In this document: positions 1-64,000 of the stretch, piece by piece | Layout of the letters: every line of letters begins with the position of its first letter | How positions within the stretch are numbered: the stretch's first letter is position 1 | Assembly (NCBI GenBank): GCA_043805415.1 | Contig: JAZDHZ010000034.1 | Location: 37,478 to 101,477 of the forward strand | Reading direction: 5' to 3' | DNA from: Candidatus Omnitrophota bacterium | GTDB taxonomy: Bacteria > Omnitrophota > Gorgyraeia > B26-G9 | DNA length: 64,000 bases | The notes under the pieces: model-generated | The model's input: the letters and a program-made list of their open reading frames with translations, nothing else | What the model was told of the DNA's origin: nothing | Databases searched by the model: none | Program-made: the position numbers and the translations under genes

Positions 1-1358
1 TGCGTGATAATCTGAGCAAGATTTATGAAAAAGAAATGTCTAAATATATGGATGATCCATGGAAAGCGCGCAATGAGTATATAAATGTTATTCTTGCTCG
101 CTCCCCAGAGAGTACAGGGGGTTTTATCTCCGATCATGCAAGTCGAGAGTTATTGGAAATAGAAAAAACTAATTTATTAAAAATGCTGGAAATGCAGCGA
201 CACGCGATGTTGATGTACACTAGTTGCGGCTGGTTTTTTGATGAGCTTTCAGGTATAGAAACGATCCAGGTAATACATTATGCGGCTCGGGCGATTCAAC
301 TAGCAAAAGAGGTGACTGGAATTGATTTAGAACCAGGATATTTAGAAATATTGAAAAAAGCAAAGAGTAATATTGCTGAATATGAAGATGGGGCCAAACT
401 GTATAATAAAATTATTAAGCCGACCATGCTTGACTTGAAAAGAGTGGCAGCTCATTACGCGGTTTCTTCTCTATTTAATGACTATGATCCAATCGCTAAG
501 ATTTATTCCTATGAAGTGCAGAGTAGTGATCAGGAGAAGATGCAAGCAGGTAAACAGCAACTTGTTGTTGGCACAGTAAAAATTATTTCCCAGATAACAT
601 TTGAACAAGGCGAGTTTAGTTATGCCATATTGTATTTAGGGGATCATATTGTTTTAGGGGGAGTGACAAAAGCTTTAAATCCCGATATTTTTGCCCAAAT
701 GCACAATAAAATCAGTGAAGCTTTTCAAAGAAGTAATGTCTCGGAAATATTTTCATTATTAGATGAATACTTTGGAACCCATGATTTTTCTTTATGGCAT
801 CTTTTTAAAGATGATCAAAGAAAAGTGCTAAATAAAATTCTCGGCGCAACGCTTAATGAAATCGAAACATCATTCAGGCAAGTAAAGGAACATCATTACC
901 CAATTATGCTCGCAATGAAAGAAATCGGAATTCCTTTGCCGAATGTTTTTTTAAATACCTTCGAGTTTCTTTTCAACACAGACATGAAAAAAGCTTTGGA
1001 GGCTGACCAAATAGAAATAAAACGTCTTATTGAGCTTGTAAAACAAGTAAAACGCTGGTCGCTTAAAATAGATAAACAAACAATCGGTTTTATTGCAAGC
1101 AAACGAATCACATCGTTAATGGAAGAGTTTAAGATAAATCCCGAAAATGTGACAAATATAAAGATCATAGAAAATATGTTTAAAGTTTTACGGCCACTAG
1201 ACTTACCATTGCGTATTTGGGAAGCTCAGAACATATATTTTTCGCTTAGAAAAGAATTGTTTGCTATTATGAATGCGAAGTTAAAGCAAAACGATAAGGA
1301 TGCAAAAAAATGGTGTGTAAACTTTAATGCCTTAGGCAATATCTTATCAATCAGGTAA
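1..1358 (+). CDS. C-terminal part of a GH57-associated (DUF3536-like) alpha-glucan-active protein; 5' end lies outside the window
   Basis: The reading frame is open from nt 3 with no upstream stop. The motif TSCGWFFDELSGIET is recalled from the DUF3536 region of GH57 enzymes. It sits beside malQ. Confidence 0.45.
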   Translation, partial: RDNLSKIYEKEMSKYMDDPWKARNEYINVILARSPESTGGFISDHASRELLEIEKTNLLKMLEMQRHAMLMYTSCGWFFDELSGIETIQVIHYAARAIQLAKEVTGIDLEPGYLEILKKAKSNIAEYEDGAKLYNKIIKPTMLDLKRVAAHYAVSSLFNDYDPIAKIYSYEVQSSDQEKMQAGKQQLVVGTVKIISQITFEQGEFSYAILYLGDHIVLGGVTKALNPDIFAQMHNKISEAFQRSNVSEIFSLLDEYFGTHDFSLWHLFKDDQRKVLNKILGATLNEIETSFRQVKEHHYPIMLAMKEIGIPLPNVFLNTFEFLFNTDMKKALEADQIEIKRLIELVKQVKRWSLKIDKQTIGFIASKRITSLMEEFKINPENVTNIKIIENMFKVLRPLDLPLRIWEAQNIYFSLRKELFAIMNAKLKQNDKDAKKWCVNFNALGNILSIR

Positions 1359-1423
1359 TAAATATTAACTCTAAACAAGCGTGGTTCAAAAAACAATTCA
1401 AGTAATTCAAGAATTTAGGGGGC

Positions 1424-2920
1424 ATGATGATTAAGCGGGGGAGCGGTTTATTATTGCATATTAGCAGTTTGGATTCAGCCTTTGGGATTGGGGATTTGGG
1501 GCAGGGAGCTTTTAAGTTTATTGATTTTTTAAAAAAAACAAACCAAAGTTATTGGCAGATATTGCCGCTTAATCCCACGGATTTAATCAGCGGCAACTCT
1601 CCTTACAGCAGTGCTTCCGCTTTTGCTGTAAATAGTTTATTGATAAGTCCAGGCTTATTGGTTAAAGATGGATTGCTTGAGGAAAAAGACCTTGAAATTT
1701 TTAAAGGAATTGCTCGAGATAAAGTTGATTATGAGTTAGTTTGTCAAGCTAAGGCAGAAATTTTCACAAAAGCTTTTGAACGTTTTAAAACCAGGGGGAT
1801 AAGTAAGGATTTTAAAACTTTTTGTAAAAACAATACTTCCTGGCTGGATGATTTTGCTGATTTTATGGTTTTTAAATCTTGCTTTGAGCAGAAGTGCTGG
1901 ACTCAATGGCCAATAGAAATTCGAGACCGTGATCAGCAAGCCATGCAGGGTCTAAGAGCGTCTAATTCTGACGCGATCCTGAAAGAAAAGTTTCTCCAAT
2001 ATATATTTTTTAAACAATGGCATGCTATTAAAAAATACGCGAATAAAAAAGGAGTGCAAATTATCGGGGATATTCCAATATATGTGACATATGACAGTGT
2101 TGATGTTTGGACTCATTCCGAGATTTTTAAGCTCACTAAAGATAAAAATCTTGAGTTTTTAGCAGGCGTACCGCCGGATTATTTTAGCAATACTGGACAA
2201 TTGTGGGGCAACCCTGTTTATGATTGGGATAAGCTAAAAGAGCAAGATTATTCATGGTGGATGCAAAGGGTTGAGCATAACCTTAAACTTTTTGACTTGG
2301 TTCGGATCGATCATTTTCGCGGATTCGTTGATTTTTGGCAAGTACCTGCTGGACAGGATACGGCAATTAATGGTCAATGGGTAAAAGCTCCGGCAAAGGA
2401 TTTTTTTACAAAACTTTTAAACAAATTTCCAGACTTGCCGATATTGGCTGAAGATTTGGGGATTATAACGGATGAGGTTAGGCAGACAATAAAGGACTTT
2501 TCATTTCCAGGAATGAAAATACTTTTGTTTGCTTTTTATGAAGATTTAGTAAAACATCCTTACTTGCCGCATAACTATACTGATAATTGCGCGGCTTATA
2601 CAGGCACGCATGATAATAATACTTTAAGAGGATGGTTTGATAATGAATTGTCATCAGAAGATAAGAAAAAATTGTTTGAATATCTTAAGGCTGAGGTGTC
2701 TGTAGATGATTTAAACTGGGTTTTAATCAAACTTTTAATGGATTCCGTTGCTAAGCTTGTCATAATCCCTGTACAGGACATATTAGGCCTTGGACAGGAA
2801 CATCGAATGAATACTCCGGGACTTGCTCAAGGTAACTGGCAGTGGCGCCTGAGTAATGATTTTATTACAGATAATATAAGTGATAAACTTTTAGAACTTA
2901 CGGTAACATCAAAAAGATAA
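1424..2920 (+). CDS. malQ: 4-alpha-glucanotransferase (amylomaltase, GH77)
   Basis: The N-terminus SGLLLHISSL..FGIGDLG is typical of MalQ. Length is ~498 aa with a Gly-rich catalytic region. An RBS (GGGGGC) lies upstream. Confidence 0.85.
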   Translation: MMIKRGSGLLLHISSLDSAFGIGDLGQGAFKFIDFLKKTNQSYWQILPLNPTDLISGNSPYSSASAFAVNSLLISPGLLVKDGLLEEKDLEIFKGIARDKVDYELVCQAKAEIFTKAFERFKTRGISKDFKTFCKNNTSWLDDFADFMVFKSCFEQKCWTQWPIEIRDRDQQAMQGLRASNSDAILKEKFLQYIFFKQWHAIKKYANKKGVQIIGDIPIYVTYDSVDVWTHSEIFKLTKDKNLEFLAGVPPDYFSNTGQLWGNPVYDWDKLKEQDYSWWMQRVEHNLKLFDLVRIDHFRGFVDFWQVPAGQDTAINGQWVKAPAKDFFTKLLNKFPDLPILAEDLGIITDEVRQTIKDFSFPGMKILLFAFYEDLVKHPYLPHNYTDNCAAYTGTHDNNTLRGWFDNELSSEDKKKLFEYLKAEVSVDDLNWVLIKLLMDSVAKLVIIPVQDILGLGQEHRMNTPGLAQGNWQWRLSNDFITDNISDKLLELTVTSKR

Positions 2921-3369
2921 ATGAGTTATGATCTTTTACTGCTCTACATAAAAGACATTGTGGGCATTGCAAAGTTTAAGCATATATGGTATACTTAATA
3001 AGTTTTAAAAAGATATAAATAAGAGTAATATCTTTAAATAAGGACTTATATGCGAAACTCGAGAAAATTTTCGACCTCAGACTTATCCAAGGCAACATTT
3101 GTTTACTCTTTTAGGCAGGATACTTTCTCAAAGGTTTGCTATCTTGTTTTAATTGGGTATCTATTTTTTGTCTCCATTATAATGCTTGTTGATGTATTAA
3201 GGTAAAAATAAGCATTTCCTCGAATATCCACAATTTTACAGTAATTTAAAAATAACGTGCAGCTAAAAAATAAGCAGCTTATTTCAACCTGTTTATTCTG
3301 AATTAGATAAATGCTCAGGCAAAGTTTTGCTGGACATAGAGTGCTATTGTAATATAATAATCCCTATAT

Positions 3370-4623
3370 ATGGAAAAAATTATTACTGTTACGGTGAATA
3401 TTACTGATAAAAAGCATTCTGTTGAAGATTGGTCGCTTGAACAATCTGCGCAGGAGTTGGCTCTTTTAATTCGGACGGTAAAGGGTGAAGTTGTTGGACA
3501 GATGCTGGCCAATCGTAAAACCCCAATGCCCAGCTCATACTTGGGTAAAGGCAAAGTAGAGGAATTATCTAATTTAGTTAAAGAAGTCAATGCGCAAACA
3601 GTTATATTTAATAATGACTTAACTCCTACCCAGCAGCGTAATCTTGAAGAGTCTCTGGGTGTAAAAACCATTGACCGGACCCAATTAATTCTCGATATAT
3701 TTGCTCGCCACGCCAGAACTAGTGAGGGAAAAGTTCAAGTAGAACTTGCCCAGCTGCAATATCTTTTGCCTCGTTTAGCAGGAAAGGGGATTGTACTTTC
3801 CCGCCTAGGCGGGGGGATTGGGACTCGCGGTCCAGGCGAGCAAAAGCTGGAAATTGACAGACGCCGGATCCGAACGCGGATTGATCGATTAAAAAAAGAT
3901 ATTAAAATTTTAAGTCAAAGGCGTTTGCAGCTAAGGACAAGACGACTGGAACACTCTTTGTCTACAGTTGCTTTAGTTGGCTACACCAATGCTGGTAAGT
4001 CAACACTGCTTAATGTTTTAGCCGGAGCAAGTGTTAAAATAAAAGATGAAATGTTTAGTACTCTTGATCCAGTAACCAAAAAGGTTACTTTGCCGAGTTG
4101 TAAATTAAAAATACTTTTATCAGATACAGTTGGTTTTTTGCATAAACTGCCGCATGATTTAATCGAGGCTTTTCAGGCAACGCTTGAAGCGGTAAAGGAT
4201 GCGCAATTAATAGTTATTGTGCTGGATATTTCAGATGAACTTGTTTATCAGCATAATGATGTGATTTGGGAAGTTTTAAACAGTCTGAATGTGCAAGACA
4301 AGCCAATTGTCTATGCTTTAAATAAGATTGATCTTATTGAGGATAAAAGTCTTGCGGATAGATTTAAAAGGCGATTTAATCCTGGTATTGCTGTTTCCGC
4401 AAAAGCTAATTTAAACATGGATATTCTTATGAGGGTTATTGAGGATAGCTTGCTTGATGAGTCAACGATTAGCGAGTTTTTTATCAAACATAGCCAAATG
4501 AATGCGCTTAATACGATTTACGAGCAAGGAAAAGTGCTTAAATTTGAGCATCGGGAAGACGGCATTTATGTAAAAGCAAAGATTCCAAGTTTATTAGCAA
4601 AAAAGCTCTTGACAGAAATTTAA
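3370..4623 (+). CDS. hflX: GTPase HflX
   Basis: It has a G1 P-loop (GYTNAGKST), DTVGF and NKID motifs and an N-terminal HflX domain. Length is 417 aa. Confidence 0.85.
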
Positions 4624-4639
4624 ACCTTGTGTTACTATA

Positions 4640-4666
4640 TTAGCACTCTTGTATGGAGAGTGCTAA
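4640..4666 (+). promoter_or_regulatory. CIRCE operator (HrcA binding site) TTAGCACTC-N9-GAGTGCTAA
   Basis: This is a perfect 9-N9-9 inverted repeat 12 nt upstream of the hrcA GTG start. It is preceded by a TACTATAT -10-like hexamer. Confidence 0.85.
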
Positions 4667-4678
4667 AGCGGAGCAAGC

Positions 4679-5731
4679 GTGAAGGTAGACGTAGAGCAAA
4701 GAAGAGAAAAAATCCTAAGGATTGTGATTAATAATTATATTTCTACAGGTAGTCCTGTGAGCTCAAGAACTATTTGTAATAAATATAGAGTAGCTTTGTG
4801 TCCGGCATCAGTCAGAAATGTATTAGCTGATTTGGAAGAGCAAGGCATGATAACGCATTTGCATACTTCGGCGGGAAGAATCCCCACGGATAAAGGATAT
4901 CGTTATTATGTTGATCGGCTTTTAAAATATTCCGGACTAACACCTCAGGAACAGACTGTAATTAATAAAGAATACTTAAGTAAGCATCTTGCTCTAGAAG
5001 AAGTGATGCGTAAGACATCAAAGTTATTATCAAATCTGACGAGTTATGCTGCTGTAGTTTCGCAGCCGGAAATTAAAAAGACAGCGTTTAAGCATATACA
5101 ATTTACAATGCTTGACGCGCAAAAAGTTTGTGTGACTTTAATCGCGAATACTGGAATGACCAAAAGCACAGTAGTTCATCTTGACGCGAAGATTGATAAG
5201 CAACAGCTTAGCAAGATTCAAAATTTTATGAATTCGCAGTTTGAAGATGTTCCGCTGTCACTGATAAAGCTAGAACTGCGCAGGATGATGATTCAAGAAA
5301 GAGATTCTTTCTTCCAGGTCTTACAAAATGCTATTGACCTTGTTGATTTAAGCTCAATAATTGACGATAGCATGCGTTTTTATCTTGAAGGGCTTAGTAA
5401 TGTTTTAGACTATCCTGATTTTGAGGATGCCCAAATGGTACGTTCTTTGATTAAAGTTTTAGATGAAAAAATTACTCTTTCGGGTATGCTGAACGATATT
5501 ATAAGTGAAACCCAGCAAAAAAAAATAATACGGATTTTTATCGGGCAGGAAAATCCCTGCGATATGGGCAAGAATTGCACAATAATTATGAGCAGCTACG
5601 CAGTAGATGATAAAATTGTGGGCGGACTGGGGATCATTGGTCCAAAACGCATGGATTATGGCAAAGCAATTGCCACAGTTCAGTATGTTTCTGATATGCT
5701 TAGCGAATCTTTAAACCGCTTTAGTTTTTAA
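4679..5731 (+). CDS. hrcA: heat-inducible transcription repressor HrcA
   Basis: It has a winged-helix N-terminus (VSSRTI..SVRNVLADLEEQG) and an HrcA C-terminal domain. It is the first gene of the hrcA-grpE-dnaK-dnaJ operon. It has a GTG start. Confidence 0.9.
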   Translation: MKVDVEQRREKILRIVINNYISTGSPVSSRTICNKYRVALCPASVRNVLADLEEQGMITHLHTSAGRIPTDKGYRYYVDRLLKYSGLTPQEQTVINKEYLSKHLALEEVMRKTSKLLSNLTSYAAVVSQPEIKKTAFKHIQFTMLDAQKVCVTLIANTGMTKSTVVHLDAKIDKQQLSKIQNFMNSQFEDVPLSLIKLELRRMMIQERDSFFQVLQNAIDLVDLSSIIDDSMRFYLEGLSNVLDYPDFEDAQMVRSLIKVLDEKITLSGMLNDIISETQQKKIIRIFIGQENPCDMGKNCTIIMSSYAVDDKIVGGLGIIGPKRMDYGKAIATVQYVSDMLSESLNRFSF

Positions 5732-5744
5732 GGAAAGATTTATT

Positions 5745-6341
5745 ATGAGTAAAGAACACAATAAAAAAGAAAATAAAGAAGAAGATAAACAACTTGATAT
5801 GGAAGAAAACCAACAACAGGACGCGGAAGAACAAATTATCTCAATTCCCAAAGCTGAGTATGAGCAATTACAGCTGAGCAGGGATAATGCTGCCGCGGCT
5901 CTTGAGAAAATGCTAAGGATTCAGGCTGATTTTGAAAATTCCAGAAAACGGCTTGAACGGGATAAAACTGATTTTATTAAATACGCGAATGATCAGATAA
6001 TCAGTCAATTAATTCCGTTTGTTGATGATTTTAAACGCGCCTTTGCCGCGGCTGACCAGACAAAAGACTTTGAGGTTTTACACAAGGGCGTGGAGATGAT
6101 CTTAAAACACCTGATTGAATTGCTAAAACAAAAGGGAGTTACGGAAATCGAAGCAGTAGGGAAAAAGTTTGATCCGGCATTTCATGAAGCAATGCTCCAG
6201 GTTGAAACCGATGAACATCCGGAAGATACCATAGTTGAAGAATTTCAAAAAGGCTATCTTTTAAACGACAGAGTTTTGCGCGCGGCAAAAGTAAAAGTCG
6301 CCAAAGCAAAAGAACAAGAAAATAAAGAAGATAACATTTAA
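5745..6341 (+). CDS. grpE: nucleotide exchange factor GrpE
   Basis: It has an acidic N-terminus, a coiled coil and a GrpE C-terminal beta domain (DPAFHEAM..). Its operon position fits. Confidence 0.85.
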
Positions 6342-6367
6342 ACAATAAAATAAAGGGGAGGTCAAAA

Positions 6368-8253
6368 ATGGCAAAAGTAATTGGAATCGATTTAGGTACA
6401 TCTAATTCAGCGGCATCGATATTAGAAGGAGGCAGACCAGTTATAATTCCTTCAGCCGAAGGAACAACAGTGGGTGGTGGTAAAGCTTTTCCGTCTATAG
6501 TCGCGTTTACAAAAGATGGGCAAAGACTGGTTGGCGAGCCGGCACGGCGTCAGGCTTCAATCAACGCGCAAGGAACAATCCAGGCAGCCAAAAGAAAATG
6601 GGGCTGGATTATCATTTCGAAGCTTATGGCAATAAATATACTCCGCAGCAGATATCAGCTTTTATCTTGCAGAAAATAAAAGAAGACGCGGAAGCTTATC
6701 TTGGCGATAAAGTAGAAGAAGTAGTTATTACCTGTCCGGCGTATTTTGATGACAATCAAAGAGCGGCAACAAAAGATGCGGGTCAAATCGCTGGGCTGAA
6801 AGTATTAAGAATTATTAATGAGCCTACAGCAGCCTGCCTTGCCTATGGACTTGATAAATCAGGTAAAGAACGAAAGATCCTGGTTTTTGACTTGGGCGGC
6901 GGAACTCTTGATGTAACAATAATGGAAATGGCTGATGGAGTATTTGAAGTAAAATCCACGCATGGGGATACTCATCTGGGCGGTACGGACATGGATAATA
7001 TTTTAATTGATTACATCGCTGATCAGTTTAAGAAAGAAAGCGGTATTGATCTGCGCAGTGATAAAATGGCTGTGCAAAGATTAAGAGAAGCCGCGGAAAA
7101 AGCAAAGATTGAACTTTCCGGAGCTTTGGCTACAGATATTAATCTGCCGTTTATTACGGCTGACGCGACCGGGCCAAAACATCTTACTTTAAATATAAGC
7201 CGAGCCAAACTGGAAGATCTTATCAATCCGATAGTTGAGCGCTGCCGTGGTCCGATTGAAAAAGCAATTGCTGATTCTAAAATTCCGGTTAACCAGATTG
7301 ATAAAATAATCATGGTTGGCGGCCCGACCCGGATGCCGATTGTTCAGAAATTTGTCGAAAGCGTTATTGGGACAAAAATTGAAGGCGGAGTTGATCCAAT
7401 GGAATGCGTAGCCATGGGCGCGGCGATTCAGGCAGGAATTATTAAAGGCGATGTAAAAGATATATTATTGCTTGATGTTACTCCATTGTCTTTAGGAATT
7501 GAAACCTTAGGCGGCGTTTGTACAAAACTAATTGAAAGAAATACAACAATTCCCACAAAAAAGAGCCAGATATTCTCAACCGCGGCGGATAATCAAACTG
7601 AGGTAACAATCAGAGTATTGCAGGGCGAACGTCAGATGGCTAATGATAATGTTGAGCTTGGCCGGTTTAATTTAGTGGGCATTCCGCCCGCGGCACGGGG
7701 TATTCCGCAAATCGAAGTCGCGTTTGATATTGACGCGAATGGTTTAGTACATGTCGCGGCTAAGGACCTTGGTACAGGCAAAGAACAGTCAATAAAAATC
7801 ACAGCTCCGAAAAAACTCTCAGAAGCAGAGATTGCCAAAATGGTAAAAGACGCGGAAGTTTTTGCTGAAGCTGATAAAAAGAAAAAAGAAGAAGTAGAAA
7901 CCCGTAACCAGGCAGAGACATTAGCCTACAGCACTGAAAAATCGCTTAAGGATTTCGGCGATAAAGTAAAAGCAGCGGATAAGAAAAATATTGAGAAGAA
8001 AATAGCGGATGTAAGAGAGGCGCTAAAAGGAACAGACACAGATAAGATCAAAGCGTCCGCGGAAGAGTTGTCAAAAGCATCACACTCTTTAGCTGAGGAA
8101 ATTTATAAAGCGCAGTCAGCACAGCAGCAATCTCAAGCCGGAGACCATGCAGCTGGCGCGGGGCAAGCTCAGCAAGAAGATTCACAAACAGATAAGAAAT
8201 CAAAAGAAGATGTTGTTGACGCGGAGTACAAAGTAGAAGACGAAAATAAATAA
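6368..8253 (+). CDS. dnaK: molecular chaperone DnaK, interrupted by a -1 frameshift in an A4-G-A4 run at 6590-6598
   Basis: ORF 6368..6679 encodes the DnaK N-terminus ([14 protein letters not shown]..). ORF 6598..8253 continues in another frame (..[36 protein letters not shown]..). Restoring one A gives a contiguous AAKRKMGLDY. Confidence 0.85.
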
Positions 8254-8350
8254 ACTAAACAGCAGACAGTAGTAAATACGCGAGATGTTGTAAAGTTGCT
8301 TATTTGCTGCTGTCTGTTTTATGCTTTTTAATATTGTTAAGGATAAAAAA

Positions 8351-9493
8351 ATGACCAATCGCGATTATTATGAAATATTAGGTGTTAGCAAGGGCGCTGA
8401 AGTTGGCGAAATAAAAAAGAGTTATCGACAACTGGCAATGAAATATCATCCTGACCGTGTTGCTCCTGAAAAACGCAAAGAATCTGAAGAGAAGTTTAAG
8501 GAAATATCAGAAGCTTATGCCGTGCTTTCCGATGCCAATAAACGCGCTCAATATGATCGGTTTGGTCATGCCGGCATAAACAATCAATATAGTTCGGAAG
8601 ATATATTCCGGGGAGCTGATTTTGGCTCAATCTTTGAAGAAATGGGTTTTGGCGGAGGAATTTTTGATGAACTGTTTTCCGGAGGCAGAGGCGGCGGGAG
8701 CCGGCGTTCGCAAAAAGGGCCAAGGCGGGGCGCGGATCTTGAATATCAGCTTGAGATCAGTTTTGAAGAAGCTGCTTTGGGAATTGAAAAAACCATATCA
8801 ATTAAGCGGGGCGAAACATGTACTGAATGCCAAGGTGAAGGCGCTGCTCCGGGCACAAAAAAAATCACCTGCCCAGCATGTAAAGGCAGCGGACAAATAG
8901 GACAGTCAGCGGGATTTTTTACCATCGCGAGAACCTGCGATAGCTGTCATGGCCAAGGCCAGATAATAACAACCCCCTGTAAAAAATGCCGCGGCATGGG
9001 CAAAGTTTCCATGGACCGGAAAATCAATGTTAAAATTCCCGCGGGAGTAGACAATGGCTCGCATCTGCGTGTGCGCTCAGAAGGCGAAGCCGGTGATAAA
9101 AATGGACCGCATGGTGATCTGTATATTTTAATTCACCTTAAAAAACATGAAACTTTCGAACGGCATAACGCGGATATATATTGCACAGTGCCGATTAGTT
9201 TTGTCGCAGCTGTGCTGGGCACAGAGATTGAAGTGCCTACGCTTTATGAATCTAAAATTAAAATGAAAATACCGCCAGGAACACAAACGGAAAAGATATT
9301 CAGAGTTACCGGAAAAGGTTTTGCCGATATCCGCGGTCATGGTAAAGGTGATCAATATGTAAAAGTTAGGGTTCAGGTACCAACAAACCTTAATCCCAGC
9401 CAGAAGAAATCCTTACTTGAATTCGCAAAGCTCACAGGCGAGGAAATAACAAACGAATCTATATCCCAAAAAATTAAAAAAGCGTTCAAATAA
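8351..9493 (+). CDS. dnaJ: co-chaperone DnaJ
   Basis: It has a J domain with HPD, a Gly/Phe-rich linker and four CxxCxGxG zinc-finger repeats. The likely start is the MTNRDYYEILGV Met. Confidence 0.9.
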   Translation: MTNRDYYEILGVSKGAEVGEIKKSYRQLAMKYHPDRVAPEKRKESEEKFKEISEAYAVLSDANKRAQYDRFGHAGINNQYSSEDIFRGADFGSIFEEMGFGGGIFDELFSGGRGGGSRRSQKGPRRGADLEYQLEISFEEAALGIEKTISIKRGETCTECQGEGAAPGTKKITCPACKGSGQIGQSAGFFTIARTCDSCHGQGQIITTPCKKCRGMGKVSMDRKINVKIPAGVDNGSHLRVRSEGEAGDKNGPHGDLYILIHLKKHETFERHNADIYCTVPISFVAAVLGTEIEVPTLYESKIKMKIPPGTQTEKIFRVTGKGFADIRGHGKGDQYVKVRVQVPTNLNPSQKKSLLEFAKLTGEEITNESISQKIKKAFK

Positions 9494-9525
9494 AAGATAT
9501 TTTCTCCTTAGAAAGGATGATCTAA

Positions 9526-9867
9526 GTGCCTACATATGATTATGAATGTTTATCTTGCGGTTATCTGTTTGAGTTTTTTCAGCAAATGAGCGATAAACCG
9601 ATTAGCAAGTGTCCGGAATGCGGGAAAAATAAAGTTAAGCGGCATATCGGCGCGGGTATGGGGATTATCTTTAAAGGCTCAGGTTTTTATGAAACAGACT
9701 ATAAGCGCGGCGATAATGCCGGAGCAGGCAGTAAAGCATCTCAGAATAATACAGTAAAAGATGGAAAAACCCAAGAGCCGGCGAAAAAAACCGAGGTTGC
9801 TAAAACGCCATCAATGGAAAGCAATAATATAAGTAAAGCGCAAAGCAAAGAGAAAGATAAAAAATAA
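9526..9867 (+). CDS. FmdB-family zinc-ribbon protein
   Basis: The N-terminus MPTYDYECLSCGYLFE..KCPECG is a CxxC..CxxC zinc ribbon typical of the FmdB family. It has a GTG start. Confidence 0.55.
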   Translation: MPTYDYECLSCGYLFEFFQQMSDKPISKCPECGKNKVKRHIGAGMGIIFKGSGFYETDYKRGDNAGAGSKASQNNTVKDGKTQEPAKKTEVAKTPSMESNNISKAQSKEKDKK

Positions 9868-9868
9868 T

Positions 9869-10237
9869 ATGGATAAAAATTTTCGCTTATACTGGATACC
9901 AGTAATAAGTTGGGCGATTCTGATTTTTGCCTTATCCTCGGTTTCGCGATTTCCCAAACAGCTTGAGCCTGTGTTTTTAGTCGATAAGCTTGCCCATTCG
10001 ATTGAATATGCTATTTTCGGTTTTTTGCTGGCCAGGGCATTTAAAAATTCTCGAGAAAGTAATTTGAAAAAGTTTTTCCGCGTTTTCGCGATGATTTGTG
10101 TTATTGTATATGGCATAACTGATGAATGGCATCAGAGCTTTGTTCCGTATCGTACTGCAAGTGGATTAGATCTGTTATCTGATGGCATTGGCGGGATGAT
10201 CGGGCAAATGTTTTACAGAAATAAAACTAAAACATAA
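9869..10237 (+). CDS. VanZ-like family membrane protein
   Basis: It has three to four TM segments and the VanZ signature DEWHQSFVPYR. Confidence 0.6.
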   Translation: MDKNFRLYWIPVISWAILIFALSSVSRFPKQLEPVFLVDKLAHSIEYAIFGFLLARAFKNSRESNLKKFFRVFAMICVIVYGITDEWHQSFVPYRTASGLDLLSDGIGGMIGQMFYRNKTKT

Positions 10238-10248
10238 GGGAGACTAAG

Positions 10249-11502
10249 ATGGCAGATATTTTACCTTTTTGCGGTTTGCGTTATAACAAGAAAAAAGTCA
10301 AAGAAATAAACAAAACTTTTGCTCCGCCTTATGATGTTATCTCACCTAAAGAACAGGCTGAGCTGTACAAACAACATCCGTTTAATGTGGTTAGATTAAT
10401 TTTAGGTAAAACTTCCTCCGCGGATAATCAAAAGAACAATCGCTATACCCGGGCAGGCAATTTATTCTATAAATGGATCAAAGACGGGATTTTGGTTCAG
10501 GATGAAAAACAGTCAATCTATCTGTATACGCAGGAGTACACTTTTGAGGGAAAGGCTAAAAAACGGATAGGGTTTATCGCTAAAATGCAGTTTACCGGCA
10601 AAGGAAGTCTGCCGCATGAGCATACCTTAGCAAAACCAAAGGTAGACAGAGTTAATCTGATGCGCGCGGTCAAAGCCAACCTTAGCCCGATATTCTCTTT
10701 TTATATTGATAATAAAAATGAAATTGATAAGCTTTTAATCCCATTTGCCAAGGAAAAACCAATAATAAGCTTTAAAGACAAAGATAAAATTACGCATCGG
10801 TTTTGGAAAATAGATGATCATATGACCATTGAAAAAGTTAAAAAACTGATGAGCAAAAAAGAGACTTTTATTGCTGATGGGCATCATCGTTATGAAGTGG
10901 CTAAATCCTTTTATGAAGAATCGCTTGCAAAAGGCGAGACTGGTGCTGACGGGGTTATGGTTTATTTTACCGGATTCAATGACCAGAACTTGAGTGTTAT
11001 GCCCACACATAGAATGGTGCAGGATATTCCTGGTCTTGAGAAAAAAATAGATTCTTTGAATAAATATTTTAATATTACACAAGTCGATGGCTTAGCAGCG
11101 ATGCTTAGTACGCAGGCAAAAACATCGGGTTTTTCTTTGGGCATGTGTTATAAAAATGATTTTTATGTTTTAAAAATGAAGGATAAAGTACTGCTTGATC
11201 AAATAATGCGTAAATCTCCGGAACAGTGGCGGAAACTGGATGTGGCCATGCTTAATAAAGTGGTTTTTGAGCATATCTTTAAACTCAATGAAGCAGAAAA
11301 AGAAGACAAGATAACATATACCCGCGATCCTTTATTTGCCGTAGAAAGTGTGAAAAATAAAAAAGTGGGAGTGGTATTTTTCCCAAATACAACCAAAGCA
11401 GAGCAGGTTAAAAAAATAGCATTATCGGGAAATCGGATGCCGCAAAAATCAACTTATTTTTACCCAAAACCAATAACTGGACTTGTGATCAATAAGTTTT
11501 AG
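10249..11502 (+). CDS. DUF1015 family protein
   Basis: The N-terminus ILPFCGLRYN and the motif APPYDVIS are typical of DUF1015. Confidence 0.55.
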   Translation: MADILPFCGLRYNKKKVKEINKTFAPPYDVISPKEQAELYKQHPFNVVRLILGKTSSADNQKNNRYTRAGNLFYKWIKDGILVQDEKQSIYLYTQEYTFEGKAKKRIGFIAKMQFTGKGSLPHEHTLAKPKVDRVNLMRAVKANLSPIFSFYIDNKNEIDKLLIPFAKEKPIISFKDKDKITHRFWKIDDHMTIEKVKKLMSKKETFIADGHHRYEVAKSFYEESLAKGETGADGVMVYFTGFNDQNLSVMPTHRMVQDIPGLEKKIDSLNKYFNITQVDGLAAMLSTQAKTSGFSLGMCYKNDFYVLKMKDKVLLDQIMRKSPEQWRKLDVAMLNKVVFEHIFKLNEAEKEDKITYTRDPLFAVESVKNKKVGVVFFPNTTKAEQVKKIALSGNRMPQKSTYFYPKPITGLVINKF

Positions 11503-11543
11503 TATTGAAGAGATAACTCTTTTTTAATAGTAAAGTCTTTATC

Positions 11544-11590
11544 CTAAGCCAAGATCTGTCAGGCATCTTGGCTTGGGTTATTTATATTGA
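11544..11590 (+). terminator. putative intrinsic terminator (AAGCCAAGAT/ATCTTGGCTT stem)
   Basis: A 10-bp stem with a 9-nt loop is followed by a T-rich tract downstream of the DUF1015 gene. Confidence 0.35.
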
Positions 11591-11685
11591 GTTAACTTTT
11601 AGGATATTGAATTAATTTGAAAATAAATTGACGCATATAAGTTTTAATCGGGAATGATTATAAGCTGGAGCAAATAAGTAAAATC

Positions 11686-12093
11686 ATGAAGAATGTGCTT
11701 TTTGTCTGTGTTGAGAATTCCTGCCGAAGTCAAATGGCGGAAGCTTTTTTTAAAAAATTAGCCGGATGTAATCTGCGGGGCTTTAGCGCAGGCTCTAAGC
11801 CTTCAGGAATTGTAAACCCCCTGGCAATTAAAGTGCTCAAGGAAAAAGATATTGATATTAGCGCGGCTGTTTCTAAAGGTTTTGCCCAATTGCCGATCAA
11901 ACAGTTTGATTATGTTATTACCATGGGCTGTAAGGATGTCTGTCCTCTTGTTCCGGGTAAAGCGAAAATAGATTGGCAGATACCTGACCCTAAAGACAAG
12001 GATATTGCTTTTTTTAGAATAGTTAGAGATGCCATAGAAAAACAAGTCAGAGCGCTTGTTGCTCATATATGCGATGATGCGTGCGGCAAATGA
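11686..12093 (+). CDS. arsC: arsenate reductase / low-molecular-weight phosphatase family (thioredoxin-coupled ArsC type)
   Basis: It has the N-terminal CX5R P-loop VLFVCVENSCRSQMAE. Length is 135 aa. Confidence 0.6.
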   Translation: MKNVLFVCVENSCRSQMAEAFFKKLAGCNLRGFSAGSKPSGIVNPLAIKVLKEKDIDISAAVSKGFAQLPIKQFDYVITMGCKDVCPLVPGKAKIDWQIPDPKDKDIAFFRIVRDAIEKQVRALVAHICDDACGK

Positions 12094-12210
12094 TGATATG
12101 TCAATAAATTAAAGTTGTCTTATTGTTGGCTTCCAGGTTTTTCGGTTTTATTTTCTTGAAAGTTGCCGCTTAAATTGTTTTGATTCGCTACTTTAATACA
12201 AGGATACTAT

Positions 12211-12807
12211 ATGACTAAAAAAAATAAAAAACTCGAAAATGAAAATATTTATGATTTTTTTGCTGAATCCGGCTTGCTTAAAAGAGTCAAGCGCAGCGGT
12301 TGGTGGGTGGTAGGCATAAAAGATCCGGAAAGCGTGGCTGATCATTGCTATCGCTGTGCTGTGATCGGCTATGTGCTTGCTAAAATGGAACAAGCTGATG
12401 CGCATACCGTTACAATGATGTGTTTGTTTAATGATTTGCATGAAGCGAGGATTAATGACGCGCATAAAGTGGCATCAACCTATCTTAATTACAGAGAAGC
12501 AGAAGATAAAGCTTTTTTTGATCAAATAAGGGATTTACCTGAATCAATCAGCAGGGAAATGGGTAATTGGCGCAAACAATATACAGAACAGAAAAATCCC
12601 GAAAGTATTATTGCCCGCGACGCGGATATTTTCGAATGTTTGGTGCAGGCAAAAGAATATTCAGACCAAGGCCATAGCCAGGCAAAGTTATTTTTCAAAA
12701 AAGCGCCGACTTTTTTAAAAACAAAAAGCGCTAAAAAACTATGGAAACATTTAAAACAATGGGATAGCAGCCATTGGTGGCAGAAAATCACAGAATTTGA
12801 AAGATAG
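12211..12807 (+). CDS. HD-domain phosphohydrolase (YfbR-like)
   Basis: It carries H..HD motifs (VADHCYRCAV..DLHEARINDAH). Confidence 0.55.
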   Translation: MTKKNKKLENENIYDFFAESGLLKRVKRSGWWVVGIKDPESVADHCYRCAVIGYVLAKMEQADAHTVTMMCLFNDLHEARINDAHKVASTYLNYREAEDKAFFDQIRDLPESISREMGNWRKQYTEQKNPESIIARDADIFECLVQAKEYSDQGHSQAKLFFKKAPTFLKTKSAKKLWKHLKQWDSSHWWQKITEFER

Positions 12808-12843
12808 ATTAGCTAATAGCTGATGGCTCATAGCTAATGGTCA
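12808..12843 (+). repeat. degenerate TAGCTAATAG/TAGCTGATGG tandem repeat with stops in all three frames
   Basis: The sequence ATTAGCTAATAGCTGATGGCTCATAGCTAATGGTCA lies immediately after the HD gene stop. The same family occurs at 12951-12973, 13239-13284 (inverted), 32179-32211 and 39335-39381. Confidence 0.6.
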
Positions 12844-13238
12844 AAAGCAGAGAACAGAAAACGGAAGACATAAAACAAATTACTAATTACTAATTTCTAA
12901 ACTCTAAATAAACTCAAATGACTAAAGCCGAAAACACAGAAAGAGCACTTGGCTAATAGCCGATAGTCAATGGTTTGGCAAAAATTCTCTTTGAGCGGCG
13001 CTTTCGAACGTAATTTTGACATGGAGGGCAAAATAGTGAGAACGCGCGGCTGAGACTGCACGATGCAGACTCAGGCTTAGCGAAAAGACGTGTTTTTGCC
13101 GGTAACCAGTTACGTGAGCAGCGATTAGGAAAAGCAAGAAGACAGAAAACAGAAAAAAGCAGCGAATCGGGATTAGGACTTAGGAATTGCAATTGTCCTG
13201 TGACCTTGTGACTGGTGACCTTGTGACCGAAAGTTTTT

Positions 13239-13284
13239 AACTATTGACTATTAGCTATTGACTATTAACTATCGACTATCAATG
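13239..13284 (-). repeat. inverted copy of the TAGCTAATAG-type degenerate repeat
   Basis: AACTATTGACTATTAGCTATTGACTATTAACTATCGACTATCAATG is the reverse complement of the unit family seen at 12808. It lies just upstream of greA. Confidence 0.55.
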
Positions 13285-13296
13285 AAAGGTATTGTA

Positions 13297-13767
13297 ATGG
13301 GTGACATTTTTTTAACCAGAGAAGGCTATGACAAGATAAAAGAAGAATACGATCTTTTGACTCAGAAAAGAAGACATGAACTTTCCCGGGCAATCGGCAC
13401 AGCCCGGGAGTTAGGCGATTTAAAAGAAAATGCTGAATACCATGCGGCTAAAGAAGCCCAGGGTTTAAATGAAGCGCGGATCAGAGAACTGGGAGATACC
13501 CTTAGCCGGTCAAGAATCATTGATAATGAAAATATTGATAAAGATAAGGTCTTGCTTGGGGCAAAAGTAAAGATCCGCATTGTTAGTGATAATGAAATAG
13601 AAGAGTATACGCTTGTTTCAGAAGCTGAGGCTGATTTTAATAACAATAAAATATCAGCAGCCTCTCCTTTAGGCCAAGGGATGATTGGGCATAAGGCGGG
13701 AGAAATTTTGCAGATAAAAATTCCTAATGGTTTTATGGTAGTGGAAATCCTGGAAATAAGCAGATAA
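13297..13767 (+). CDS. greA: transcription elongation factor GreA
   Basis: The coiled-coil N-terminus (LTREGYDKIKEEYDLL..) and FKBP-like C-terminus are typical of GreA. The start was moved to the ATG with an AAAGG RBS. The tracked TTG start lies inside the repeat. Confidence 0.85.
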   Translation: MGDIFLTREGYDKIKEEYDLLTQKRRHELSRAIGTARELGDLKENAEYHAAKEAQGLNEARIRELGDTLSRSRIIDNENIDKDKVLLGAKVKIRIVSDNEIEEYTLVSEAEADFNNNKISAASPLGQGMIGHKAGEILQIKIPNGFMVVEILEISR

Positions 13768-13771
13768 ATAT

Positions 13772-14755
13772 ATGAACAAAAAAGTTCGCGCCTTGGGATT
13801 ATTATCCGGCGGATTAGACAGTATTCTTGCAGTCAAAGTATTAGAGGCTCAGGGGATTGAAGTTACAGGTTTATCATTTGTAACTCCTTTTTTCGGCCCG
13901 CGGCTTGCCCAAAAAGCAGCGGATGATTTAAAGATCAAATTTATTATAAAAGACATTACAGCCGAGCATTTTAAAATGCTTAAAAATCCCTGCCATGGCT
14001 ATGGCAAAACAATGAATCCCTGTATTGACTGCCATGCTTTAATGCTGAATATCGCCGGAAAAATAATGGAAGAAAACGGCTATGATTTTATTTTTACCGG
14101 AGAAGTGATTGATGAAAGACCAATGTCGCAAACCCGGAGATCCCTGGAAGTCGTGGCGCGTTCATCAGGATATCAGGACTATGTAATCCGGCCTTTAAGC
14201 GCGAAACTGCTTGAACCCACAAAACTGGAAATAAGCGGCATTGTTGACCGGGAAAAACTGCTTGATATCAGGGGCAGATCGCGCAAGCCGCAGATCGCAT
14301 TAGCCAAAGAATTCGGGGTTAAGGATTATCCTAATCCTGCTGGCGGATGTTTGCTTACGGATCAGGGTTTTTCCAATCGGCTAAAAGAACTGCTGGGGAA
14401 AAACAGTGAGCCGGAAATAAAAGATTTAAAATTATTAAGCGTGGGCAGGCATTTTCGCTTAGGAGATACGGCTAAATTAATCTTAGGCCGGGATCAGACT
14501 GAGAATCAGACAATAGAGACTTTTTTCTCTAATAGCGACTATTTGCTGACTGCCAAAGACATTCCCGGGCCTTTGTGTTTATTGACAGGTGAAAACCTGG
14601 ACGCTTATATTGATAAGGCAGCGCATATCTGTGCTGCTTATAGCGATACTGATGAACAGGAACAATGCTTTGTGCTTATTGACCATGAGAACCAAAAGCA
14701 GGAAGTTCAAGTTATTGTAAATAAGAAAGACAGAACAGAACTTAGAATTAATTAA
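13772..14755 (+). CDS. ThiI-like PP-loop ATPase (tRNA sulfurtransferase family, no THUMP domain)
   Basis: It has the N-terminal SGGLDS PP-loop. NPCIDC..TGEVIDERPMSQTRRSL resembles ThiI TGE..GQVASQT. Confidence 0.45.
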   Translation: MNKKVRALGLLSGGLDSILAVKVLEAQGIEVTGLSFVTPFFGPRLAQKAADDLKIKFIIKDITAEHFKMLKNPCHGYGKTMNPCIDCHALMLNIAGKIMEENGYDFIFTGEVIDERPMSQTRRSLEVVARSSGYQDYVIRPLSAKLLEPTKLEISGIVDREKLLDIRGRSRKPQIALAKEFGVKDYPNPAGGCLLTDQGFSNRLKELLGKNSEPEIKDLKLLSVGRHFRLGDTAKLILGRDQTENQTIETFFSNSDYLLTAKDIPGPLCLLTGENLDAYIDKAAHICAAYSDTDEQEQCFVLIDHENQKQEVQVIVNKKDRTELRIN

Positions 14756-14770
14756 TAGTTCTATTACATA

Positions 14771-14812
14771 GAAAAAGCGGAAAGACTGGTGCTGAGTCTT
14801 TCCGCTTTTTAA
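14771..14812. terminator. bidirectional intrinsic terminator
   Basis: An AAGCGGAAAGACT..AGTCTTTCCGCTT hairpin is flanked by an A-run and a T-run. It sits between convergent genes. Confidence 0.6.
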
Positions 14813-14825
14813 TTAAGCATTATTT

Positions 14826-15149
14826 TTACGGTTTGTATGTTGGCGCGTGCAGCTCAGGAAAAGCTTTTAAATCCTCGCTTTTTCCCCATTGAGAAACCTT
14901 ATCATTTAAAAAGAATATTTGATAAGTAGCTTTTGTTTTCGGGTCAGTTACCTCCCACATCTCAAGAACATTACCAGTCGCGTCGACTTTTGAGGCTTTA
15001 GCAACAAAGGTATTGCCAATAAGGCTTCTGACCTCGTCTTTTTGCATGCTGATGGAAAGCCGATTAATTTTTTGCCCTACACCCGCGCATCCGGCAAGAC
15101 TTAAAGCTAAAGTTATGATAACGAAATATGAAAATATTTTGTTACGCAT
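14826..15149 (-). CDS. small lipoprotein
   Basis: It has a signal peptide with the lipobox LAGC. Confidence 0.5.
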   Translation of the reverse strand: MRNKIFSYFVIITLALSLAGCAGVGQKINRLSISMQKDEVRSLIGNTFVAKASKVDATGNVLEMWEVTDPKTKATYQIFFLNDKVSQWGKSEDLKAFPELHAPTYKP

Positions 15150-15626
15150 TGATTGTACTCCTTTCTTAGTGTTTAACTTGGCATGAAAATTGTTTATAAT
15201 TTACAACTAGTACTAAGCAATAATCATGCCATAAATACAACTTATTCCATGTAAAACAGGTTACGCATCTGTATGTATTTAAAAGTGTTAAGAGGAAAAC
15301 CTTAATTTATTTAAAATCCTCAAAAAAAACAATTAGGAAATATGAGAAAAATCTTTCTTAATTTGAAAAGTTCTTCTTAAATATTGTATTTATATATTAC
15401 TAAATTTTTTAATTTTGGCAAGAAATATGTTTAAATTCAGCAAGCGAAAATACAAGTTTTTTTCACAAATAAAACAGATAAAAGCTTAATTTGACATATT
15501 CAGCGGCTAAGGTTAAACTGAAAAGATGATTGGGCAGGGAGTAATCATTTAGAAATAGCTTTTTCTGTGGGATATTACTGGCGTGATTGTAATTAATAAT
15601 AAATTTGCAAATAAGGATAATAAATA

Positions 15627-16664
15627 ATGGAAAAAATTTCAAAAAAATATGAGACTGGGCAGAAGGATACAGACAGCCTGATAACTAAACTTGCCCAGCA
15701 ATCCAGCTGCCCGGAAACAGAATATTTACTGCGGCAAATGCTGACCACAGTGGCTAAATTAGGCAAAGAATCGCATGACCTGGCTGATCTAAAGATGATA
15801 AATAATACACTCAAGGAATTACGCTATGCTTTTAAAATATTCGCGCCTTATCGCGAGATTAAGAAAGTTATAATATTCGGCTCAGCAAGATCCAAGCAAA
15901 GCTCAGCAGAATATAAGCTTGCCGAACAATTTGCCAGAAAAATTACTGATAAAGGTTACATGGTGGTAACCGGAGGCGGTCCGGGAGTAATGGAGGCTGG
16001 CAATAAAGGCGCTAAATCCGCGATGGAGTTTGCCTTGAACATCAAACTGCCTTTTGAACAAGCCGCTAATCCGTATATTGATGAAAAAGACAAAATAATC
16101 AATTTTAAGTATTTTTTTACCAGAAAGCTGATGTTTGTTAAAGAAACAGACGCCACAGTGCTTTTTCCCGGAGGGTTTGGAACTCATGATGAGGGTTTTG
16201 AAATGCTTACCTTGATTCAAACCGGCAAAGCCCAGCCCCGTCCGATAATTTTAATGGAACCAAAAGGATTCTCATACTGGAGTCAATGGAAACGGTTTAT
16301 AACCAAGCAATTGGTTGGAAAAAAATATATTAATAAAGCGGATTTAAGCCTTTTTCAGATTGCGAATACTTCAAATCAGGCAGTTGCCTATATCGAGGAT
16401 TTTTATAAAGTATACCATTCAATAAGATATGTTCAGGGCTATACAGTATTGCGCTTAAACAAAGACATCTCCGATAAAACATTAAAAACCCTAAATAAAA
16501 AATTTAAAGATATATTAAAAGCAGGAACAATCAAGCGGAGTTTAGTAACAGATATAGAACATGAGCCAAAAGAATATCTGGATTTACCGCGTCTGATCAT
16601 GAATTTTAATCGCCATGATTATTCAAGGTTAATTGAATTAATCCACATGATTAATAAAGACTGA
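15627..16664 (+). CDS. LOG-family (TIGR00730) Rossmann-fold nucleotide-binding protein, PpnN/YgdH-like
   Basis: It has the motifs GSARS...VVTGGGPGVMEA and PGGFGTHDE. Confidence 0.65.
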   Translation: MEKISKKYETGQKDTDSLITKLAQQSSCPETEYLLRQMLTTVAKLGKESHDLADLKMINNTLKELRYAFKIFAPYREIKKVIIFGSARSKQSSAEYKLAEQFARKITDKGYMVVTGGGPGVMEAGNKGAKSAMEFALNIKLPFEQAANPYIDEKDKIINFKYFFTRKLMFVKETDATVLFPGGFGTHDEGFEMLTLIQTGKAQPRPIILMEPKGFSYWSQWKRFITKQLVGKKYINKADLSLFQIANTSNQAVAYIEDFYKVYHSIRYVQGYTVLRLNKDISDKTLKTLNKKFKDILKAGTIKRSLVTDIEHEPKEYLDLPRLIMNFNRHDYSRLIELIHMINKD

Positions 16665-16726
16665 TTTTAATGCCTGGATATGTTGTATTTACAGTATTTT
16701 TATAAATAATAATCAGGGAATGAATT

Positions 16727-17767
16727 ATGAAAAAACAAAACATTAAGAAAATACTTATTTTCGGCCATAGCAATATCGGCGATATTTGTTATGACATGGT
16801 TGTGGTTAATCCTTTAAGAAATGCTTTTCCCCAGGCAAAGATAAGTTTTATTACTTCGCCAAACGGAGTTGATATCGCGAATACAGTCAAGGGAATAGAT
16901 CAGATAATTGTTTTTGACAAGCATGGCAAAGATAAGGGCTTGTGGGGGTATTTGCGGTTTATGGCAATGATCAGAAAAGAAAAATTTGATTTTAGCCTTA
17001 TCCTGCGTGATGTGCAAATGCATTATTTTTTTAATATCCCAAACATATTAAAGTTTAAAAAGAATTCCTACCCAAACCAAGGGCTGCATTTAGCGCAAAA
17101 ATATCTTAAGTTTCTGGAAAGTCAGGAGATTAAAGCGCGAAAACCTGAGTTTGATTTTAAATTTTCTGATAATGATTTGCAATATGCTGATGATATTTTT
17201 AAGCAAAATAGCGCTGGGGATAATGGTTTACGTATCGGGATTATGCCTTTAGCTGCCTGGCCGCTTAAGTGCTGGCCAATTGATAATTGGAATTTACTAA
17301 TTGAAAAATTAGTTAAGCAAATGCAGGCTAAAGTTTTTTTATTCGGCAGAACAGGCTCAAGCGATTGGGATAAAGGGATTAAACAAAAGCTTTCCCCGAA
17401 AGCAATATCGCTTATTGATCAGACCACAATGTCTCAGTCAATGGCTTTGCTGAAATCGCTGGATATATTTATCGGCGCGGATACAAGCCTACTGCATCTT
17501 GCCAGCTGTATGGGTATTGAGACAATCGGATTATACGGTGCCACTGATCCGGATTTTATTTATCCCTTGTTCCACAAACAGAATATTGTTCTCTCAAAAG
17601 CAAAGCTAAAATGCCTGCCCTGTTATCCCGGGCCTGAGGGAGGAAGCTGCAAGGCAAATGAGCCGGCGGAATGTATGCAAGCCATATCCTGTGATCAGGT
17701 ATGGCAAAAGATAACTGAGGTTATAAATAGACAGCAAAATAAGCGGCATTCTAAGGAAAAGGCTTGA
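16727..17767 (+). CDS. glycosyltransferase family 9 (LPS heptosyltransferase-like)
   Basis: The N-terminus ILIFGHSNIGD and a Gly-rich C-terminal nucleotide-sugar-binding region match the GT9 architecture. Confidence 0.65.
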   Translation: MKKQNIKKILIFGHSNIGDICYDMVVVNPLRNAFPQAKISFITSPNGVDIANTVKGIDQIIVFDKHGKDKGLWGYLRFMAMIRKEKFDFSLILRDVQMHYFFNIPNILKFKKNSYPNQGLHLAQKYLKFLESQEIKARKPEFDFKFSDNDLQYADDIFKQNSAGDNGLRIGIMPLAAWPLKCWPIDNWNLLIEKLVKQMQAKVFLFGRTGSSDWDKGIKQKLSPKAISLIDQTTMSQSMALLKSLDIFIGADTSLLHLASCMGIETIGLYGATDPDFIYPLFHKQNIVLSKAKLKCLPCYPGPEGGSCKANEPAECMQAISCDQVWQKITEVINRQQNKRHSKEKA

Positions 17768-18591
17768 ATCACATGATGGTTATTGCTAAAACAACTGTAA
17801 CGATAATCGCGGGTTTAATTTTTCTGTTTTTCTATGCTCGTTATTTAGAAAACAAGAGTCTTTATTATCCGGTAGGTGAGATTTTTGATACTCCGGAGGA
17901 TATTAATCTTGAATATGAAAATGTATTTTTTTATTCAGAGGACAAAGTAAAATTAAATGCCTGGCTGATTAAAGCGAAAAATCCCAGAGCAACAATAATC
18001 TTCTGCCATGGCAATGGCGGTAATATAAGTCATCGCTTAGATAAAATAGATTTTTTTTATAACCTGGAGGTAAATCTATTTATTTTTGACTATCGCGGTT
18101 ATGGACAGAGTCAGGGAAAACCCAGTGAGAACGGGCTTTATCAAGATGTTCAAGCGGCTTATAAATTTATTAAAGATAAACAGCTGGGAGTTCCGATCAT
18201 CTTGTACGGGGAGTCATTAGGCGGGGCGATTGCCATAGATCTTGCGGCTAAAAGTGATTTTGCGGTTGATGGTTTAATCCTTGAAGGGGCTTTTAATAAT
18301 GTTAAGGATATGGCGAAACTTATTTACCCGCTCTTGCCAGCTGGTTTGCTTAAAACCAAGTTTGATTCGATTGCTAAGATTGCTAAGATAAAAGTTCCCA
18401 AGCTGCATTTTCACGGAAAAGCTGATGATATTGTGCCAATCGCTTTAGGCCGGAAATTGTTTGCCGCGGGAAATAGTCCGAAAAAATTTATTACTTTAGA
18501 AGGCAGTCATAATGACTGTTTTTTTATTTCCCAAGACTTAGCGCGCGGCAGTGTAAATGAATTTATCGATTCGCTGGCTGATCAACCCTAA
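17764..18591 (+). CDS. alpha/beta-fold hydrolase
   Basis: It has an HGNGGN oxyanion motif and a GESLGG nucleophile elbow. The C-terminus has Asp/His. Its start overlaps the upstream stop by 4 nt. Confidence 0.6.
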   Translation: MNHMMVIAKTTVTIIAGLIFLFFYARYLENKSLYYPVGEIFDTPEDINLEYENVFFYSEDKVKLNAWLIKAKNPRATIIFCHGNGGNISHRLDKIDFFYNLEVNLFIFDYRGYGQSQGKPSENGLYQDVQAAYKFIKDKQLGVPIILYGESLGGAIAIDLAAKSDFAVDGLILEGAFNNVKDMAKLIYPLLPAGLLKTKFDSIAKIAKIKVPKLHFHGKADDIVPIALGRKLFAAGNSPKKFITLEGSHNDCFFISQDLARGSVNEFIDSLADQP

Positions 18592-19882
18592 AGAATTCCC
18601 GGATTGCTTCCAGTTTTTTCTTACCTATACCCTTAACCTTAAGCAAGTCATCGACTGTTTTAAACGGTCTGGCGCTAATGATCTTATCAGCAGTGATTTT
18701 ACCGATTCCCTTTATAGCCATTAATTCTTTTTTAGTCCCGATGTTTAAATCAACTTGTCCCTGGGGTTCGATTGATTGGTTTGCTTTATTTAAGGCGGTT
18801 TGTTTAGAAGCTTGTTTTTGGTTTGCCCAGGTAAAAGGATCAGTTGAGAAGCTGGCGAAAATCGGCAGATGATCAGAGTAGCCTGCGCCTAAATGCATGC
18901 CTCTGCCATTTTTTTCTCTTTGCCATCTAAATATTTGCCCTTGGTTAAATAAATAGTTCGCAGTAAACCGGTCAAAAGAATTATCAAGATAAGAAATGCC
19001 TTTAGCGTCATAAAGTCCATGGCTCAAGATTATGGAATCAGGGCTGTTCTTATGTTCGGAAGCATTATAAGACCACCTTTTTGAAGCAGGGAGTTCCAGC
19101 CAGAGATTATACAGATACTTATTGTTTTTTTGTTTGCTGAGAAAATTTTCCGTTACCATCTTTGAATCAAGCGTGGTATTAAGAATATTATTTATCCCGG
19201 TCAGGCCTTTGGTATTATTAAACCGCTTGGAATTTTTAATGCTCTGATCTTCATTGTAATTAGAATTAAAATCCCCGAGAATAATAAAATCCGTATCAGC
19301 CGCAAGCGTATCAATATCTTTACGCAAGGCCAAAGCCGAGGCGATTCTTAAACTTTCCGGACCTTGTTTTGATTTCCAATGATTAATATATAAAATAAGC
19401 GGATTTGTTTCTAAAAAAACAGCAACTTTTAAAATATTCCTTACTTTGCTGTTATTAATCGGAATTTCCCAGGTTTTTGATATCGGGTATTTGGATAAAA
19501 CCGCGCATTTCACCACAGTGTTTTTGGCTTGGGCGATTTCATAATATGGATAATCCAAAGAATTTTCTTTCAATTTTTCCAATAGAAGTTTTAATACCTG
19601 CTCGGATTCGATTTCCTCCAAGGCAATAATATCGGCATTTAAATCCTTAATAACCTGGGCGATATTATTAAGCTTGATGTTTAAAGTATCCTGATTCCAG
19701 TTAAAGATATTATTGGGCAGATATTCAATGTATTCATTGCCGGAAGGCTCTAAATCAAACAGATTCTCAACATTATAAGTCGCGATTTTAAAAGTTTTAG
19801 CGTGCAGGGGAGCTGTAAACGCGAGAATAAACAAGAAGGTAATTAAAAAGATTAATTTATTTTTTAATATCAACATAAGCAA
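18563..19882 (-). CDS. secreted endonuclease/exonuclease/phosphatase (EEP) family nuclease with C-terminal ComEA-type helix-hairpin-helix domain
   Basis: It has a signal peptide and an EEP fold (NVENLFD..). The C-terminus ELMAIKGIGKITADKII..LLKVKGIGKKKLEAI is HhH. Confidence 0.65.
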   Translation of the reverse strand: MLMLILKNKLIFLITFLFILAFTAPLHAKTFKIATYNVENLFDLEPSGNEYIEYLPNNIFNWNQDTLNIKLNNIAQVIKDLNADIIALEEIESEQVLKLLLEKLKENSLDYPYYEIAQAKNTVVKCAVLSKYPISKTWEIPINNSKVRNILKVAVFLETNPLILYINHWKSKQGPESLRIASALALRKDIDTLAADTDFIILGDFNSNYNEDQSIKNSKRFNNTKGLTGINNILNTTLDSKMVTENFLSKQKNNKYLYNLWLELPASKRWSYNASEHKNSPDSIILSHGLYDAKGISYLDNSFDRFTANYLFNQGQIFRWQREKNGRGMHLGAGYSDHLPIFASFSTDPFTWANQKQASKQTALNKANQSIEPQGQVDLNIGTKKELMAIKGIGKITADKIISARPFKTVDDLLKVKGIGKKKLEAIREFFRVDQPANR

Positions 19883-19902
19883 TCAGTAATTAGTAAAGTT
19901 TA

Positions 19903-20394
19903 TTAACTCATTCTTAACTGTCTTAAAGCTTCTTTTGCCGCGCCTTTAATATTGGAAATCTCTTCTGGATTAGAAATTAATTCCTTTAATGCCTCAATAG
20001 CTGCTTTATCTCCGATTTTTGCCAGCGGGTAGATAACTGACCAGCGGACATGTTCGGATTCATCTTTTAAAGCCGCGCATAAATAGGGCACAGCGCTTTT
20101 ATCTTTAATCGCGCCTAATGCCGCGGCAGCCGCGCCCCTAACGCTTTCATCAGGGTCTTTTAATGCTTTAATTAAGGCTGGCACAGTGCATTTATCAGAC
20201 AGCCCTTTTTGAAAAGATTGGGCTACTGCCTGACGTACAGAAGAAGATTCATCATTTAAGAGAATCTTAATCAATTCCGGGATAATGGATTTATCCCCTA
20301 AGTTGGATAAAGACTGTATTGCTTGTTTGCGGGTAATCGGGTGGATGTCTTCTAAATCAATTAGTAATTCCGGGATATTCTTGTTATCAGCCAT
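19903..20394 (-). CDS. HEAT/PBS-lyase repeat protein
   Basis: It has tandem ~30-aa repeats of the form A.AL..I.D.S...VR..A. Confidence 0.65.
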   Translation of the reverse strand: MADNKNIPELLIDLEDIHPITRKQAIQSLSNLGDKSIIPELIKILLNDESSSVRQAVAQSFQKGLSDKCTVPALIKALKDPDESVRGAAAAALGAIKDKSAVPYLCAALKDESEHVRWSVIYPLAKIGDKAAIEALKELISNPEEISNIKGAAKEALRQLRMS

Positions 20395-20399
20395 TATTT

Positions 20400-20969
20400 T
20401 TATTGCCTTATTGGTTTTGCCGGAGGTGCTGGCGGCAAGGGAGGCGGAATATATATTTGCTGGCGTCTTATTGTTTGCATTAATTGCTGAGTTTGAATTT
20501 GCATCTGAGTATTTTGATAAAACTGATAGGTGCGGATAATTTCCATGGTTTTTCTATTTTCTTCTGTTTTGGTAGCTGTGTTTTGCAAACTGGCTTTATT
20601 TTCAAGCAGCTCTATTTGCTCTTGATCATATACTCCAAGATTTACAAGTTCTTTGAAGATTTTATCCGGGTCGTCTTCTGCCCAGAAATATAGCTCAGAG
20701 TCAACAAAAATTAGTACCCATTCTTCTTGGTTGCCAGAAATAGAACTGTTTTTTTTAAAACTATATTTCCAGAGTTCAACCGGGTAATTTTGCGAAGTAG
20801 TGCCAACTTGAATTTTTTCTTTGGGATCGCCCCAAAGTTCAATTACTGAACTTAAGGACAGGCTGTTTTGAAGTTGAGGCATTTTGGCTCTAGGAGCGCA
20901 GCTGCCAAGAATAAAACCAAATAAAATAAAAACACATAGAAATTTTTTCATATATACTGAATCTAACAT
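20400..20969 (-). CDS. lipoprotein with Pro-rich C-terminus
   Basis: It has a signal peptide with the lipobox LGSC and a C-terminal PPPLPPAPPAKP. Confidence 0.45.
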   Translation of the reverse strand: MLDSVYMKKFLCVFILFGFILGSCAPRAKMPQLQNSLSLSSVIELWGDPKEKIQVGTTSQNYPVELWKYSFKKNSSISGNQEEWVLIFVDSELYFWAEDDPDKIFKELVNLGVYDQEQIELLENKASLQNTATKTEENRKTMEIIRTYQFYQNTQMQIQTQQLMQTIRRQQIYIPPPLPPAPPAKPIRQ

Positions 20970-21077
20970 AAAAAAATGTAATTGTCAAAGAAACCGGCCG
21001 CGGAGCAAGCTATCATTATTATGACATCAAGTTCAAATTCACGAAAAAAGCGGAAAAAAGATAGCGCTTTGAAAAGC

Positions 21078-22043
21078 TTATAATGTATTTAGCTTCAGGA
21101 GGTTTTCTTTGATTTCATTTTTAGGCGCTGGACAGACATTGTTTTTTGAGAGTATAGCCTGCCCTGATTCGCTGAACTCAAACTTTAGGAATTCTTTAAC
21201 CGCTGGAGTCAGATTGTCAGTAGTTATGTATTGAAACAATTTCCTTTTCAGAGGATAAATGCCTTTTTTGATTACTTCTTGATCAAATGGGTTAAGGGGC
21301 GTGAATCCTGTTTTGAACGCTAAATTAACGGCAGCGATTGAGGGATCTTTTGCATAGGCTAATCCGACAAATCCAATTGCCGATACATCACTTTTAAGCT
21401 TCTCTGTTTCGCTAGCGTCAGTTAGCTGCCGCATTGATTCGTCGTACGCGGCAATGTTCAGCTTTTGTTGAAAAAATAAGGCTTGCGCGGAAGTTAATTC
21501 TCTTCCCAAAAGAACAATCGGACAGTCATCTCCCCCAACTTGTTTCCAGTTTTTTATTTCACCGGTGTAGATTTGCCGTACCTGTTCCATGGTAAGGGTT
21601 TTTATTGGATTCGCTTCATTAACAACAACGCAAAGATTATCATGCGCCAGCACTAATTCAATATACCTGCGGTCGCTTTCCATCAGAGCCCGGATGTCTG
21701 AGGCCTGCATCTGGGAGGAAGCATTGGCAATCGTTATTGTACCTTGTTTTAACTGACTAATTGCCTCTTCTGTAGTGCCGCCCTTAACGTCAATCCGGGT
21801 GGAGGCATTGGCAATCGTTATCGTACCTTGGTTTAATTGACTGATTCCCACGTCCGTGGTACCGCCCTTAACATCAATTTTTATTTCAGGATGCGTGGCA
21901 AGATAATTAGCTGCTAAAATTTCAACAATCTTGACCATGGATTCTGATCCGGCGATTTTAATATCCTCTGCGCGGGTAGTTTCAATGTTTACGGCTAAAA
22001 ACAAGACAATTAGTAAAAAGTTCACGAAATAATTATTTTTCAT
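21078..22043 (-). CDS. periplasmic substrate-binding protein (PstS-like PBP fold) containing a 28-aa tandem duplication
   Basis: It has a signal peptide and PBP-like motifs. The start was moved to the ATG (rc 22041-22043) preceded by GGAGG. An internal 84-bp tandem repeat spans ~21721-21888. Confidence 0.45.
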   Translation of the reverse strand: MKNNYFVNFLLIVLFLAVNIETTRAEDIKIAGSESMVKIVEILAANYLATHPEIKIDVKGGTTDVGISQLNQGTITIANASTRIDVKGGTTEEAISQLKQGTITIANASSQMQASDIRALMESDRRYIELVLAHDNLCVVVNEANPIKTLTMEQVRQIYTGEIKNWKQVGGDDCPIVLLGRELTSAQALFFQQKLNIAAYDESMRQLTDASETEKLKSDVSAIGFVGLAYAKDPSIAAVNLAFKTGFTPLNPFDQEVIKKGIYPLKRKLFQYITTDNLTPAVKEFLKFEFSESGQAILSKNNVCPAPKNEIKENLLKLNTL

Positions 22044-22383
22044 CTCTAATTCCTCCGATATATTATTATTAGCACAAAAAAAAATAATTTCAAGCAATAA
22101 AAAAGTCTATTCAGCTATTTTTATTTTTGGAATATCTTCAATCCGGTAGAAAAATATATTAGCAAATTTTTCAAAAGTGTGGTATATTTAAATCAAGAGG
22201 ATAGACGAGCAGTAAAGTACGTTTAATGTTTGGATTTTGAATAAGTTCGGAAATTTAAGTGTAACAACCTCGTCTGTCCTCGTTTTTTTATGCCCAAATC
22301 ATATTAAGATTTTACGTATTGCGCCGTGAGTCGTGCGTATCGCGTAAAAGCCCCAATTTATCTATAGCTTTTGTTTCTATCCG

Positions 22384-22411
22384 CAATACTCAATACTCAA
22401 TACTCAATACT
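22384..22411 (+). repeat. (CAATACT)x4 perfect tandem heptamer repeat
   Basis: It lies ~110 bp upstream of the uvrA start. Confidence 0.9.
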
Positions 22412-22521
22412 CTGTACAGTCTGTTTTTCCCCATTGCTACACTGCTTTGTTTGTGCTAGTATATTATTCACGTTTAATAGAGATTAACCATCCTTTTATC
22501 CGCTATATTTGAGAGTGAATT

Positions 22522-25332
22522 ATGGATAAACAATCAATTATTATCAAAGGCGCGAAAGAGCATAATCTAAAATCTCTGGATTTAGAGCTGCCGCGCAATA
22601 AGCTTATTGTGATTACCGGTCTTTCCGGATCAGGAAAGTCTTCCTTGGCATTTGATACCATCTATGCTGAAGGTCAGCGCAGATATGTGGAAAGCCTTTC
22701 AGCTTATGCCCGGCAATTTTTAGAGCAGTTGCATAAACCAGATGTCGAATATATCGAAGGGCTTTCTCCGGCAATTGCCATAGAACAAAGAGTGGCAGGC
22801 GCTAATCCCCGGTCAACTGTTGCTACCCAAACCGAAATCTACGATTATTTAAGATTGTTATTTGCCAGGATCGGCATTGCTTATTGCTATCGCTGTAACC
22901 GGAAAATAACTCAACAATCCGCACAGCAGATAGTCAGTCAAATTATGCAATTGCCTGAAGGAGTAAAGTTGTATCTGCTCGCGCCCTTAGTCAGAGGCCG
23001 AAAAGGGGAATATCGGAAAATATTTGAAGAAGTGGCTAAATCCGGCTTTGTCAGAGTGCGGGTCGACAATAAAATATATGATATAAATGAGCCGATTAAT
23101 CTGGATAAAAAAAAGACCCATTCCATAGAAGTTGTGGTTGATCGACTGATTTTAAAACAAGATATTAGAAAACGGCTGACTGATTCAGTGGAAACAGCTT
23201 TAAAAGTAGGCAAGAGTACTTTGCTGCTTTTGCTCGAAGGCCAAGACGCTAAAACCGAAGAAATGATATTCAGTGAAGTCTATGCCTGCACGCATTGCGG
23301 GATAAATTATGAGGAATTTCAACCCAGGATGTTTTCGTTTAACAGCCCTTATGGAGCATGTACTGCTTGCGGGGGATTGGGAACCAAAGTAGAAATAGAT
23401 GAAGATCTGGTTGTTCCGGACAGAACGCGCACGCTCAGAGAAGGCGCGCTTGAGCCTTGGCGCAGAGGCGGCAAAGGCTATATCATGTATTACCGCAGCC
23501 TGCTTTATGAATGCGCGTCTAAAGTGGGCTTTAGTCTGGATCTTCCGTTTAAAAAACTGGCTAAAAATATTCAGAAAATAATCCTATACGGCGACGAAAA
23601 CATCAATATCTGGGGTAAGCCATTCGAGGGGATTATTCCTAATCTGGAGCGGTTATTCAAGACCACAGACAGCGAGTTTAGGAAAGAAGAGATAAATAAA
23701 TATATGAGTAATCTGCCTTGTCCTGCCTGCCAAGGCGCGAGGCTGAAGCCGGAAAGTCTGGCGGTAAAAGTCGGAAACTTGTCAATATCTGATATTACCA
23801 GGCTTTCGATCATCAATGCTTCAATCTTTTTTCGCGATTTAAAATTAGACGAAAAAGAAAAACATATTGCCCGGCAGGTTTTAAAAGAAATCAGACAGCG
23901 GATTGAATTTATGGAAAACGTCGGGCTGGGCTATTTAAGTCTTGACCGGCAAAGCAGTACTTTATCCGGAGGCGAAGCGCAAAGAATCCGCCTGGCAACC
24001 CAGATCGGATCACGCTTGCGGGGAGTGATCTATGTTTTAGATGAACCAAGCATTGGTCTGCATCAGCGGGATAATGATAAACTTTTAGATACTTTAAAAG
24101 TTTTAAGAGATATCGGCAATACTTTAATCGTAGTTGAGCATGATGAGGCAACAATCAAACAAGCCGACTATATCGTAGATCTGGGGCCTGGGGCGGGAAA
24201 GCAAGGCGGCTATATAGTTGCTCAGGGAACTTTGCAGGATGTGCTCAAATCAAAGGATTCACTTACTGCCCAGTATATAAACGGAAGTTTTAAAATCCTG
24301 GCTGATAAAACAAGACAGAATAAAAAAGCGACAAAAACACTCCAGATCATTGGCGCGCGGGAACATAATCTTAAAAACATTGATCTAACTATTCCTTTGG
24401 GCTGTTTTGTCTGCATTACCGGAGTTTCCGGTTCAGGTAAATCAACGCTGATTGATGATGTGCTTTACCGCGGACTGGCCAAGAAATTATATTTTTCCAA
24501 AGAAAAACCAGGTCTGCATAAAGCAATTAAAGGCATTGAAAATATTGATAAAGTAATTGTGATCGATCAATCGCCGATCGGCAGAACCCCCCGTTCTAAT
24601 CCGGCGACCTATACTAATTTATTTTCTCCGATACGTGATTTTTTCTCCCAAATGCCTGAATCCAAGATCAGAGGTTATAAGCCGGGAAGGTTCAGCTTTA
24701 ATGTTAAAGGCGGCCGCTGTGAATCCTGCCAGGGAGATGGGATCAAAAAAATAGAAATGCATTTTCTTTCAGATGTTTATGTTCAGTGCGAAGTCTGTAA
24801 AGGTAAGCGCTATAATCAGCAGACCCTTGAAGTAAAGTATAAAGGAAAAACAATTTCCGATGTTCTGGAGATGACAGTCGCTGAGGCGCTTATTTTCTTT
24901 AATAATATTAACAGAGTCACATCGAAATTACAGGTTCTCCAGGAAGTTGGTCTTGGCTATATTCAGCTGGGGCAGGCAGCAACAACTCTTTCCGGAGGCG
25001 AGGCGCAAAGAGTAAAGCTTTCCACCGAGCTTGCCAAAAAAGCAACCGGTAAAACGCTCTATATCCTTGATGAGCCGACCACGGGATTGCATTTTGCTGA
25101 TATTGACAAACTGTTAAAGGTCTTGCACACTTTAGTAGATTATGGTAACACAGTATTAGTAATCGAACATAATCTTGATGTAATCAGAACCGCGGATTAT
25201 ATAATTGATTTAGGGCCTGAAGGCGGGGATAATGGAGGGCAGATAATTGCCGTTGGCACGCCTAAAGAAGTGATGAGCAACAATAAATCCTATACCGGGA
25301 AATATCTAAAACAACATTTAAAACAACACTAG
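22522..25332 (+). CDS. uvrA: excinuclease ABC subunit A
   Basis: It has two ABC ATPase modules (GLSGSGKSS / GVSGSGKST), zinc fingers and LSGGE signatures. Length is 936 aa. Confidence 0.95.
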
Positions 25333-25345
25333 AGATAAAGAAATA

Positions 25346-27835
25346 ATGGTTTATAATAAATTTTCAAAAAAAATCTTAGTTTTGCTGATAAGCATTATAG
25401 CTTTAAATTGCGGTATTTCATTTGCCCAGGAAAATGAATTTAAAGATCTTTTTTTATCAAAGCAGGTATTTAAAGACGGTTTTTATGACAGCGCGCTCAG
25501 ACAGCTGCAGCAATTTGAAAAAGATTATCCCTATAGTAAACGGCTGTTTGAAGTGGAATTTCTTATCGCCCAATGCTATTTAAAACAAGGCCATTTATAC
25601 AAAGCTTCTTCGGCTTTTGAAGAATTGCTTCAAAAAAGCAAGGAATTAGCTCCGGATAAAGCCGATGAAATTATTTTCTGGAGCGGCGAGACGTATTTTA
25701 AGGGAAAAGACTATAAGCGGGCGCGGGTATTTTACCAGAAGATAGTCAATGAATTGCCGGAATCGCGTTTTGTAAGCTACGCGATTTACAATAGCGCCTG
25801 GGCATCGTATGAGTTAAAAGATTTTCCCCAGGCTAAAAAAGAGTTTGAAGATTTTATCGCTAAATTCCCCAATCACGAATATGTCGCGGAAGCGCAATTT
25901 AAGATAGGAGAATTATTATTTGAAGCAAATGACCATGTTCAAGCCCAGGCTTTTCTCCTGGTTTATGTCAAAAAGCATCCCAAAAAAGAAAACTTAGCCA
26001 GGGCGTATTGTTTATTAGGTGAAATTTTTTATCGGATGGGCCAATACCAAAAGGCAATAGAGTATTATAATATATCGCTTGAAAATGGCCCGAGCTCACC
26101 TTATGCTCCTTACGCGCGTTACGGTATTGGCTGGGCTTATTTCGATGCCGGTGACTATGAGTCGAGTTTGCGGGCGTTTGAAAGTTTTCTTGAGTTTTTT
26201 TCCGCGCATAAGCTCGCGGAAATCGTTTATCTGCAAAGAGCGGAAGCTACCCGAAAATTAGAAAAGTATGATCAGGCCCTGCAGTTTTACAATGAGCTGT
26301 TAGAAAAATTCCCCACAGGCAAATGGGTGGCCAGAGCTTTTTTCGCGAAAGCCAAAACCCTTAATGATTTAAATAGAATTGATGAGGCAATAAATTGCTA
26401 TCAGGATTTACTTAAAAATTTTCCGCAAAATCAACTGGTTTCAGAAACGCATTATAATTTAGGAATTTTGTATTTAAAAAAACTTAATAATAAGAAAAGC
26501 GCTTTAAAGGAATTTAAACAAGTTGTTCAATTAACCAGTGATCCCAAGATTAAAGTCAATGCTCTGAGCAAAATCGCCGATGTTTATTTAGAAGCAGGAG
26601 ATGTGGAGCTGGCGCAAAAGGAATATGATAAAATTCTGATTGAATTTGCCGATAGTGCTTACGCGGATTACGCGCAGTTTCAATTAGGGATTAGTTTTTT
26701 AAAACAAGGAAGGTTTGACGCGGCAATATTGGCTTTTAGTAATGTGATTAATAATTTTCCTAAAAGTAAATTTATCGCCGAAGCGCGCTATCAATTGGGA
26801 ATCGCTTATTTTAAAAAAGGGGATTACTTGATCGCGATAAAAGAACTTAACGCCGCGATTGAAACCTATCCGGACCAAGGATTTAAGGATGACGCGTTAT
26901 TTTATATCGCGACATCTTTTTGTAATCAAAAGAAATTTGATGAGGCAATCGCGGTTTATACTCAGATAATAAAAACCGCTAAAGATAAAGAGCTGCTTTG
27001 GCGTTGCCTGCACCAGAGGGCTTGGGCATATTATAATAGCGGCAAGGAAAAAGAAGCGGTAAACGCGTTTACGGAATTTATCACCAAGTATCCGGAAGCG
27101 CCGATTGTCAGCGACACTCAATTTTGGCTGGGGCAGTATTATCTGCGCAATGCCCAGTATAATAAGGCCAAAGCATACTTCGCTTTGATTATAAAAGATA
27201 ATAATCCGCGCAATGAACTAAAAGATGACGCTTTATTTCAGCTGGGAATCTGCTTTTTAAAATCAGACGATAAAGACCTGGCTGTAGAGCAGTTTGATCT
27301 GCTTAAACAGGATTTTCCGGAAAGTGATTTTATTCCCGAAGCAATAATAAAAACCGCGGATATCCTGATTGAACAGGGCAAGATAGAAAAAGCGGAAACA
27401 GAATTAAATCAGCTGGTAAAAGGATACGCGGGTTCAATGTATGAAAATATCGCTTATAAAAAACTGGCGGATATTGAACAGAAAGAAGGCTCATATAAAA
27501 AAGCGTTGCTTAATTTAGAAAAAGCATCGCAGGCAAAAGAAGCTGCTCCGGGATTCAGGGTAGAGACGCATTTTGCCATAGCCGCGATAAGAGAAAAGAT
27601 AAAAGAATATGACCAGGCAATGGATGAATATTTAAAAGTGATTTATCTGTTTCCGGATATGCGCGCGGCAGTCAGTGAGGCATACTTGAAAATAGCCGCG
27701 CTGTTTGAACTGGAACAGGATTATAGTAAAGCGATCAATATTTATAATAAGATTATTGTTAATGATTTGCCGGGAAAAGCAGTAGCTGAAGAGAGGCTGG
27801 AATGGATCAAAGTAAATATAAAATCATCCTATTAA
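25346..27835 (+). CDS. secreted tetratricopeptide (TPR) repeat protein
   Basis: It has a signal peptide and more than 15 TPR-like 34-aa repeats (A.Y.LG..Y...Y..A). Confidence 0.75.
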   Translation: MVYNKFSKKILVLLISIIALNCGISFAQENEFKDLFLSKQVFKDGFYDSALRQLQQFEKDYPYSKRLFEVEFLIAQCYLKQGHLYKASSAFEELLQKSKELAPDKADEIIFWSGETYFKGKDYKRARVFYQKIVNELPESRFVSYAIYNSAWASYELKDFPQAKKEFEDFIAKFPNHEYVAEAQFKIGELLFEANDHVQAQAFLLVYVKKHPKKENLARAYCLLGEIFYRMGQYQKAIEYYNISLENGPSSPYAPYARYGIGWAYFDAGDYESSLRAFESFLEFFSAHKLAEIVYLQRAEATRKLEKYDQALQFYNELLEKFPTGKWVARAFFAKAKTLNDLNRIDEAINCYQDLLKNFPQNQLVSETHYNLGILYLKKLNNKKSALKEFKQVVQLTSDPKIKVNALSKIADVYLEAGDVELAQKEYDKILIEFADSAYADYAQFQLGISFLKQGRFDAAILAFSNVINNFPKSKFIAEARYQLGIAYFKKGDYLIAIKELNAAIETYPDQGFKDDALFYIATSFCNQKKFDEAIAVYTQIIKTAKDKELLWRCLHQRAWAYYNSGKEKEAVNAFTEFITKYPEAPIVSDTQFWLGQYYLRNAQYNKAKAYFALIIKDNNPRNELKDDALFQLGICFLKSDDKDLAVEQFDLLKQDFPESDFIPEAIIKTADILIEQGKIEKAETELNQLVKGYAGSMYENIAYKKLADIEQKEGSYKKALLNLEKASQAKEAAPGFRVETHFAIAAIREKIKEYDQAMDEYLKVIYLFPDMRAAVSEAYLKIAALFELEQDYSKAINIYNKIIVNDLPGKAVAEERLEWIKVNIKSSY

Positions 27836-29346
27836 TCATCGCGGTCGGTTGTTTAATTTCTCTAACCGCCAATAGAAAAGCTTGCGCTGATGAATTAGAA
27901 AAGCCGGTAATTAAATTGCCGCAGGTTAATATTACCGGAAAAGGCGAGGCTGACGATAATTTTCCGGACAGCGGGATTATTTCCGCTGATACCGTAGCCC
28001 AAAGCAGTCTAAATGATATTCCTCCGGACAAGGATGAAACCCAGGGGTTTTTAAGTAGTTCCTATGGGAGTTTTGATTCTAAATTGTTTGAGTTGGAACA
28101 CTCAATGAAATCCGACACATTTTATTATAATGCCGATATTAAGTTTGAAAAAAGCGCGGGAGATAGAGAGAATAGCCAGTTTACTACTTATCGGCCGAAT
28201 CTTACAGTGGGGATTCCGTTTTACGCGGAAAATGAATTGATTGTTAAAATTGATTACTTTGATAAAAAAATGGGTTTGCCGGGCAAAACAGATATGCCCA
28301 CATTAAGTTCCGACCGAGGAAGCAGCGATATGTTTTCTTCATTCAGCTTGGCCCATAAAGCCGGCGATATAAGCTTAAAAGCCGAACCTTACTATGGGGT
28401 TTCGATATTTAATGATTATCTGATCCGCGAGGATTTTAAGAATAAAGTTGTCGGCTTAAAGCTTGAAGCGGCTAATGAATTACTTTCCCTGGAAATGGAT
28501 GCTTACCACAATAAATTAGTCAGTCATTATGATTACGGAATTTGGAGAGCTAATCTCAGAACAATGCCTCTGGATCTAACCGATAGATGGCAGACTATTG
28601 TGGGAATTAATGCTTTTGCTCAGGAAAAATTCGGACAAAGCCCTTCGCCGTTTATTGAATTGGTTTTTGAAGAAAATGATGATTGTCTGCATAAATTTAC
28701 TTTGACCCGTGAGTTTGATCCGGTACTGTTTAATAAAACATATCTGGAAGATAATTATCTGGAAGTAAACCCGCAGGAAATGCGGCCGGTGAGAAACTCG
28801 GAAATTTCCTATAATCTGGATAAGCATATCAGTTCTCAATGGAGAGCGAATTTTTTAGTTTATTATAGTCAGAAAAAAGATTCCTGGTTTTTGGCGGACA
28901 ACGACAATGATGGTTTTTACGCTCCGGTTAGTATGCAGAAAGTTGATTTTAGCGGTATAAAGGTGTCGACGGAATATAATTGGAGTGAAGAATTCAATTA
29001 TTTTCTAAGCCTGGATGTTAGAAAAATAAGGAGCAAAGACTCGGAATATGAATTTGTTCCCTTTGAGCCGAAGCAGAAAATATCAGTTGGCCTGACATAC
29101 CAAATGAATGAAAATACTAAGATAGATTTTGTCGGTGATTATTCCGGGCGAAGATATTATTCTGTGAGTTCAAAACAGAGCTCGAGCGCCTATTTTCTTC
29201 TGGGATCAAAGCTTACGTATAACCTGAAAGATTACTTGACATTTTTTGCTTTAGTTGATAATTTATTAAATGATCACTACGATGTAGTTAGAGGATACCC
29301 TAATCAGAGCAGAAGTGTATTATCTGGAGTAACGGTCAGATTTTAA
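27802..29346 (+). CDS. outer-membrane beta-barrel protein (TonB-dependent-receptor-like C-terminus ..GVTVRF)
   Basis: It has a signal peptide, alternating amphipathic strands and a C-terminal aromatic residue. It precedes exbB-exbD-tonB. Confidence 0.5.
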   Translation: MDQSKYKIILLIIAVGCLISLTANRKACADELEKPVIKLPQVNITGKGEADDNFPDSGIISADTVAQSSLNDIPPDKDETQGFLSSSYGSFDSKLFELEHSMKSDTFYYNADIKFEKSAGDRENSQFTTYRPNLTVGIPFYAENELIVKIDYFDKKMGLPGKTDMPTLSSDRGSSDMFSSFSLAHKAGDISLKAEPYYGVSIFNDYLIREDFKNKVVGLKLEAANELLSLEMDAYHNKLVSHYDYGIWRANLRTMPLDLTDRWQTIVGINAFAQEKFGQSPSPFIELVFEENDDCLHKFTLTREFDPVLFNKTYLEDNYLEVNPQEMRPVRNSEISYNLDKHISSQWRANFLVYYSQKKDSWFLADNDNDGFYAPVSMQKVDFSGIKVSTEYNWSEEFNYFLSLDVRKIRSKDSEYEFVPFEPKQKISVGLTYQMNENTKIDFVGDYSGRRYYSVSSKQSSSAYFLLGSKLTYNLKDYLTFFALVDNLLNDHYDVVRGYPNQSRSVLSGVTVRF

Positions 29347-29522
29347 GCTTACATTTTATGGCGCAATTAGTTAGGAAAAATTCGACAGCAATATAGAAAT
29401 CTCCGGACGCCTTCCAGTTTAATTTCGGAATCACAGTTTATTACCATTGAAAACAGGGTTTTATCTTTAGATTAATACCTTAAAAAAAGAGCGGCAAATA
29501 AAATTTATTTATAGGAGGAATA

Positions 29523-30209
29523 ATGCAAAACATAATATTTAAACTGATCAGCCTTATCTCATCATGCTTAATCGCCACAGGATTATATCTTAAGATCGAT
29601 GTGATAAACAAGGGCGGGCCGGTTATGATTCCGATAATTTTGTGCTCAATATTCGCCTTCGCGATTATCTTAGAGAGAGTTATAAATATTTACCGCTCTA
29701 AAATCGATACATCCAGATTTATGGATGAAATTACCGCGGCCTTAAAGCGAAATCGGATTTCTGACGCGTTAGAAATCTGCGAGCAGACCCAGGGGCCGAT
29801 TGCCCAAATATTAAAAGCCGGGATTGCTAAGCATGATTGTCCTCGGGCGGAGATCCGCGAAGCAATAGAGGACGCGGGCTTACATGAAGTTCCTAAACTA
29901 GAAAAGAATCTCAGTTCGCTCGCGACCATTGCCCATGTCAGCCCTTTGCTCGGTTTGCTGGGAACAGTTACGGGAATGGTCAGCACTTTTCAGATTATCC
30001 AGCAGAAAGCTCAGGCAATGTGTCCGGTAGATCCTTCGGTGCTTGCTCAGGGCATTTGGGAAGCACTGATCACTACAGTCGCGGGTTTGGTTGTGGCTAT
30101 CCCGAGTTTTGTCGCGTACAATTATTTAGTGGCAAAAGTGGCAAACATGGTTGTCGAGATGGAAATAATGGCCACTGATCTTGTGAATATCCTGACACAG
30201 CGAAGGTAG
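29523..30209 (+). CDS. exbB: MotA/TolQ/ExbB proton-channel protein
   Basis: It has three TM helices and the conserved segment PLLGLLGTVTGM. Confidence 0.8.
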   Translation: MQNIIFKLISLISSCLIATGLYLKIDVINKGGPVMIPIILCSIFAFAIILERVINIYRSKIDTSRFMDEITAALKRNRISDALEICEQTQGPIAQILKAGIAKHDCPRAEIREAIEDAGLHEVPKLEKNLSSLATIAHVSPLLGLLGTVTGMVSTFQIIQQKAQAMCPVDPSVLAQGIWEALITTVAGLVVAIPSFVAYNYLVAKVANMVVEMEIMATDLVNILTQRR

Positions 30210-30221
30210 GAGGACTGTTTA

Positions 30222-30634
30222 ATGCGGTTTAGAAAGCATTTAGAGCTTGAAAAAGGCCAGAAAGAAATCAATATCACTCCTTTAGTGGATATGGTATTTC
30301 TGCTGCTTGTTTTTTTATGCTTACTTCAAGTTTTATTGTCATGCCGGGAATAAAAATAAATTTACCCAAAGCCGTTACCTCAGAAGTTATAAAAGATAAA
30401 AATATCATTATTACCGTGAATAGTGAAAACATTATTTATCTTAATGAAAAACCGATCACTTTAGCTGAGCTTACAAATCATCTTAGTGAAATGGTAAAGT
30501 CAAACAAAGAAATACCCTTGCTAATCAAAGCGGATAAAAATACGCAGCTGGGATCAGTTGTAATGGTATGGGATATTTGCCGGAAAGTGGGGATTTCCCA
30601 GATTAATATCGCGACTTTACAGGAAGTAAAATAA
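30222..30634 (+). CDS. exbD: ExbD/TolR biopolymer transport protein, interrupted by a -1 frameshift in a T7 run (30310-30316)
   Basis: The N-terminus MRFRKHLELEKGQKEINITPLVDMVFLLLVF is in one frame. The remainder (MLTSSFIVMPGIKINLPKA.., ORF 30317..30634) is in another. One extra T restores LLLVFFMLTSSF. Confidence 0.7.
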
Positions 30635-30637
30635 GCA

Positions 30638-31276
30638 ATGGGGGAAAAAAATATATTTGCTCTTGCTTTATCATTTTCTTTGGCATGGCATCTTGTCGGA
30701 GGAGAAGCAGTTCATATTATATGGCCAGAGAAACTCGCGGAACGCAAATTTCCAGAGATAAATTTTTGGGGATCACTTCTGGAGGCGCATAGATTTGAGC
30801 CAAAAGATATTAATTTTGGGTCGGAAATAAAAAATGGGCAACCAGTCGGCGAAACTGTTAAAAATAATCAGACAGATATAGAGTTTAATCTGTTGAAAAA
30901 AGAAATACTCCCGGTCTCTGAGCTTTCGGAAAAAAAAGATCCGGTAATTGAGATCAACACAGCCAGCTTAGCGGAGTTTTCGATTTCGGAAAGTATAAAG
31001 GGCGAGCTTAAAAGAAGCGTATTAGTAAAGCCGGCTTTACCCGTATACCCGGAATGGGCAAAAGAATTAGGAAACTATTTTGAGATTGAATTGAAATTTC
31101 TTATATTGCCTGACGGGACAGTCGGGAGTGTGGACAAGGTGACTTCTGCCGGCTATCCCGAACTTGATGAAATCGGAATTAGATATATAAGAAAATGGAA
31201 ATTTATGCCTTTGCCTGAGGGGTCTAAATCCCTGGAACAATGGGGAATCATTAAACTGGTTTTTAATCTTAAATGA
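30638..31276 (+). CDS. TonB-family energy transducer (C-terminal TonB domain)
   Basis: It has an N-terminal TM anchor and the C-terminus GSVDKVTSAGYPELDEIGIRYIRKWKFMP. Confidence 0.6.
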   Translation: MGEKNIFALALSFSLAWHLVGGEAVHIIWPEKLAERKFPEINFWGSLLEAHRFEPKDINFGSEIKNGQPVGETVKNNQTDIEFNLLKKEILPVSELSEKKDPVIEINTASLAEFSISESIKGELKRSVLVKPALPVYPEWAKELGNYFEIELKFLILPDGTVGSVDKVTSAGYPELDEIGIRYIRKWKFMPLPEGSKSLEQWGIIKLVFNLK

Positions 31277-31527
31277 TAAACTTATCTTTTGACCAAGCAG
31301 TTGCTTTTTATGTATTATTTTTTATTATAATATTTATCGGTAGTTGTGCCTTTGCTTTCGCGCGAAAATATAAGCAATGGTATCCTAAGGAATTCACCTT
31401 GTGGCAATGTTTGATTTGCGGGTTTGTTTATTCACGCGTATTTGACGATAAGATAACTGTTTGTCCGCGTTGCGGCAGTTTTAATAAAAAAGATATTCCC
31501 GCTGTTACTGAAGAAAATAATGAATAG
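31273..31527 (+). CDS. small membrane protein with C-terminal zinc ribbon
   Basis: It has one TM helix and CLICG..CPRCG. Confidence 0.35.
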   Translation: MINLSFDQAVAFYVLFFIIIFIGSCAFAFARKYKQWYPKEFTLWQCLICGFVYSRVFDDKITVCPRCGSFNKKDIPAVTEENNE

Positions 31528-31617
31528 AGTTATAATGCTTGATCTGAGCAGAATCGGATTTCTACTATAGCCGATGTGTATACACTAAATATCAGCTACG
31601 CAGCTAGCTAAGGAGGA

Positions 31618-31836
31618 GTGTTTATGATGATAATGGAAATTGGTATTGTTGCTGGAGATATCTGGCACTATCTGGATGAAAACGGAAATGTCGCTCTTGA
31701 AGATTTAATCAAGGGAATAGATAAACCCCGGAATTTAGTTTTAATGGGCCTGGGATGGTTAGCCCGAGAAGGCCATGTTAGTGTTGAAAATTCTGACGGT
31801 TCCAGAGTCAGTCTTAGAAAAAAAGACTTACTCTAA
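31618..31836 (+). CDS. small winged-helix (DUF2582-like) protein
   Basis: The motif LMGLGWLAREGHV matches the wHTH DUF2582 family. Confidence 0.4.
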   Translation: MFMMIMEIGIVAGDIWHYLDENGNVALEDLIKGIDKPRNLVLMGLGWLAREGHVSVENSDGSRVSLRKKDLL

Positions 31837-31841
31837 AGCTT

Positions 31842-32168
31842 ATGCTTAAAAATAATGAATATATTGTTGTTTTTGTTACTGCCGGCTCAACCAAAGAAGC
31901 TGATTTTTTAAGAAAAAAACTTATGGAAAGTAAACTGGCCGCTTGTGTTGCTAAAACAAGGGTTAACTCCATGTTTTGCTGGAAAGGTAAAGTCGAAACT
32001 GAAAACGAAGTATTGCTGATTATAAAAACAAAATATGCTTTATATGAAAAGCTGGAAGCTTTGATTAAAGAAAATCATAGTTATGAGGTGCCGGAGATTA
32101 TTGCTTTACCGATTATCACCGGCAGTAAACCGTATCTTGACTGGATAGATGAAAATACGAAAAAGTAA
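31842..32168 (+). CDS. cutA: divalent-cation tolerance protein CutA
   Basis: Length is ~108 aa. The motifs VVFVT and EVPEIIALPI are typical of CutA1. Confidence 0.8.
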   Translation: MLKNNEYIVVFVTAGSTKEADFLRKKLMESKLAACVAKTRVNSMFCWKGKVETENEVLLIIKTKYALYEKLEALIKENHSYEVPEIIALPIITGSKPYLDWIDENTKK

Positions 32169-32178
32169 AAAGCACTTT

Positions 32179-32211
32179 TAGCTCATAGCTGATAGCTCAT
32201 GGCTCATAGCA
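32179..32211 (+). repeat. degenerate TAGCTCATAG/TAGCTGATAG repeat (three-frame stop family)
   Basis: TTAGCTCATAGCTGATAGCTCATGGCTCATAGC starts 10 nt after the cutA stop. Confidence 0.6.
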
Positions 32212-32260
32212 AAAGCAAAAAAACAAAATAAAGTATAAAGTTGAAAACGCGATAAAGTAA

Positions 32261-32295
32261 AAAAGGCCGGGATTAATTATCCCGGCCTTTTTTGT
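32261..32295 (+). terminator. intrinsic terminator
   Basis: The hairpin GGCCGGGAT-taat-TATCCCGGCC is followed by T7. The GC-rich palindrome GGGCCACG-N6-CGTGGCCC follows at 32298-32319. Confidence 0.7.
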
Positions 32296-32380
32296 AGGGC
32301 CACGGCGTGACGTGGCCCTAATGGTGTCTTTGTGCCTTGTGTCTTGTGTCTTTAACTTAATCTGTGATATAATAAATCAA

Positions 32381-32875
32381 ATGAAAAAAGGTTTCACTCT
32401 CTTAGAGCTACTTATCGGGATTACAATATTCGCGATTATCTCCGGCGCGGTTTATACCAGTCTTTATCTGGGGATAAAAGTTTGGAAGAATGAAGAAAGA
32501 AATAATTCAAGCGTTCAGGAAATCATGCTGTGCTTTGGCTTGCTGGAAAAAAGCTTGCACAGTACTTTTCTTAATCCGGATAATGAGAATATAAAGTTTA
32601 AAGGCAGTTTGGAAAGACTTGAATTTTTCGCGGTAAATCAATCAGGGCAGCTGGAAGCCGTCAGCTTTTATCTTGAGCCTGCCGGTACCAGCGGTAAAGA
32701 TTTATTTAGATTATTGGTTTTAAGACAAAAACCCGGGCAGGAAAAAGAGCAGACAGAATCGATTCCGGAAGTTGTGAATAATCGAATAAGCGCTTTTAAA
32801 TTAAGCTATTTTGATCAAGGGAAAAATCAATGGTTTGAAGACTGGCCGGAAGAATTAGCTGCCCGGCGCAAGTAA
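32381..32875 (+). CDS. prepilin-type N-terminal cleavage/methylation domain protein (minor pseudopilin)
   Basis: MKKGFTLLELLIGITIFAII is the type IV pilin/pseudopilin leader plus hydrophobic helix. The tracked ORF extends further upstream in frame. Confidence 0.6.
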   Translation: MKKGFTLLELLIGITIFAIISGAVYTSLYLGIKVWKNEERNNSSVQEIMLCFGLLEKSLHSTFLNPDNENIKFKGSLERLEFFAVNQSGQLEAVSFYLEPAGTSGKDLFRLLVLRQKPGQEKEQTESIPEVVNNRISAFKLSYFDQGKNQWFEDWPEELAARRK

Positions 32876-33016
32876 AGGCGGAAATAGATTTTAAGACCGC
32901 GGACAATGGCGGGACTGGGCTGCGTTTAGAAAAATATATCAGTATCCCGATCGCGAATGAAATACAGTTTTCTTTTGACGAAGACGCGGGCTGATATTGT
33001 ACAATATATAAATTAA

Positions 33017-33847
33017 ATGGATAAAATCGCGAAAAGAAAAGATGGGTTGATTCTGATTATTGTTTTATGGATAATGTTTTTTCTTTCTGTTGCTGTGCTT
33101 ACCTTGGGGGCGAACAATAGAATGAATATAAGGCTGCGCTCACTGAATAATGAAAGTCTGCGCATGTTTTATCTGGCAAAAGAAGGGGTAAACCGGGCGA
33201 TTGATAGTCTGATCAGCGATGATCAGGAGTTTGATTCACTTAACGAAAACTGGAGCAAAAAAATATCCTTAGAAAAAGATGAAGGAATAGTAACGGTTCA
33301 GATAATTGATGAAAATAGATTTATAAACATTAACAGTGTTTCCGGAGAAATTTTAAATAATATTAAACTGCTTTTTCCTGAGATCACAGCTGAGCAGATA
33401 GACGCGATTATGAAAAACCGGCCGTTTAATTTAAAAACCGAGGTTAAAGATTTATTAGAACAAGGGGAAATAGCCCCTTTGGTTGAGCAAACAGGCCTGA
33501 TTGATATGCTGACTACTTTTACTGACGGGACTTTGAATATCAATACAGCATCTGAAAAAGTCCTGGCGCTGATTCCGAATATGACGGAAGCCGCAGCCCA
33601 GACAATTATTAGCCATCGGCAGGCAAACCCGTTTATCAGCAATGATTCGCTTTCAGCTGAACTATCGCTTTTGGGTTTACCTCTCGCGCAGATTAGTTCG
33701 CTGATTAAATTTGTTAAAGTGCGTTCAGCTGTATTCAGGATTTTAGTCAAAGCTCAATCAAAAGATAGGTATATTGCTAAAAAGCTTGAAGTAGTCGTGA
33801 GCCGGCAAGAGCAAAAAATACGCGTTTTATCGTCCATGGAGAATTGA
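33017..33847 (+). CDS. GspK-like type II secretion / pilus minor pseudopilin
   Basis: It has an N-terminal TM and a GspK-like domain. NINTASEKVLALIPNMTEAAAQTII is an HhH-like motif. Confidence 0.5.
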   Translation: MDKIAKRKDGLILIIVLWIMFFLSVAVLTLGANNRMNIRLRSLNNESLRMFYLAKEGVNRAIDSLISDDQEFDSLNENWSKKISLEKDEGIVTVQIIDENRFININSVSGEILNNIKLLFPEITAEQIDAIMKNRPFNLKTEVKDLLEQGEIAPLVEQTGLIDMLTTFTDGTLNINTASEKVLALIPNMTEAAAQTIISHRQANPFISNDSLSAELSLLGLPLAQISSLIKFVKVRSAVFRILVKAQSKDRYIAKKLEVVVSRQEQKIRVLSSMEN

Positions 33848-35190
33848 CCTTGATAAAAACAGTAATTTATTTTACGAATAAAGAAGCGCGGATCGTTCAA
33901 TTTAATATCAATAAACAATTGATCAAGATTGTTAAAGATAAAAGCATCGCTTTGGAAAACAAGGAGATCAATCCTTTAGCGATTAAGAATCTTGTTCTTA
34001 AACAGGGGATTGTTAAGACTAATCTCGCGGGCTGTCTTTTCCGCCATCAGGTAAGTGTAAGATTTTTCTCTTTTCCTTCGCATGAAGACGCGGAAATCGG
34101 CCGCATGGCCCAATATGAAGCCGCGGAATTGCTGCCGCTGAAGCCGGAAGAAACAATAATCAGGTATCTTATTTTAAAAAAAAGAGATAATGGCTACTCC
34201 GATACATTGGTTGTTGTCACGCATAAAGAAGAAGTGACAAAACTTCTGGATAAAATCAAAGCTTCGGCAATGGAAATAGAATCTTTGAACCTAAGCAGTT
34301 TAGCCTTGCTCAGCGGCCTTAAACATATTCTGGGAAAAAATATTTCAGATAGCAATGATAATGTTTTACTGGTTTATGTTGAAGATGGCGCGGTGGAAAT
34401 TATTATCGCGCGAAATGGGATTATTGAATTCAGCCGCGGGTTTTTGACCGAAGATATTAATACCTTTGCCCAGGTTTTAATCAGTGAAATCCGCCACAGC
34501 ATGGAGCTGTTTTTTAGTAATGCCGGAGAGAATAAACTAAAAAAAATCATCCTCGGTTCTCCCAATGGCGAGTTAAAAGCCATTGCTGAGGTTTTAAAAC
34601 AGAGATTTAGCGTGCCGATTCAAGAGGAAAAAATGGACATTGCTTATGGACTAGCTTCTTTAGGAAATAGCGGAGTTAATTTATTGAGCAATGAATTTAT
34701 TTTAAAGCGAAAACTGCGATCCTTTAATAAGAAAATTGTAATCAGCTGTCTGCTTCTGTTTGTGAATATTCTATTGTGCGGCGGAATATTCATGATTCAG
34801 CTAAATAGAAAACAGGCTTATCTGGAAAAGCTGAATACAGAAATAGCCGGCCGTAAACCGCAGGCCCAGGCAGTGCAGAATAAATTAAGAAAGCTTGAAA
34901 TAGTTAAAGCCCAATTAAGCTCCCAACTGCTTATTTTAGACGCGATTACTGATATCGTCGATATTTCTCCGGTGTCAACTAACCTTAATATGCTTTCGAT
35001 AAATGAGCAGGGAATTATGGTAATCAGAGGCCAGGCAAAAACTTTGCAGGAAGTGCTGGATTTTGTTGGCGCGATAGAAAAATCAATGTATTTCACTAAT
35101 AGCCATTTAAATTATTCTAATCGCAGAAAACTGAAGGATATGGAACTTATTGATTTTGAAATTCAGTCTAAGGTAGAGCAGAAAAATTAA
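33844..35190 (+). CDS. PilM-like actin-fold domain fused to a TM and PilN-like coiled coil (GspL-like assembly protein)
   Basis: The N-terminal ~280 aa resemble PilM. It has an internal TM (IVISCLLLFVNILLCGGIFMI) and a coiled-coil C-terminus. It has a TTG start. Confidence 0.45.
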   Translation: MTLIKTVIYFTNKEARIVQFNINKQLIKIVKDKSIALENKEINPLAIKNLVLKQGIVKTNLAGCLFRHQVSVRFFSFPSHEDAEIGRMAQYEAAELLPLKPEETIIRYLILKKRDNGYSDTLVVVTHKEEVTKLLDKIKASAMEIESLNLSSLALLSGLKHILGKNISDSNDNVLLVYVEDGAVEIIIARNGIIEFSRGFLTEDINTFAQVLISEIRHSMELFFSNAGENKLKKIILGSPNGELKAIAEVLKQRFSVPIQEEKMDIAYGLASLGNSGVNLLSNEFILKRKLRSFNKKIVISCLLLFVNILLCGGIFMIQLNRKQAYLEKLNTEIAGRKPQAQAVQNKLRKLEIVKAQLSSQLLILDAITDIVDISPVSTNLNMLSINEQGIMVIRGQAKTLQEVLDFVGAIEKSMYFTNSHLNYSNRRKLKDMELIDFEIQSKVEQKN

Positions 35191-35288
35191 ACATAGATAA
35201 ATAAGGCAGAAGGTGGATAAGGGAAACGGAAAAGAGTTCTCTGGCTTTATAACTTCTGCCTTTTGCGTTTAAATCTTAAAAGGCAAAT

Positions 35289-35840
35289 ATGCGGATTATC
35301 AGCGGAGAATTTAAAAACCGGAACTTAAAAATGCCTAATTCCCGGGAGGTCAGGCCTACCAGTCAAAAAGTCAGAAAAGCGATTTTTGCTGTTTTGGCCG
35401 GAGAAATTGAAGGAAAAAAGGTATTAGATCTTTTTAGCGGCAGCGGAGCCCTGGGGTTTGAGGCTTTAAGTGCCGGAGCGGCTGGGATTACTTTTGTGGA
35501 AAAAAGCAAATTATCAATCAAAACAATATATGACAACGCGATGCTTTTGGCTGTTAAGCCCAAGTGCGCGGTAATTAGCGGCGACGCGCTGGAAAGTCTG
35601 GATAGCTTGCATGCCAAAGGTTTACGCTATGATCTTGTATTTGCTGATCCTCCTTATCTTGGCGGTTTGGCAAAAAAATGCTTGCTCAAAATCAGCAGCT
35701 GTGATATATTACTCGCGCCTGCAATAGTAGTTATTGAACACTACAAAAAGGATGAGCTGCCGACGATCAGCGGAAATTTAAAGCTGTGGCAGCTTAAAAA
35801 TTATGGGGACACTCTTGTCTCCTTTTATACCTATGCTTAA
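35289..35840 (+). CDS. rsmD: 16S rRNA (guanine966-N2)-methyltransferase RsmD
   Basis: It has the motifs VLDLFSGSGALGFEALS and FADPPY. Confidence 0.8.
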   Translation: MRIISGEFKNRNLKMPNSREVRPTSQKVRKAIFAVLAGEIEGKKVLDLFSGSGALGFEALSAGAAGITFVEKSKLSIKTIYDNAMLLAVKPKCAVISGDALESLDSLHAKGLRYDLVFADPPYLGGLAKKCLLKISSCDILLAPAIVVIEHYKKDELPTISGNLKLWQLKNYGDTLVSFYTYA

Positions 35841-35916
35841 ATTCCATATTTTGGTGTAAGAGTATAACTATTTTATTTGCAGAGTGTTAAGTTTCTAGTT
35901 TAGAATCGGATCAGGA

Positions 35917-36408
35917 GTGTTTATTTTGAAACAAAGAGCAGTGTATCCCGGAACATTTGATCCGGTTACTTATGGGCATATTGATATAATCAAAAGAGCG
36001 GCAAAGCTCTATGATCAGGTCATTGTTGCCGTAGCGGCAAATTCTTCAAAGGAGACATTGTTTAGTGTCAGCGAGCGGGTATCAATGCTTAAGCAGGCAA
36101 CAAAGGGCTTGTCTAGAGTAAGAGTGGATGCTTTTGATCAGCTGATGGTTGATTATGTGCAAAGTAAAAATATTAATGTGGTAATCCGGGGATTAAGAAT
36201 GATCTCGGATTTTGAATATGAATTTCAAATGGCCTTAACTAACCGCAAGCTGAATAAAGATATTGAAATTGTGTTTATGATGCCCAATGAATCATATTCC
36301 TTTGTCTCAAGTAAATTGATCAAAGAAGTCGCCAGATTAGGCGCGAATTTAGCGGAATTTGTTCCAAGTTTTGTGGAAAAGAAATTAAAAAAAATATTAG
36401 TAAAGTAA
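35917..36408 (+). CDS. coaD: phosphopantetheine adenylyltransferase
   Basis: It has the motif AVYPGTFDPVTYGHIDII. Length is ~160 aa. Confidence 0.85.
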   Translation: MFILKQRAVYPGTFDPVTYGHIDIIKRAAKLYDQVIVAVAANSSKETLFSVSERVSMLKQATKGLSRVRVDAFDQLMVDYVQSKNINVVIRGLRMISDFEYEFQMALTNRKLNKDIEIVFMMPNESYSFVSSKLIKEVARLGANLAEFVPSFVEKKLKKILVK

Positions 36409-36491
36409 GTTACTGAAGTAAATGGTTTAAGTAAATTATTGGTTCAATTTTATTTTATTAGGATAAAGATTCTAATAATCGCGAGGAGAAA

Positions 36492-37496
36492 ATGGAGATT
36501 TTAAATAAAATCAGGCAAAGGGCCAGGGACAATCAGCGAACAATTGTTCTGCCTGAAGGTGATGATAAGCGGATTTTAGAAGCAGCGAAAATTATTGTTA
36601 AAGAAAATCTAGCCAAGATTATAATCCTGGCGCTGGATGATAATTTTAAACAAAAAGCAGAAGCAGCGGGACTGGATTTAACAAAGGTCCAGGTAGTTAA
36701 TCCGGCAAAAAGTCCTGATCTGACGGAATTTTACGAGAAATTTTTTGAGCTGAGAAAAGCCAAGGGAATTACTGAGGAGCAAGCCAGAGAGCAGATGCTC
36801 AAACCAGTATATTTCGGAGCAATGATGGTGCGTTTCGGCAAAGCTGACGGCATGGTTGCCGGCGCGATGAATACAACCGCGGATGTGGCTAAAGCCGCGA
36901 TTTACTGCATTGGTTTTGGCGAAAAAAGCCGGACCATTTCCAGCTGTTTCTTAATCTCAGTTCCGGATTGCGTATATGGTTCAAAAGGAACTTTTGTTTT
37001 TGCTGACTGCGGCATTGTGCCTGATCCTTCGCCGTCTCAGATCGCGAATATTGCCGCGTCTGCTTCAGAATTGTTCAGTTTATTAGTTGAAGAAGAGCCA
37101 AAGGTAGCTTTGCTCAGTTTCTCGACTAAAGGCAGTGCCCAGCATGAAATGGTGGATAAAATAGTCAGAGCCAAAGCGATTATTGATGAAAAATATCCGG
37201 AATTAATTGCCGACGGAGAATTGCAGCTGGACGCGGCGATTGTCCCGGAAGTAGCCAAGATTAAAGCTCCGGACAGTAAAGTCGCCGGAGCGGCAAATGT
37301 TCTGATTTTCCCGGATCTTAATGCCGGAAATATATCATACAAAATGGTGCAGCGCTTAGCCAAAGCTGAAGTTATCGGTCCGATGATGAATGGCGTGTCC
37401 AAGCCCTGCAGTGATCTTTCCCGCGGCTGCACAATCGATGAAATTGTTAATGCTGTGTGTACAACATCAATCCGGGTTACCCAAGAGAATAAATAA
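36492..37496 (+). CDS. pta: phosphate acetyltransferase (short PTA_PTB type)
   Basis: It has a PTA_PTB domain (TIVLPEGDD..SKPCSDLSRG). Length is 334 aa. It lies directly upstream of ackA. Confidence 0.85.
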   Translation: MEILNKIRQRARDNQRTIVLPEGDDKRILEAAKIIVKENLAKIIILALDDNFKQKAEAAGLDLTKVQVVNPAKSPDLTEFYEKFFELRKAKGITEEQAREQMLKPVYFGAMMVRFGKADGMVAGAMNTTADVAKAAIYCIGFGEKSRTISSCFLISVPDCVYGSKGTFVFADCGIVPDPSPSQIANIAASASELFSLLVEEEPKVALLSFSTKGSAQHEMVDKIVRAKAIIDEKYPELIADGELQLDAAIVPEVAKIKAPDSKVAGAANVLIFPDLNAGNISYKMVQRLAKAEVIGPMMNGVSKPCSDLSRGCTIDEIVNAVCTTSIRVTQENK

Positions 37497-38629
37497 TGAA
37501 TATACTAGTTATAAATTGCGGAAGTTCATCAATAAAATATCAGCTGTTTTGTATGGAAAAAAACCAATCCCTGGTAAGCGGCATCGCGGAAAAGATCGGC
37601 AGTGAAGGATCAGGCATTACCCATAAAAAAGGCGATAAATGCTATAAAGCCAAGCTGGAATTAAATGATTATTTTACGGCAATTGAAAAGATTTCCCAGC
37701 TGCTTACTGATCCGGTCTGGGGAGCGGTAAACAGTAAAGAAGATATTCAGGCAATCGGGCACAGGGTTGTGCACGGCGGCGAAGAATTTAAAACATCGGT
37801 AATTATTGATAAGCATGTTTTAGAAAGAATAAAATTTTACAGCAGCCTCGCGCCTTTGCATAATCCTCCGGCTTATAATGGGATTCAAGCAACTCAAAAG
37901 ATTTTTCCTGAAGTTAAGCAGGTCGCGGTTTTTGATACAGCATTTCATCAGACAATGCCGGAAGAGGCATTTATGTATGGCCTGCCGTATAAGCTGTATA
38001 CAAAATATTGCATTAGGCGTTACGGGTTTCATGGCACCAGCCATCGTTATGTATCATCAGCTGCTGCCAAAATTCTAAAGCGCCCTTTAAATAAATTAAA
38101 GCTGATTACCTGCCATTTGGGCAATGGCTGCAGCATTACCGCGGTTAAAAACAGCTGTTCAGTGGATACAAGCATGGGTTTTACTCCGCTGGAAGGATTA
38201 ATGATGGGCACCCGCTGCGGGGATATTGATCCGGCTTTAATCAGCTATATTATGGAAAAAGAAAAACTCAGCGCTGAGCAGGTTGGGCAGATGATGAACA
38301 GCAAAAGCGGTTTACTGGGTATTTCCGGAATAAGTAATGATATGCGCGATCTGCTTGAGCACGCGGAAAATGGGCATAAGCAGGCAAAGCTGGCAATAGA
38401 TATGTTTATTTATAAAGTGAAAAAATATATCGGCGCATATATCGCGGCCATGAACGGCGCGGACGCGATTGTGCTTACCGGTGGGATTGGTGAGAATATG
38501 CCGCTGGTCAAGCAAAGGCTGGTTAAAGAATTAAGAAATCTGATGGGCAAGAAAATGAAAATGCTGATTATTCATACCGAAGAAGAGCATTTAATCGCCC
38601 TGGATACTTTTGAACTTATAAAAAGGTAA
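37496..38629 (+). CDS. ackA: acetate kinase
   Basis: It has the N-terminus ILVINCGSSSIKYQLF and the motifs HRVVHGG and GFHGTSH. Confidence 0.9.
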   Translation: MNILVINCGSSSIKYQLFCMEKNQSLVSGIAEKIGSEGSGITHKKGDKCYKAKLELNDYFTAIEKISQLLTDPVWGAVNSKEDIQAIGHRVVHGGEEFKTSVIIDKHVLERIKFYSSLAPLHNPPAYNGIQATQKIFPEVKQVAVFDTAFHQTMPEEAFMYGLPYKLYTKYCIRRYGFHGTSHRYVSSAAAKILKRPLNKLKLITCHLGNGCSITAVKNSCSVDTSMGFTPLEGLMMGTRCGDIDPALISYIMEKEKLSAEQVGQMMNSKSGLLGISGISNDMRDLLEHAENGHKQAKLAIDMFIYKVKKYIGAYIAAMNGADAIVLTGGIGENMPLVKQRLVKELRNLMGKKMKMLIIHTEEEHLIALDTFELIKR

Positions 38630-38638
38630 GATTCAGCA

Positions 38639-39088
38639 ATGAAAGTTATTGTAAATGAAATTCCGCCTCAGGGTTTGGAGCTGGAAGAGTCAGAATCAGC
38701 GAAAGTGCTGGATATAGAGCGCAGTGATATTGAATTTATAAAACCAGTTCAGATTAAAGCAAAAGTTAAGCGCGAATATGACAGCATCAGAATACATCTG
38801 GATATTGAAGGTGAAATACGCTTTGCTTGTGCCCGATGCCTGGAAGATGAAACTCGGATTTTAGCAGAGCATATTGATATAATCAAAGACGCAAAAGAAG
38901 AAAAAATAATTGATTTAACTCAAATTGCCAGAGAAGAAATAATCTTTGCTTATCCGGAAAAATTGCTTTGCAAGTCAGACTGCAAAGGTTTGTGCCAGAG
39001 ATGCGGCAGAAATAGGAATGTGCATACATGCCGATGCGAAATAAGCGAAAGTTCGCTCGGAATTCATATAGATAGATTAGATAATTGA
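38639..39088 (+). CDS. YceD/DUF177 family protein
   Basis: It has a C-terminal CxxC..CxxC. Its position upstream of rpmF-plsX is conserved. Confidence 0.7.
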   Translation: MKVIVNEIPPQGLELEESESAKVLDIERSDIEFIKPVQIKAKVKREYDSIRIHLDIEGEIRFACARCLEDETRILAEHIDIIKDAKEEKIIDLTQIAREEIIFAYPEKLLCKSDCKGLCQRCGRNRNVHTCRCEISESSLGIHIDRLDN

Positions 39089-39133
39089 TATAAAAACAAG
39101 AACATTACGATATGTTTTAAGGAGGAATAAACA

Positions 39134-39331
39134 ATGGCGCATCCAAAACGGAAACATTCTAAAACCAGGCGTGATACAAAACGGGCTTCAAACTCAAAAT
39201 TAGATACACCAGGCAGTTCATTATGTCCGGCCTGCAATCAGCCTAAACCAGCGCACCATATCTGTCCGCAGTGCGGAGAATATAAAGGGATTAAGTACAT
39301 AGTAAAAAAAGAAAAAGAACCGAAAAAGTAA
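39134..39331 (+). CDS. rpmF: 50S ribosomal protein L32
   Basis: It has the N-terminus MAHPKRKHSKTRRD and CPACNQ..CPQCG. Confidence 0.9.
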   Translation: MAHPKRKHSKTRRDTKRASNSKLDTPGSSLCPACNQPKPAHHICPQCGEYKGIKYIVKKEKEPKK

Positions 39332-39334
39332 GAA

Positions 39335-39381
39335 CTAATGGCTAATAGCTAATGGTCAATAGCTGATAGTTAAGAGCTAAG
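39335..39381 (+). repeat. degenerate TAATGGCTAATAGCTAATGGTCAATAGCTGATAG repeat (three-frame stop family)
   Basis: It starts 4 nt after the rpmF stop. Confidence 0.6.
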
Positions 39382-39512
39382 AAGTAAATAGTTTAAATAT
39401 TGAGTTTTTCTTTTTTAACAGTTAGTTTTTTTACGCAATACGCGATACTCACGACGCTATACTGAAAAAGTATAACTTATAACTCATAACTCGTAAAAGG
39501 TATTTAATCTAT

Positions 39513-40508
39513 ATGAGAATAGCAGTTGATGCCATGGGGGGAGACCATGCTCCGGATGTAATAATTAACGGAGCAATATTAGCAGCCAAAGAAATGAATA
39601 TTGATATTATTTTGGTTGGACCGGAAGATATTATTAAAAGCAAGCTTGCGGAGCAGAAGAAGGTTCCGGGCAATATTTCAGTTTTTAATGCTACTGAGAT
39701 TATCGCGATGAATGAATCTCCGGCAGTAAGCGTGCGCCGGAAAAAGGATTCTTCAATAAATGTCGCGGTAAAAATGGTTAAGGATAAAACTGCCGAGGCC
39801 ATGGTCTCCGCGGGTAATACCGGAGCTGTGGTTTGCGCGGCAAGCATGTTTTTAAGAAACCTTCCTGGAGTGGACCGGCCGGGGATAAGCGTTTTATTGC
39901 CCACACTTAAAGATGTGGTTCAGGTAATTGATATGGGCGCGAATATTGACGCCAAGCCTGAGCATCTTCTGCAATATGGGATTATGGGCAGCGTGTACAG
40001 CAATTATGTGCTGCATAAGCAGAACCCGACTGTCGGGCTGCTGAATATCGGAGAAGAAGAAACCAAAGGCCCGGAATTTGTTAAAGAAACATTTAAATTG
40101 CTTGAGCTGAATAAAAATATAAATTTTATCGGCAATGTCGAAGGCCGCGATATTTATGTCGGTGACTGCGATGTTATTGTTTGCGACGGTTTTTTAGGTA
40201 ATGTGGTTTTAAAAGTATCTGAAGGCTTGGCTGACGCGATTAAAGAAATGCTTAAGCGTAAACTTTCGACCAATATCTTTACCAAGCTCGGAGCTTTGCT
40301 TAGTGCTCCGGCATTTAGAGCGCTGAAAAGAGAAACTGATTATTCTGAGTATGGAGGAGCGCCTTTGCTGGGAGTTGATGGCGTATGTATTATTGCTCAT
40401 GGCGGGTCTTCAGCCAACGCGATTAAAAATGCTATTCGAGTCGCGCATGAATCATTATTAAAAAATGTTAATCAGCATATAATCGAGGCATTAGAAAATA
40501 AAAGTTAG
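39513..40508 (+). CDS. plsX: phosphate acyltransferase PlsX
   Basis: It has the N-terminus MRIAVDAMGGDHAP and is full length. Confidence 0.9.
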   Translation: MRIAVDAMGGDHAPDVIINGAILAAKEMNIDIILVGPEDIIKSKLAEQKKVPGNISVFNATEIIAMNESPAVSVRRKKDSSINVAVKMVKDKTAEAMVSAGNTGAVVCAASMFLRNLPGVDRPGISVLLPTLKDVVQVIDMGANIDAKPEHLLQYGIMGSVYSNYVLHKQNPTVGLLNIGEEETKGPEFVKETFKLLELNKNINFIGNVEGRDIYVGDCDVIVCDGFLGNVVLKVSEGLADAIKEMLKRKLSTNIFTKLGALLSAPAFRALKRETDYSEYGGAPLLGVDGVCIIAHGGSSANAIKNAIRVAHESLLKNVNQHIIEALENKS

Positions 40509-40554
40509 GCCTGCCTTTTTTAAATCAGAAGTTTTTCAAGGAGATTTATTTTAA

Positions 40555-41490
40555 ATGTGTGACTGCAAAAAAACCGCGTATATTTTTCCCGGCCAAGGCG
40601 CGCAGTATGTAGGTATGGGAAAAGACTTATATGATAGTTTTCCCCAAGCCAAAGCAATTTTTAACCTAGCTAATCAAGTCTTGGGCTTTGATCTGGCTAA
40701 AATCTGTTTTGAAGGCCCGATTGAGGAATTAACCAAAAGCGCGATTTGTCAGCCGGCAATAGTAACCCACAGCATTGCTGCTTTTGAAGCGCTTAAATCT
40801 GTTTGCGCTAGTATGGCTCCTGCGGCCTGCGCCGGCTTGAGTTTAGGTGAATATTCTGCTTTGGTTGCTTGTGGAAGTTTAAAATTTAAAGACGCGGTAA
40901 GCCTAGTGCGTAAAAGAGGTTTATTTATGGATCAGGCTTCTTTGGATAATCCCGGCACCATGGCTTGTGTTTTAGGCATTGAGCTGGAACAAGCCAGGCA
41001 GATCTGCGCGGAATCTGACGCGGAAATCGCGAATCTTAACTGCCCGGGCCAGATTGTGCTGTCCGGCAGCCTGAGCGCGATGAAAAAAGCCGAAGAACTG
41101 GCCAAAGCTGCTGGCGCGAAAAGAGTTATTCCGCTTGGGGTAAGCGGTGCTTTTCATTCATCTTTAATGCGCTCAGCCGCTGATAAGCTGAAAAAAGAAT
41201 TGCAAAATATCCAGATCAGCAAACCAAATGTACTGTTTATTCCCAATGTGACTGCCGGCTATGCGGCTGATCCTGAACAAATAGGCAAGCTGTTAACCGA
41301 ACAAGTAGCAAATACTACTTATTGGGGAAAAAGCATTGAACTGTTAAAAAAAGACGGCATTTGCTGTTTTATTGAAATGGGGCCAGCAAAGGTTTTGCGC
41401 GGTTTGCTTCAGCGGATTGACAAAGAATTGAATGTGCTGAATCTGGATAAAACCAGTGATTTTGAAAAAATAGCTGAATGTTGCGGTTAA
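40555..41490 (+). CDS. fabD: malonyl-CoA:ACP transacylase
   Basis: It has the motifs FPGQGAQY, GLSLGEYSAL and GAFHS. Confidence 0.9.
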   Translation: MCDCKKTAYIFPGQGAQYVGMGKDLYDSFPQAKAIFNLANQVLGFDLAKICFEGPIEELTKSAICQPAIVTHSIAAFEALKSVCASMAPAACAGLSLGEYSALVACGSLKFKDAVSLVRKRGLFMDQASLDNPGTMACVLGIELEQARQICAESDAEIANLNCPGQIVLSGSLSAMKKAEELAKAAGAKRVIPLGVSGAFHSSLMRSAADKLKKELQNIQISKPNVLFIPNVTAGYAADPEQIGKLLTEQVANTTYWGKSIELLKKDGICCFIEMGPAKVLRGLLQRIDKELNVLNLDKTSDFEKIAECCG

Positions 41491-41536
41491 TAGTTATAAT
41501 ATTAAAGGAATAGATCTGAATTTAAGGGAGATAATC

Positions 41537-42277
41537 ATGAAATTAAAAGGAAAAGTCGCTTTTATCACAGGAGGAGCCGCGGGAATTGGTAAAGAAATAG
41601 CCATGACTCTTGCTAAACAAGGGGCAGACTGTGTTATTTGTGATGTTAATGAATCTGAGCTAAACAAAACCGCTGCTGAAATCGAAGCAGTTGGAGTAAA
41701 AGCAATGCCGATTGTTTTAAATGTTTGCAGCATGGCTGATTGCGAAGAAGCAGTGAACAAAATTATTGACAAATTTCAAAAAGTAGATATACTAATCAAT
41801 AACGCTGGCATTACCAGAGATGGTTTGCTGATTAGGATGAAGGAATCCGACTGGGATGCGGTGATTTCAGTTAATCTCAAAGGAGCCTTTAATTGCACCA
41901 AAGCTGTGGTTAAACCAATGATGAAACAGCGTTCCGGCGCGATAGTTAATATGGCGTCAATAATTGGTTTAATGGGTAATGCTGGTCAGGTTAATTATGC
42001 TGCTTCGAAAGCTGGTTTAATTGGTTTGACAAAAAGTGTGGCCAAAGAAGTTGCAACACGTAATATCCGGGTTAACGCTATTGCTCCTGGGTTTATTGAA
42101 ACAAAAATGACCCAGGTTTTAACAGATGATGTTAAGCAGGCAATGCTTAAGCAGATACCATTGGGCAAATTCGGCAGCCCGCAAGATGTCGCGAATTTAG
42201 TAGTATTTTTAGTCACTGATGACTCAAACTACATAACAGGCCAGGTGATTTCAATCAATGGCGGGATGTTAATGTAG
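41537..42277 (+). CDS. fabG: 3-oxoacyl-ACP reductase
   Basis: It is an SDR with [11 protein letters not shown] and a YxxxK catalytic motif. Confidence 0.9.
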
Positions 42278-42302
42278 TCTCTTGAAAGGAGGCAAAAATA
42301 AA

Positions 42303-42539
42303 ATGGCAGTAGAAGATAAAGTAAAAGCAATAATCGTTGATCAGTTAGGTGTTAAAGCGGAAGAAGTTACTTCAAACGCATCATTTGTAGATGACCTTGG
42401 CGCGGATTCTTTGGATACAGTAGAGCTGGTTATGGCTCTGGAAGAAGAATTTGGGATCGAGATTCCTGATGAAGATGCTGAGAAGATGACAACTGTTGGC
42501 GAAGCAATCAAATATATCGCCAGCAAGACAGAAGCTTAA
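42303..42539 (+). CDS. acpP: acyl carrier protein
   Basis: It has the DLGADSLD phosphopantetheine site. The start was set at the Met of MAVEDKVK. Confidence 0.9.
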
Positions 42540-42604
42540 ATTAATCTCTAGTTTATAAACAATAGGCTAGCAACAAGGGGATTGTTTTCTTATTTTAAAA
42601 TATT

Positions 42605-43846
42605 ATGGATAGAAGAAGAGTTGTTATTACAGGCATTGGTATTGTTTCCCCTGTGGGAAACACAAAAGATGATTTTTGGCATTCATTATGCGAAGGAAAA
42701 AGCGGAGCCGGCAGAGTAAGCTACTTTGACGCTTCGGAATTTACTTCTCAGATTGACGCGGAAGTAAAGAACTTTGATCCCACCTTTTGTATTCAGCCCA
42801 AAGAGCTAAAGCGCATGGATCGGTTTGTCCAATTCGCTGTGGCTGCCAGTAAAATGGCCTGCGATGATGCCGGCTTTGAGCTTGAAAAAGAAGATGTTAC
42901 CAGGATCGGAGTACTTGTTGGTACAGGTATCGGCGGCCTGCATGTGGTTGAAGAGCAGGAAAAAAAGTATCTGGAACATGGACCAAGAAAAATATCACCT
43001 TTTCTGATTCCCATGCTGATAGTGAACATGGCTCCTGGCCAGATATCCATCAGTTTAGGACTTAAAGGCCCGAATTCCTGTGTAACTACTGCCTGCGCCA
43101 CAGGCGGTCATTGCATTGGCGATGCTTTTAAGATTATTGAAAGAGGCGATGCTGAGGCAATGTTTGCCGGCGGCACAGAAAGCTGCATTACTCCTTTGGG
43201 TTTTGGCGGTTTTTGCGCGCTAAAGGCTTTGACTACCAGAAATGACGCTCCGGAAAAAGCTTCAAGACCTTTTGACCGCGACCGGGATGGTTTTCTTATG
43301 GCTGAAGGCTCAGGGATTGTGGTTTTAGAAGAACTGGAACACGCGAAAAAAAGAGGCGCGAAGATTTACGCGGAAATCGTGGGATACGGAATGAGCGGTG
43401 ATGCTTATCATATGACTGCTCCTGATCCAGCTGGTGACGGCGGAGCGCGCTGCATGAACCTGGCTTTAAAAGACGGCAAGATTAATATAGAGCAAGTGGA
43501 TTATATTAACGCGCATGGTACATCAACTCCGATGAATGACCGGGTTGAGACTTTAGCAATTAAGACTGTGTTTGGCGATTACGCGAAAAAAGTGGCGATC
43601 AGCTCCACCAAGTCAATGACCGGCCATTTATTAGGCGCGGCCGGCGGCGTGGAATGCGCGGCCATAGCCTTATCCATAAAACACGGGATTATTCCTCCAA
43701 CAATCAATTATGAAACACCGGATCCGGATTGTGATTTAGATTATGTGCCGAATATTGCCAGAAAACAGCCGGTTAATGTGGCAATATCTAATTCTCTGGG
43801 TTTTGGCGGACATAATGTGACTCTGGTGCTTAAAAAGTACGAATAA
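42605..43846 (+). CDS. fabF: 3-oxoacyl-ACP synthase II
   Basis: It has the active-site Cys (ACATG) and His-His (HGTST, GHLLGAAG). Confidence 0.9.
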   Translation: MDRRRVVITGIGIVSPVGNTKDDFWHSLCEGKSGAGRVSYFDASEFTSQIDAEVKNFDPTFCIQPKELKRMDRFVQFAVAASKMACDDAGFELEKEDVTRIGVLVGTGIGGLHVVEEQEKKYLEHGPRKISPFLIPMLIVNMAPGQISISLGLKGPNSCVTTACATGGHCIGDAFKIIERGDAEAMFAGGTESCITPLGFGGFCALKALTTRNDAPEKASRPFDRDRDGFLMAEGSGIVVLEELEHAKKRGAKIYAEIVGYGMSGDAYHMTAPDPAGDGGARCMNLALKDGKINIEQVDYINAHGTSTPMNDRVETLAIKTVFGDYAKKVAISSTKSMTGHLLGAAGGVECAAIALSIKHGIIPPTINYETPDPDCDLDYVPNIARKQPVNVAISNSLGFGGHNVTLVLKKYE

Positions 43847-43869
43847 ATAATTAATGTTCAATGAATTCC

Positions 43870-43906
43870 TTAGAGGGCAACCGTCAAAAAGTTGCCCTCT
43901 AATTTT
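43870..43906 (+). terminator. intrinsic terminator
   Basis: The AGAGGGCAAC..GTTGCCCTCT hairpin plus a T-tract closes the fab operon. Confidence 0.7.
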
Positions 43907-44054
43907 AAGTCCTTGTTTTATTGACATCATAATTTATTTCGGTTATAATATTTGTCTATTTAAGTAATTATATATAGCTATTTTTTGTTGATTGTTTCCA
44001 ATAGGAAAACATTTGCTATTTTTTTTTTTAATAATTTAATGAAAGGACGTGGCT

Positions 44055-45224
44055 ATGGATTATTTGCTAACTGAAGAGCAGATAATGGTTAGGGACCTGG
44101 CAAGAAAAATCGCCCAGGAAAAGTTAAAACCAATAGTAAAAGAACTTGATGAAAAAGAAGAGTTTCCTTGGAAGATCATGAAACTATTAGCAGACGCTGA
44201 TCTGTTTGGGGTTTATATTGATGAAAAATACGGGGGAATGGGGCTGGGTGTATTTGGCTTATGTCTTGTAACTGAAGAACTTTCCAAGATTTGCGGCGGT
44301 GTCGCGGTTACTTATGCCGCGTCCGGTTTGGGAACAGACCCGATTATTTTATTTGGAACTGAAGAACAAAAGAAAAAATTCCTACCGGCTTTAGCCAGCG
44401 GTAAAAAATTAGCGGCTTTTGGCGTAACTGAACCAAACGCGGGAAGTGATGCCGGAGCAATTGAAACTACTGCCAAAAAAGACGGCGATCATTATATTAT
44501 TAATGGAATGAAGCATTTTATTACCAATGGCGGAGACGCTGAGGTTTATGTAATTATTGCCATGACAGATAAAACCAAGGGCCAGCGCGGTTCTTCGGCT
44601 TTTATTGTGGAAAAAGGCACTCCGGGTTTTACATTTGGCAAAAAAGAAGAAAAAATGGGTATCCGCACTTCTTCTACCCGCGAATTGATTTTCCAGGACT
44701 GCAGAGTTCCTAAAGAAAATCTGCTGGGCAAAGAAGGCATGGGTTTTATTGTAACCATGAAGACTTTTGATTTATCCCGTCCGGGTGTTGCCGCGCAGGC
44801 ATTGGGAATCGCTCAGGGCGCGCTTGATTTGGCAGTTGATTATTCCAGACAGAGAATTCAGTTCGGCAAGCCGATCTGCGCTAATCAGGGAATCAAATTC
44901 ATGTTAGCTGATATGGCCACTCAGATTGAAGCAGCGCGCGGACTGGTTTATAGCGTAGCGCGTCAGATCGATAGCGGTAATGTAAAGGTTGCCAAAGAAT
45001 CAGCAATGGCTAAATTATTTGCTTCTGATGTGGCGATGAAAGTTACCACAGACGCTGTGCAGATTTTCGGCGGCTATGGTTATATGCGCGAATATCCAAT
45101 TGAAAAATACATGCGTGACGCGAAAATCACTCAGATCTATGAAGGCACCAATCAGATCCAGAGAGAAATTATCGGAAACAATTTAATTAAGGAGTCGCTT
45201 GCCGCGTCAAAGCAGGCGAAATAG
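44055..45224 (+). CDS. acyl-CoA dehydrogenase (butyryl-CoA dehydrogenase-like, Etf-dependent)
   Basis: It has ACAD N-terminal, middle and C-terminal domains with a catalytic Glu near the C-terminus (YEGTNQIQ). The start was moved to the ATG with a GAAAGGA RBS. Confidence 0.85.
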   Translation: MDYLLTEEQIMVRDLARKIAQEKLKPIVKELDEKEEFPWKIMKLLADADLFGVYIDEKYGGMGLGVFGLCLVTEELSKICGGVAVTYAASGLGTDPIILFGTEEQKKKFLPALASGKKLAAFGVTEPNAGSDAGAIETTAKKDGDHYIINGMKHFITNGGDAEVYVIIAMTDKTKGQRGSSAFIVEKGTPGFTFGKKEEKMGIRTSSTRELIFQDCRVPKENLLGKEGMGFIVTMKTFDLSRPGVAAQALGIAQGALDLAVDYSRQRIQFGKPICANQGIKFMLADMATQIEAARGLVYSVARQIDSGNVKVAKESAMAKLFASDVAMKVTTDAVQIFGGYGYMREYPIEKYMRDAKITQIYEGTNQIQREIIGNNLIKESLAASKQAK

Positions 45225-45227
45225 TCA

Positions 45228-46016
45228 ATGAATATAGTAGTTTGCATAAAACAAGTGCCTGATACAACTGATGTGCGGATCAATCCGGAAACAAATACTC
45301 TGGTGCGTGACGGAGTTGTTTCGATTATCAATCCATTTGATATGTACGCGATTGAAGAAGGATTGCGTTTGCGCGAAAGATTTGAAGGCAAGGTAACGGT
45401 TATTACCATGGGACCGCCGCAGGCTGAAGCTGCTTTAAGAGAATGCATTGCTTTAGGCGCGGATGAAGGGGTTTTACTTTCTGACCGGGCTTTTGCCGGA
45501 AGCGATACACTGGCAACCAGCTACGCATTGGCCATGGGAATTAAAAAACTGGGAAAAGTTGATCTGATTCTTTGCGGTAAGCAGGCAATTGACGGTGATA
45601 CCGCGCAGGTCGGACCGGGAATCTCGGTTTGGCTGGGCATTCCGCAAGTTGCTTTTGCTAAAAAGATCGATGGCACAACTGAGAAAGATATTAAGGCTTT
45701 TCGCGTGGAAAGAATGACTGAAGAAGGCGCGGATGTTCTGGAAATACCTCTGCCCTGCATGATTTCCGTGGTTAAAGATATTAATGAACCCAGACTGCCG
45801 TCTTTAAAAGGCATGATGCGTTCAAAAAAAGCTGAGATCATCAAATGGACAGCTGATGATATTCAGGCAGATAAGAAAAAGATCGGCTTGGACGGTTCGC
45901 CCACGCAGGTGGTGAAAATATTCAGCCCGCCGGTAAGAGAAGGCGGACAGGTTCTCCATGGTGATGCTAAAGATGTTACGGATAAATTGTATAGTCTTAT
46001 AAAAGACGTGATTTAA
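45228..46016 (+). CDS. etfB: electron transfer flavoprotein beta subunit
   Basis: It has the N-terminus MNIVVCIKQVPD. Length is 262 aa. Confidence 0.85.
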   Translation: MNIVVCIKQVPDTTDVRINPETNTLVRDGVVSIINPFDMYAIEEGLRLRERFEGKVTVITMGPPQAEAALRECIALGADEGVLLSDRAFAGSDTLATSYALAMGIKKLGKVDLILCGKQAIDGDTAQVGPGISVWLGIPQVAFAKKIDGTTEKDIKAFRVERMTEEGADVLEIPLPCMISVVKDINEPRLPSLKGMMRSKKAEIIKWTADDIQADKKKIGLDGSPTQVVKIFSPPVREGGQVLHGDAKDVTDKLYSLIKDVI

Positions 46017-46044
46017 TAACAATTATTTAGGATATTAGACTAAA

Positions 46045-47232
46045 ATGGCGATTGAAATTATTGTACAAAAATGTGTTGGTTGTCGGTTGTGCGTAAAAGC
46101 ATGTCCTTTTGCCGCGATTGATATGGTTAATAATGTCGCGGAAATTAATGATAATTGTACTTTATGCGGTGCCTGCGTTGACAGCTGTAAGTTTGACGCG
46201 ATTTTACTGCGCAAAACCGAGGAAGTCTCAGTTTCTCTGGATGATTATCAGGATGTCTGGGTTTTTGCTGAGCAGAAAAAAGGCGTGATTCAGTCAGTTG
46301 TTTTTGAATTACTTGGCGAAGGCAAGAAACTCGCTCAGAAAAGAAATCAGAATTTAGCCGCGGTTTTAATCGGTCATAAATTAAAAGACGCTGCCAAGCA
46401 ATTAATTGAACGTGGAGCTGATAAGGTTTATGTAATTGACGCTCCTGAGCTTAAACATTATCAGGCAGATACTTATGCCAAAGTACTGACCAGTGTGATT
46501 GAACAGTATAAACCGGAGATTGTATTAACCGGCGCGACTTCCATTGGCCGGGCTTTGATTCCGCGCGTGGCTGTTGAACTTAAGACAGGGCTGACAGCGG
46601 ATTGTACTGCTTTGGATATTGATGAAGAAAAAGGCATGCTTTTGCAGACTCGTCCGGCATTTGGCGGAAATATCATGGCCACAATCATCTGCCCGTCACG
46701 CCGTCCGCAAATGGCAACTGTGCGCCATAAGGTTATGCAGGAAGCTGTGATTGATAAAACCAATAAAGGCGAGATTATTGAAATCAAGCCGAAAAAAGAG
46801 TTATTAACTTCCAGAACTAAATTAATTGATTTAATTGAAGACATGGAAGAAACAATGAATATCGCTGAAGCTGATATTATTGTTTCCGGCGGCAGAGGCA
46901 TGGGCAAGGCTGAGAACTTTAAAATATTAGAAGAGTTTGCCAAAGCAATCGGCGGAGCAGTCGGAGCATCGCGCGCCGCGGTTGACAGCGGATTTATTCC
47001 CTATTCCCATCAGGTCGGACAAACTGGCAAAACCGTTTGCCCGAAAATCTATTTTGCCTGCGGTATTTCCGGCCAGATCCAGCATCTAGTCGGCATGCAG
47101 TCATCAGACATCATCGTAGCGATCAACAAAGACCCTGATGCCCCGATATTCAAGCTGGCGACCTACGGCATCGTCGGAGACTTATTTGAAGTAATACCCA
47201 TGCTGACCAAAAAATTCGCGAAAAAGAAGTAA
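46045..47232 (+). CDS. etfA: electron transfer flavoprotein alpha subunit with N-terminal 2x[4Fe-4S] ferredoxin domain
   Basis: The N-terminus has CVGCRLCVKACP and CTLCGACVDSC. The EtfA FAD-binding C-terminus follows. Confidence 0.85.
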   Translation: MAIEIIVQKCVGCRLCVKACPFAAIDMVNNVAEINDNCTLCGACVDSCKFDAILLRKTEEVSVSLDDYQDVWVFAEQKKGVIQSVVFELLGEGKKLAQKRNQNLAAVLIGHKLKDAAKQLIERGADKVYVIDAPELKHYQADTYAKVLTSVIEQYKPEIVLTGATSIGRALIPRVAVELKTGLTADCTALDIDEEKGMLLQTRPAFGGNIMATIICPSRRPQMATVRHKVMQEAVIDKTNKGEIIEIKPKKELLTSRTKLIDLIEDMEETMNIAEADIIVSGGRGMGKAENFKILEEFAKAIGGAVGASRAAVDSGFIPYSHQVGQTGKTVCPKIYFACGISGQIQHLVGMQSSDIIVAINKDPDAPIFKLATYGIVGDLFEVIPMLTKKFAKKK

Positions 47233-47289
47233 GATCAACGGATTCAAACACAGAAAGACGTGTAAGATGAGCGTTAAGATCAATAGCCA

Positions 47290-47327
47290 AAAAGCAATTC
47301 CTTAAGAAAGGAATTGCTTTTTTTTGT
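47290..47327 (+). terminator. intrinsic terminator after etfA
   Basis: AAGCAATTCCTT-aagaa-AGGAATTGCTT is followed by T7. A second GC-rich palindrome GGCCAGGTC-GAG-ACCTGGCC lies at 47369-47389. Confidence 0.7.
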
Positions 47328-47439
47328 TCACCATGGATAAATAAATGAATATAAAACAAAATCCCGTAGGGCCAGGTCGAGACCTGGCCGAAACATAATC
47401 AAAAAATATGGCCGAAACAAATAAATTAGAAGAAGTAAA

Positions 47440-47450
47440 GGGGACGGTTC
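47440..47450 (+). repeat. GGGGACGGTTC(C/T)ATTT repeat family member
   Basis: Related copies occur at 48514, 49099 and 49897. The copies at 49099 and 49897 are each followed ~25 nt later by a GGGGTCAAGTCTCTA element. Confidence 0.7.
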
Positions 47451-47580
47451 TATTTAATTGAGAGAGTGGCGTTCCTCCGTCGTGCTTGTTCCTCGGTTTA
47501 TAAGGCGGGGCTATCCGTTTCTAAACCAAAGAAAATTAGATCACTTGGTTTTGAAGATGGATAACGTTGCGTGTTTACTC

Positions 47581-47625
47581 GTGAGCGGGGACGTTGTTTG
47601 ATAAATTGATTTATTTAAATAGTGA
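47581..47625 (+). repeat. 45-bp perfect direct repeat copy 1 (GTGAGCGGGGACGTTGTTTGATAAATTGATTTATTTAAATAGTGA)
   Basis: It is identical to 48463-48507. Similarity continues for a further ~40 nt (AAGGGGAYGGTT..TTTTTGG). Confidence 0.9.
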
Positions 47626-47742
47626 AAAAACTAAAAGGAATAAAGGGGATGGTTTTGTTTTTGGTAAACCATAAAATTTGCTTCCCGCATAAATCGGCGG
47701 GGCAAGCTGTTTGCCCTTCGACAAACTCAGGGTAAAAGCGCA

Positions 47743-47748
47743 AACGTT
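47743..47748 (+). promoter_or_regulatory. weaker AAACGTT upstream motif (GCGCAAACGTTATGTGAG) 22 nt before the RDD gene start
   Basis: It shares the CAAACGTTAT core with the motifs at 57828, 58159, 59755 and 60764. Confidence 0.35.
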
Positions 47749-47769
47749 ATGTGAGAAAAAATAATAAAT

Positions 47770-48483
47770 ATGAAAAAAGACTATAAAGAAAAAATATCGC
47801 AGTATACATTGGAAGAACTTATGGATGTTTCCATTCATATTGATAAGGAAAAGTTTCCTGATAGGTATGAAATGATTATTGCGGAGATTGAAGTTAGGAA
47901 GAATCAGCCAAAGGGTAGTTCAGAAGAACAAGATAAAAAACAAAGAATTTTTGCTGGATTCTGGATTAGATTTTGGGCATATGTTTTAGACATAATCCCG
48001 GTGCTATTATTATGGGTATTTTTATATAGGTTTTATTTTCAAGCAAAATCGGTTGTTACTCTATATTATGGAGTTTTTCCTCTGGGCTGGATTGCTTACA
48101 GAATTTATTTTCATGGTAGATGGGGGCAAACACTTGGAAAAATGGCAATGAAAATAAAAGTAGTTAATGTTGACTTTGGCAAAATTGATTATTATGCTGC
48201 TTTTAAAAGAGAAATTGTTAATATATTGATTGATTTAATCACAATAATTGTTGTAGTTGCAGCAATGAAATCTATTCCTTCAGTAAACTGGCTAGTTATG
48301 CCAGAAATAGAAAAGCAAAATGTAATTTTAAGGGCAAAAGATAAAATTAGTTTTATTGGATTGTTCTGGTTATATGCTGATATTATTTGTTTATTAATTA
48401 ATAAGCAAAAACGGTCGATACACGATTTTATTGGAAGCACAATAGTTGTAAGAGAAGAAGTAGTGAGCGGGGACGTTGTTTGA
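47770..48483 (+). CDS. RDD-family membrane protein
   Basis: It has the motifs WIRFWAYVLD, GQTLGKMAMKIKVV and RSIHDFIGSTIVV, with three to four TM helices. Confidence 0.6.
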   Translation: MKKDYKEKISQYTLEELMDVSIHIDKEKFPDRYEMIIAEIEVRKNQPKGSSEEQDKKQRIFAGFWIRFWAYVLDIIPVLLLWVFLYRFYFQAKSVVTLYYGVFPLGWIAYRIYFHGRWGQTLGKMAMKIKVVNVDFGKIDYYAAFKREIVNILIDLITIIVVVAAMKSIPSVNWLVMPEIEKQNVILRAKDKISFIGLFWLYADIICLLINKQKRSIHDFIGSTIVVREEVVSGDVV

Positions 48484-48507
48484 TAAATTGATTTATTTAA
48501 ATAGTGA
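48463..48507 (+). repeat. 45-bp perfect direct repeat copy 2, overlapping the last 7 codons of the RDD gene
   Basis: It is identical to 47581-47625. It encodes the ..VVSGDVV* tail of the RDD gene. Confidence 0.9.
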
Positions 48508-48580
48508 TTTTAAGGGGACGGTTATATTTTTTTGGAATAAATATATATATTTATTCATTCCAAACAAGAAGGAGAGCAAA

Positions 48581-49027
48581 ATGAAGAAGGTGATAGGTTT
48601 TATGGTCACAGTATTAGTGTTGGCAACGGGCATCGCATATGCTGCCATAGAAGAATATTATGAAGAAAAACCTTTAAAGATTCAGAAAGCTGACCCTTTT
48701 GATAATGACAAACAAATAAAAATTCGAGTGGGCGAAAAGATCATATTCAAAATCAAGATATATCAGGATGAATTCTTTGGCCAGACTACTATTAGTGCAA
48801 ATGCTAATATTGACAATACAACCAAACAGAAAGTCAAAGCCATCTATTCAATCTCGTTTCATGATAAGGATGGCAAGCTTGTCGCATGTCACCAGGGATC
48901 ATGGGACCTCGATGAAAATGATGATGTAAATTACGGAAGTGGCATTATCTACACAGATACCGCTTCGATTGCATCAGTTACAAATTACAAATTAAAAACA
49001 CAGGTGATTGAATCTAAAAAGGAATGA
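48581..49027 (+). CDS. small secreted protein of unknown function
   Basis: It has an AAGGAG RBS and a signal peptide (MKKVIGFMVTVLVLATGIAYA). The tracked ORF is longer, but the upstream part covers repeat DNA. Confidence 0.35.
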   Translation: MKKVIGFMVTVLVLATGIAYAAIEEYYEEKPLKIQKADPFDNDKQIKIRVGEKIIFKIKIYQDEFFGQTTISANANIDNTTKQKVKAIYSISFHDKDGKLVACHQGSWDLDENDDVNYGSGIIYTDTASIASVTNYKLKTQVIESKKE

Positions 49028-49098
49028 CCAAAAAAAGTGTAAATGGAGTCAGGTCTTGAATCTAGATAATGGACGAAAAAAGCAAAAAAAGGGGAAAA

Positions 49099-49151
49099 GG
49101 GGACGGTTCCATTTTCGGAGGAAAAACAGAGGGTCAAGTCTCTACTTGACT
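49099..49151 (+). repeat. composite repeat: GGGGACGGTTCCATTTTCGG followed by the palindrome GGTCAAG-tctcta-CTTGAC
   Basis: It is nearly identical in layout to 49897-49950. Confidence 0.7.
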
Positions 49152-49230
49152 ACAAGTAAAATTTATTGAGAAAGAGTGGAAGGCTAGGGGACGTAGTGAG
49201 CTAACCCGGGATTGACGGACACCAAGAAAA

Positions 49231-49268
49231 GGGGTCAAGTCTGTAATCTTGATATTTTTATAAACGTT
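49231..49268 (+). repeat. GGGGTCAAGTCTGTAATCTTGATATTTTTATAAACGTTTGACAC element
   Basis: It belongs to the GGGGTCAAGTCT family. It contains an AAACGTT core 43 nt upstream of the ATG at 49311. Confidence 0.7.
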
Positions 49269-49298
49269 TGACACTAATTTTTGTTTTAGCTTAAAGGT

Positions 49299-49829
49299 TT
49301 GATAGATAAAATGAGAGAAATTTATTACGCGATCTATAAAAATGCTGATTATAAAACAATGGTTATGGTAAGCTTAGCCGAAGCAATCATCTCCAAAAGA
49401 GGCAGATTTAATAAAGATAAATTTATTTTAAGTGATGAAATAGGTTTAAATCGGTTTGAGAAACAAATTTTAAGTAAAATATGTTTAAATAACTTTTGTT
49501 ATTTTCATATTTCAGATTACACTAAATGGATTGATTATTTGATTCAAGAATGTATAAAAAATAAATATTTTAAGAAGCTGCTTGTCTTGGGGCCAAAGCC
49601 AACAAAATATTTTAAGACAGAATTAAAAAAAAATTTAAAAAATTTCAATGAGGATATTATTGCCTATATTGACTCAAGGGAAATTAATTTGTTAATGAAG
49701 ATTAATAAGTCTATTTCCCAAATTAAATTGCCTGAATTTAGACAATTAATCAAAAAAAAAGATATTATGGCTGAAATGATGGCTGAAGTTATGGATAAGG
49801 GGTATTGGCTCGAGGCAGATAAGTTGTAG
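49299..49829 (+). CDS. hypothetical protein (cytoplasmic, Lys-rich)
   Basis: This is an ORF only. The alternative ATG start is at 49311. No recognisable domain was found. Confidence 0.3.
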   Translation: MIDKMREIYYAIYKNADYKTMVMVSLAEAIISKRGRFNKDKFILSDEIGLNRFEKQILSKICLNNFCYFHISDYTKWIDYLIQECIKNKYFKKLLVLGPKPTKYFKTELKKNLKNFNEDIIAYIDSREINLLMKINKSISQIKLPEFRQLIKKKDIMAEMMAEVMDKGYWLEADKL

Positions 49830-49896
49830 CAATAAAAGAAGATATTGAGGGGCGTAGTTTAAAGATTTAAAGTTATAGAAACAATGAAGGAAAAAA

Positions 49897-49965
49897 GGGA
49901 CGGTTCCATTTTCGGTGAAAGATAAGGGGTCAAGTCTCTAATCCTGACATTTTTAACGCTTAATG
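49897..49965 (+). repeat. composite repeat: GGGACGGTTCCATTTTCGG + GGGGTCAAGTCTCTAATCCTGAC + AACGCTTAATGC
   Basis: See 49099. It lies 35-100 nt upstream of the ORF at 50000. Confidence 0.7.
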
Positions 49966-49999
49966 CTAATTTCGTAATTTAAAATTTAAAGGATGAGAA

Positions 50000-51202
50000 A
50001 TGAGAAGAGTATTGCTTGTAATTTTATTAATTGGTGTTTTTTGTCCGTTTTCTTTAGCTCAGGAGCAAAATTCTGATTTCGATTTTAAGATTTTCTTAAC
50101 TCAACAGAGTGAAGAAATGGATTGGTGGAATGGGGTTCCTTCTCAATTTGGTCCGCATATTTCTGAAGTCAGTAGTGTTTCTAAAAAAGAAATTTTTAAA
50201 ATAATACCTATTTTCCGTAATTACGGTCTTGAGGATGGGGAAAAAGCAAACATTATATATAATGTTTCTATTTTAAAGCCAGATAATAGTATTTATGCAG
50301 AGATAAATGATCTTGAGGGGTGGAAGGGTAAAGTTAATGGGCCGTATTTGTTACCAGCGAAAAATAGATTAGTGGTTTGTTTTGAGCCTGAGGACACATT
50401 CGGTGAATATGCTATAAGAATAGAATCTTTTGATAAAATTAAAGATCAGAAAGTAGCTCATGAAGACAAAATTAATCTAGAAGAGTTTAAATTGCCTGAT
50501 TTAAAAGATGATGTAGATCTGTTTTTTACGTACAACTATAATCCTGACCCTGAAAAAGCCATGGCTTATTTTTTGAATTCTGCATACCCGTTTATAAATG
50601 AAAAAGGGCAAGTTGTATGGTCTGGGATATGGTTTTTTAAATGTGTTTTTGATGAAAATGATTTTCTAATTCCCCAAATCGTAAAATTTTTTAAAGATGA
50701 AGCTACTAAAAAGCAGAAAGAGAATATAATTTTACTATTCTATTTTTTAGGAAAAACGAAAGAGCTTGATTTAAAAGGGGATTTAGTAAAATATAGTGAA
50801 GGGTTTAAAAAAATAAAGGCTCCAAATCCTTACGATAAAATAGATAATCCTAGTCAGCTGGATATGCTATGGGGAGAGTTTTTTGCTACTGGTAGATTAA
50901 AACCAGTAAGGCAGATTATATCTTCATTCCAGCTTAGTGAATTCATGGGGACATTGGAAAAAATTAAGAAAAAAGAACTAGATGTTAATGAAAAATCTGT
51001 GTACCGCGAAGCAATGCTTGAAGCTACTTTCAGTTCTGCCCTTTGGTCTTTAGAAAGTAATTGCAATCAATCGAGCTTACTATATCAATATTGCGTTGGA
51101 CTTATTGAGTCTGATGAATTAAATGATAATGAAAAAGGCTATTTAGGAGCTATTTTAAACAGTGTATATGAGAAGAAGAAAAAAGAAGACAGAAAAGAAT
51201 AA
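50000..51202 (+). CDS. secreted hypothetical protein (400 aa)
   Basis: It has a signal peptide (MRRVLLVILLIGVFCPFSLAQE). No recognisable domain was found. Confidence 0.35.
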   Translation: MRRVLLVILLIGVFCPFSLAQEQNSDFDFKIFLTQQSEEMDWWNGVPSQFGPHISEVSSVSKKEIFKIIPIFRNYGLEDGEKANIIYNVSILKPDNSIYAEINDLEGWKGKVNGPYLLPAKNRLVVCFEPEDTFGEYAIRIESFDKIKDQKVAHEDKINLEEFKLPDLKDDVDLFFTYNYNPDPEKAMAYFLNSAYPFINEKGQVVWSGIWFFKCVFDENDFLIPQIVKFFKDEATKKQKENIILLFYFLGKTKELDLKGDLVKYSEGFKKIKAPNPYDKIDNPSQLDMLWGEFFATGRLKPVRQIISSFQLSEFMGTLEKIKKKELDVNEKSVYREAMLEATFSSALWSLESNCNQSSLLYQYCVGLIESDELNDNEKGYLGAILNSVYEKKKKEDRKE

Positions 51203-51220
51203 TAGGGTCAAATAAGAAAA

Positions 51221-51265
51221 GGGATCAAGTCTGTAATCTAGATATTTCCCTAAACGTTCAACGTT
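51221..51265 (+). repeat. GGGATCAAGTCTGTAATCTAGATATTTCCCTAAACGTTCAACGTT element
   Basis: It belongs to the GGGGTCAAGTCT family and has a doubled AACGTT core. It lies 27-40 nt upstream of the ATG at 51292. Confidence 0.7.
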
Positions 51266-51291
51266 AATTTTTACTCAAGTTTAAATGTTAT

Positions 51292-51885
51292 ATGCAAAAA
51301 ATAATAAAAATTACTTTTTTTGTCATTTTTTTTCAAAATGTCCTATGCAATCAGATATTTTGTTCTGAGAAATCACCTGAGCCGTTTGGGGTGGATGACA
51401 TTACACTTGCGGTCACAAATGGGCAGCCGTATATTTATCAGGCTGAAATTTCTGCTGAAAAAAAACTGCATAAATACCTTTGGCTAAGATGTGGGTTAGC
51501 AGGCATATTTGATTCCAATAAACCTGATCTGTTTGGAGGTATTACGCTGGGAGTCAGATTACATGGAAAGGCTTTTTTTGCTCCTTTTGTAGGAATCGGA
51601 AGTTTTTTGGGTGAATCTGCTCATTATAAAGATGCCGATCATGACGGAATTAACAATGACGGCGATGCCTGGACGGATGAACCGGGTGAGAAAAAAAGAG
51701 TTAATAACTTTATTTCTGCAATTTATCCTGAGATTGGTATGCAGATTAATATAGCCAAAGAAAAGAGTATTTCCGCTTTTGGAAGATATTATGTTTCAAC
51801 TGAGGGAAGAGATGATGATTCCTGGATGTGGGGATTTAGTTTTTCGGTTAAATTTGGGGCAGGCCTAAAAAATGAAAAAGATTGA
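51292..51885 (+). CDS. secreted protein with thrombospondin-type-3-like Asp-rich Ca-binding motif (DADHDGINNDGDAWTDE); possible small OM beta-barrel
   Basis: It has a signal peptide, a C-terminal aromatic residue (..FSVKF) and a DxDxDG motif. Confidence 0.3.
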   Translation: MQKIIKITFFVIFFQNVLCNQIFCSEKSPEPFGVDDITLAVTNGQPYIYQAEISAEKKLHKYLWLRCGLAGIFDSNKPDLFGGITLGVRLHGKAFFAPFVGIGSFLGESAHYKDADHDGINNDGDAWTDEPGEKKRVNNFISAIYPEIGMQINIAKEKSISAFGRYYVSTEGRDDDSWMWGFSFSVKFGAGLKNEKD

Positions 51886-52071
51886 CGAATTAAAAAAACT
51901 AGAGTCTTCAGAGGAGATTTTCCTAAGCGCTTAACGCTATCCGCTAAACACTGATTTTGCGGTTTTTTTTGGTAAATCATAAAATTTAGTGAAATAGGGG
52001 GCGTTGATTCAAACATATATAAAAGAAAATTATAGAGAAATAATAGTGTCAGATATTGAAAAAGGAGACAA

Positions 52072-52581
52072 GTGATGAATGAAAATCATCAAACAAATAA
52101 TAAAGGAATGTCTGATCTGGAGATAAAATCCCTTATCGTTAAACGCAATAATGATGCGCAGGAAATCGTTCGATCCCTAAATTCTCAGAGCATTATTAAT
52201 CATTTAATGAGTTCTGATCTAGCAACAAGTATGAGTATGAGTATATGGCTTGGACTGCATGATAATTTTAACTGTGCCCGAGGTCTTTTAGTTCATGTTC
52301 GATCAAAAGAATCCGAGCTAGTTTCTGATGCATATAAATCTTCGGGGGAAATTGTTGGACGATTCCGTTGTAATAACTGTGGTTTTGAGACTGGACTCGG
52401 AGTAAAATACTTTCAACAAAGGATAACCAAAGGAGAGCTTAGCTCTCCGATTAAACCTGAAGATCTTTTTCTTGGTGCAGCAGCTAGAAAATTATCGCAG
52501 CAAGTAATTGATCTACGTAGAGCACAAATTGAATCTCTTCGTTTAAAAGGATCGGACAAGGATGTTTTTCCCTCTCTCTAG
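52072..52581 (+). CDS. hypothetical protein
   Basis: This is an ORF with a GGAGA RBS. It contains an RCNNCG motif. No recognisable domain was found. Confidence 0.3.
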   Translation: MMNENHQTNNKGMSDLEIKSLIVKRNNDAQEIVRSLNSQSIINHLMSSDLATSMSMSIWLGLHDNFNCARGLLVHVRSKESELVSDAYKSSGEIVGRFRCNNCGFETGLGVKYFQQRITKGELSSPIKPEDLFLGAAARKLSQQVIDLRRAQIESLRLKGSDKDVFPSL

Positions 52582-52708
52582 GGAAAGGGGTCAAGTCTGT
52601 AATCTCAACATTTCTCTAATAGAAAGCAACGGTTAAAGGGGTTAAAAAGTGCCCGAATTATTGAGCTAGTACAACATCGCATAAAATTACAGTGGAATAG
52701 AACTAGAG
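52582..52708 (+). repeat. 127-bp perfect direct repeat, copy 1 (begins GGAAAGGGGTCAAGTCTGTAATCTCAAC)
   Basis: It is 100% identical to 57625-57751. A further shared TGAAAACTG follows a 10-bp indel. It starts right at the stop codon of the preceding ORF. Confidence 0.9.
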
Positions 52709-52724
52709 TGAAAACTGCGTAAGC

Positions 52725-52740
52725 GGGGTCAAACCTTGAC
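52725..52740 (+). repeat. GGGGTCAAACCTTGAC palindromic element
   Basis: It is a GTCAA-acc-TTGAC palindrome of the same family. Confidence 0.6.
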
Positions 52741-52783
52741 TTTGGACAAAATGTGAAATATCAGGCGTGATAATAACTTCTAA

Positions 52784-53026
52784 AGTGGAGGTCTGACCCT
52801 GAGATTTTATGGGGAGATACCGGCGACAACTAAAGAGTCGGACGCTATGAGTAAAGCGCTGAAAAATAATAACTTTAAATTTGTCGGATCAACAATTTGT
52901 TACGCGTTTATGCAGGCAGTAGGGATGGTCAATGACCATTTAACTACATGTTATAGATATAATAGAGTACCTAAGGCAAAAAAACAGCGGTTAACGGATA
53001 GGGATAGGAGAAAAATAGTTGGATGA
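52784..53026 (+). pseudogene. tag: 3' remnant (~80 codons) of DNA-3-methyladenine glycosylase I gene
   Basis: The in-frame translation ..ESDAMSKALKNNNFKFVGSTICYAFMQAVGMVNDHLTTCY.. matches the Tag C-terminus (SDALSKALKKRGFKFVGTTICYSFMQACGLVNDH). There is no N-terminal two-thirds. Its stop overlaps the treZ start. Confidence 0.7.
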
Positions 53027-54849
53027 ACAAAAAAATAGGCGCTAACTATACAAATAATAATATCTGCGAATTCTCTGTATGGGCTCCTTTAAAAGAGGAT
53101 ATCTCGCTTCATATCCTTTCTGATAAGCAAAGGATTATTCCGATGCAGAAAGACGCGGACGGATATTTTAGCGTTACTGTTGATGAAGTTGTCCCGGGTA
53201 CAAAATATCTTTTTCACCTTGAAGCTAATAGCGAGTATCCGGATCCCGCGTCATTCTATCAACCGGACGATGTAATGGGCCCTTCTTGTGTTGTTGACCA
53301 TTCGGCCTTTGTCTGGGATGATAAAAATTGGCAGGGATGCTTGGCCGCGGAAATGATTATTTATGAGCTGCATGCCGGGACATTTACGCCAGAAGGAACA
53401 TTTGATGGGATCATTACAAAGCTTTCGCATTTGCAGGATTTGGGGGTTAATACAATCGAAATCATGCCGGTGGCTCAATTTCCCGGAACAAGAAACTGGG
53501 GATATGATGGGGTTTATCCTTTCGCCGTACAAAATTCATACGGCGGCCCAGCCGGGTTAAAAAGGCTGGTTAACGAATGCCACAAACGAAAAATAAGCGT
53601 TATTCTTGACGTTGTTTATAATCATTTTGGCCCGGAAGGGAATTTCTTGCGTCAATATATGCCGTGTTTTACGGATAAATATAAAACAGCGTGGGGCGAG
53701 GCAATCAATTTTGATGATGCCTACAGTTATGGAGTTAGAGATTACTTTATTCAGAATGCTTTGTATTGGTTGGAACACTTCCACATGGACGCTTTAAGAC
53801 TGGACGCGGTTCATGGTATTTTTGATATGAGCGCGAAACATATTCTTAAAGAATTATCGGAAAAAGTGACGGAATTTTCACGATTAAAGCAAAGAAAATA
53901 TTACCTAATTGCTGAGAGTGATTTAAATGACAGACGCGTCATAGATCCTGACTCCAAAGGCGGCTATGGGCTGGACGCGCAGTGGAACGATGATTTTCAT
54001 CATTGCCTGCATACGCTTTTGACAAAAGAAAATCAGGGATATTACGAAGATTTCGGACAGGTTGAACAAATGGCTAAAGCGCTAAAACAAGGATTTGTTT
54101 ATTCGTGGGATTATTCGAAATTCCGGAAAAGATATCACGGAAGCGCATCAACAGATATTTCTGCCGGCCAGTTTGTTGTTTTTTCTCAAAACCACGATCA
54201 AATCGGCAACCGCGTGAAAGGTGAACGGCTTTCCGCGCTGGTTTCTTTTGAGGCTTTGAAAGTTGCCGCCGGGACTGTCCTTCTGTCCGCGAATATTCCT
54301 TTATTATTTATGGGAGAAGAATACGGCGAGAACGCGCCGTTTCTCTATTTCATGAGTTTTCATGATAAGCAGTTGATTGAGGCGATTCGCGCCGGGAGAA
54401 AAAAAGAGTTTGCTTCATTTAATTGGCAGGGCGAACCGGATGATCCGTACGCTGAAGAAACATTTTTAAAATCAAAATTAAAATGGGATATAATTAAGAA
54501 TGAGAAACAGCGTGTTCTGTTGGAATTTTATAAGAAATTGATTCAGATAAGAAAATCGGCCGGGAGCTTGTTTGCGAAAGCTATTCTTGAGGTCAATGCC
54601 GATGAAGAAACTAAAGTAATTTCTATAACGCGTTTACAAAAACAAGCAGGGCTTCATCTCGCGATAAATTTTCACAATAAAAATGCCGCGTATACGTCTC
54701 TAAAGCTTGAGGGACAGTGGAAAAGATTGCTTGTCTCATCGGATATTAAGTGGTTAGGGCCAGGGACAAATGTTCCGGAAAAGGCCGTCAATAACGGAGA
54801 ATTTATTTTGGAACCTTTTAGTTTAATAGTATTTGAGAAAAAACAGTGA
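53023..54849 (+). CDS. treZ: malto-oligosyltrehalose trehalohydrolase (GH13)
   Basis: It has an N-terminal CBM48-like region (FSVWAP). Catalytic regions include DVVYNHFGPEG, GFRLDAVH-like DALRLDAVHG, EEYGENAPF and QNHDQIGNR. Confidence 0.9.
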   Translation: MNKKIGANYTNNNICEFSVWAPLKEDISLHILSDKQRIIPMQKDADGYFSVTVDEVVPGTKYLFHLEANSEYPDPASFYQPDDVMGPSCVVDHSAFVWDDKNWQGCLAAEMIIYELHAGTFTPEGTFDGIITKLSHLQDLGVNTIEIMPVAQFPGTRNWGYDGVYPFAVQNSYGGPAGLKRLVNECHKRKISVILDVVYNHFGPEGNFLRQYMPCFTDKYKTAWGEAINFDDAYSYGVRDYFIQNALYWLEHFHMDALRLDAVHGIFDMSAKHILKELSEKVTEFSRLKQRKYYLIAESDLNDRRVIDPDSKGGYGLDAQWNDDFHHCLHTLLTKENQGYYEDFGQVEQMAKALKQGFVYSWDYSKFRKRYHGSASTDISAGQFVVFSQNHDQIGNRVKGERLSALVSFEALKVAAGTVLLSANIPLLFMGEEYGENAPFLYFMSFHDKQLIEAIRAGRKKEFASFNWQGEPDDPYAEETFLKSKLKWDIIKNEKQRVLLEFYKKLIQIRKSAGSLFAKAILEVNADEETKVISITRLQKQAGLHLAINFHNKNAAYTSLKLEGQWKRLLVSSDIKWLGPGTNVPEKAVNNGEFILEPFSLIVFEKKQ

Positions 54850-57617
54850 AAGTACCTATTAGCACATATCGAATTCAATTTCACGCCGGCTTTACGTTTG
54901 AATCGGCTGCCGGCATATCGCGGTATTTGAAGGATCTGGGGGTATCGCATATTTACGCGTCGCCGATTCTTCAAGCCAAGAAGGGGAGCATGCACGGTTA
55001 TGATGTTGTTGATCCCCTTCAGATCAACCCGGAATTGGGCGGAGAAGAAAAATTTAACCGGCTTATTGAGCAGGTTAGGGCTCTGAATATGGGGTGGCTT
55101 CAGGATATTGTGCCTAATCACATGGCGTTTGACAGTGAAAACAAGATGTTGATGGATGTTTTTGAGAAAGGTGAGGCGTCCCAATTTTTTGATTATTTTG
55201 ACATTAACTGGAATCATCCTTACTTAAACTTAAAAGGAAAGGCATTGACGCCTTTTTTGGGAGATTTCTACGGCAATTGTCTTAAAAAAGGTGAAATAGT
55301 TGTCGGGATAGATGAGAATGGATTTTTTATTAAGTACTATGAATTGAAATTACCGGTACTGTTATCCTCCTACGCCGGAATTCTCAGAGGATGTCTTGAT
55401 TTATTAGAACACGCGGATAATCACACGACAGACGAGGCGGATCAATTCAATCACGCGATTGGGATTTTTAAGGCTTTAAACCAGCGTGACAATCAGGCGG
55501 TGACTGTTGCCAAAGCCGGCCTTTGGCGCGTGTTTACGAAAGATAAAAGAGTTGAAAAAACTATCGCCAGTTTCCTAGAGAAAATGAATAATGGAAAAAC
55601 GGATTCATTAGACCTGCTTCACAATCTAATCTCTGATCAACTCTTTCGTCTTTCTTTCTGGAAAGTAGGTAATGATGAGTTAAATTACAGGAGGTTCTTC
55701 ACGGTCAATTCCTTGATATGTTTAAGAGTGGAAGAATTCAGCGTCTTTGATTTTCTTCATAAGCGGATATCGGAGCTTGTTAATAATGGGCAAATAGACG
55801 GTATCAGGCTGGATCATATTGACGGTTTAGATTCTCCGCTTATTTATATGCGGCGGTTGAGGGAAAAAACAGGAGACCGGTATATTGTTGTGGAAAAGAT
55901 TCTTTGTAAAGATGAGCACCTGCCCGAGAATTGGCCGGTACAAGGAACGACGGGGTATGATTTCCTGAACTATGTTAATGGGGTTTTTGTTGACGCCGCG
56001 TCTGAACGCGCGATGGAAAGAATCTATATATCGTTTAGTGGTATGCGTTTTCGGTTTGAGTCGCTTGTCGTTGAAAAAAAACGGTTATTTATGGGAAAGC
56101 ATATGGCCGGCGATATCGATAATCTCGCCCATTTATTGAAAAATATTTTGAGTGGGAACATATATGGTTCTGATTTTACAATGTATGGGTTGCGCCGGGC
56201 TTTGGTCGAAATTATGGCGCATTTTCCGGTGTACCGAACTTATGCTTCGGAACTTGGGATAAGCGAGTCAGATATGTTTTATATTAAGCAGGCGCTGGAT
56301 AGAGCCCGGAGGACAGGGCAAGACCTTTTATATGAATTAGACGCGATTGAAAAAATCCTTTCTTTGGATTCCGCGCTTAATATAAACGACGCGGAAAAGG
56401 AAAAATACCGTCATTTTACGAAAAGATTTCAGCAGTTTACCGGCGCTCTGATGGCCAAAGGCTCAGAAGACACCGCGGATTATATTTTTAACCGTTTCAT
56501 ATCGCTGAATGAAGTAGGCGGGTTTCCGGAAAAGTTTGGCCTGGCATTAGGAGATTTTCACGAATTTAATGTTAAACGACTGAAAGACTGGCCGTATTCA
56601 ATGAGCGCGACGGCAACACATGATACCAAACGGGGAGAAGATGTCAGGGCGCGGATTAATGTGCTTTCTGAAATGCCGGAAGAATGGAAAAATATCGCAA
56701 AATTATCACATAAGCAAAATAAGAAGCACAAATCGAAAATCGGTCATGAGCTCGCGCCCGGCAAAAATGATGAATATCTTATTTATCAGACGTTCATTGG
56801 CGCTTTTCCATTTAAACCAGAGGAAGCAGAAAATTTTAAGGAAAGGATGAAGCAATATATCGTTAAAGCTGTTCGTGAAGCGAAGCTTCATACGGCATGG
56901 CTGAAACCAGACACACAATATGAGGAGGCCTGCGTCAAGTTCATTGATAGAATTTTAGATTCTTCAAGTGAAAATCAATTCCTGAATAATTTTATTCCTT
57001 TTCAAAGAAAAGTAGCATATTTTGGGATGTTTAATTCTTTGTCCCAGACACTTCTTAAATTAACAGCACCGGGTATACCCGATATCTATCAAGGCAATGA
57101 ATTGTGGGATTTTAATTTGGTTGATCCTGATAACAGAAGGCCGGTTGATTTTGAGAAACGTAAGCAATTTCTTAATGAGATACAAGGTAAAGAGAACGAT
57201 TTATCACCTCTGATCAAGGAATTGCTTGCCCACAAAGAAGACGGAAGAATAAAGATGTTCACGCTCTACCGTCTTTTGAAGGCAAGAAATGAATTTAGCG
57301 AATTATTTCAGAACGGCGAATATATCCCTCTTGAGGTCAAGGGGGCATTACAAAACCACATTATTGCTTTTGCCCGCAGAAAGGACAATAGCTGTTGTGT
57401 TGTCATCGCTCCGCGATTTTTATCAAAGGTTGTTAAAGAGAATGAGTTGCCTTTGGGAGAAACGGTCTGGCAGGATACAGCGATCATTTTACCCGAAGGA
57501 TTTCCGTCAGAATGGAGAGATATCCTAACCGGGGAAAGCCAGCGAGCGGAAGGGATTATCTTTATAGGAAAGGTTTTAAAGATTCTTCCGGTCAGTTTAT
57601 TGTCTTTGCATGAATAA
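54846..57617 (+). CDS. treY: malto-oligosyltrehalose synthase (GH13)
   Basis: It has the N-terminus ISTYRIQFHAGFTF..LGVSHIYASPILQA..GSMHGYDV and DGIRLDHIDGL. Length is 923 aa. Confidence 0.9.
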   Translation: MKVPISTYRIQFHAGFTFESAAGISRYLKDLGVSHIYASPILQAKKGSMHGYDVVDPLQINPELGGEEKFNRLIEQVRALNMGWLQDIVPNHMAFDSENKMLMDVFEKGEASQFFDYFDINWNHPYLNLKGKALTPFLGDFYGNCLKKGEIVVGIDENGFFIKYYELKLPVLLSSYAGILRGCLDLLEHADNHTTDEADQFNHAIGIFKALNQRDNQAVTVAKAGLWRVFTKDKRVEKTIASFLEKMNNGKTDSLDLLHNLISDQLFRLSFWKVGNDELNYRRFFTVNSLICLRVEEFSVFDFLHKRISELVNNGQIDGIRLDHIDGLDSPLIYMRRLREKTGDRYIVVEKILCKDEHLPENWPVQGTTGYDFLNYVNGVFVDAASERAMERIYISFSGMRFRFESLVVEKKRLFMGKHMAGDIDNLAHLLKNILSGNIYGSDFTMYGLRRALVEIMAHFPVYRTYASELGISESDMFYIKQALDRARRTGQDLLYELDAIEKILSLDSALNINDAEKEKYRHFTKRFQQFTGALMAKGSEDTADYIFNRFISLNEVGGFPEKFGLALGDFHEFNVKRLKDWPYSMSATATHDTKRGEDVRARINVLSEMPEEWKNIAKLSHKQNKKHKSKIGHELAPGKNDEYLIYQTFIGAFPFKPEEAENFKERMKQYIVKAVREAKLHTAWLKPDTQYEEACVKFIDRILDSSSENQFLNNFIPFQRKVAYFGMFNSLSQTLLKLTAPGIPDIYQGNELWDFNLVDPDNRRPVDFEKRKQFLNEIQGKENDLSPLIKELLAHKEDGRIKMFTLYRLLKARNEFSELFQNGEYIPLEVKGALQNHIIAFARRKDNSCCVVIAPRFLSKVVKENELPLGETVWQDTAIILPEGFPSEWRDILTGESQRAEGIIFIGKVLKILPVSLLSLHE

Positions 57618-57624
57618 GTTTGCA

Positions 57625-57751
57625 GGAAAGGGGTCAAGTCTGTAATCTCAACATTTCTCTAATAGAAAGCAACGGTTAAAGGGGTTAAAAAGTGCCCGAA
57701 TTATTGAGCTAGTACAACATCGCATAAAATTACAGTGGAATAGAACTAGAG
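57625..57751 (+). repeat. 127-bp perfect direct repeat, copy 2
   Basis: It is identical to 52582-52708. It starts 8 nt after the treY stop. Confidence 0.9.
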
Positions 57752-57827
57752 GGTCAGGCATTGAAAACTGAAGACTAAAAACAATTGGAAATGCAGGCAA
57801 TCAAATAACGCTGTGCGTTTCTTCTGC

Positions 57828-57844
57828 CTGAGCTCAAACGTTAT
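57828..57844 (+). promoter_or_regulatory. conserved upstream motif CTGAGCTCAAACGTTAT (TGAGCTCA + AACGTT palindromes)
   Basis: It lies 19 nt upstream of the ATG at 57863, followed by an AGGAGG RBS. The same motif occurs at 58159, 59755, 60764 and, degenerate, 63257. Confidence 0.6.
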
Positions 57845-57862
57845 AACTAAGGAGGGAATATC

Positions 57863-58105
57863 ATGGCTTGTCCGATAGAAGGTAGCTGTACATTTCATAA
57901 TAATCAAATACATATGTTGGAAGAACGGAAAAAAATAATACAAGTAAGGTTTTGTCTTAGTAGTTATTCGCAATGTGCTCGTTATAAAGTATATGCATAT
58001 TTTAAATCTACACATCAGGTTCCTCCAGGTTTATACCCAAATAATTTTGAGCAAGCTAATGAACTGATCCAAAACGATAGGCGGAAACATGGCGGCGGGC
58101 ATTAA
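57863..58105 (+). CDS. small Cys-containing protein (80 aa; CPIEGSC..C..C)
   Basis: This is an ORF with a strong RBS and the conserved upstream motif. No recognisable family was found. Confidence 0.35.
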   Translation: MACPIEGSCTFHNNQIHMLEERKKIIQVRFCLSSYSQCARYKVYAYFKSTHQVPPGLYPNNFEQANELIQNDRRKHGGGH

Positions 58106-58158
58106 TTGTACTAAAACTATGTGGGAAATAAAGGGAGACAATACTTAATTACTCTGTT

Positions 58159-58174
58159 TGAGCTCAAACGTTAT
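58159..58174 (+). promoter_or_regulatory. conserved upstream motif TGAGCTCAAACGTTAT
   Basis: It lies 39 nt upstream of the ATG at 58213, followed by an AAGGAG RBS. Confidence 0.6.
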
Positions 58175-58212
58175 ATAAATTTTTCGCTAGTTAAAATAAT
58201 TTAAGGAGACAA

Positions 58213-59742
58213 ATGTTCCATATTAGGCTTATTGATCGATTCTTTGTTTTATTGATTAAGATTATTGATAAAGCGCAGGATAAGATTATCAAGAATTATG
58301 CTGTGTTTACTTTGATTGTGAGTAGGGCTCCGCAAACGGTCGGAGCGGAAGCTTGCTGGTATAGAGCAATCAAAGAATTTATGATTGCTTATAAAGATGT
58401 TCCGGCTTATAGAGAGTTTCTGAAGAAGAGTGGCTGGAAATGCGAATCCAGGGATGCTAAACGTATTTTTGAATCATTGCCTTTAATGGATAAAGCTAAT
58501 TATATTCTTCCTTATAGTACAGAGGATAGATGTCTTAACGGTAAGTTCTTTGACAAAGGGGTTGTTATTGATGAGTCTTCAGGATCAACAGGTATTCCTT
58601 ATAACTGGGTAAGAAGCCAGGAAGAAAGGGAAATTGTTAAACAGCTGATTGGGGTGTATCTGCGATACTGTTATGGTAATCAGAATTTTATTATTCTGAA
58701 TACATTCAGTATGGGAGCCTGGGCAACTGGGTTTAATATGGCTTTAGCAGCACAGTCATTGGGTGTGGTTAAGTCTACTGGTCCGGATGTGGATAAAATA
58801 TTAAGAACGCTTGAATTTTTTAGCGGTAAATATCCGTATATTCTTAATGGATATCCGCCATTTTTAAAATATCTGTTTGATGAAGGAGATAAGCGGGGAT
58901 TTAAGTGGAAAGATTATAATATCCATGTGCTTGTCGGCGGAGAAGGCATGTCCGAAGGATTAAGGGATTATCTGCTTAGGTACGCGAAGACGGTTTATTC
59001 CGGTTATGGGGCTTCTGATTTAGAGATTGGCATCGCAGGTGAGAATCCTTTGACTGTTATGATCAGGAAGTTATGCCTTAAAGATCCTGAGTTAAAAAAC
59101 ACGCTTTTTGGCGAAGATCACCGCATGCCCATGCTTTTTCAGTATAATCCTTTGGATCATTTTATTGAAATAATCCAAAAAGAAATAGTTGTGACCATAA
59201 GTAAGCCTTGGACGCTTTCTCCCAGGATAAGATATAATATCAAGGATGAAGGGGGCATGATTACTTTTGATCAGATGAAAGAAAAGCTGAAAGCGCATAA
59301 TGTTGATTTATTGGAATTGGAACTGGAATGTAAATATCCGCGTTGGTATGTACCGTTTTTATTCATATACGGCAGAAAAGACAGTACTGTATCAGTTATG
59401 GGAGCAAATATATACCCTGAGGATGTGGAAAGTGTAATATATTCAGATTTGATGCTGGCACAGAATATTAATTCATTTTCAATATCACTGGAAGAGGATA
59501 CTCAAGGCAATCCGCATCCTTGTTTTGAATTTGAATTACTGGATATAGAGCAAAAATCCCGGGTTGAAAAGAAATTAAGTGAATTAATGTCATCCGGTCT
59601 GGCTAAATTAAGTCTGGATTATAAGAAGGCTTTGGAAGAGTATCCGCAGGCACTTGAGCCGATTATCAGGATTTTTGAGTTAAATCAAGGGCCGTTTAAG
59701 GAAAATCAAAGGCGGATCAAAAGACGCTATGTTAAGAGCTAG
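58213..59742 (+). CDS. adenylate-forming enzyme of the PaaK/CapK/F390-synthetase-like (phenylacetate-CoA ligase) family
   Basis: It has the A1 motif ESSGSTGIPY (compare SSGTTGKP). The C-terminal ~509 aa match this family, with an N-terminal extension. Confidence 0.5.
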   Translation: MFHIRLIDRFFVLLIKIIDKAQDKIIKNYAVFTLIVSRAPQTVGAEACWYRAIKEFMIAYKDVPAYREFLKKSGWKCESRDAKRIFESLPLMDKANYILPYSTEDRCLNGKFFDKGVVIDESSGSTGIPYNWVRSQEEREIVKQLIGVYLRYCYGNQNFIILNTFSMGAWATGFNMALAAQSLGVVKSTGPDVDKILRTLEFFSGKYPYILNGYPPFLKYLFDEGDKRGFKWKDYNIHVLVGGEGMSEGLRDYLLRYAKTVYSGYGASDLEIGIAGENPLTVMIRKLCLKDPELKNTLFGEDHRMPMLFQYNPLDHFIEIIQKEIVVTISKPWTLSPRIRYNIKDEGGMITFDQMKEKLKAHNVDLLELELECKYPRWYVPFLFIYGRKDSTVSVMGANIYPEDVESVIYSDLMLAQNINSFSISLEEDTQGNPHPCFEFELLDIEQKSRVEKKLSELMSSGLAKLSLDYKKALEEYPQALEPIIRIFELNQGPFKENQRRIKRRYVKS

Positions 59743-59754
59743 GGTTGGATAGCT

Positions 59755-59776
59755 CTGCCTGAGCGCAAAACGTTAT
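59755..59776 (+). promoter_or_regulatory. conserved upstream motif CTGCCTGAGCGCAAAACGTTAT preceded by a stop-codon hairpin AGAGCTA-N8-TAGCTCT
   Basis: It lies 30 nt upstream of the ATG at 59806, followed by an AGGAGG RBS. Confidence 0.6.
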
Positions 59777-59805
59777 GTGTTGTATCACTTGAATAAGGAG
59801 GGGTT

Positions 59806-60690
59806 ATGTCTGTATCTTTTAATGAAGAATTAAAACAGTCTAAGGTGCAAGAAGTAGTAGGACTCCCAATCAATAAGGAAATTATTTTTTCCAATCATAA
59901 AAATGTATATAAAAAAAGAATTGAAAAACGTCAATCAAGATTATTAAAAAAAATTGCTTTTTTAAAGCCATTCTTGTCTGGTGATGAAAATATTATAATG
60001 ATTACAACTGCTTGTTCTCCGATGTCCATTACCGAGCAGTTTCTTGTTGGTTGGATGATTTTTTATCTAAAACGGTCGCTTTTAGTATTTACTAATAAGC
60101 GGATTTTCCATATTCCAACTAAAACTGATTATTCGTATAGAAATTCGATCGCGCAGATTTTTTATGAGGATTGTCAAACGATAACTGTTCGAAGTAGGAG
60201 CTTGATTTGTAAATATAAGAATAATATAAAAGAACAGTTTCATTATATTGAAAGTAGCTGCATAAAAAAAATCAAATCGCTTATAAAAGATTTGACTGGG
60301 ACTGGGGAGAACGCCAGTAAATATCATAGGCGGACACATATTTGTCCTCGTTGTGCTCATGAGCTTGAACAGAATAAATATATGTGTTTAAATTGCCAGC
60401 TTGTTTTTTTAAACAAAAAAGACTCTGATAAAATTTCTTGGATTTACCCTGGAGGTGGTTATTTTTATACAAGGCATCCATTTCTTGGTCTAGGCGATGC
60501 AATTGTACAGTTGATTCTAATTATTTGGGTTGTTGATGCTTTAGTTACTGTTATCACTAAAGGTGTTGAAACTATAGGAATTCTGGTTTTTTCCACAATT
60601 TTACTGGTATTTGAAAAACTGATGACTGTATATGAAGCAACACATTTTATCAGTGAATACATCCCTATTGAAAAAAACTTAGGGAAATAG
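59806..60690 (+). CDS. membrane protein with bacterial PH (bPH_2/YdbS-like) domain, zinc ribbon (CPRCAHE..CLNCQ) and 2 C-terminal TM helices
   Basis: ENIIMITTACSP..LLVFTNKRIFHI resembles a bPH domain. It has a CxxC..CxxC zinc ribbon and hydrophobic C-terminal segments. Confidence 0.4.
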   Translation: MSVSFNEELKQSKVQEVVGLPINKEIIFSNHKNVYKKRIEKRQSRLLKKIAFLKPFLSGDENIIMITTACSPMSITEQFLVGWMIFYLKRSLLVFTNKRIFHIPTKTDYSYRNSIAQIFYEDCQTITVRSRSLICKYKNNIKEQFHYIESSCIKKIKSLIKDLTGTGENASKYHRRTHICPRCAHELEQNKYMCLNCQLVFLNKKDSDKISWIYPGGGYFYTRHPFLGLGDAIVQLILIIWVVDALVTVITKGVETIGILVFSTILLVFEKLMTVYEATHFISEYIPIEKNLGK

Positions 60691-60763
60691 TAATTTGTGT
60701 AAATTTATAAAAAATCACTTTAGCTAACTGGAGTGCGCGCGCAAATGGAGTTCAACCCAGTAG

Positions 60764-60778
60764 CTGAGCTCAAACGTT
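60764..60778 (+). promoter_or_regulatory. conserved upstream motif CTGAGCTCAAACGTT
   Basis: It lies 45 nt upstream of the ATG at 60823. Confidence 0.55.
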
Positions 60779-60822
60779 CGGCGCGCAATAAGCATGAAAT
60801 GTCTTTGCGGTGCTAAAAGGAT

Positions 60823-61974
60823 ATGAGTATGAAAAGTATCTGTAGGTCGGGAACAGTCTGTTTATTGCTGGGTGTTTTTCTTTTTTTCAACATTTCTGAG
60901 CTAAGAGCAGAAGCACCCCAGCCCTTGTTCAATGTCGGCTATCAGGTTCTTGATCTCAAATATATAAAGGACAATCAGGAGCAAAGTCTTACTGTGGCTG
61001 TCTGGTATCCGACTGCGCAACAGCCAAAGACATACAACTACGGCGGGCCAACAAACGGCAATGTTGCTGTAGACGCAACACCTTATGCCAAAGCCGGACC
61101 ATATCCTTTATTGGTGTTTTCGCACGGGTTCGGGGGCAGTGGACTTGGCTCTATGTTTTTCACTGAGACTCTTGCTGCTCTTGGCTGGATTGTCGCCTGC
61201 CCGGATCACCATGACAAATATTCAGCTGTCCGCATCCGGACCGGACAAAATCAAAACCTCGACCGATTGGGGTTTATGAAGCAAGGCAAAGAGATAGCAT
61301 CTTCCGGCCCTGAAGACCGCGGCAAGTATTTTTACCGCCTGGATGAGATGAAGCTTGTGCTGGACGGCATGCAGGCTTCCGGCATATTCGGGCAATTGAT
61401 TGACCCAGACCGGATTGCTGTGGGCGGACATTCTTTTGGCGGATTCACGGCCTTGGGACTCTGCGGGACGATTAAGGAACGCCGCGATCTTCGTATTAAG
61501 GCTTTGCTGTTGTTTTCAACCGGTGCCGGGGGGTATCTTTACACAGAAGAGGAACTTAGCGCAGTGCGGATTCCCTGTATGCTGTTTATGGGTCAAAGAG
61601 AAGAAAAACAAAGCCGCGGCTCCCACAAAATGTCGGAGCTGTCAGCTAAGATATTTGAAAATTTATCCGGGCCGAAGTACTTCCTGGAAGTAAAGGGAGC
61701 CAGCCATTTTTCGTTTAATAATTGTTTTGCAAAAAATTTGCGGACAAAACTGCTGAGTGGCACGAAAAAGCAGTTTGAAGTTATTAGAAAATACTCGATT
61801 GCTTTTTTGGAAGAGTATATTGCAGAAAGAAAAGACTTTGGTCATTTGCTGGAACAGCGTGACCCGCTGCTTACACGCTATCTCAGGGAGCCTGTTTTAG
61901 ACGCATCCAAACAAGGTTTGGCGGACGATACCCAACCAGACGTTTCAGCGGACGAGGACAAGCCGCGTGACTAA
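60823..61974 (+). CDS. secreted alpha/beta hydrolase (dienelactone hydrolase / PAF-acetylhydrolase / PETase-like)
   Basis: It has a signal peptide, FSHGFGGSG and the nucleophile elbow GGHSFGG. Confidence 0.55.
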   Translation: MSMKSICRSGTVCLLLGVFLFFNISELRAEAPQPLFNVGYQVLDLKYIKDNQEQSLTVAVWYPTAQQPKTYNYGGPTNGNVAVDATPYAKAGPYPLLVFSHGFGGSGLGSMFFTETLAALGWIVACPDHHDKYSAVRIRTGQNQNLDRLGFMKQGKEIASSGPEDRGKYFYRLDEMKLVLDGMQASGIFGQLIDPDRIAVGGHSFGGFTALGLCGTIKERRDLRIKALLLFSTGAGGYLYTEEELSAVRIPCMLFMGQREEKQSRGSHKMSELSAKIFENLSGPKYFLEVKGASHFSFNNCFAKNLRTKLLSGTKKQFEVIRKYSIAFLEEYIAERKDFGHLLEQRDPLLTRYLREPVLDASKQGLADDTQPDVSADEDKPRD

Positions 61975-62006
61975 ACTTCACGTTAACAGAATAAATAAGG
62001 AGAAAA

Positions 62007-63206
62007 GTGGAAAAATTAAAGTTTGGAGCTTTGATTGAAAAAAGTATAGCCAGGACAAAGCAGATGCTGCTAAAGCCCTTTTCTTTTAGGAAATGGATGT
62101 GGCTGCTGTTTATCGCGTATATGGCAGGAGCCATGAGCGGAGGAACAAACCTTAATTATAATTTTAGTGGAAACAATAGTTCTGATCAGACTCAAACCGT
62201 ATCAGAGTCCGAAGACATTGCGAAAGATCCGGATCAGGCAGAGCCTAATGATGAGCCAGAATCCAAGCAGGCAACTGAAACAGATATATTTATTAGATTT
62301 GTGGCAGATAAGGATTTTAAGGCTAAAGAATTCTTCGCGGAACTTAAAAAAAAGGCAGTATCTGAAGAATTTAGACATTTTCTTTTGCCGATTGCCATCG
62401 GTGTATTTGTTTTGTTTGGGATTATAATTATTTTTACCTGGTTATACAGCAGGTTTTTATTTATCTGGTTTGAAGCTATTGTTAAAGATCAGACGGCGAT
62501 TAAAGAGCCTTTTAAGCGGTATAAGCAACAGGGTTCATCAATTTTTAAAGTATCCATCTTGATGATGTTTTTTGGGCTGATTCTCTTTGGGCTTATTGTT
62601 TTATGGATGCTTAGTATATTAAGAAGCACTGGAGTTTGCGCTGATTTTAATAACCTTAATTTTAAAGAAGTCCTTAAAGTATTGCAAGTTCCCTTAATTA
62701 CTCTTTTGGGTTGGTTTATTTTTTCTAATTTATGGGATTTTTTCCTTTCTAAGTTTATAGTTGTTTTCATGGCAGTAAAGCAAACGACTTTCTGGCCTGG
62801 GTTCAGGGAACTTATCAGAGTTCTGAGCGAACATAAAAAAGATATGTTTTTCTTTATTTTGATGTCTATTCTGCTGGGAATAGCAGTGTGGATTATATAT
62901 ATAGTAGTATTTTTAGCGGGTATTTTAATATCATTATTAATCGGGGGAGTTTGCTTGGGACTTATATATTTCATAATTGTGTTTTTGCTGAAATTAAAGG
63001 TTCTGTTTAATGTCTTAGCAATTATTTTTGCTGTGTGTTTTGCTGTATGCGTAGTTTTATTTATTACTTGTATCGGTTTGCCGTTTGCTGTGTTTTTTAA
63101 GAATTTCTTATTATATTTTATTTCAAATTTAAACTGCGGGTATACGCCAATTCCTTTGATTGAAGAGCCGGATGAGGCAAAACCGGAAAACAAAGAAGCA
63201 ATCTAA
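62007..63206 (+). CDS. polytopic membrane protein with acidic N-terminal linker
   Basis: It has a GTG start with an AAGGAG RBS and at least six hydrophobic helices in the C-terminal half. An antisense 234-aa ORF on the opposite strand was judged spurious. Confidence 0.4.
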   Translation: MEKLKFGALIEKSIARTKQMLLKPFSFRKWMWLLFIAYMAGAMSGGTNLNYNFSGNNSSDQTQTVSESEDIAKDPDQAEPNDEPESKQATETDIFIRFVADKDFKAKEFFAELKKKAVSEEFRHFLLPIAIGVFVLFGIIIIFTWLYSRFLFIWFEAIVKDQTAIKEPFKRYKQQGSSIFKVSILMMFFGLILFGLIVLWMLSILRSTGVCADFNNLNFKEVLKVLQVPLITLLGWFIFSNLWDFFLSKFIVVFMAVKQTTFWPGFRELIRVLSEHKKDMFFFILMSILLGIAVWIIYIVVFLAGILISLLIGGVCLGLIYFIIVFLLKLKVLFNVLAIIFAVCFAVCVVLFITCIGLPFAVFFKNFLLYFISNLNCGYTPIPLIEEPDEAKPENKEAI

Positions 63207-63256
63207 AAGATTAGCTGGCTAGTGACTGCGCGCGGAAGAAGCCAAGATAAATATTC

Positions 63257-63272
63257 GCGCTCAAGTGTTATG
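63257..63272 (+). promoter_or_regulatory. degenerate copy of the upstream motif (CGCGCTCAAGTGTTATG)
   Basis: It lies 25 nt upstream of the ATG at 63298. Confidence 0.4.
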
Positions 63273-63297
63273 TAAAAAAACTAAAAAAGGAAACAGA

Positions 63298-64000
63298 ATG
63301 CGGAAAATATTATTTACAATTATTTTATTACTATTTTCAGTTAATTCCTATGCGGAAAACACTTCAAAAGAGGATGACTATATTTATCCGGTAAATAGTA
63401 TGTATAAACAAGCGGTTCAAAATACTATTCAAGCCGCAATCCAAGAGCAAGGAGAAGTTCATACTGCTTTAAATGAGATTTTAGCATCAAGGTGGGCAGA
63501 TAATCAGTTGGTGTTTGACGCGATCAATAATAATAAACAGGCGATTAATCTGTTTAAACAAGCGGCATTGCAGGAAAGTAATCAGGCGATGTTTACGCAA
63601 AGACCAAAAGAGATCACATTTGATATGCCGATGTCGAGTTGCTCTAAAGAAATGCTGCTTTTTAAATTAGTGCTTGCTGAAGGACTTATGTTTGAATCAA
63701 AAGAAGAATATCCTAAAGCAATAGAGAATTATATTGCCGCAATCAGATTTATAATGCACTGTTCGCGGGAGGAATTTAAAACATTGGTTTCGCAGTTAAT
63801 GGAAAGAGCTTATTTTAATAAAGCTTATAATTGTCTTTGTAATACAATTTCAAATGATAAGTTCAACAATAAATATCATCAGGAATTGCTCAAGTATTTG
63901 AATCTGATTTATCAAGAACAGGATTTTTTTGAAAGTGCTTTTAAAACTGAATTGCTTGTTTCTAAAAGTCTGGTGAGAATGATAGGAAAAGAGCATTCAA
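63298..64000 (+). CDS. secreted hypothetical protein, 3' end outside window
   Basis: It has an AAAGGA RBS and a signal peptide (MRKILFTIILLLFSVNSYA). The frame is open to the window edge. Confidence 0.3.
   Translation, partial: MRKILFTIILLLFSVNSYAENTSKEDDYIYPVNSMYKQAVQNTIQAAIQEQGEVHTALNEILASRWADNQLVFDAINNNKQAINLFKQAALQESNQAMFTQRPKEITFDMPMSSCSKEMLLFKLVLAEGLMFESKEEYPKAIENYIAAIRFIMHCSREEFKTLVSQLMERAYFNKAYNCLCNTISNDKFNNKYHQELLKYLNLIYQEQDFFESAFKTELLVSKSLVRMIGKEHS

Follow-up and report, generated by a model that had tools for sequence, protein, structure and literature searches.

Degenerate tandem heptanucleotide arrays beside gene boundaries in a Candidatus Omnitrophota genome

The DNA analysed here, a stretch of 64 kb from a Candidatus Omnitrophota MAG (hereafter, the window), carries short repeated tracts rich in stop codons, three of which lie right behind the stop codons of protein-coding genes. 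What are these tracts, and is their content of stop codons of any use to the genes that they follow? A first-pass annotation of the window had described five of them as natural read-through barriers or, alternatively, as a lineage-specific REP-like element.

Heptamer arrays in the intergenic spacers

All five tracts were recovered, with coordinates agreeing within 1 nt, and they are period-7 arrays with the consensus unit TRGYYNA. Those following the HD gene, cutA, and rpmF start 2, 10, and 3 nt past the stop codon, respectively; the additional copy reported near 12951 and the inverted one reported near 13239, before greA, lie at 12950-12977 and 13237-13285. The genes (identified by a Pfam search and from the ORF list) and the repeats are as follows:

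12211-12807, HD_3 protein gene, stop codon TAG; the first TRGYYNA unit starts at 12810
12808..12861, + strand, forward heptamer array right behind the HD-gene stop: TAGCTAA TAGCTGA TGGCTCA TAGCTAA TGGTCAA
12862..13150, + strand, segment of about 289 nt, missing in L171, with ACAGAAAAC at both flanks
12950-12977, + strand, further forward copy: TGGCTAA TAGCCGA TAGTCAA
13151..13236, + strand, degenerate 7-8-nt repeats of the AGAAAAC, GGATTAG/GGACTTA, and TGTGACC(T) unit types
13237..13285, - strand, reverse-complement TRGYYNA array; the + strand reads TAACTAT TGACTAT TAGCTAT etc.
22318..22422, + strand, heptamer arrays of other types in the divergent spacer between PBP and uvrA: degenerate units of the CGTATTG type, followed by CAATACT x4
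31842-32168, CutA gene, stop codon TAA
32179..32213, + strand, forward array in the cutA 3' UTR, after the stop codon and before the intrinsic terminator: TAGCTCA TAGCTGA TAGCTCA TGGCTCA TAGCAAA
32262..32300, + strand, cutA intrinsic terminator: GC hairpin, then a T run; -25.4 kcal/mol, z -4.75
32324..32358, + strand, heptamer array with TGTGYCT units, shortly before the conserved extended -10 box TGTGATATAAT of a pilin-like gene (ATG at 32382)
39134-39331, L32 (rpmF) gene, stop codon TAA
39332..39387, + strand, forward array behind the rpmF stop: CTAATGG (from 39335) CTAATAG CTAATGG TCAATAG CTGATAG TTAAGAG CTAAGAAG
39388..39512, + strand, rest of the rpmF-plsX spacer, still with period 7
39432-39462, + strand, ACGCAAT ACGCGAT ACTCACG ACGCTAT, rpmF-plsX spacer
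39464-39496, + strand, TATAACT TATAACT CATAACT, ending about 10 nt ahead of the plsX ATG (39513)

Probing the window with three consecutive TRGYYNA units (at most two mismatches) retrieved 19 matches, every one within the five sites; the chance level in 100 dinucleotide shuffles was 0.65 on average and 3 at most. Seven was the only period in excess according to both Tandem Repeats Finder and custom scans, with eight period-7 tracts in the 64 kb of the window, four in 21 kb of L081, and two in 13 kb of L083 (the latter two being loci of relatives), against just six in 1.31 Mb of unrelated bacterial loci, where periods 6, 9, and 12 dominate. The self-identity by lag showed period 7 throughout the spacers and only period 3 in coding DNA; in the rpmF-plsX gap it was 0.55, 0.51, 0.44, and 0.40 at lags of 7, 14, 21, and 28, over a background of about 0.27.

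Rather than isolated elements, the tracts are those parts of longer heptamer arrays in which the units are best preserved; the arrays are degenerate but stay in register and occupy the greater part of the spacers. Behind the HD gene, one in-register array of 24 units spans 12805-12975 (positions 12812 and 12952 are separated by 140 nt, that is, 20 x 7); the units of its first tract drift to CAGAGAA and CAGAAAA at the end, and the 289-nt segment maintains the register up to about 12977 with AATTACT-type units. The remainder of this segment is a non-repeat core with a hairpin, which is matched at another locus in L173 (76% over 101 nt) and by no Rfam family. Other heptamer unit types share the spacers with TRGYYNA, some of them free of stops: this holds on the sense strand for the neighbouring CAATACT, GTGTCTT, and AGAAAAC arrays and on the + strand for the whole of 22318..22422, which includes four perfect CAATACT units (22384-22412).

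The comparison of 50 units revealed that T1, G3, and A7 are fixed at 90-98% and that variation is concentrated at positions 2, 4, 5, and 6, so that it looks like a core motif plus a spacer. This pattern is also a counter-point to an origin of the arrays by slippage.

Stop codons and placement at gene ends

The arrays are not randomly placed with respect to gene ends. The first base of the forward arrays falls 0-12 nt beyond stop codons, and the last base of the reverse-complement arrays 11-18 nt short of start codons; four of the five independent forward arrays begin at most 12 nt beyond a stop (p of about 4e-4, a rough estimate assuming uniform placement within spacers). The array at 13237..13285 ends 11 nt ahead of the greA ATG (13297), immediately 5' of an AAAGG ribosome-binding region. 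Nearly all of the approximately 20 tracts detected in 192 kb (88% coding) are non-coding, the one real coding exception being a three-unit tract inside the final 57 nt of an ORF.

This placement agrees with the idea that the tracts are selected barriers to read-through or frameshifting, halting ribosomes in any frame after certain genes. According to the first-pass annotation, every unit carries TAG, TAA, and TGA, which is incorrect, since TGGCTCA contains no stop at all; each tract as a whole does close the three frames, within 16, 24, and 21 nt, placing these genes in the lowest sixth for that distance. Moreover, an array supplies the terminating stop of rpmF in L081 and, on viral contigs, of 12 ORFs. 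However, the in-frame back-up stops, at 9, 24, and 21 nt, are no nearer than that of the average gene (median of 15 nt in 60 genes); only three of these 60 genes carry a tract, and eight of the 11 genes with all frames closed within 25 nt lack one. The orthologues in L085, L086, L168, and L169 likewise manage without arrays, the length of the arrays is far beyond what such a function needs, TRGYYNA also occurs reversed upstream of starts and promoters, and sibling heptamer arrays have no stops. All-frame closure is, in fact, plain arithmetic for any stop-bearing unit of seven bases: because 7 = 1 mod 3 and the unit contains a stop, stops occur in every frame. They are thus a constraint and a side effect of the 7-base period rather than a selected barrier, and a barrier as the reason for the existence of the tracts appears highly improbable.

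Turnover among relatives and the probable origin of the arrays

Among the sequences compared, the arrays are restricted to one clade of Candidatus Omnitrophota. Looked for in related genomes, as had been proposed, arrays were found in L171, L172, L083, L081, and L167, and the orthologues of the tract-bearing genes in L085, L086, L168, and L169 have none. Overall, the arrays of the window recur in close relatives with about one or two units gained or lost (indels of 7, 7, and 15 nt), are replaced there by another unit family, or are missing; in more distant relatives, 15-30 nt separate the genes at these sites.

The HD-greA gap measures 489 nt in the window, 192 in L171, 164 in L172, and 15 in L173. 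The array at 12808..12861 is orthologous in L171 and L172 (96% and 89% identity in aligned columns, respectively), the orthologues differing in unit-sized steps, with gaps of 7, 7, and 15 nt; the repeats at 13151..13236 are almost identical in L171 except for gaps of 7 and 15 nt, and the reverse-complement array before greA is kept in both with a one-unit indel. The unit families swap at the fixed cutA site, which has TAGCTCA units in the window and in L083 (one mismatch between the two), TTACTAA/TGACTAA units in L081, and no array in L085, L168, and L169, the terminator hairpin being conserved among relatives. At the position of the TGTGYCT array, TGTGNCN arrays occur in L081, L083, and L168, and reverse TRGYYNA units in L167. 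The array-bearing rpmF-plsX spacer is 181 nt long in the window, 241 in L081, and 147 in L167, where at least 18 in-register units have a different, drifting sequence; the short gaps (range of 21-45 nt) are of 38 nt in L083, 30 in L085 and L169, and 21 in L086 and L168. The orthologous rpmF array of L081 has 13 units, the rpmF stop falling within the first, and compared with that of the window it lacks one unit and has an additional internal block of about six. In L171, the arrays at 22318..22422 are not conserved, in contrast to their flanks, a small-RNA candidate and the promoter region of uvrA.

The main reading, to which we assign a probability of roughly 0.6, is that the tracts are long simple-sequence repeats, akin to the STRRs of cyanobacteria and to the TAACTGA repeats of Beggiatoaceae, that grew by slippage and inflated the gaps, with the stops as a by-product. 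Units of 7 bp would have been duplicated stepwise within one Candidatus Omnitrophota clade, the simplest mechanism being slipped-strand mispairing at replication, so that the gaps between cistrons grew from 15-30 nt to spacers of 150-490 nt. Later point mutations would have blurred the units, which would explain both their degenerate look and their drift along one in-register array. The spacers are probably transcribed. Forward copies extend from the stop codon on, and reverse-complement copies reach the ribosome-binding site or the promoter. The TAG, TAA, or TGA triplets in the units, together with a length that is not a multiple of 3, confine the arrays to non-coding DNA and make an ORF running into one end at once. 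We infer that most arrays are tolerated, not required. Simple internal expansion leaves the abutment of the arrays on stops and starts unexplained.

The array-bearing spacers of the window share 96%, 89%, and 94% identity in aligned columns with those of L171, L172, and L083, respectively, figures that the alignment of repeats inflates, whereas the flanking genes agree at only 41-57% of their four-fold sites. Since these spacers are well conserved, some of them may have been co-opted for a function. Array spacers lie at the conserved end, which is unexpected for a purely neutral microsatellite.

In principle, such conservation might indicate that the arrays are selected cis-acting sites, in which an oligomeric RNA- or DNA-binding protein reads a conserved A-U-R-G core every 7 nt and so modulates the flanking genes at the level of translation initiation, mRNA stability, or promoter use. 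Such a mechanism would be comparable to that of TRAP or of HutP, which recognizes UAG motifs with 4-nt spacers. The core-plus-spacer organization of the units fits this proposal, as does the position of the arrays beside stops, ribosome-binding sites, and, in several relatives, the conserved extended -10 box; moreover, the pre-start arrays are less structured as RNA than their shuffles (z from +0.9 to +1.3; +1.26 for 13237..13285), as expected of a landing site for a protein or the ribosome. An equivalent proposal exists for TAACTGA, with S1, Csp, or CsrA as readers (MacGregor 2015, PMC4679880). Nevertheless, both orientations are present, and on viral contigs forward and reverse arrays number 19 and 13 beside stops and 11 and 8 beside starts; with no clear orientation bias, a strand-specific RNA reader fits poorly. 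Unit families replace one another at one site, many orthologous sites are array-free, array-free spacers are likewise conserved (82-91% identity), and no candidate protein was identified. We consider binding sites an unlikely explanation.

A further possibility, which we regard as decidedly doubtful, is that post-stop forward and pre-start reverse arrays work as a pair, either in the RNA, where they would form a long-range imperfect duplex with the spacer as its loop (serving, for instance, as an insulator between cistrons or a site of double-strand-specific processing), or in the DNA, as terminal inverted repeats bounding a MITE-like insertion. The minimum-energy folds of the HD-greA spacer pair the two arrays (12808..12861 with 13237..13285 in the window) in three genomes, with z of -3.06 in the window, -2.12 in L172, and +0.21 in L171, and the rpmF-plsX spacer of L081 is predicted to pair likewise (z -4.76). 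The window's own rpmF-plsX spacer has no such pairing (z -0.19), though; the changes in L171 are non-compensatory, and the RNAalifold covariation term (+1.78, from three sequences only) gives no support. Insertion would be consistent with the lack of the whole spacer in more distant relatives and with the small foreign pieces that entered the arrays with flanking duplications (289 nt in the window and a 29-nt hairpin in L172). A MITE family would, however, need a common internal sequence or fixed termini, which the spacers do not share, and arrays also occur singly, that of cutA being cut off from the next by the terminator.

Known heptanucleotide repeats and REP elements

Repeats of this kind are already known from cyanobacteria and sulfur bacteria. 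The short tandemly repeated repetitive (STRR) heptanucleotides of heterocystous cyanobacteria, with units CCCCAGT, TTGGTCA, and CAACAGT, were reportedly described by Mazel and colleagues in 1990. Like the arrays studied here, STRRs are tandem, intergenic, often downstream of ORFs, and present as several unit families per genome, although in another taxon and with another dominant unit; the TGGTCAA units of the window are, we presume, one base off a rotation of STRR2 (TTGGTCA).

Direct TAACTGA repeats occur in marine Beggiatoaceae, some Cyanobacteria, and Bacteroidetes, and their forward-strand stops restrict the positions that they can take (MacGregor 2015, PMC4679880). The likeness is close: both are tandem 7-nt units, intergenic and beside gene boundaries, with forward-strand stops in all frames limiting the overlap with ORFs and with sets broken by related heptamers. 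A single base separates TAACTGA from TAGCTGA or TAGCTAA, and L171 has a unit reading TAACTTA. Heptamer arrays of the form T..T.A are common in IMG/VR, similar arrays being found on dozens of viral contigs; the search for four tandem units gave 71 for TRGCTNA, at least 120 for TRACTNA, 107 for TRGATNA, 93 for TRAGTNA, and 41 for TRGGTNA, so that the families of both repeats are common there. The differences concern the host phylum and the arrangement. BOGUAY has mostly exact TAACTGA units in 2-6 copies, forward and ending about 1 nt ahead of the start codon, usually with no ribosome-binding site nearby; in the Omnitrophota window, the forward arrays lie behind stops, the pre-start ones are reversed, and the AAAGG region is retained. 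The Omnitrophota units are also far more degenerate, and spacers up to about 170 nt remain in register.

More generally, among long simple-sequence repeats (LSSRs, units of 5-11 nt), heptanucleotides outnumber every other class in most genomes examined, and polymerase slippage has been put forward as the origin (Mrazek et al. 2007, as cited in PMC4679880). As that account presents them, LSSRs resemble the tracts in exceeding chance length and in being kept out of coding DNA by a unit length that is not a multiple of 3. The LSSR is a statistical category rather than a sequence family, and it does not predict the stop- or start-adjacent position, the orientation rule, or the above-average conservation of the Omnitrophota arrays.

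As for the REP-like element of the first-pass annotation, a lineage-restricted repeat family is indeed present, short repeats behind stop codons inside operons recall REP/BIME, TAGCTA is self-complementary, and the post-stop tracts can fold into hairpins of about -12 kcal/mol. In Enterobacteria and Pseudomonas, REPs are scattered imperfect palindromes that share a conserved GTAG head and are moved by RAYT transposases. The window tracts are instead tandem direct repeats with weak hairpin potential (z from -1.8 to +0.15) and neither a conserved palindromic unit nor a GTAG/CTAC head; unit number and sequence vary between copies, and a varying number of units in continuous register points to tandem duplication, not transposition. 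Mobile palindromic elements with a dedicated transposase, REP-like or other, therefore seem extremely improbable as the nature of these tracts. Far more REP-like in appearance is another family in the same spacers, made up of GC-rich palindromes that begin with GTAGGG.

Repeat unit, period and adjacent genes

The best-supported reading of the five stop-rich tracts is that they are heptanucleotide simple-sequence arrays. All five were found where the first-pass annotation had placed them, with coordinates right to within 1 nt, alongside the following genes (Pfam and ORF list):

12211-12807: HD_3 protein gene, stop TAG
13297-13767: GreA gene
31842-32168: CutA gene, stop TAA
39134-39331: L32 (rpmF) gene, stop TAA
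39513-40508: PlsX gene

Each tract consists of tandem repeats with a 7-nt period. Fifty units cut in register gave the consensus TRGYYNA (T in 90%, G in 96% and A in 98% of the units); the variation within the unit falls mainly on positions 2, 4, 5 and 6, and a core A-T-R-G is kept every 7 nt. The unit forms include TAGCTAA, TAGCTGA, TGGCTCA and TGGTCAA; the third of these has no stop, contrary to the claim that every unit carries stops. The array before greA (13237-13285) is the reverse complement of TRGYYNA, i.e., inverted as reported.

Three tandem TRGYYNA units with up to two mismatches were matched 19 times in the window, exclusively at the five sites, versus an average of 0.65 and at most 3 matches in the shuffled window. 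According to Tandem Repeats Finder (which returned periods 7 and 14) and two in-house scans, 7 is the sole period in excess. The 64-kb window holds eight period-7 tracts versus six in 1.31 Mb of unrelated bacterial loci, a density about 27 times higher; in these negative controls (160 loci with GreA homologues of 38-50% identity, among the matches listed) periods 6, 9 and 12 predominate, and when the two sets are compared, three exact TRGYYNA units occur only in the Omnitrophota loci.

The tracts are not discrete elements; they are embedded in longer spacers built of heptamers, and other units are also repeated in the window, some of them lacking stop triplets on the sense strand:

12878: AATTACT
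13137: AGAAAAC
13199: TGTGACC(T)
22384: CAATACT, four perfect units
32324: GTGTCTT
39432: ACGCAAT-like
39464: TATAACT

Self-identity of the rpmF-plsX gap at lags of 7, 14, 21 and 28 is 0.55, 0.51, 0.44 and 0.40 (the background being about 0.27); at lag 7 it is 0.44 for HD-greA and 0.41 for cutA-pilin, and coding DNA has period 3 only. When set in rows of seven, the segment 12805-12975 is one in-register array of 24 units, which drift from CTAATAG to CAGAAAA, CTAATTA and CTAATAG again; the 12808 and 12951 tracts are parts of one array, since they lie 140 nt (20 x 7) apart. No Rfam match was obtained at gathering thresholds in the whole window, permissive thresholds gave one sub-threshold chance match in the HD-greA spacer, no tRNAs were found in the window, and an exact-sequence look-up of CutA returned no match.

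Some genes of the window are broken: dnaK is split or truncated (6368-6679 and 6598-8253; DnaK has 627-628 residues in L171 and L172, two syntenic loci of Omnitrophota relatives), the pilin/T2SSJ-like gene is split (32382-32875 plus 32876-33016; 202-203 residues in the relatives L081 and L083), and exbD (30210-30634) is split or truncated and is intact in relatives. This points to indel errors in the window assembly, or to pseudogenes, and calls for caution over irregularities of 1 nt in the repeats, such as 8-nt units or a 15-nt gap, which may not be real.

Placement at gene ends and the folding of the tracts

The syntenic loci of the relatives were retrieved through homologue searches with PlsX and GreA and then their contigs; those chosen encode PlsX 79-90% and GreA 72-88% identical to the window proteins. 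In 192 kb of Omnitrophota DNA (~88% coding), nearly all of the approximately 20 tracts are non-coding. Forward TRGYYNA arrays start 0-12 nt past the stop codon at four independent gene ends, namely those of HD (three orthologues), cutA (two), rpmF (two) and greA of L173; the sole forward array away from a gene end lies within a 289-nt insertion of the window. The chance of such forward placement is about 4e-4, as a rough product estimate with uniform placement within spacers. Every reverse array is upstream of a start: ahead of greA (three orthologues) and of plsX in L081 they end 11-18 nt 5' of the ATG, an AAAGG region persisting in between, and the one before the pilin-like gene of L167 ends 38 nt from its ATG. 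The arrays are, as the first-pass annotation had supposed, enriched at gene ends. A sigma-70 consensus scan of the HD-greA spacer detected no + strand promoter and thus gives no support to the greA arrays acting in one.

The pilin-like gene itself has an extended -10 box, TGTGATATAAT, within 32363-32384, ending about 9 nt before the ATG and placed identically in L081, L083, L085, L167, L168 and L169, which suggests that its mRNA might be leaderless or nearly so.

The tracts had been proposed to act as a read-through barrier after genes, and the closure of all frames on which this idea was built is real, the three frames being shut within 16, 24 and 21 nt after HD, cutA and rpmF. Such a barrier is nevertheless unlikely: the next in-frame stop lies at 9, 24 and 21 nt, versus a median of 15 nt for all 60 genes, and all three frames are shut within 25 nt or less in 11 genes, eight of them tract-free. 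A tract is present at only 3 of the 60 genes and is missing from the orthologues in four relatives; moreover, TRGYYNA is also found reversed before start codons and beside a promoter, sibling arrays have no stops, and a barrier would need only a small fraction of the array length. Any stop-bearing unit at 7-nt spacing reaches all three frames because 7 = 1 mod 3. The same view was taken of the TAACTGA repeats, where stops control the possible repeat sites (MacGregor 2015, PMC4679880). The array stops do have a real consequence for ORF ends, and the rpmF ORF of L081 is terminated by a TAA within the first unit of its array. The first-pass annotation recognised the pattern correctly but took a by-product for its purpose; for annotators, all-frame stops after a gene are the signature of period 7 and not evidence of a termination device.

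The tracts had also been likened to a lineage-specific REP element, and their lineage restriction stands. REP elements are imperfect palindromes of 20-40 nt with a stable stem-loop, a GTAG/CTAC head and near-identical dispersed copies, accompanied in the genome by a RAYT (Y1) transposase. The tracts are unlikely to belong to them, as they lack the GTAG head, have no fixed copy (unit number and sequence both vary) and fold weakly: the post-stop tracts reach -7.9 to -12.3 kcal/mol (z -1.77, +0.15 and -1.57), and the pre-start tracts are less structured than their shuffles (z +0.9 to +1.3). The true cutA terminator (32262-32300) has -25.4 kcal/mol and z -4.75. Directly past it, in the cutA-pilin spacer, lies a member of a REP-like family of GC-rich palindromes of variable length, which start with GTAGGG(G)C, end with its complement and look more REP-like than the heptamer tracts (window 32294-32318 and 47366-47390; L081 2655-2748; L083 2877-2955; L173 10545-10572).

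Growth of the spacers and relation to known repeats

The spacers holding the arrays differ greatly in length among the relatives.

Spacer lengths (nt) in the window and in syntenic loci
rpmF-plsX: window 181; close relatives L081 241, L167 147, L083 38; more distant relatives L085 30, L169 30, L168 21, L086 21
HD-greA: window 489; close relatives L171 192, L172 164; more distant relative L173 15

The gaps are short in the more distant relatives, and the long spacers, made up largely of heptamers, are therefore derived. Most differences between orthologous arrays of different species are gaps roughly one or two units long (7, 7 and 15 nt); compared with the window, the rpmF array of L081 has one unit fewer at one point and about six additional ones. 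At the post-cutA site, the window and L083 both have TAGCTCA units (a single mismatch over 66 nt), those of L081 are TTACTAA/TGACTAA, and L085, L168 and L169 have no array. The post-rpmF site of L167 holds at least 18 in-register units of the GACACAA, GCATGAA and AATCATA types, and in the PBP-uvrA spacer the flanks are kept in L171 and the heptamer stretch is not. The same gene pairs are thus separated by 15-30 nt in some genomes and by heptamer-built spacers of 150-490 nt in others, and the series is unusually clear in its unit-step indels, in-register drift, replacement of unit families and insertion of foreign pieces into arrays, giving a direct view of new intergenic DNA arising in a compact genome.

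As simple-sequence arrays, the tracts would have been generated in 7-bp steps within one Omnitrophota clade, most simply by slippage, and would then decay by point mutation. They would be tolerated in non-coding DNA only, because they are untranslatable. Transposon target-site footprints (7-bp duplications), IS10-like target motifs and telomere-like repeats found no support in the data.

Heptamer arrays of the TTTAGGG type, the unit of plant telomeres, adjoin runs of N in a scaffold (L169 20326-20505 and 5666-5777; L081 18953-18991), suggesting that short-read assemblies of this clade are interrupted at long heptamer arrays. Arrays of CCAGTGA/CCAATGA and of the inverse TCATTGG occur in L024, a control locus from a Planctomycetales MAG (1-54 and 353-380), and period-7 intergenic arrays may be wider spread in the PVC group.

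Some of the pieces inserted in these spacers have features of their own. The non-repeat core of the 289-nt HD-greA insertion (12990-13090) matches L173 11613-11710, a different locus of a distant relative, on the opposite strand, with 76% identity over 101 nt; it contains an 11-bp inverted repeat (CTGAGACTGCA...TGCAGACTCAG), has no Rfam match and may be an undescribed mobile or RNA element. A 29-nt GC hairpin, CCTCCTTTGCCAAGGCTTCGGAGGACAGG, is inserted within the post-stop heptamer array of L172 (9854-9882), where about 13 nt of the array, GCTAATAGCTGAT, are duplicated on either side. The PBP gene-uvrA spacer also contains a putative small RNA some 95 nt long (22186-22296, + strand), kept in L171 (18716-18826) and L173 (14872-14998). 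It is preceded by TGTGGTATATT, an extended -10 box, and has a U run as well as a long closing stem formed by GAGGATAGACGAG...CTCGTCTGTCCTC; the stem has three compensatory pairs across relatives, and no Rfam family matches it.

Knowledge of intergenic heptanucleotide repeats goes back to 1990 and the STRR of cyanobacteria, tandem heptamers whose STRR1-3 units occur in heterocystous species; to our knowledge, neither a function nor a generating mechanism has been established for heptanucleotide repeats. The host here is instead a Candidatus Omnitrophota bacterium, the PlsX and GreA of the window being 100% identical to proteins encoded on a 169,549-bp contig of such a MAG, and we take the dominant unit TRGYYNA not to be an STRR unit, only TGGTCAA being near STRR2. 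The arrays also fit the statistical definition of long simple-sequence repeats (units of 5-11 nt in tracts beyond chance length) and conform to the exclusion from coding DNA of units that are not multiples of 3. The closest system is that of the TAACTGA repeats of Beggiatoaceae, Cyanobacteria and Bacteroidetes, where the exact unit is found and related heptamers are rarely repeated, and where the repeats are mostly forward and end about 1 nt before the start codon, replacing the ribosome-binding site (PMC4679880). The two units are one base apart, both are intergenic, and in both the forward stops in all frames limit ORF overlap. However, the window unit differs and is more degenerate, several other unit families are repeated in its spacers, its forward arrays follow stops, and its pre-start arrays are reversed and retain the ribosome-binding region; strictly, then, the arrays fall outside the TAACTGA family. 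The literature search returned no published mention of such repeats in Omnitrophota, to which the locus extends intergenic heptanucleotide repeats. The arrays are a real, lineage-restricted member of a known, functionally unexplained repeat class.

Conservation, pairing and arrays in viral contigs

Identity in aligned columns of the array-bearing spacers, a figure that repeat alignment raises somewhat, is 96% between the window and L171 and 89% with L172; for the cutA-pilin spacer it is 94% with L083. In the flanking genes, four-fold sites are 41-57% identical, and coding DNA overall 74-86%. The contrast of 96% with 41-57% would by itself argue strongly for selection on the arrays, but this must be tempered, as array-free spacers of the same genomes are 82-91% identical across 67-95% of their length; constraint thus extends to non-coding DNA in general here, and the arrays are at its conserved end.

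Forward and reverse arrays within one spacer are complementary. When folded to minimum energy, the HD-greA spacers of all three genomes have them paired with each other (z -3.06, -2.12 and +0.21), as does the rpmF-plsX spacer of L081 (z -4.76); in the window's own rpmF-plsX spacer they are unpaired (z -0.19), and RNAalifold predicted a long-range helix for the three HD-greA spacers with no covariation support. Conservation, position-specific variation and array pairing complicate a purely neutral account.

Given the placement rules, the conservation of core plus spacer and the paired-array folds, we regard co-option as protein-binding or RNA-duplex elements, both forms together, as possible but rather unlikely; testable hints of it in some arrays come from their above-average conservation and from the orientation rule, by which arrays are forward where they follow stops and reversed where they precede starts. 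In operators of the HutP/TRAP type, triplet cores set at a fixed interval along the sense strand are read by a cognate RNA-binding protein that is oligomeric; as a working analogy, the arrays would resemble them in keeping A-T-R-G each 7 nt, but they do so in both orientations. It seems to us quite improbable that the arrays form a modular means of spacer construction and gene regulation, shared by Omnitrophota and many phages, with forward arrays at stops and reverse arrays at ribosome-binding sites kept by selection. In such a system, paired arrays would form a long-range RNA duplex insulating or processing adjacent cistrons, or A-U-R-G every 7 nt would offer binding sites to an oligomeric nucleic-acid-binding protein; either mechanism, if true, would give the STRR/TAACTGA class a function at last.

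A search of IMG/VR for four exact tandem copies of TRGCTNA gave 71 stretches, on contigs whose G+C ranges from 28 to 72%; several of these contigs carry 3-6 sites each, and one comes from the sample shared with L081 and L083. These viral arrays often span the entire gap from stop codon to ribosome-binding site, and 12 viral-contig ORFs terminate inside one. Among the 62 arrays outside ORFs, those abutting a stop comprise 19 forward and 13 reverse ones, and those at most 30 nt from a start comprise 11 forward and 8 reverse ones; there is no strong orientation rule.

Stretches of four exact tandem units in IMG/VR
TRACTNA (TAACTGA-like): at least 120
TRGATNA: 107
TRAGTNA: 93
TRGGTNA: 41
TRCGTNA (CpG control): 12
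ANTCGRT (CpG control): 11

The idea that TRGCTNA is uniquely favoured (71 versus 11-12 in the CpG controls) was dropped, the non-CpG controls giving 41-107; arrays are common for many heptamers of the form T..T.A.

Other intergenic repeats were also noted in the window. The 19-nt motif GGGGTCAAGTCTGTAATCT has five copies with up to two mismatches on the + strand (49231, 49926, 51221, 52587 and 57630; chance expectation none), each in a short gap between + strand genes, and may be a shared promoter or operator of a gene cluster. It stands at the start of a direct repeat of about 127 nt, identical by eye, that lies downstream of two different genes (52582-52710 and 57625-57750). Furthermore, the motif GAGCTCAAACGTTAT was seen by eye in three intergenic regions (57832, 58162 and 60776).

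What the first reader, a model, noticed from the sequence alone, without database searches (positions are those of the whole stretch)
47233..64000. Cassette-like accessory gene array downstream of etfA, built from co-oriented unknown genes and mosaic short repeats
From the etfA terminator onward, at least 15 consecutive ORFs all read on the + strand and almost none has a housekeeping assignment. They comprise an RDD membrane protein, three secreted unknowns, two cytoplasmic unknowns, a Cys-rich 80-aa protein and a PaaK-like ligase. A bPH/zinc-ribbon membrane protein, a secreted alpha/beta hydrolase and polytopic membrane proteins follow. The spacers between them are assembled from recurring modules: GGGGACGGTTCC, GGGGTCAAGTCT palindromes, a 45-bp perfect direct repeat and a 127-bp perfect direct repeat. 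An AAACGTT-containing motif sits 20-55 bp before almost every start codon. None of these modules occurs in the preceding 47 kb of core operons. A housekeeping gene, tag, survives only as a 3' stump inside the array. This shows that the region was built by insertion and recombination rather than inherited as an operon. The organisation of one gene per unit, same orientation and repeat-bounded units resembles integron cassette arrays (a CALIN-type cluster of attC sites lacking an integrase) or another recombinase-driven hypervariable island. No recombinase lies inside the window.
Basis: partly seen in the sequence, partly recalled or inferred. Interest (0 to 1): 0.85.

Follow-up and report, generated by a model that had tools for sequence, protein, structure and literature searches.

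The report
Variable gene region studded with REP repeats
The stretch after etfA in this Candidatus Omnitrophota genome is a fast-changing accessory region whose gene spacers carry transposase-associated palindromes (REP elements) and other short dispersed repeats; it is not an integron, and it belongs to a known kind of feature.

Summary
The repeats, the co-oriented ORFs and the tag stump are all real. The integron reading does not hold.

- **Synteny:** Gene order with eight or more Omnitrophota relatives is collinear up to the etfA stop codon and ends there. In several relatives smc follows etfA directly. In others 1.3 kb to more than 9.5 kb of unrelated genes lie in between. This is an insertion or rearrangement hotspot.
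- **Composition:** Gene-by-gene GC (0.27-0.48) is mosaic.
- **GGGGTCAAGTCT modules:** These are REP elements, a GTAG-tagged hairpin. The same sequence flanks, in inverted orientation, a REP-associated tyrosine transposase gene with a DnaA-like HTH (TIRYT type) in relatives. It is dispersed in 35 metagenome contigs.
- **Other modules:** Other spacer modules recur in the same order in another Omnitrophota spacer, as in BIME mosaics.
- **GAGCTCAAACGTTAT motif:** It precedes the orthologous gene in the closest relative, so it is regulatory and not a recombination site.
- **attC test:** No attC-like cores or hairpins were found, and etfA occupies the position where intI would sit.
- **Unexplained:** Gene units flanked by 45-170 bp direct repeats recur across these genomes. 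The PaaK-like ligase sits in five different contexts. The 127-bp repeat equals what I recall as metaSPAdes' largest default k, so it needs read-level confirmation.

The parts
46045..47232 (+). etfA (ferredoxin-fused EtfA), the last gene of the conserved syntenic block and the left boundary of the variable region
   Evidence: NCBIfam EtfA-type hits. It is 89% identical to L001. Collinearity with L001-L008 ends at its stop codon.
47289..47322 (+). etfA terminator hairpin followed by a T-run
   Evidence: 15-pair stem found by the terminator scan. A similar hairpin follows etfA in L001.
47436..47556 (+). Element A: a non-coding repeat of about 120 nt that begins with the GGGGACGGTTC head
   Evidence: 93-95% identical to two direct copies in the L001 island. 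No Rfam match. Its fold is not better than shuffles, z -1.2.
47581..47625 (+). 45-bp perfect direct repeat, copy 1
47661..47680 (+). TTGGTAAACCATAAAATTTG module; a second, diverged copy lies at 51969-51988
   Evidence: Identical 20-26 nt in L102/L103 and L077.
47770..48483 (+). RDD-family membrane protein gene, GC 0.308. Its last codons lie inside copy 2 of the 45-bp repeat.
   Evidence: PF06271 E 2e-22; GC
48463..48507 (+). 45-bp perfect direct repeat, copy 2
48581..49027 (+). 148-aa gene with a signal-peptide-like N-terminus, no family hit
49130..49154 (-). Canonical REP element. On the - strand it reads GTAG-TCAAGT-AGAG-ACTTGA-CCC, that is a GTAG tag followed by a 7-bp hairpin.
   Evidence: 25-36 nt are 97-100% identical to the inverted repeats flanking the transposase gene in L007 and L079 and to dispersed copies in 35 metagenome loci.
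49224..49260 (+). Variant REP module, family D1 reference copy (AAGAAAAGGGGTCAAGTCTGTAATCTTGATATTTTTA). It keeps the REP 5' arm and loop but has lost the GTAG tag. Its hairpin with a U-rich tail resembles a terminator. The other four copies are listed as separate parts.
   Evidence: Family D1 has 5 copies at 81-100% identity to this reference. The same 18-mer core is present in L077.
49311..49829 (+). 172-aa unknown gene, GC 0.266, the lowest in the window
49919..49955 (+). Variant REP module copy, preceded by an A-head at 49892-49915
50000..51202 (+). 400-aa secreted unknown gene, rare and patchily distributed
   Evidence: 32 homologues among 5.8e9 proteins, spread across several phyla. In relatives it lies in other contexts.
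51214..51250 (+). Variant REP module copy. Together with a promoter-like tract it forms a 99-nt repeat shared with 49224-49322.
   Evidence: families D1 and D4
51292..51885 (+). 197-aa unknown gene with a signal-peptide-like N-terminus
52072..52581 (+). 169-aa unknown gene
52582..52708 (+). 127-bp perfect direct repeat, copy 1. It begins with a variant REP.
52725..52800 (.). REPIN-like long imperfect hairpin: GGGGTCAAACCT paired with AGGTCTGACCC. It lies immediately 5' of the tag stump.
   Evidence: ssDNA fold -12.9 kcal/mol, z -3.1, reached by 2 of 200 shuffles.
52805..53026 (+). 3' stump of tag (DNA-3-methyladenine glycosylase I). Its stop codon overlaps the treZ start.
   Evidence: PF03352 positions 129-176 of 177, E 1.7e-21.
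53023..54849 (+). treZ (malto-oligosyltrehalose trehalohydrolase)
   Evidence: Pfam and source names. In relatives it is preceded by treX/glgX, not by tag.
54846..57617 (+). treY (malto-oligosyltrehalose synthase)
   Evidence: Pfam; paired with treZ in L106-L109.
57625..57751 (+). 127-bp perfect direct repeat, copy 2
57829..57844 (+). TGAGCTCAAACGTTAT regulatory motif upstream of the 80-aa gene. Other copies lie at 58159-58174, 59760-59776, 60765-60780, 47735-47750 and, diverged, at 63257-63271.
   Evidence: It is conserved upstream of the orthologous gene in L104, immediately before the RBS in both genomes. A degenerate form matches only 8 times in 1.36 Mb, and every copy listed lies on the coding strand, five of the six just upstream of an ORF.
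57863..58105 (+). 80-aa Cys-rich protein gene
   Evidence: 71% identical ortholog in L104.
58213..59742 (+). PaaK-like adenylate-forming ligase gene. It behaves as a single-gene unit across genomes.
   Evidence: NCBIfam PaaK E 1.4e-11, below the curated cut-off. It lies in five different contexts. Homology with L110 (88.5% nt) spans only 58195-59745.
59806..60690 (+). 294-aa membrane protein with a zinc-ribbon-like segment, no family hit, GC 0.312
60823..61974 (+). Secreted alpha/beta hydrolase (PAF-AH/PETase-like), GC 0.479, the highest in the window
62007..63206 (+). DUF7544 polytopic membrane protein
   Evidence: PF24400 E 5.8e-35; 64% identical ortholog in L104.
63298..64000 (+). Secreted protein gene that runs off the window end

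Best explanation
The region from 47.2 to 64 kb is a plasticity zone of a Candidatus Omnitrophota chromosome. It starts exactly at the 3' end of a conserved acyl-CoA dehydrogenase-etfB-etfA block.

In this lineage the junction after etfA, which is ancestrally followed by smc, repeatedly receives unrelated genes. Here it holds at least three compositionally different parts:
- low-GC rare genes (47.7-52.6 kb);
- a tag'-treZ-treY block (52.7-57.6 kb);
- a set of lineage-typical accessory genes (57.8-64 kb).

The spacers are a BIME-like mosaic of short dispersed repeats. The GGGGTCAAGTCT family is a REP element, a GTAG-tagged hairpin with a GGGGWSAS-like head. It belongs to a REP-associated Y1 (HUH) tyrosine transposase that carries a DnaA-like HTH (TnpA-REP subclass 2.1, also called TIRYT). 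The window has one canonical copy, one REPIN-like doublet and five tag-less variants. The variants sit just after stop codons and probably act as terminators or mRNA-end hairpins. Other modules are lineage-restricted non-coding repeats: element A with its GGGGACGGTTC head, the GGTAAACC module and GAGCTAACCCGGGATTGACGGACAC.

The GAGCTCAAACGTTAT motif is a promoter- or operator-type signal conserved in relatives.

Shown here: the synteny break, the REP identity and its link to the transposase, the conservation of the regulatory motif, the absence of attC-like structure, and the mosaic composition.

Inferred: the dispersed repeats supply portable homology. Recombination at them, or single-crossover integration of circularised fragments, inserted gene blocks and left the 45-bp and 127-bp flanking direct repeats and the truncated tag.
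For: Synteny:
- tblastn and tblastx show window 36-47.2 kb collinear with L001-L008, ending at 47,23x.
- No array protein matches any of the 61 etfA loci.
- smc plus a GAF-GGDEF gene follow etfA directly in L006, L008, L013 and L026.
- In other relatives they follow after 1.3 kb (L002), 2 kb (L007) or 5 kb (L003) of unrelated genes. L001 has more than 9.5 kb of defence-type genes at this site.

Composition:
- Array genes range from GC 0.266 to 0.479, against 0.333-0.464 in the core.

REP:
- Window 49130-49165 is 97% identical to the sequence upstream of the L007 transposase gene, and its reverse complement overlaps that gene's 3' end.
- The transposase matches PF01797 plus Bac_DnaA_C, and NF047646 REP-associated tyrosine transposase with E 1e-19.
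- The pattern GGGTCAAGTNNNNACTTGACTAC is found in 35 metagenome stretches. Nine hold a homologue of the transposase; four full-length genes are flanked by inverted copies 1,040-1,090 nt apart. The other 26 hold REPs alone, including doublets.
- The published definitions match: GTAG tag, REPtrons, TIRYT inverted repeats with GGGG[AT][CG]A[CG], and a DnaA_C-like domain in subclass 2.1.2 (PMC3733652, PMC6006769).

Mosaic:
- One L077 spacer carries the variant REP core, the A-head, the GGTAAACC module and the pre-operator plus operator, in the same order as in the window.

Regulatory motif:
- It lies immediately before the RBS of the cys80 ortholog in both the window and L104.
- A degenerate form matches 8 times in 1.36 Mb. 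Every listed copy is on the coding strand and five of the six lie just upstream of an ORF.
- The ligase promoter region is partly conserved in L110.

Integron tests negative.
No phage or defence family hits.
Against: - Only one canonical REP copy lies in the window, and no transposase gene lies within 64 kb. Genome-wide REP abundance in this organism is unknown.
- The five variant copies lack the GTAG tag, and some lack a good stem. Their REP ancestry rests on 12-15 shared bases.
- All repeat copies but one are on the + strand. That fits a transcription-linked role but is unusual for freely transposing REPINs.
- The right end of the region is not in the window, so an island inserted before smc cannot be told apart from a larger rearrangement.
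- The recombination role of the repeats is inference only.
- The 127-bp repeat has the same length as what I recall to be the largest default k-mer of metaSPAdes, so it may reflect an assembly-graph loop. The assembler of the source MAG is unknown.
Confidence: 0.7

Rival explanations
1. Integron-type cassette array: a CALIN, that is a cluster of attC sites without an integrase, whose units are moved by an IntI integrase encoded elsewhere.
For: One gene per unit, a single orientation, recurrent spacer modules and many unknown genes. An AACGTT core contains AAC and GTT.
Against: - Strict R''/R' core pairs 54-144 nt apart occur once per strand, with no pairing of the ends, and that site is next to the tag stump.
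- 12 of 13 spacer folds are no better than shuffles; the exception is a REPIN-like inverted repeat without AAC/GTT ends.
- The gene upstream of the first unit is the conserved etfA, not intI or attI.
- The palindromic module is tied to a Y1 transposase.
- The AAACGTT motif is conserved before an orthologous gene in a relative, in an unrelated context.
- The attC covariance model itself could not be run.
Confidence: 0.03
2. Breakpoint of a large chromosomal rearrangement rather than an island. At least the right half (57.8-64 kb and beyond) is a native chromosomal segment that was moved next to etfA, and smc now lies far away.
For: - cys80, the 400-aa gene and DUF7544 have 58-71% identical orthologs within 10 kb of each other on another contig of the closest relative's genome, among ordinary genes.
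- The ligase is widely conserved in the phylum.
- The regulatory motif is shared with that relative.
- smc is not reached by the window end.
Against: - Relatives show graded insertions (0, 1.3, 2, 5 and more than 9.5 kb) between etfA and smc, which fits a hotspot.
- The order and neighbours of the three shared genes differ from the relative.
- Per-gene GC is mosaic even within the right half, 0.31 to 0.48.
- This rival partly overlaps the main explanation.
Confidence: 0.2
3. Metagenome assembly artefact: the junctions and the perfect direct repeats come from chimeric joining of co-occurring strains in a de Bruijn graph.
For: - The source is a MAG.
- The longest repeat is exactly 127 bp, which I recall as the largest default k of metaSPAdes (my own knowledge, not tested).
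- The segment 52582-57751 has the form of a graph loop, with a 127-bp overlap at both ends.
Against: - A path that passes the repeat twice needs reads for both the treY-to-repeat and the repeat-to-tag' junctions.
- Similar but diverged (91-99%) flanking repeats occur in independent assemblies by other assemblers: L001, L007, L062, L065 and L110.
- The synteny break at etfA is seen in every relative.
Confidence: 0.08
4. A conserved operon with a repeated promoter.
For: All genes are co-oriented and spacers are short in the right half. A shared upstream motif is present.
Against: - None of the array genes follows etfA in any of 61 related loci.
- The closest relatives of the ligase, the 400-aa gene and treZ have other neighbours.
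- Composition is mosaic.
- Terminator-like hairpins follow several genes.
Confidence: 0.02

Closest known systems
REP elements and REPtrons: REP-associated tyrosine transposases (RAYT / TnpA-REP), in particular subclass 2.1.2, also called TIRYT, with a Bac_DnaA_C-like C-terminal HTH (PMC3733652, PMC6006769, PMC3116915)
   Same: - A palindrome of about 25 nt with a GTAG tag at one end and a GGGG[AT][CG]A-type head at the other.
- Inverted copies flank a single Y1 HUH transposase gene, with the downstream copy overlapping the gene's 3' end.
- The same sequence is dispersed without the gene, singly and as inverted doublets like REPINs.
   Different: - For subclass 2.1, Quentin et al. 2018 reported no REP-like sequences near the gene and Di Nocera et al. 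2013 reported plain inverted repeats. Here the flanking repeat is a GTAG-tagged hairpin and is also dispersed.
- In the window itself only one canonical copy is present. The five variants have lost the tag and all point the same way.
- No transposase gene is in the window.
BIMEs (bacterial interspersed mosaic elements) of enterobacteria
   Same: Intergenic spacers are assembled from REPs plus other short conserved motifs in a recurrent order, and lie between convergent or co-directional transcription units.
   Different: - The motifs are unrelated in sequence.
- Copy number seen here is low and is concentrated in one region.
- No binding by IHF, gyrase or other proteins is known for them.
- This comparison rests on my own knowledge of BIMEs.
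Genomic islands and plasticity zones at conserved chromosomal hotspots
   Same: - Sharp loss of synteny at a fixed point.
- Different cargo in each relative, including a defence island in L001.
- Atypical and heterogeneous GC, gene stumps and mobile-element genes nearby.
   Different: - No tRNA gene, no integrase, and no flanking att repeats for the island as a whole.
- The direct repeats bracket single blocks inside it.
Integron cassette arrays and CALIN (PMC4889954)
   Same: Co-oriented, mostly unknown genes with about one gene per unit and recurrent spacer sequences.
   Different: - No attC-like sites by core-motif and folding tests.
- No integrase.
- Promoter-like conserved motifs lie before genes.
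- Units are bracketed by identical direct repeats, which integron recombination does not produce.

Membership tests
Integron / CALIN | At least two attC sites less than 4 kb apart on one strand, each an imperfect hairpin of about 57-141 nt with R'' (RYYYAAC) and R' (GTTRRRY) cores (PMC4889954) | tested here: not met
   A core-pair scan gives one candidate per strand, with no pairing of the ends. Of 13 spacer ssDNA folds, 12 are no better than shuffles. The curated attC covariance model is not among the tools, so this is a proxy test.
Integron / CALIN | IntI-type tyrosine integrase and attI upstream of the first cassette (for a complete integron) | tested here: not met
   The upstream neighbour is etfA, preceded by etfB and an acyl-CoA dehydrogenase, and is conserved in all relatives. 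No integrase domain was found in the array proteins. DNA beyond 64 kb is not available.
Integron / CALIN | Cassettes are mostly promoterless and are excised or inserted as an ORF plus attC | tested here: inconclusive
   A conserved promoter- or operator-like motif precedes at least six genes and is kept in a relative. The ligase unit shared with L110 runs from -18 to +3 and includes part of the promoter region. Expression was not measured.
REP / RAYT (REPtron; TnpA-REP subclass 2.1 / TIRYT) | Short imperfect palindrome (20-40 nt) tagged with GTAG at one end | tested here: met
   Window 49130-49154 reads GTAG-TCAAGT-AGAG-ACTTGA-CCC on the - strand, with a 7-bp stem.
REP / RAYT (REPtron; TnpA-REP subclass 2.1 / TIRYT) | The same repeat flanks a Y1 HUH transposase gene in inverted orientation | tested here: met
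   Seen in L007, L079, L086, L088 and L095. The gene matches PF01797 with E 1.5e-15 and NF047646 with E 1e-19 (70.9 bits, just under the curated cut-off of 80), plus a DnaA_C-like HTH. This was met in relatives. No such gene is in this window.
REP / RAYT (REPtron; TnpA-REP subclass 2.1 / TIRYT) | Many dispersed intergenic copies within the host genome | not testable with these tools
   Only 64 kb of the genome is held: 1 canonical copy, 1 doublet and 5 variants, all in 49-57.7 kb. Dispersal is shown across metagenome contigs, with 26 of 35 loci lacking the gene.
REP / RAYT (REPtron; TnpA-REP subclass 2.1 / TIRYT) | Head motif GGGG[AT][CG]A[CG] in the flanking repeats of TIRYT genes | tested here: inconclusive
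   The head is GGGGTCAA, which matches 7 of 8 positions because the last base is A. The second module family starts GGGGACGG, also 7 of 8.
Genomic island / plasticity zone | Variable gene content at one conserved chromosomal site among relatives | tested here: met
Genomic island / plasticity zone | Composition different from the core genome | tested here: met
   Per-gene GC is 0.266-0.479 in the array and 0.333-0.464 in the core. GC3 is 0.235-0.495 in the array against 0.374 +/- 0.041 in the core.
Genomic island / plasticity zone | Own integrase, a tRNA or tmRNA target, and att direct repeats at both island ends | tested here: not met
   No tRNA or tmRNA gene. No integrase in the array. The right end is outside the window.

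The most novel reading that the evidence does not exclude
Omnitrophota may have an undescribed way of relocating single genes or small gene blocks that carry no mobility gene of their own.

The PaaK-like ligase is found in five unrelated contexts. Against an 88.5% identical copy, homology ends at the gene's own boundaries. In two genomes the ligase unit is bracketed by 91-126 bp direct repeats, and in L062 the repeat is a duplicated 3' end of ftsK. The same signature is seen at etfA in L007 (168 bp), in L001 (79 bp), and twice in this window (45 and 127 bp).

The driver could be the trans-acting Y1 REP transposase working on same-strand hairpins, or integration of circularised fragments. Either would make the array a true cassette system of a non-integron kind.
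Probability: 0.1. Interest if true: 0.75.

Novelty: new member of a known kind. Interest (0 to 1): 0.35.

Why it matters
- The result removes a false lead: there is no integron in this candidate phylum.
- It documents a REP and REP-transposase (TIRYT-type) system in Omnitrophota. I found no description of one for this phylum in the searchable literature.
- It pins down a concrete insertion hotspot, the etfA|smc junction. In relatives this site carries defence genes, so it is useful for mining accessory and defence functions in uncultured PVC-group bacteria.
- The recurrent gene units flanked by long direct repeats are a testable hint of how these small genomes shuffle genes.

Tried and rejected
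- **Source contig look-ups:** Exact-protein look-ups failed for five proteins. The source exists as an NCBI MAG contig of 169,549 bp but could not be fetched, so the window could not be extended.
- **Rfam:** Permissive scans of 46-64 kb and of the L001 island gave no credible RNA family.
- **Element A as a structured RNA:** The fold is not better than shuffles.
- **tRNA or tmRNA target:** None found.
- **Defence system or prophage:** No PADLOC or PHROGs hits for the array proteins.
- **sigma-70 and terminator scans:** These were not informative; the counts were at or below those of shuffles.
- **AAACGTT motif as an ECF or sigma-54 promoter:** No conserved -35 or -24 element at the expected spacing, by inspection. 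As a pure palindromic operator, only one copy is a perfect 14-bp palindrome and the right half is better conserved. Its exact role stays open.
- **tag-treZ adjacency in relatives:** Not found; relatives have treX/glgX before treZ.
- **Covariance model of the REP:** I did not build one, because the copies were collected with an exact stem pattern and so would not test the variants fairly.

Full report
**1. What is there**

The window comes from a Candidatus Omnitrophota bacterium. EtfA (46045-47232) is 89% identical to that of MAG JAHITY01 (L001) and 75-79% identical to several other Omnitrophota MAGs. Array proteins are 100% identical to NCBI MAG proteins MFH1062748.1 and MFH1062753.1, which lie on a 169,549-bp contig.

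After etfA there are 14 intact + strand ORFs and one stump:
- an RDD-family protein;
- five proteins with no family hit (148, 172, 400, 197 and 169 aa);
- a tag 3' stump;
- treZ and treY;
- an 80-aa Cys-rich protein;
- a distant PaaK-like ligase;
- a 294-aa membrane protein;
- a secreted alpha/beta hydrolase;
- a DUF7544 membrane protein;
- a truncated last ORF (family assignments).

They are absent from the first 47 kb, although that part has about 5 kb of intergenic DNA.

Two statements are overstated. First, co-orientation holds for the whole window from 22.5 kb onward, so it is not a property of the array. Second, exact AAACGTT precedes 7 of 14 starts, not almost every one.

**2. The region is variable**

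Window 36-47.2 kb is collinear with L001-L008, and the similarity stops within a few bases of the etfA stop codon. No array protein has a tblastn match in any of the 61 etfA loci.

In L006, L008, L013 and L026, etfA is followed directly by smc and a divergent GAF-GGDEF gene. In L002, L007 and L003, 1.3, 2 and 5 kb of unrelated genes lie between etfA and smc. In L001, more than 9.5 kb follow: a KAP NTPase, an AbiJ-like protein, an OLD-family ATPase with a UvrD helicase, and an IS3-type HTH protein at the contig end. The etfA|smc junction is therefore a hotspot.

Within the window, per-gene GC runs from 0.266 to 0.479. Core genes range from 0.333 to 0.464, so the region is a mosaic at the gene level.

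The 400-aa protein has only 32 homologues among 5.8 billion proteins, spread over several phyla. The tag stump matches Pfam Adenine_glyco positions 129-176 of 177, and its stop codon overlaps the treZ start. It begins immediately after a 76-nt inverted-repeat hairpin.

**3. What the spacer repeats are**

*The REP element.* In L007 the 2-kb insert after etfA contains a 327-aa gene. It has a Y1 transposase domain and a Bac_DnaA_C-like HTH. Its best NCBIfam match is REP-associated tyrosine transposase, E 1e-19 over the whole profile and slightly under the curated cut-off.

This gene is preceded by GGGTCAAGTCTCTACTTGACTAC, and its 3' end overlaps the reverse complement, GTAGTCAAGTAGAGACTTGACCC. 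Window 49130-49165 matches the upstream copy at 97% over 36 nt.

A scan of public metagenome contigs for GGGTCAAGTNNNNACTTGACTAC returned 35 stretches. Nine carry a homologue of the transposase. In L079, L086, L088 and L095 the gene is flanked by inverted copies 1,040-1,090 nt apart. The other 26 stretches have the repeat alone, some as inverted doublets.

This is the published anatomy of a REPtron:
- a GTAG-tagged palindrome flanks a single Y1 transposase gene and is dispersed elsewhere (PMC3733652);
- the DnaA_C-like extension and a GGGG[AT][CG]A[CG] head are the marks of TnpA-REP subclass 2.1 / TIRYT (PMC3733652 and PMC6006769).

*The variants.* The five GGGGTCAAGTCTGTAATC copies in the window keep the head, the 5' arm and the loop. 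They have lost the tag. They lie right after stop codons and are followed by a T-rich tract.

*The other modules.* These are lineage-restricted dispersed repeats:
- Element A (47436-47556), whose 5' end is the GGGGACGGTTC head, is 93-95% identical to two direct copies in the L001 island.
- The GGTAAACC module occurs in L102 and L077.
- GAGCTAACCCGGGATTGACGGACAC occurs in L083.
- One spacer of L077 holds the variant REP core, the A-head, the GGTAAACC module and the tract AATAACGCTGTGCGTTTC...TGAGCTCAAA, in the same order as the window.

This arrangement, REPs combined with other short motifs in a set order, resembles the BIMEs of enterobacteria. That comparison rests on my own knowledge.

**4. 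The AAACGTT motif**

The longer form TGAGCTCAAACGTTAT lies 20-44 nt before six starts. In the closest relative's genome (L104, the same MAG as L001), TGAGTTCAAATATTAT precedes the ortholog of the 80-aa gene, immediately before its RBS as in the window, and a further copy precedes another gene.

A degenerate form of the motif matches only 8 times in 1.36 Mb. Every copy listed is on the coding strand, and five of the six lie just upstream of an ORF. The ligase upstream region of L110 keeps the CGTT(A/T)TATAAAT part.

The motif is thus a conserved cis-regulatory element, probably overlapping a -10 box. It is not a cassette boundary. Its factor is unknown.

**5. The integron test**

Defining features were taken from PMC4889954.
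- Paired RYYYAAC/GTTRRRY cores 54-144 nt apart occur once per strand in the array, with no pairing of the ends.
- Thirteen spacer segments were folded as ssDNA. Only 52709-52810 stands out (z -3.1), and it is the REPIN-like inverted repeat.
- The position upstream of the first unit is occupied by etfA.
- Rfam, PADLOC and PHROGs gave nothing, and no tRNA gene is present.
- The attC covariance model could not be run, so this remains a proxy test. Every proxy is negative, however, and the repeats have a better explanation.

**6. What remains unexplained**

Some array genes behave as separate units across genomes. The ligase, 70-79% identical in many Omnitrophota contigs, has different neighbours in L062, L063, L065 and L110. 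Against L110 (88.5% nt identity), homology covers only 58195-59745, from 18 nt before the start to 3 nt after the stop.

Orthologs of the 80-aa gene, the 400-aa gene and DUF7544 lie within 10 kb of each other on another contig of the closest relative. Their order and their neighbours differ from the window.

Long direct repeats bracket gene units repeatedly:
- 45 bp around the RDD gene and 127 bp around tag'-treZ-treY, in the window;
- 79 bp in L001;
- 168 bp in L007, a duplicated etfA 3' end around the REPtron insert;
- 126 bp in L062, a duplicated ftsK 3' end around the ligase plus a miaB-like fragment;
- 91 bp around the ligase in L110;
- 107 bp in L065.

In all there are 18 such pairs in 1.33 Mb. 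Single-crossover integration of circular fragments at a shared sequence would produce this pattern. So would some replication-based rearrangements. Neither is shown.

The 127-bp repeat is exactly what I recall as the largest default k of metaSPAdes (my own knowledge). The assembler of the source is unknown, so this repeat needs read-level confirmation.

**7. Verdict**

The broad interpretation, a region built by insertion and recombination, is supported. The integron analogy is not.

The best description is a plasticity zone whose spacers carry REP/TIRYT-type repeats and other dispersed motifs, plus a lineage-conserved regulatory motif. This is a new member of known kinds, with a modest open question about how single genes relocate in these genomes.

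Noticed in passing
window 12812-12840, 13240-13279, 22384-12412 region (22384-22412), 32179-32210, 32324-32352, 39335-39380: Core intergenic spacers carry tandem arrays of different heptamers (GCTAATA/TAGCTCA, ACTATTG, CAATACT x4.1 perfect, GTGTCTT, CTAATAG). These are a different repeat class from those in the array and are reminiscent of cyanobacterial STRR heptamer repeats (my own recollection).
   Followed up: partly
L001:13364-20243: At the same etfA-downstream site the closest relative carries a defence-type island: a KAP NTPase, an AbiJ N-terminal-domain protein and an OLD-family ATPase with TOPRIM next to a UvrD helicase (Gabija-like pair). An IS3-type HTH gene sits at the contig end.
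   Followed up: partly
L007:11017-11184 and 12979-13146: The last 168 nt of etfA are duplicated (93% identity) on either side of a 1.8-kb insert. The insert holds a 195-aa secreted protein gene and the REP-transposase-REP unit. A run of TATAC/TATTC-type short tandem repeats lies between the REP and the stump.
   Followed up: partly
L062:9495-9620 and 11633-11758: The 3' end of ftsK (gamma domain) is duplicated (126 nt, 91%) around an insert made of the ligase gene and an N-terminal fragment of a MiaB-like gene. It is another gene-stump-plus-duplication junction, like tag' in the window.
   Followed up: partly
L007:13323-17276 (also L002, L003, L006, L008): The SMC protein next to the hotspot carries a carbohydrate-binding module (PF16561 AMPK1_CBM, E 2e-12; PF02922 CBM_48) just after the hinge. 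This is an unusual insertion for an SMC.
   Followed up: no
window 57863-58105: The 80-aa Cys-rich ORF seems to have no protein accession in the source record, because the accession numbers from the 400-aa protein to the ligase leave no slot for it (inferred). It nevertheless has a 71% identical ortholog with a conserved upstream motif in L104, so it is probably a real gene.
   Followed up: partly
L110:2782-3463: In the close relative, a nucleotidyltransferase/HepT (MNT-HEPN type) toxin-antitoxin pair lies upstream of the ligase unit.
   Followed up: no
window 21709-21876: Two tandem copies of an 84-nt unit (83% identity) lie inside the - strand ORF 21078-22097, probably an internal protein repeat.
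   Followed up: no
window 47368-47389: A perfect 20-nt palindrome, GGCCAGGTCGAGACCTGGCC, lies between the etfA terminator and element A. It is another hairpin element and was not matched to any repeat family here.
   Followed up: no
window 60733-60797 and 63229-63261: GC-rich inverted repeats (TGCGCGCGC...GCGCGCA and GCGCGCG...CGCGC) bracket the regulatory motif before the hydrolase gene and before the last gene. They are unusual in a 38% GC genome.
   Followed up: no

Follow-up and report, generated by a model that had tools for sequence, protein, structure and literature searches.

The two 45-mers that flank an RDD-family membrane protein gene in the stretch of Candidatus Omnitrophota DNA analysed here (64 kb of a 169.5-kb contig, called the window below) are two copies of M1, the module that leads a modular intergenic repeat of low copy number. 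With moderate confidence in the explanation as a whole, we consider the M1 family to be confined to a narrow Candidatus Omnitrophota clade, where it sits at accessory-gene junctions in hypervariable islands. Judging from sequence, it is probably a BOX/BIME/NIME-like junction element, M1-M2-M3a/M3b, which is fixed in orientation and either mobile or spread by recombination. Omnitrophota are uncultivated, and the literature that we searched contained nothing on shuffling of their accessory genes; M1 marks precise junctions in a hypervariable hotspot 3' of etfA.

The 64-kb window contains exactly two copies of GTGAGCGGGGACGTTGTTTGATAAATTGATTTATTTAAATAGTGA, one at 47581-47625 and one at 48463-48507, on the plus strand in each case. 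Allowing as many as 3 mismatches brought no further match in the window, and none of 100 shuffles produced a match to the 45-mer; chance expectation is none. The perfect 45-bp direct repeat of the original prediction is therefore real, and its second copy does encode the C-terminus of the RDD protein, as claimed: the protein ends in REEVVSGDVV inside copy 2, which supplies the last six codons and the TGA stop. The looser extension described for both copies is equally present, with AAGGGGAYGGTT lying 3' of each 45-mer (at 47643 and 48512) and an indel of 13-14 nt between them; the same motif recurs at 47438, 49097 and 49894, on the plus strand every time. So is the AT-rich palindrome at about 48531-48560, which forms a DNA hairpin of about -8 kcal/mol. 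The gene between the repeats, 47770-48483, is genuine: it matches the RDD family in Pfam (PF06271, E 2e-22, profile positions 2-136 of 137 on residues 62-222). Its only close match is an identical protein from a Candidatus Omnitrophota MAG at NCBI; the next homologue is 31% identical. The features of the locus are as follows.

47289-47322, plus strand: intrinsic terminator of etfA, within the etfA 3' flank.
47420-47580, plus strand: M2-like module and non-coding module M4, directly 5' of M1 copy 1.
47458-47601, plus strand: 47-aa ORF reading into M1 copy 1, spurious.
47581-47625, plus strand: M1 copy 1, a 6-nt semi-conserved left flank GTGAGC and the 39-nt near-invariant core GGGGACGTTGTTTGATAAATTGATTTATTTAAATAGTGA (perfect repeat; 11-copy alignment).
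47626-47686, plus strand: A-rich linker and M2 (AAAGGGGATGG...TTTTTGGTAAACCATAAAATTTGCTTC), 89-95% identical over 96-106 nt to the copies in L004, L008 and L009.
47687-47769, plus strand: M3a, a small hairpin CCCGC..GCGGG followed by GCAAGCTGTTTGCC...AAACGTTAT, reaching the RDD start codon.
47770-48483, plus strand: RDD-family membrane protein gene, its last six codons and TGA within M1 copy 2.
48463-48507, plus strand: M1 copy 2, truncated directly after ...AATAGTGA and lacking the A-rich linker.
48508-48580, plus strand: shortened M2-like module, with AAGGGGACGGTT at 48512-48523, the AT-rich palindrome (about 48531-48560) and the next gene's ribosome-binding site.
48581-49027, plus strand: gene for a 148-aa secreted or lipoprotein-like protein, 3' of copy 2, with 47 homologues at 50-83% identity.
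52847-53026, plus strand: 5'-truncated remnant of tag (3-methyladenine glycosylase), matching only positions 140-176 of 177 of the Pfam profile Adenine_glyco.

A former upstream unit with the same end had also been proposed. We found instead that 47436-47556 is a non-coding module, intergenic in two other genomes as well, and a remnant gene 5' of M1 copy 1 was rejected on the grounds that this stretch is M4 (its homologues are L022 4030-4090 and, in intergenic DNA, L018 12364-12406 and 15022-15121). Because the stretch 5' of copy 1 is a non-coding repeat module, the 47-aa ORF at 47458-47601 is spurious. On the other side of M1, the M3a module has a counterpart at L008 1000-1179, 5' of an unrelated 130-aa gene, and partial counterparts at L004 1993 and 4746. 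The 148-aa gene is widely distributed and lies in unrelated contexts elsewhere, its homologues including one in a Thermodesulfobacteriota MAG; M1 was absent near these homologues in the contexts examined.

The GTDB representative-genome set and JGI metagenomes were scanned with the repeat sequence rather than with the RDD gene. An M1 24-mer matched three contigs of MAG JAHITY01 and a 22-mer matched six metagenome contigs, and all M1-bearing sequences are metagenome assemblies. In all, M1 has 11 non-redundant, near-identical copies: two in the window, seven in a related Omnitrophota MAG population (JAHITY/Ga0180007) and two on other metagenome contigs. The repeat is thus neither unique to this locus nor detached from unit boundaries, at which its dispersed copies sit. 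The perfect identity of two nearby 45-mers could in principle reflect a tandem-type duplication at this locus or an artefact of assembly confined to the window contig. At least three other samples, assembled independently, contain the same sequence next to unrelated genes, and on alignment the two window copies have unrelated left flanks. Since independent copies of the 45-mer exist in other assemblies, duplication or artefact is refuted and retains a negligible probability.

The 39-nt core is 96.3% identical among copies, with 5 of 39 columns variable. The linker and M2, which at 47626-47686 are more variable than M1, are 85.5% identical with 24 of 60 columns variable (5/39 versus 24/60, Fisher p=0.004), and housekeeping backbone DNA is 81.6% identical between the window and JAHITY over 11.2 kb. 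Neither the rest of the element nor housekeeping DNA is anywhere near as constant as the core. Conservation falls to 77% in the 5-6 nt left of GGGG, compared with 96% in the core and 25% further out; this left flank is a semi-conserved TRRGY.

All 11 copies lie on the gene strand, with none inverted. The left edge is sharp in every copy, (G)TGAGC/GGGGACG, and the right side is mosaic in every copy, continuing into M2 and then M3a or M3b, or being truncated (alignment and blastn). The modules M1, M2, M3a, M3b, M4 and others are variously combined in the window, L004, L005, L006, L008, L009, L018, L021 and L022; they vary in order, number and truncation and are dispersed over intergenic sites, as in a modular mosaic intergenic repeat. 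Genes and modules are also shuffled relative to each other: M1-M2-M3a lies in front of the L004 orthologue (87.6% identical) of window ORF 51292-51885, and another module takes this place in the window. Copy number is low, with about seven in the JAHITY population and about 7-10 per genome.

M1 begins at, or a few bases into, the ends of unrelated ORFs, and its left edge therefore behaves like a junction straddling ORF ends. Unrelated ORFs that read into M1 share an SGDVV tail before the stop: the RDD gene, a MORN-protein ORF in L009 that is cut within a repeat and ends WADVSGDVV, and an 87-aa ORF in L006 that ends LLSGDVV. A Y1-transposase fragment in L005 is likewise capped; it aligns to residues 83-120 of a 313-aa RAYT, is cut at the catalytic-Tyr motif and ends in MGGDVV, and the 3' remainder of this truncated RAYT is absent from the 1.6 kb downstream. 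In L004, ORF 3435-4748 has its stop on the first G of M1 and ORF 1359-1991 stops 1 nt before M1. Within 29 nt, M1 has a stop in each of the three reading frames. A hand count puts the frames of ORFs entering M1 at 4:1:1, which is not significant (chi-square about 3, df 2). A conserved leader peptide starting from a GTG in M1 was rejected by eye because indels in M2 change the frame between copies. For annotation, C-terminal SGDVV tails and short ORFs entering M1 should be read as junction products and not as native protein.

The locus lies in a variable island. Relatives with EtfA 87-93% identical to that of the window retain the synteny coaD..fabF-acd-etfB-etfA, and in each of them different small genes follow the etfA terminator. 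In five relatives, the region 3' of etfA is a hotspot of hypervariability, with different cargo in each one examined; its contents include an OLD/UvrD (Gabija-like) defence pair in one relative and orphan secreted proteins in the window genome. The etfA 3' flank, 47244-47329, shares 93% identity with L016/L017 and L020/L021; it is the last backbone sequence kept with the relatives and therefore marks the left edge of the island. The tag remnant forms the right edge of the low-GC island, where GC is 31-32% across 48-51 kb compared with 41-45% in the backbone. Pieces of the short spacer of L021 are scattered through the window island (47244-47326, 49138-49173 and 52768-52798). The window contains no tRNA or tmRNA gene from which an att-site remnant could derive, and no match to a phage, plasmid or viral origin was obtained.

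The original prediction likened the repeat to integron attC sites straddling ORF ends. Its association with boundaries holds, but attC membership does not. An attC-type site of an integron-like or other site-specific cassette system would fit the unidirectional small ORFs of the low-GC island, the occurrence of the repeat at gene boundaries in other contexts and the termination of several ORFs inside M1. However, single-stranded DNA folds of the M1 region resemble those of shuffled controls (47581-47700, z -0.27 on the plus strand and -0.71 on the minus strand), and in the folding of 48463-48580 only the separate AT palindrome 3' of M1 pairs, leaving M1 essentially unpaired. A search of 47200-53100 for RYYYAAC...GTTRRRY pairs returned one weak coding-region match, which lies inside the tag remnant and at no M1 copy, and the whole window holds no good R''/R' pair (RYYYAAC/GTTRRRY, 50-160 nt apart). 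Among gene-like window ORFs of at least 120 aa, Pfam revealed no tyrosine or serine recombinase and no integrase or transposase. Of about eight junctions in the 47.2-57.8 kb range, only two have M1, the rest carrying GGGGTCAAGTCT-type and further, unrelated modules, and its copies are alike in sequence and not merely in structure. On folding, R boxes, integrase and array regularity, attC membership is largely refuted: M1 is not an integron attC site, and a cassette system of this type is very improbable.

A regulatory role was considered as well. M1-M2-M3a could be a portable expression linker or 'mobile promoter', conserved because of its cis-regulatory function and reused upstream of unrelated accessory genes, with a regulator or sigma-factor site in M1 and a structured 5' leader in M2-M3a; the capping of ORFs would then be a side effect. 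The start codons of four unrelated genes (RDD, L008 1180, L004 2156 and L004 4903) each lie within about 20 nt of the end of a full copy, every copy is co-oriented with genes, M1 surpasses housekeeping coding DNA in conservation, the CCCGC/GCGGG hairpin is retained with variable loops, and genes 3' of M3a lack good Shine-Dalgarno sequences. Promoter reuse upstream of non-homologous genes is also on record (PMC3575422). Against this, no sigma-70-like promoter was found in M1-M3 and no Rfam family matched: 46500-53500 gave 0 matches at E≤1, and the other loci gave, at E≤0.1, only a sub-threshold REN-SRE in L004 (28 bits versus a gathering threshold of 41). RNAalifold found 0 compensatory pairs in the four full copies, which, because there are only four, do not exclude a fold; the window copy folded alone has z = -1.1. 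M1 also occurs where no gene start follows, at L008 765, where another M1 comes next, and in L006, where it is truncated after 29 nt. The linker interpretation also leaves unexplained why the left edge of M1 cuts RAYT and a MORN repeat in mid-gene. Overall we regard it as unlikely, albeit a serious possibility; taken by themselves, the strictly gene-wise orientation of M1 and its strong conservation would fit a cis-regulatory role equally. A regulatory M1 would define a small regulon whose genes were acquired horizontally.

We also considered known classes of transposon ends. No inverted M1 was detected in the window and 24 loci, either at up to 6 mismatches in 39 nt or by nhmmer, so terminal inverted repeats of a MITE or DDE end were not found. 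A resemblance of GGGG-led modules to the 38-bp inverted repeats of the Tn3 family was also considered; in M1, neither an inverted partner nor a TAAG inner motif was present. No target-site duplication and no pair of filled and empty sites was found for any M1 copy. The 9-nt GTAGTGAGC shared by the RDD end and 49193-49201 was rejected as a target duplication because TGAGC at 49197 belongs to an IS3-like left end, of which it makes up the first 5 nt; this end is conserved in four genomes, and a remnant of it occupies 49197-49235 in the window. TGAGC recurs both in the left flank of M1 and where full M1-M2-M3a copies end, but it is found at other places too; the right end is mosaic.

Strand-specific mobilization by an HUH enzyme (Y1 transposase, RAYT or IS200/IS605-like) would have GGGG-led elements insert in single-stranded form 3' of a TGAGC-like pentanucleotide, the mobile unit being the segment between direct M1 copies. 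The single fixed orientation and the lack of inverted repeats and target duplications agree with such a process, as does the intermediate conservation (77%) of the 5-6 nt left of GGGG, expected for a preferred target. Full elements end in ...CTGAGC/TAAAACGTTAT, and uninterrupted CTGAGC/TCAAACGTTAT is found upstream of other genes. A RAYT above the NCBIfam cutoff (REP_Tyr_transpos, 82 bits versus 80) lies 0.4 kb 3' of one M1 element in L004, and the Y1 fragment in L005 abuts another M1. Yet this RAYT is flanked not by M1 but by a different repeat (GGGTCAGGC...), being bracketed by 41-nt inverted repeats (GGGTCAGGCACTGAAAGCTGAAA) of which a solo copy is found in the window at 57751-57771, and the window has no RAYT gene. 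The L005 fragment is a victim of truncation and gives no evidence of mobilizing M1. The M1 hairpin is weak, with 5-6 A/T base pairs, whereas IS200/IS605 or REP elements have strong subterminal hairpins; right ends are heterogeneous; and TGAGC also forms the first 5 nt of the IS3-like end in these genomes. Measured against IS200/IS605 elements, M1 has strand specificity and a semi-conserved TRRGY left flank, with weak hairpins and no linked cognate tnpA. HUH mobilization of M1-bounded segments is accordingly quite unlikely in our estimate. Small GTAG-tagged hairpins occur in this clade, for example at 49131-49153 on the minus strand of the window.

For the junction element that we favour, we infer a mechanism of mobilization or spread in which M1 would serve as the recognition end, for some protein, of a non-autonomous mobile element or of an element spread by recombination. 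Its left edge would become joined to arbitrary DNA, often within the 3' part of a gene, and the remainder of the element would extend to the next start codon. The RAYT of L004 with its inverted repeats, the solo copy of that repeat in the window and the IS3-like remnant give this explanation a background of mobile DNA. In the window, this would have produced the 882-bp unit (M2-M3a-RDD-M1) between 45-bp perfect direct repeats; recombination between the two M1 copies could delete or re-insert the RDD unit, leaving one intact M1 junction. Against this explanation, no partner enzyme was found in the window and no second (right) end is defined, and copy number is low, unlike in classical REP, BOX or MITE families. 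A bolder variant, which we put forward as a long shot, would make M1 the recognition end of a non-integron gene-shuttling system. An HUH-type (Y1/RAYT-like) or other enzyme would cut TGAGC/GGGG, and M1-bounded segments such as the 882-bp RDD unit would exit as circles of single-stranded DNA and insert again 3' of sites resembling TGAGC, capping the target ORF and giving the next gene a ready-made leader. If true, Omnitrophota would possess an accessory-gene cassette system that is integron-like in outcome and unrelated in mechanism. More generally, if M1 is a recognition end, it would point to a route of single-gene mobilization invisible to IntegronFinder, to IS and MITE finders and to Rfam.

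Several known systems share individual properties with M1. REP/REPIN sequences are defined by a palindromic unit of 20-40 nt with a GTAG or CGTC tag at one end, and dRS3 repeats have been equated with CGTC-1 repeats (PMC3733652). As in REP/REPIN-RAYT systems (PMC3733652), the clade has a RAYT within long inverted repeats, solo copies of these in intergenic positions, and GTAG-tagged hairpins. Unlike REPs, M1 shows no significant self-complementarity, has no GTAG/CGTC tag at a hairpin foot, does not flank a RAYT and is not abundant in intergenic DNA (seven copies in JAHITY/Ga0180007 and two on other contigs). Reused or putative mobile promoters (PMC3575422) likewise place near-identical upstream regions before non-homologous genes within and between genomes; M1-M3 differ in having no recognizable promoter and M1 in occurring also where no gene start follows. 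Integron cassettes resemble the M1 units in that a repeat bounds small co-oriented genes, ORF ends and stops fall inside it, and direct copies bracket a single-gene unit. An attC site has an imperfect-palindrome hairpin, R''/R' boxes and an integrase, all three of which M1 lacks, and is found at every cassette boundary, whereas most island junctions are free of M1.

BOX elements of Streptococcus pneumoniae (boxA-boxB(n)-boxC) and BIMEs of E. coli are built from modules of 40-60 nt, are intergenic and dispersed, and their mobility is inferred. Like them, M1 belongs to a set of short modules that are variably combined, intergenic, near gene ends and probably co-transcribed with their neighbours. 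Unlike them, M1 is low-copy (not >100), co-oriented with genes and non-palindromic, has no sequence relationship to either family, and has an edge inside the 3' ends of ORFs, some of which it truncates. NIMEs, the intergenic mosaic elements of Neisseria, consist of 20-bp inverted dRS3 repeats flanking RS units and probably provide portable homology for gene exchange at hotspots. M1 arrays differ from NIMEs in being direct and without inverted flanks; with NIMEs/dRS3 and 'minimal mobile elements' they share mosaic intergenic arrays beside surface or accessory genes, at hotspots between conserved genes.

The 45-nt sequence GTGAGCGGGGACGTTGTTTGATAAATTGATTTATTTAAATAGTGA forms a perfect direct repeat on the plus strand, as originally noted; the window has no third match at up to three mismatches, and shuffled sequence yielded none at all. 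The second copy contains the last six codons and the TGA of ORF 47770-48483, confirming that the repeat includes the C-terminus of a complete RDD-family membrane protein (237 residues; Pfam E-value 2e-22, with the domain reaching residue 222). The proposed looser extension, AAGGGGAYGGTT, is also present 3' of both copies, and three further occurrences lie close by, all of them on the plus strand. Both 45-mers represent M1, the near-invariant leading module of an intergenic repeat. In the alignment, its left edge is sharp, with (G/A)T(G/A)AG(C/T) before and GGGGACG after it. The 39-nt M1 core starts directly at this edge and is followed by an A-rich linker and then by further modules:

Window 47581-47625, plus strand: M1, copy 1
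Window 48463-48507, plus strand: M1, copy 2; shortened, ending straight after ...AATAGTGA
L005 (a locus from a related genome or metagenome, as are all L numbers): shortened copy, broken inside M2
L006: shortened copy, stopping after 29 nt
M2, second module in the alignment: AAAGGGGAYGG...TTTTGGTAAACCATAAAATTTGCT
M3a, one alternative 3' of M2: small hairpin CCCGC..GCGGG, then ...AAGCTG...AAACGTTAT, extending to the next start codon
M3b, the other alternative: AAGAAAACAGTTAATAGCTGATGGCTAATGG...
Window 47436-47556: M4, a recombining module
Window 49224, 49919, 51214, 52580 and 57623: GGGGTCAAGTCTGTAATC-type recombining module

The further modules join M1-M3 in differing order between genomes, as is typical of intergenic repeats with a mosaic build.

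Four unrelated ORFs enter M1 in one frame and end at its TGA with an SGDVV or GGDVV tail:

Window 47770-48483: RDD-family protein
L009 157-699: MORN-repeat protein, cut mid-repeat
L006 351-614: 87-aa ORF
L005: Y1-transposase fragment, aligned to residues 83-120 of a 313-aa RAYT

The transposase fragment breaks at ...TRYM, inside the catalytic-tyrosine motif, and its 3' part is absent from the 1.6 kb downstream. Two more ORFs terminate on the first G of M1 or 1 nt ahead of it, and direct reading of M1 reveals that each of the three frames meets a stop within 29 nt. Given that ORFs end in or at M1 and that M1 closes every frame, its left edge is a genuine breakpoint that abuts arbitrary DNA and often lies within genes. 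A 47-aa ORF running into copy 1 was dismissed as spurious: it lies in non-coding M4, a module found between genes in L018 and L022.

Among eight full copies of the element, mean pairwise identity is 96.3% in the M1 core (5 of 39 columns variable) and 85.5% in the linker and M2 of the same copies (24 of 60), a significant difference (Fisher p = 0.004). It is 77% in the 6 nt left of the core (3 of 6 variable) and 25% in the 20 nt upstream. Between the window and the related MAG JAHITY01, the syntenic housekeeping backbone is only 81.6% identical across 11.2 kb, yet both window copies have the same core sequence as the L005 copy and as five of the seven from the JAHITY population. M1 is therefore either constrained in its own right or the part that a propagating copy must retain.

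An exact 24-mer search with the repeat gave four matches on three contigs of JAHITY01, another Omnitrophota MAG. A 22-mer search matched six metagenome contigs, three from the JAHITY01 population (Ga0180007) and the rest from two further samples. Eleven non-redundant M1 copies were counted (two in the window, seven in the JAHITY population, one in L005 and one in L006/L007). A profile search of the window and 24 loci recovered only these near-identical copies and none that were diverged or inverted; viral contigs, phages and plasmids gave no match to M1. We consider it barely credible that the repeat is an artefact.

On balance, we lean towards M1 being either the end at which a non-autonomous mobile element is recognized or a junction element that recombination has spread. 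M2-M3a-RDD-M1 would then form an 882-bp unit bounded by two direct M1 copies, and it could be lost or inserted again if these copies recombine. A reused cis-regulatory linker would match the co-orientation, the stop-to-start span and the conservation, but not the truncated genes or the copies without a gene behind them; we regard it as unlikely. No sigma-70 promoter was recognizable. Rfam gave no match to a known RNA, and four full copies, a small sample, showed no compensatory pairs. Separately, a motif, (C)TGAGCTCAAACGTTAT, recurs 15-45 nt 5' of the start codon in many genes that are unrelated to one another (window 47745, 57830, 58160; L004 3410, 4880; L008 1925; L013 ~790, a contig without M1) and could be a promoter, leader or processing signal of the lineage.

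The window derives from a Candidatus Omnitrophota MAG; nearly all of its genes lie on the plus strand, and cumulative GC skew climbs throughout. The backbone gene etfA ends at 47232 and has a canonical terminator at 47289-47322. From there to ~52.8 kb extends an island of low GC (31-32% vs 41-45% in the backbone) with six small ORFs, mostly without a Pfam family and several with signal-peptide-like N-termini; its right end is a tag remnant keeping only the last 37 domain positions. Pfam found no integrase, recombinase or transposase among the gene-like window ORFs of at least 120 aa, and the window contains no tRNA or tmRNA gene. Five relatives (EtfA 87-93% identical) share the order coaD-pta-ackA-yceD-rpmF-plsX-fabD-fabG-acpP-fabF-acd-etfB-etfA, and 3' of the terminator each has a different set of small plus-strand genes (window 47233-52800 vs L016-L024). 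Cargo in relatives comprises a TPR protein with an aldehyde dehydrogenase, a DUF2971 protein, a SWIB protein and, in JAHITY01, AbiJ-like, OLD/TOPRIM and UvrD genes, the latter two resembling Gabija. Immediately 3' of etfA and its terminator lies a hypervariable hotspot. Pieces of the short L021 spacer recur scattered through the window (47244-47326, 49138-49173, 52768-52798), which makes the island look like insertions into an ancestral spacer. The orthologues at window 51292-51885 and L004 2156-2746 (87.6% nucleotide identity) have different modules upstream in each genome; the distance to another pair of orthologues is 0.7 kb in L004 but 11.4 kb in the window. A 148-aa signal-peptide protein (window 48581-49027) has 47 homologues (50-83% identical) whose contexts differ widely, among them one in a Thermodesulfobacteriota MAG (76%); this fits the horizontal transfer of one small gene on its own.

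Other repeats were observed. Heptad-like AGCTNATGGCTNATAGC repeats, also the M3b core, occupy housekeeping intergenic regions (12814-12851, 13230-13270, 32176-32227, 39329-39380); those at 12.8-13.3 kb are inverted around a GC-richer segment in a MITE-like manner. A perfect 127-nt direct repeat (52582-52708 and 57625-57751, spacing 5043 nt) starts with a GGGGTCAAGTCTGTAATCTCAAC module. Its first copy adjoins the stop of ORF 52072-52581 and its second begins 7 nt past that of ORF 54846-57617; between them lie the tag remnant and two alpha-amylase-family genes of normal GC. It also contains AACATCGCATAAAATTMCAGTGG, the tail of a ~250-nt GC-rich intergenic segment that has no Rfam match and is repeated 5' of genes in the related MAG (L008 1600-1950, L009 ~1984-2244, L018 12214-12266). 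Elsewhere, dnaK (6368-8253) is split into overlapping ORFs (6368-6679 and 6598-8253), owing to a frameshift or faulty assembly around position 6600, and a minus-strand PBP-like gene (21078-22097) carries an 84-nt tandem duplication (83% identical, 21709-21876).

The setting of M1 is hypervariable and rich in mobile-element debris. The clade contains a RAYT (L004 5295-6236) that exceeds the NCBIfam cutoff for REP-associated tyrosine transposases (REP_Tyr_transpos, 82.2 vs 80 bits), matches Pfam Y1_Tnp and has a DnaA-C-like tail. It lies between 41-nt inverted repeats (5221-5261 and 6211-6251, core GGGTCAGGCACTGAAAGCTGAAA), an arrangement already described for RAYTs (PMC3733652); a solo copy abuts the 127-nt repeat at window 57751-57771. 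Strand-specific HUH insertion 3' of TGAGC would account for the fixed orientation, the absence of inverted repeats and the semi-conserved left flank of M1, and sequences with CTGAGC directly before TCAAACGTTAT resemble empty sites. The M1 hairpins are weak, and it is a different repeat that borders the RAYT; we regard this reading as quite improbable. The sequence TGAGCTARCCCGGGATTGACGGACAC (window 49197-49235, L017 6834, L022 6175, L018 20296) resembles an IS3-family left end: L018 has an HTH_Tnp_1 orfA ~60 nt after it, and the window keeps only a ~37-nt remnant. In all four genomes it adjoins a module that is rich in G and mostly of the GGGG[AT]C type, a position suggesting that this IS targets such repeats. 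A canonical GTAG-tagged, REP-like small palindrome (GTAG-TCAAGT-AGAG-ACTTGA-CCC; 49131-49153, minus strand) overlaps the segment at 49138-49173 that is common to the etfA-downstream spacer of L021.

Of the proposed recombination site, the junction straddling an ORF end is a real feature, but the integron analogy fails on every testable defining feature. In the ssDNA folding suggested as a check, the M1 region was no better than shuffles (z -0.27, -0.71), and only a separate AT palindrome at ~48531-48560 pairs. We rejected attC identity and hold a site-specific cassette system to be very unlikely. As a minority reading, single genes might be shuttled by a system other than an integron, which would be far more interesting if true. 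M1 differs from integron attC sites in having no RYYYAAC...GTTRRRY pair at any junction, no integrase in the window and most junctions without M1; REP identity was likewise rejected, as M1 is non-palindromic and low-copy. We conclude that M1 and its partner modules constitute a new family of Omnitrophota intergenic repeats, modular in build and low in copy number.
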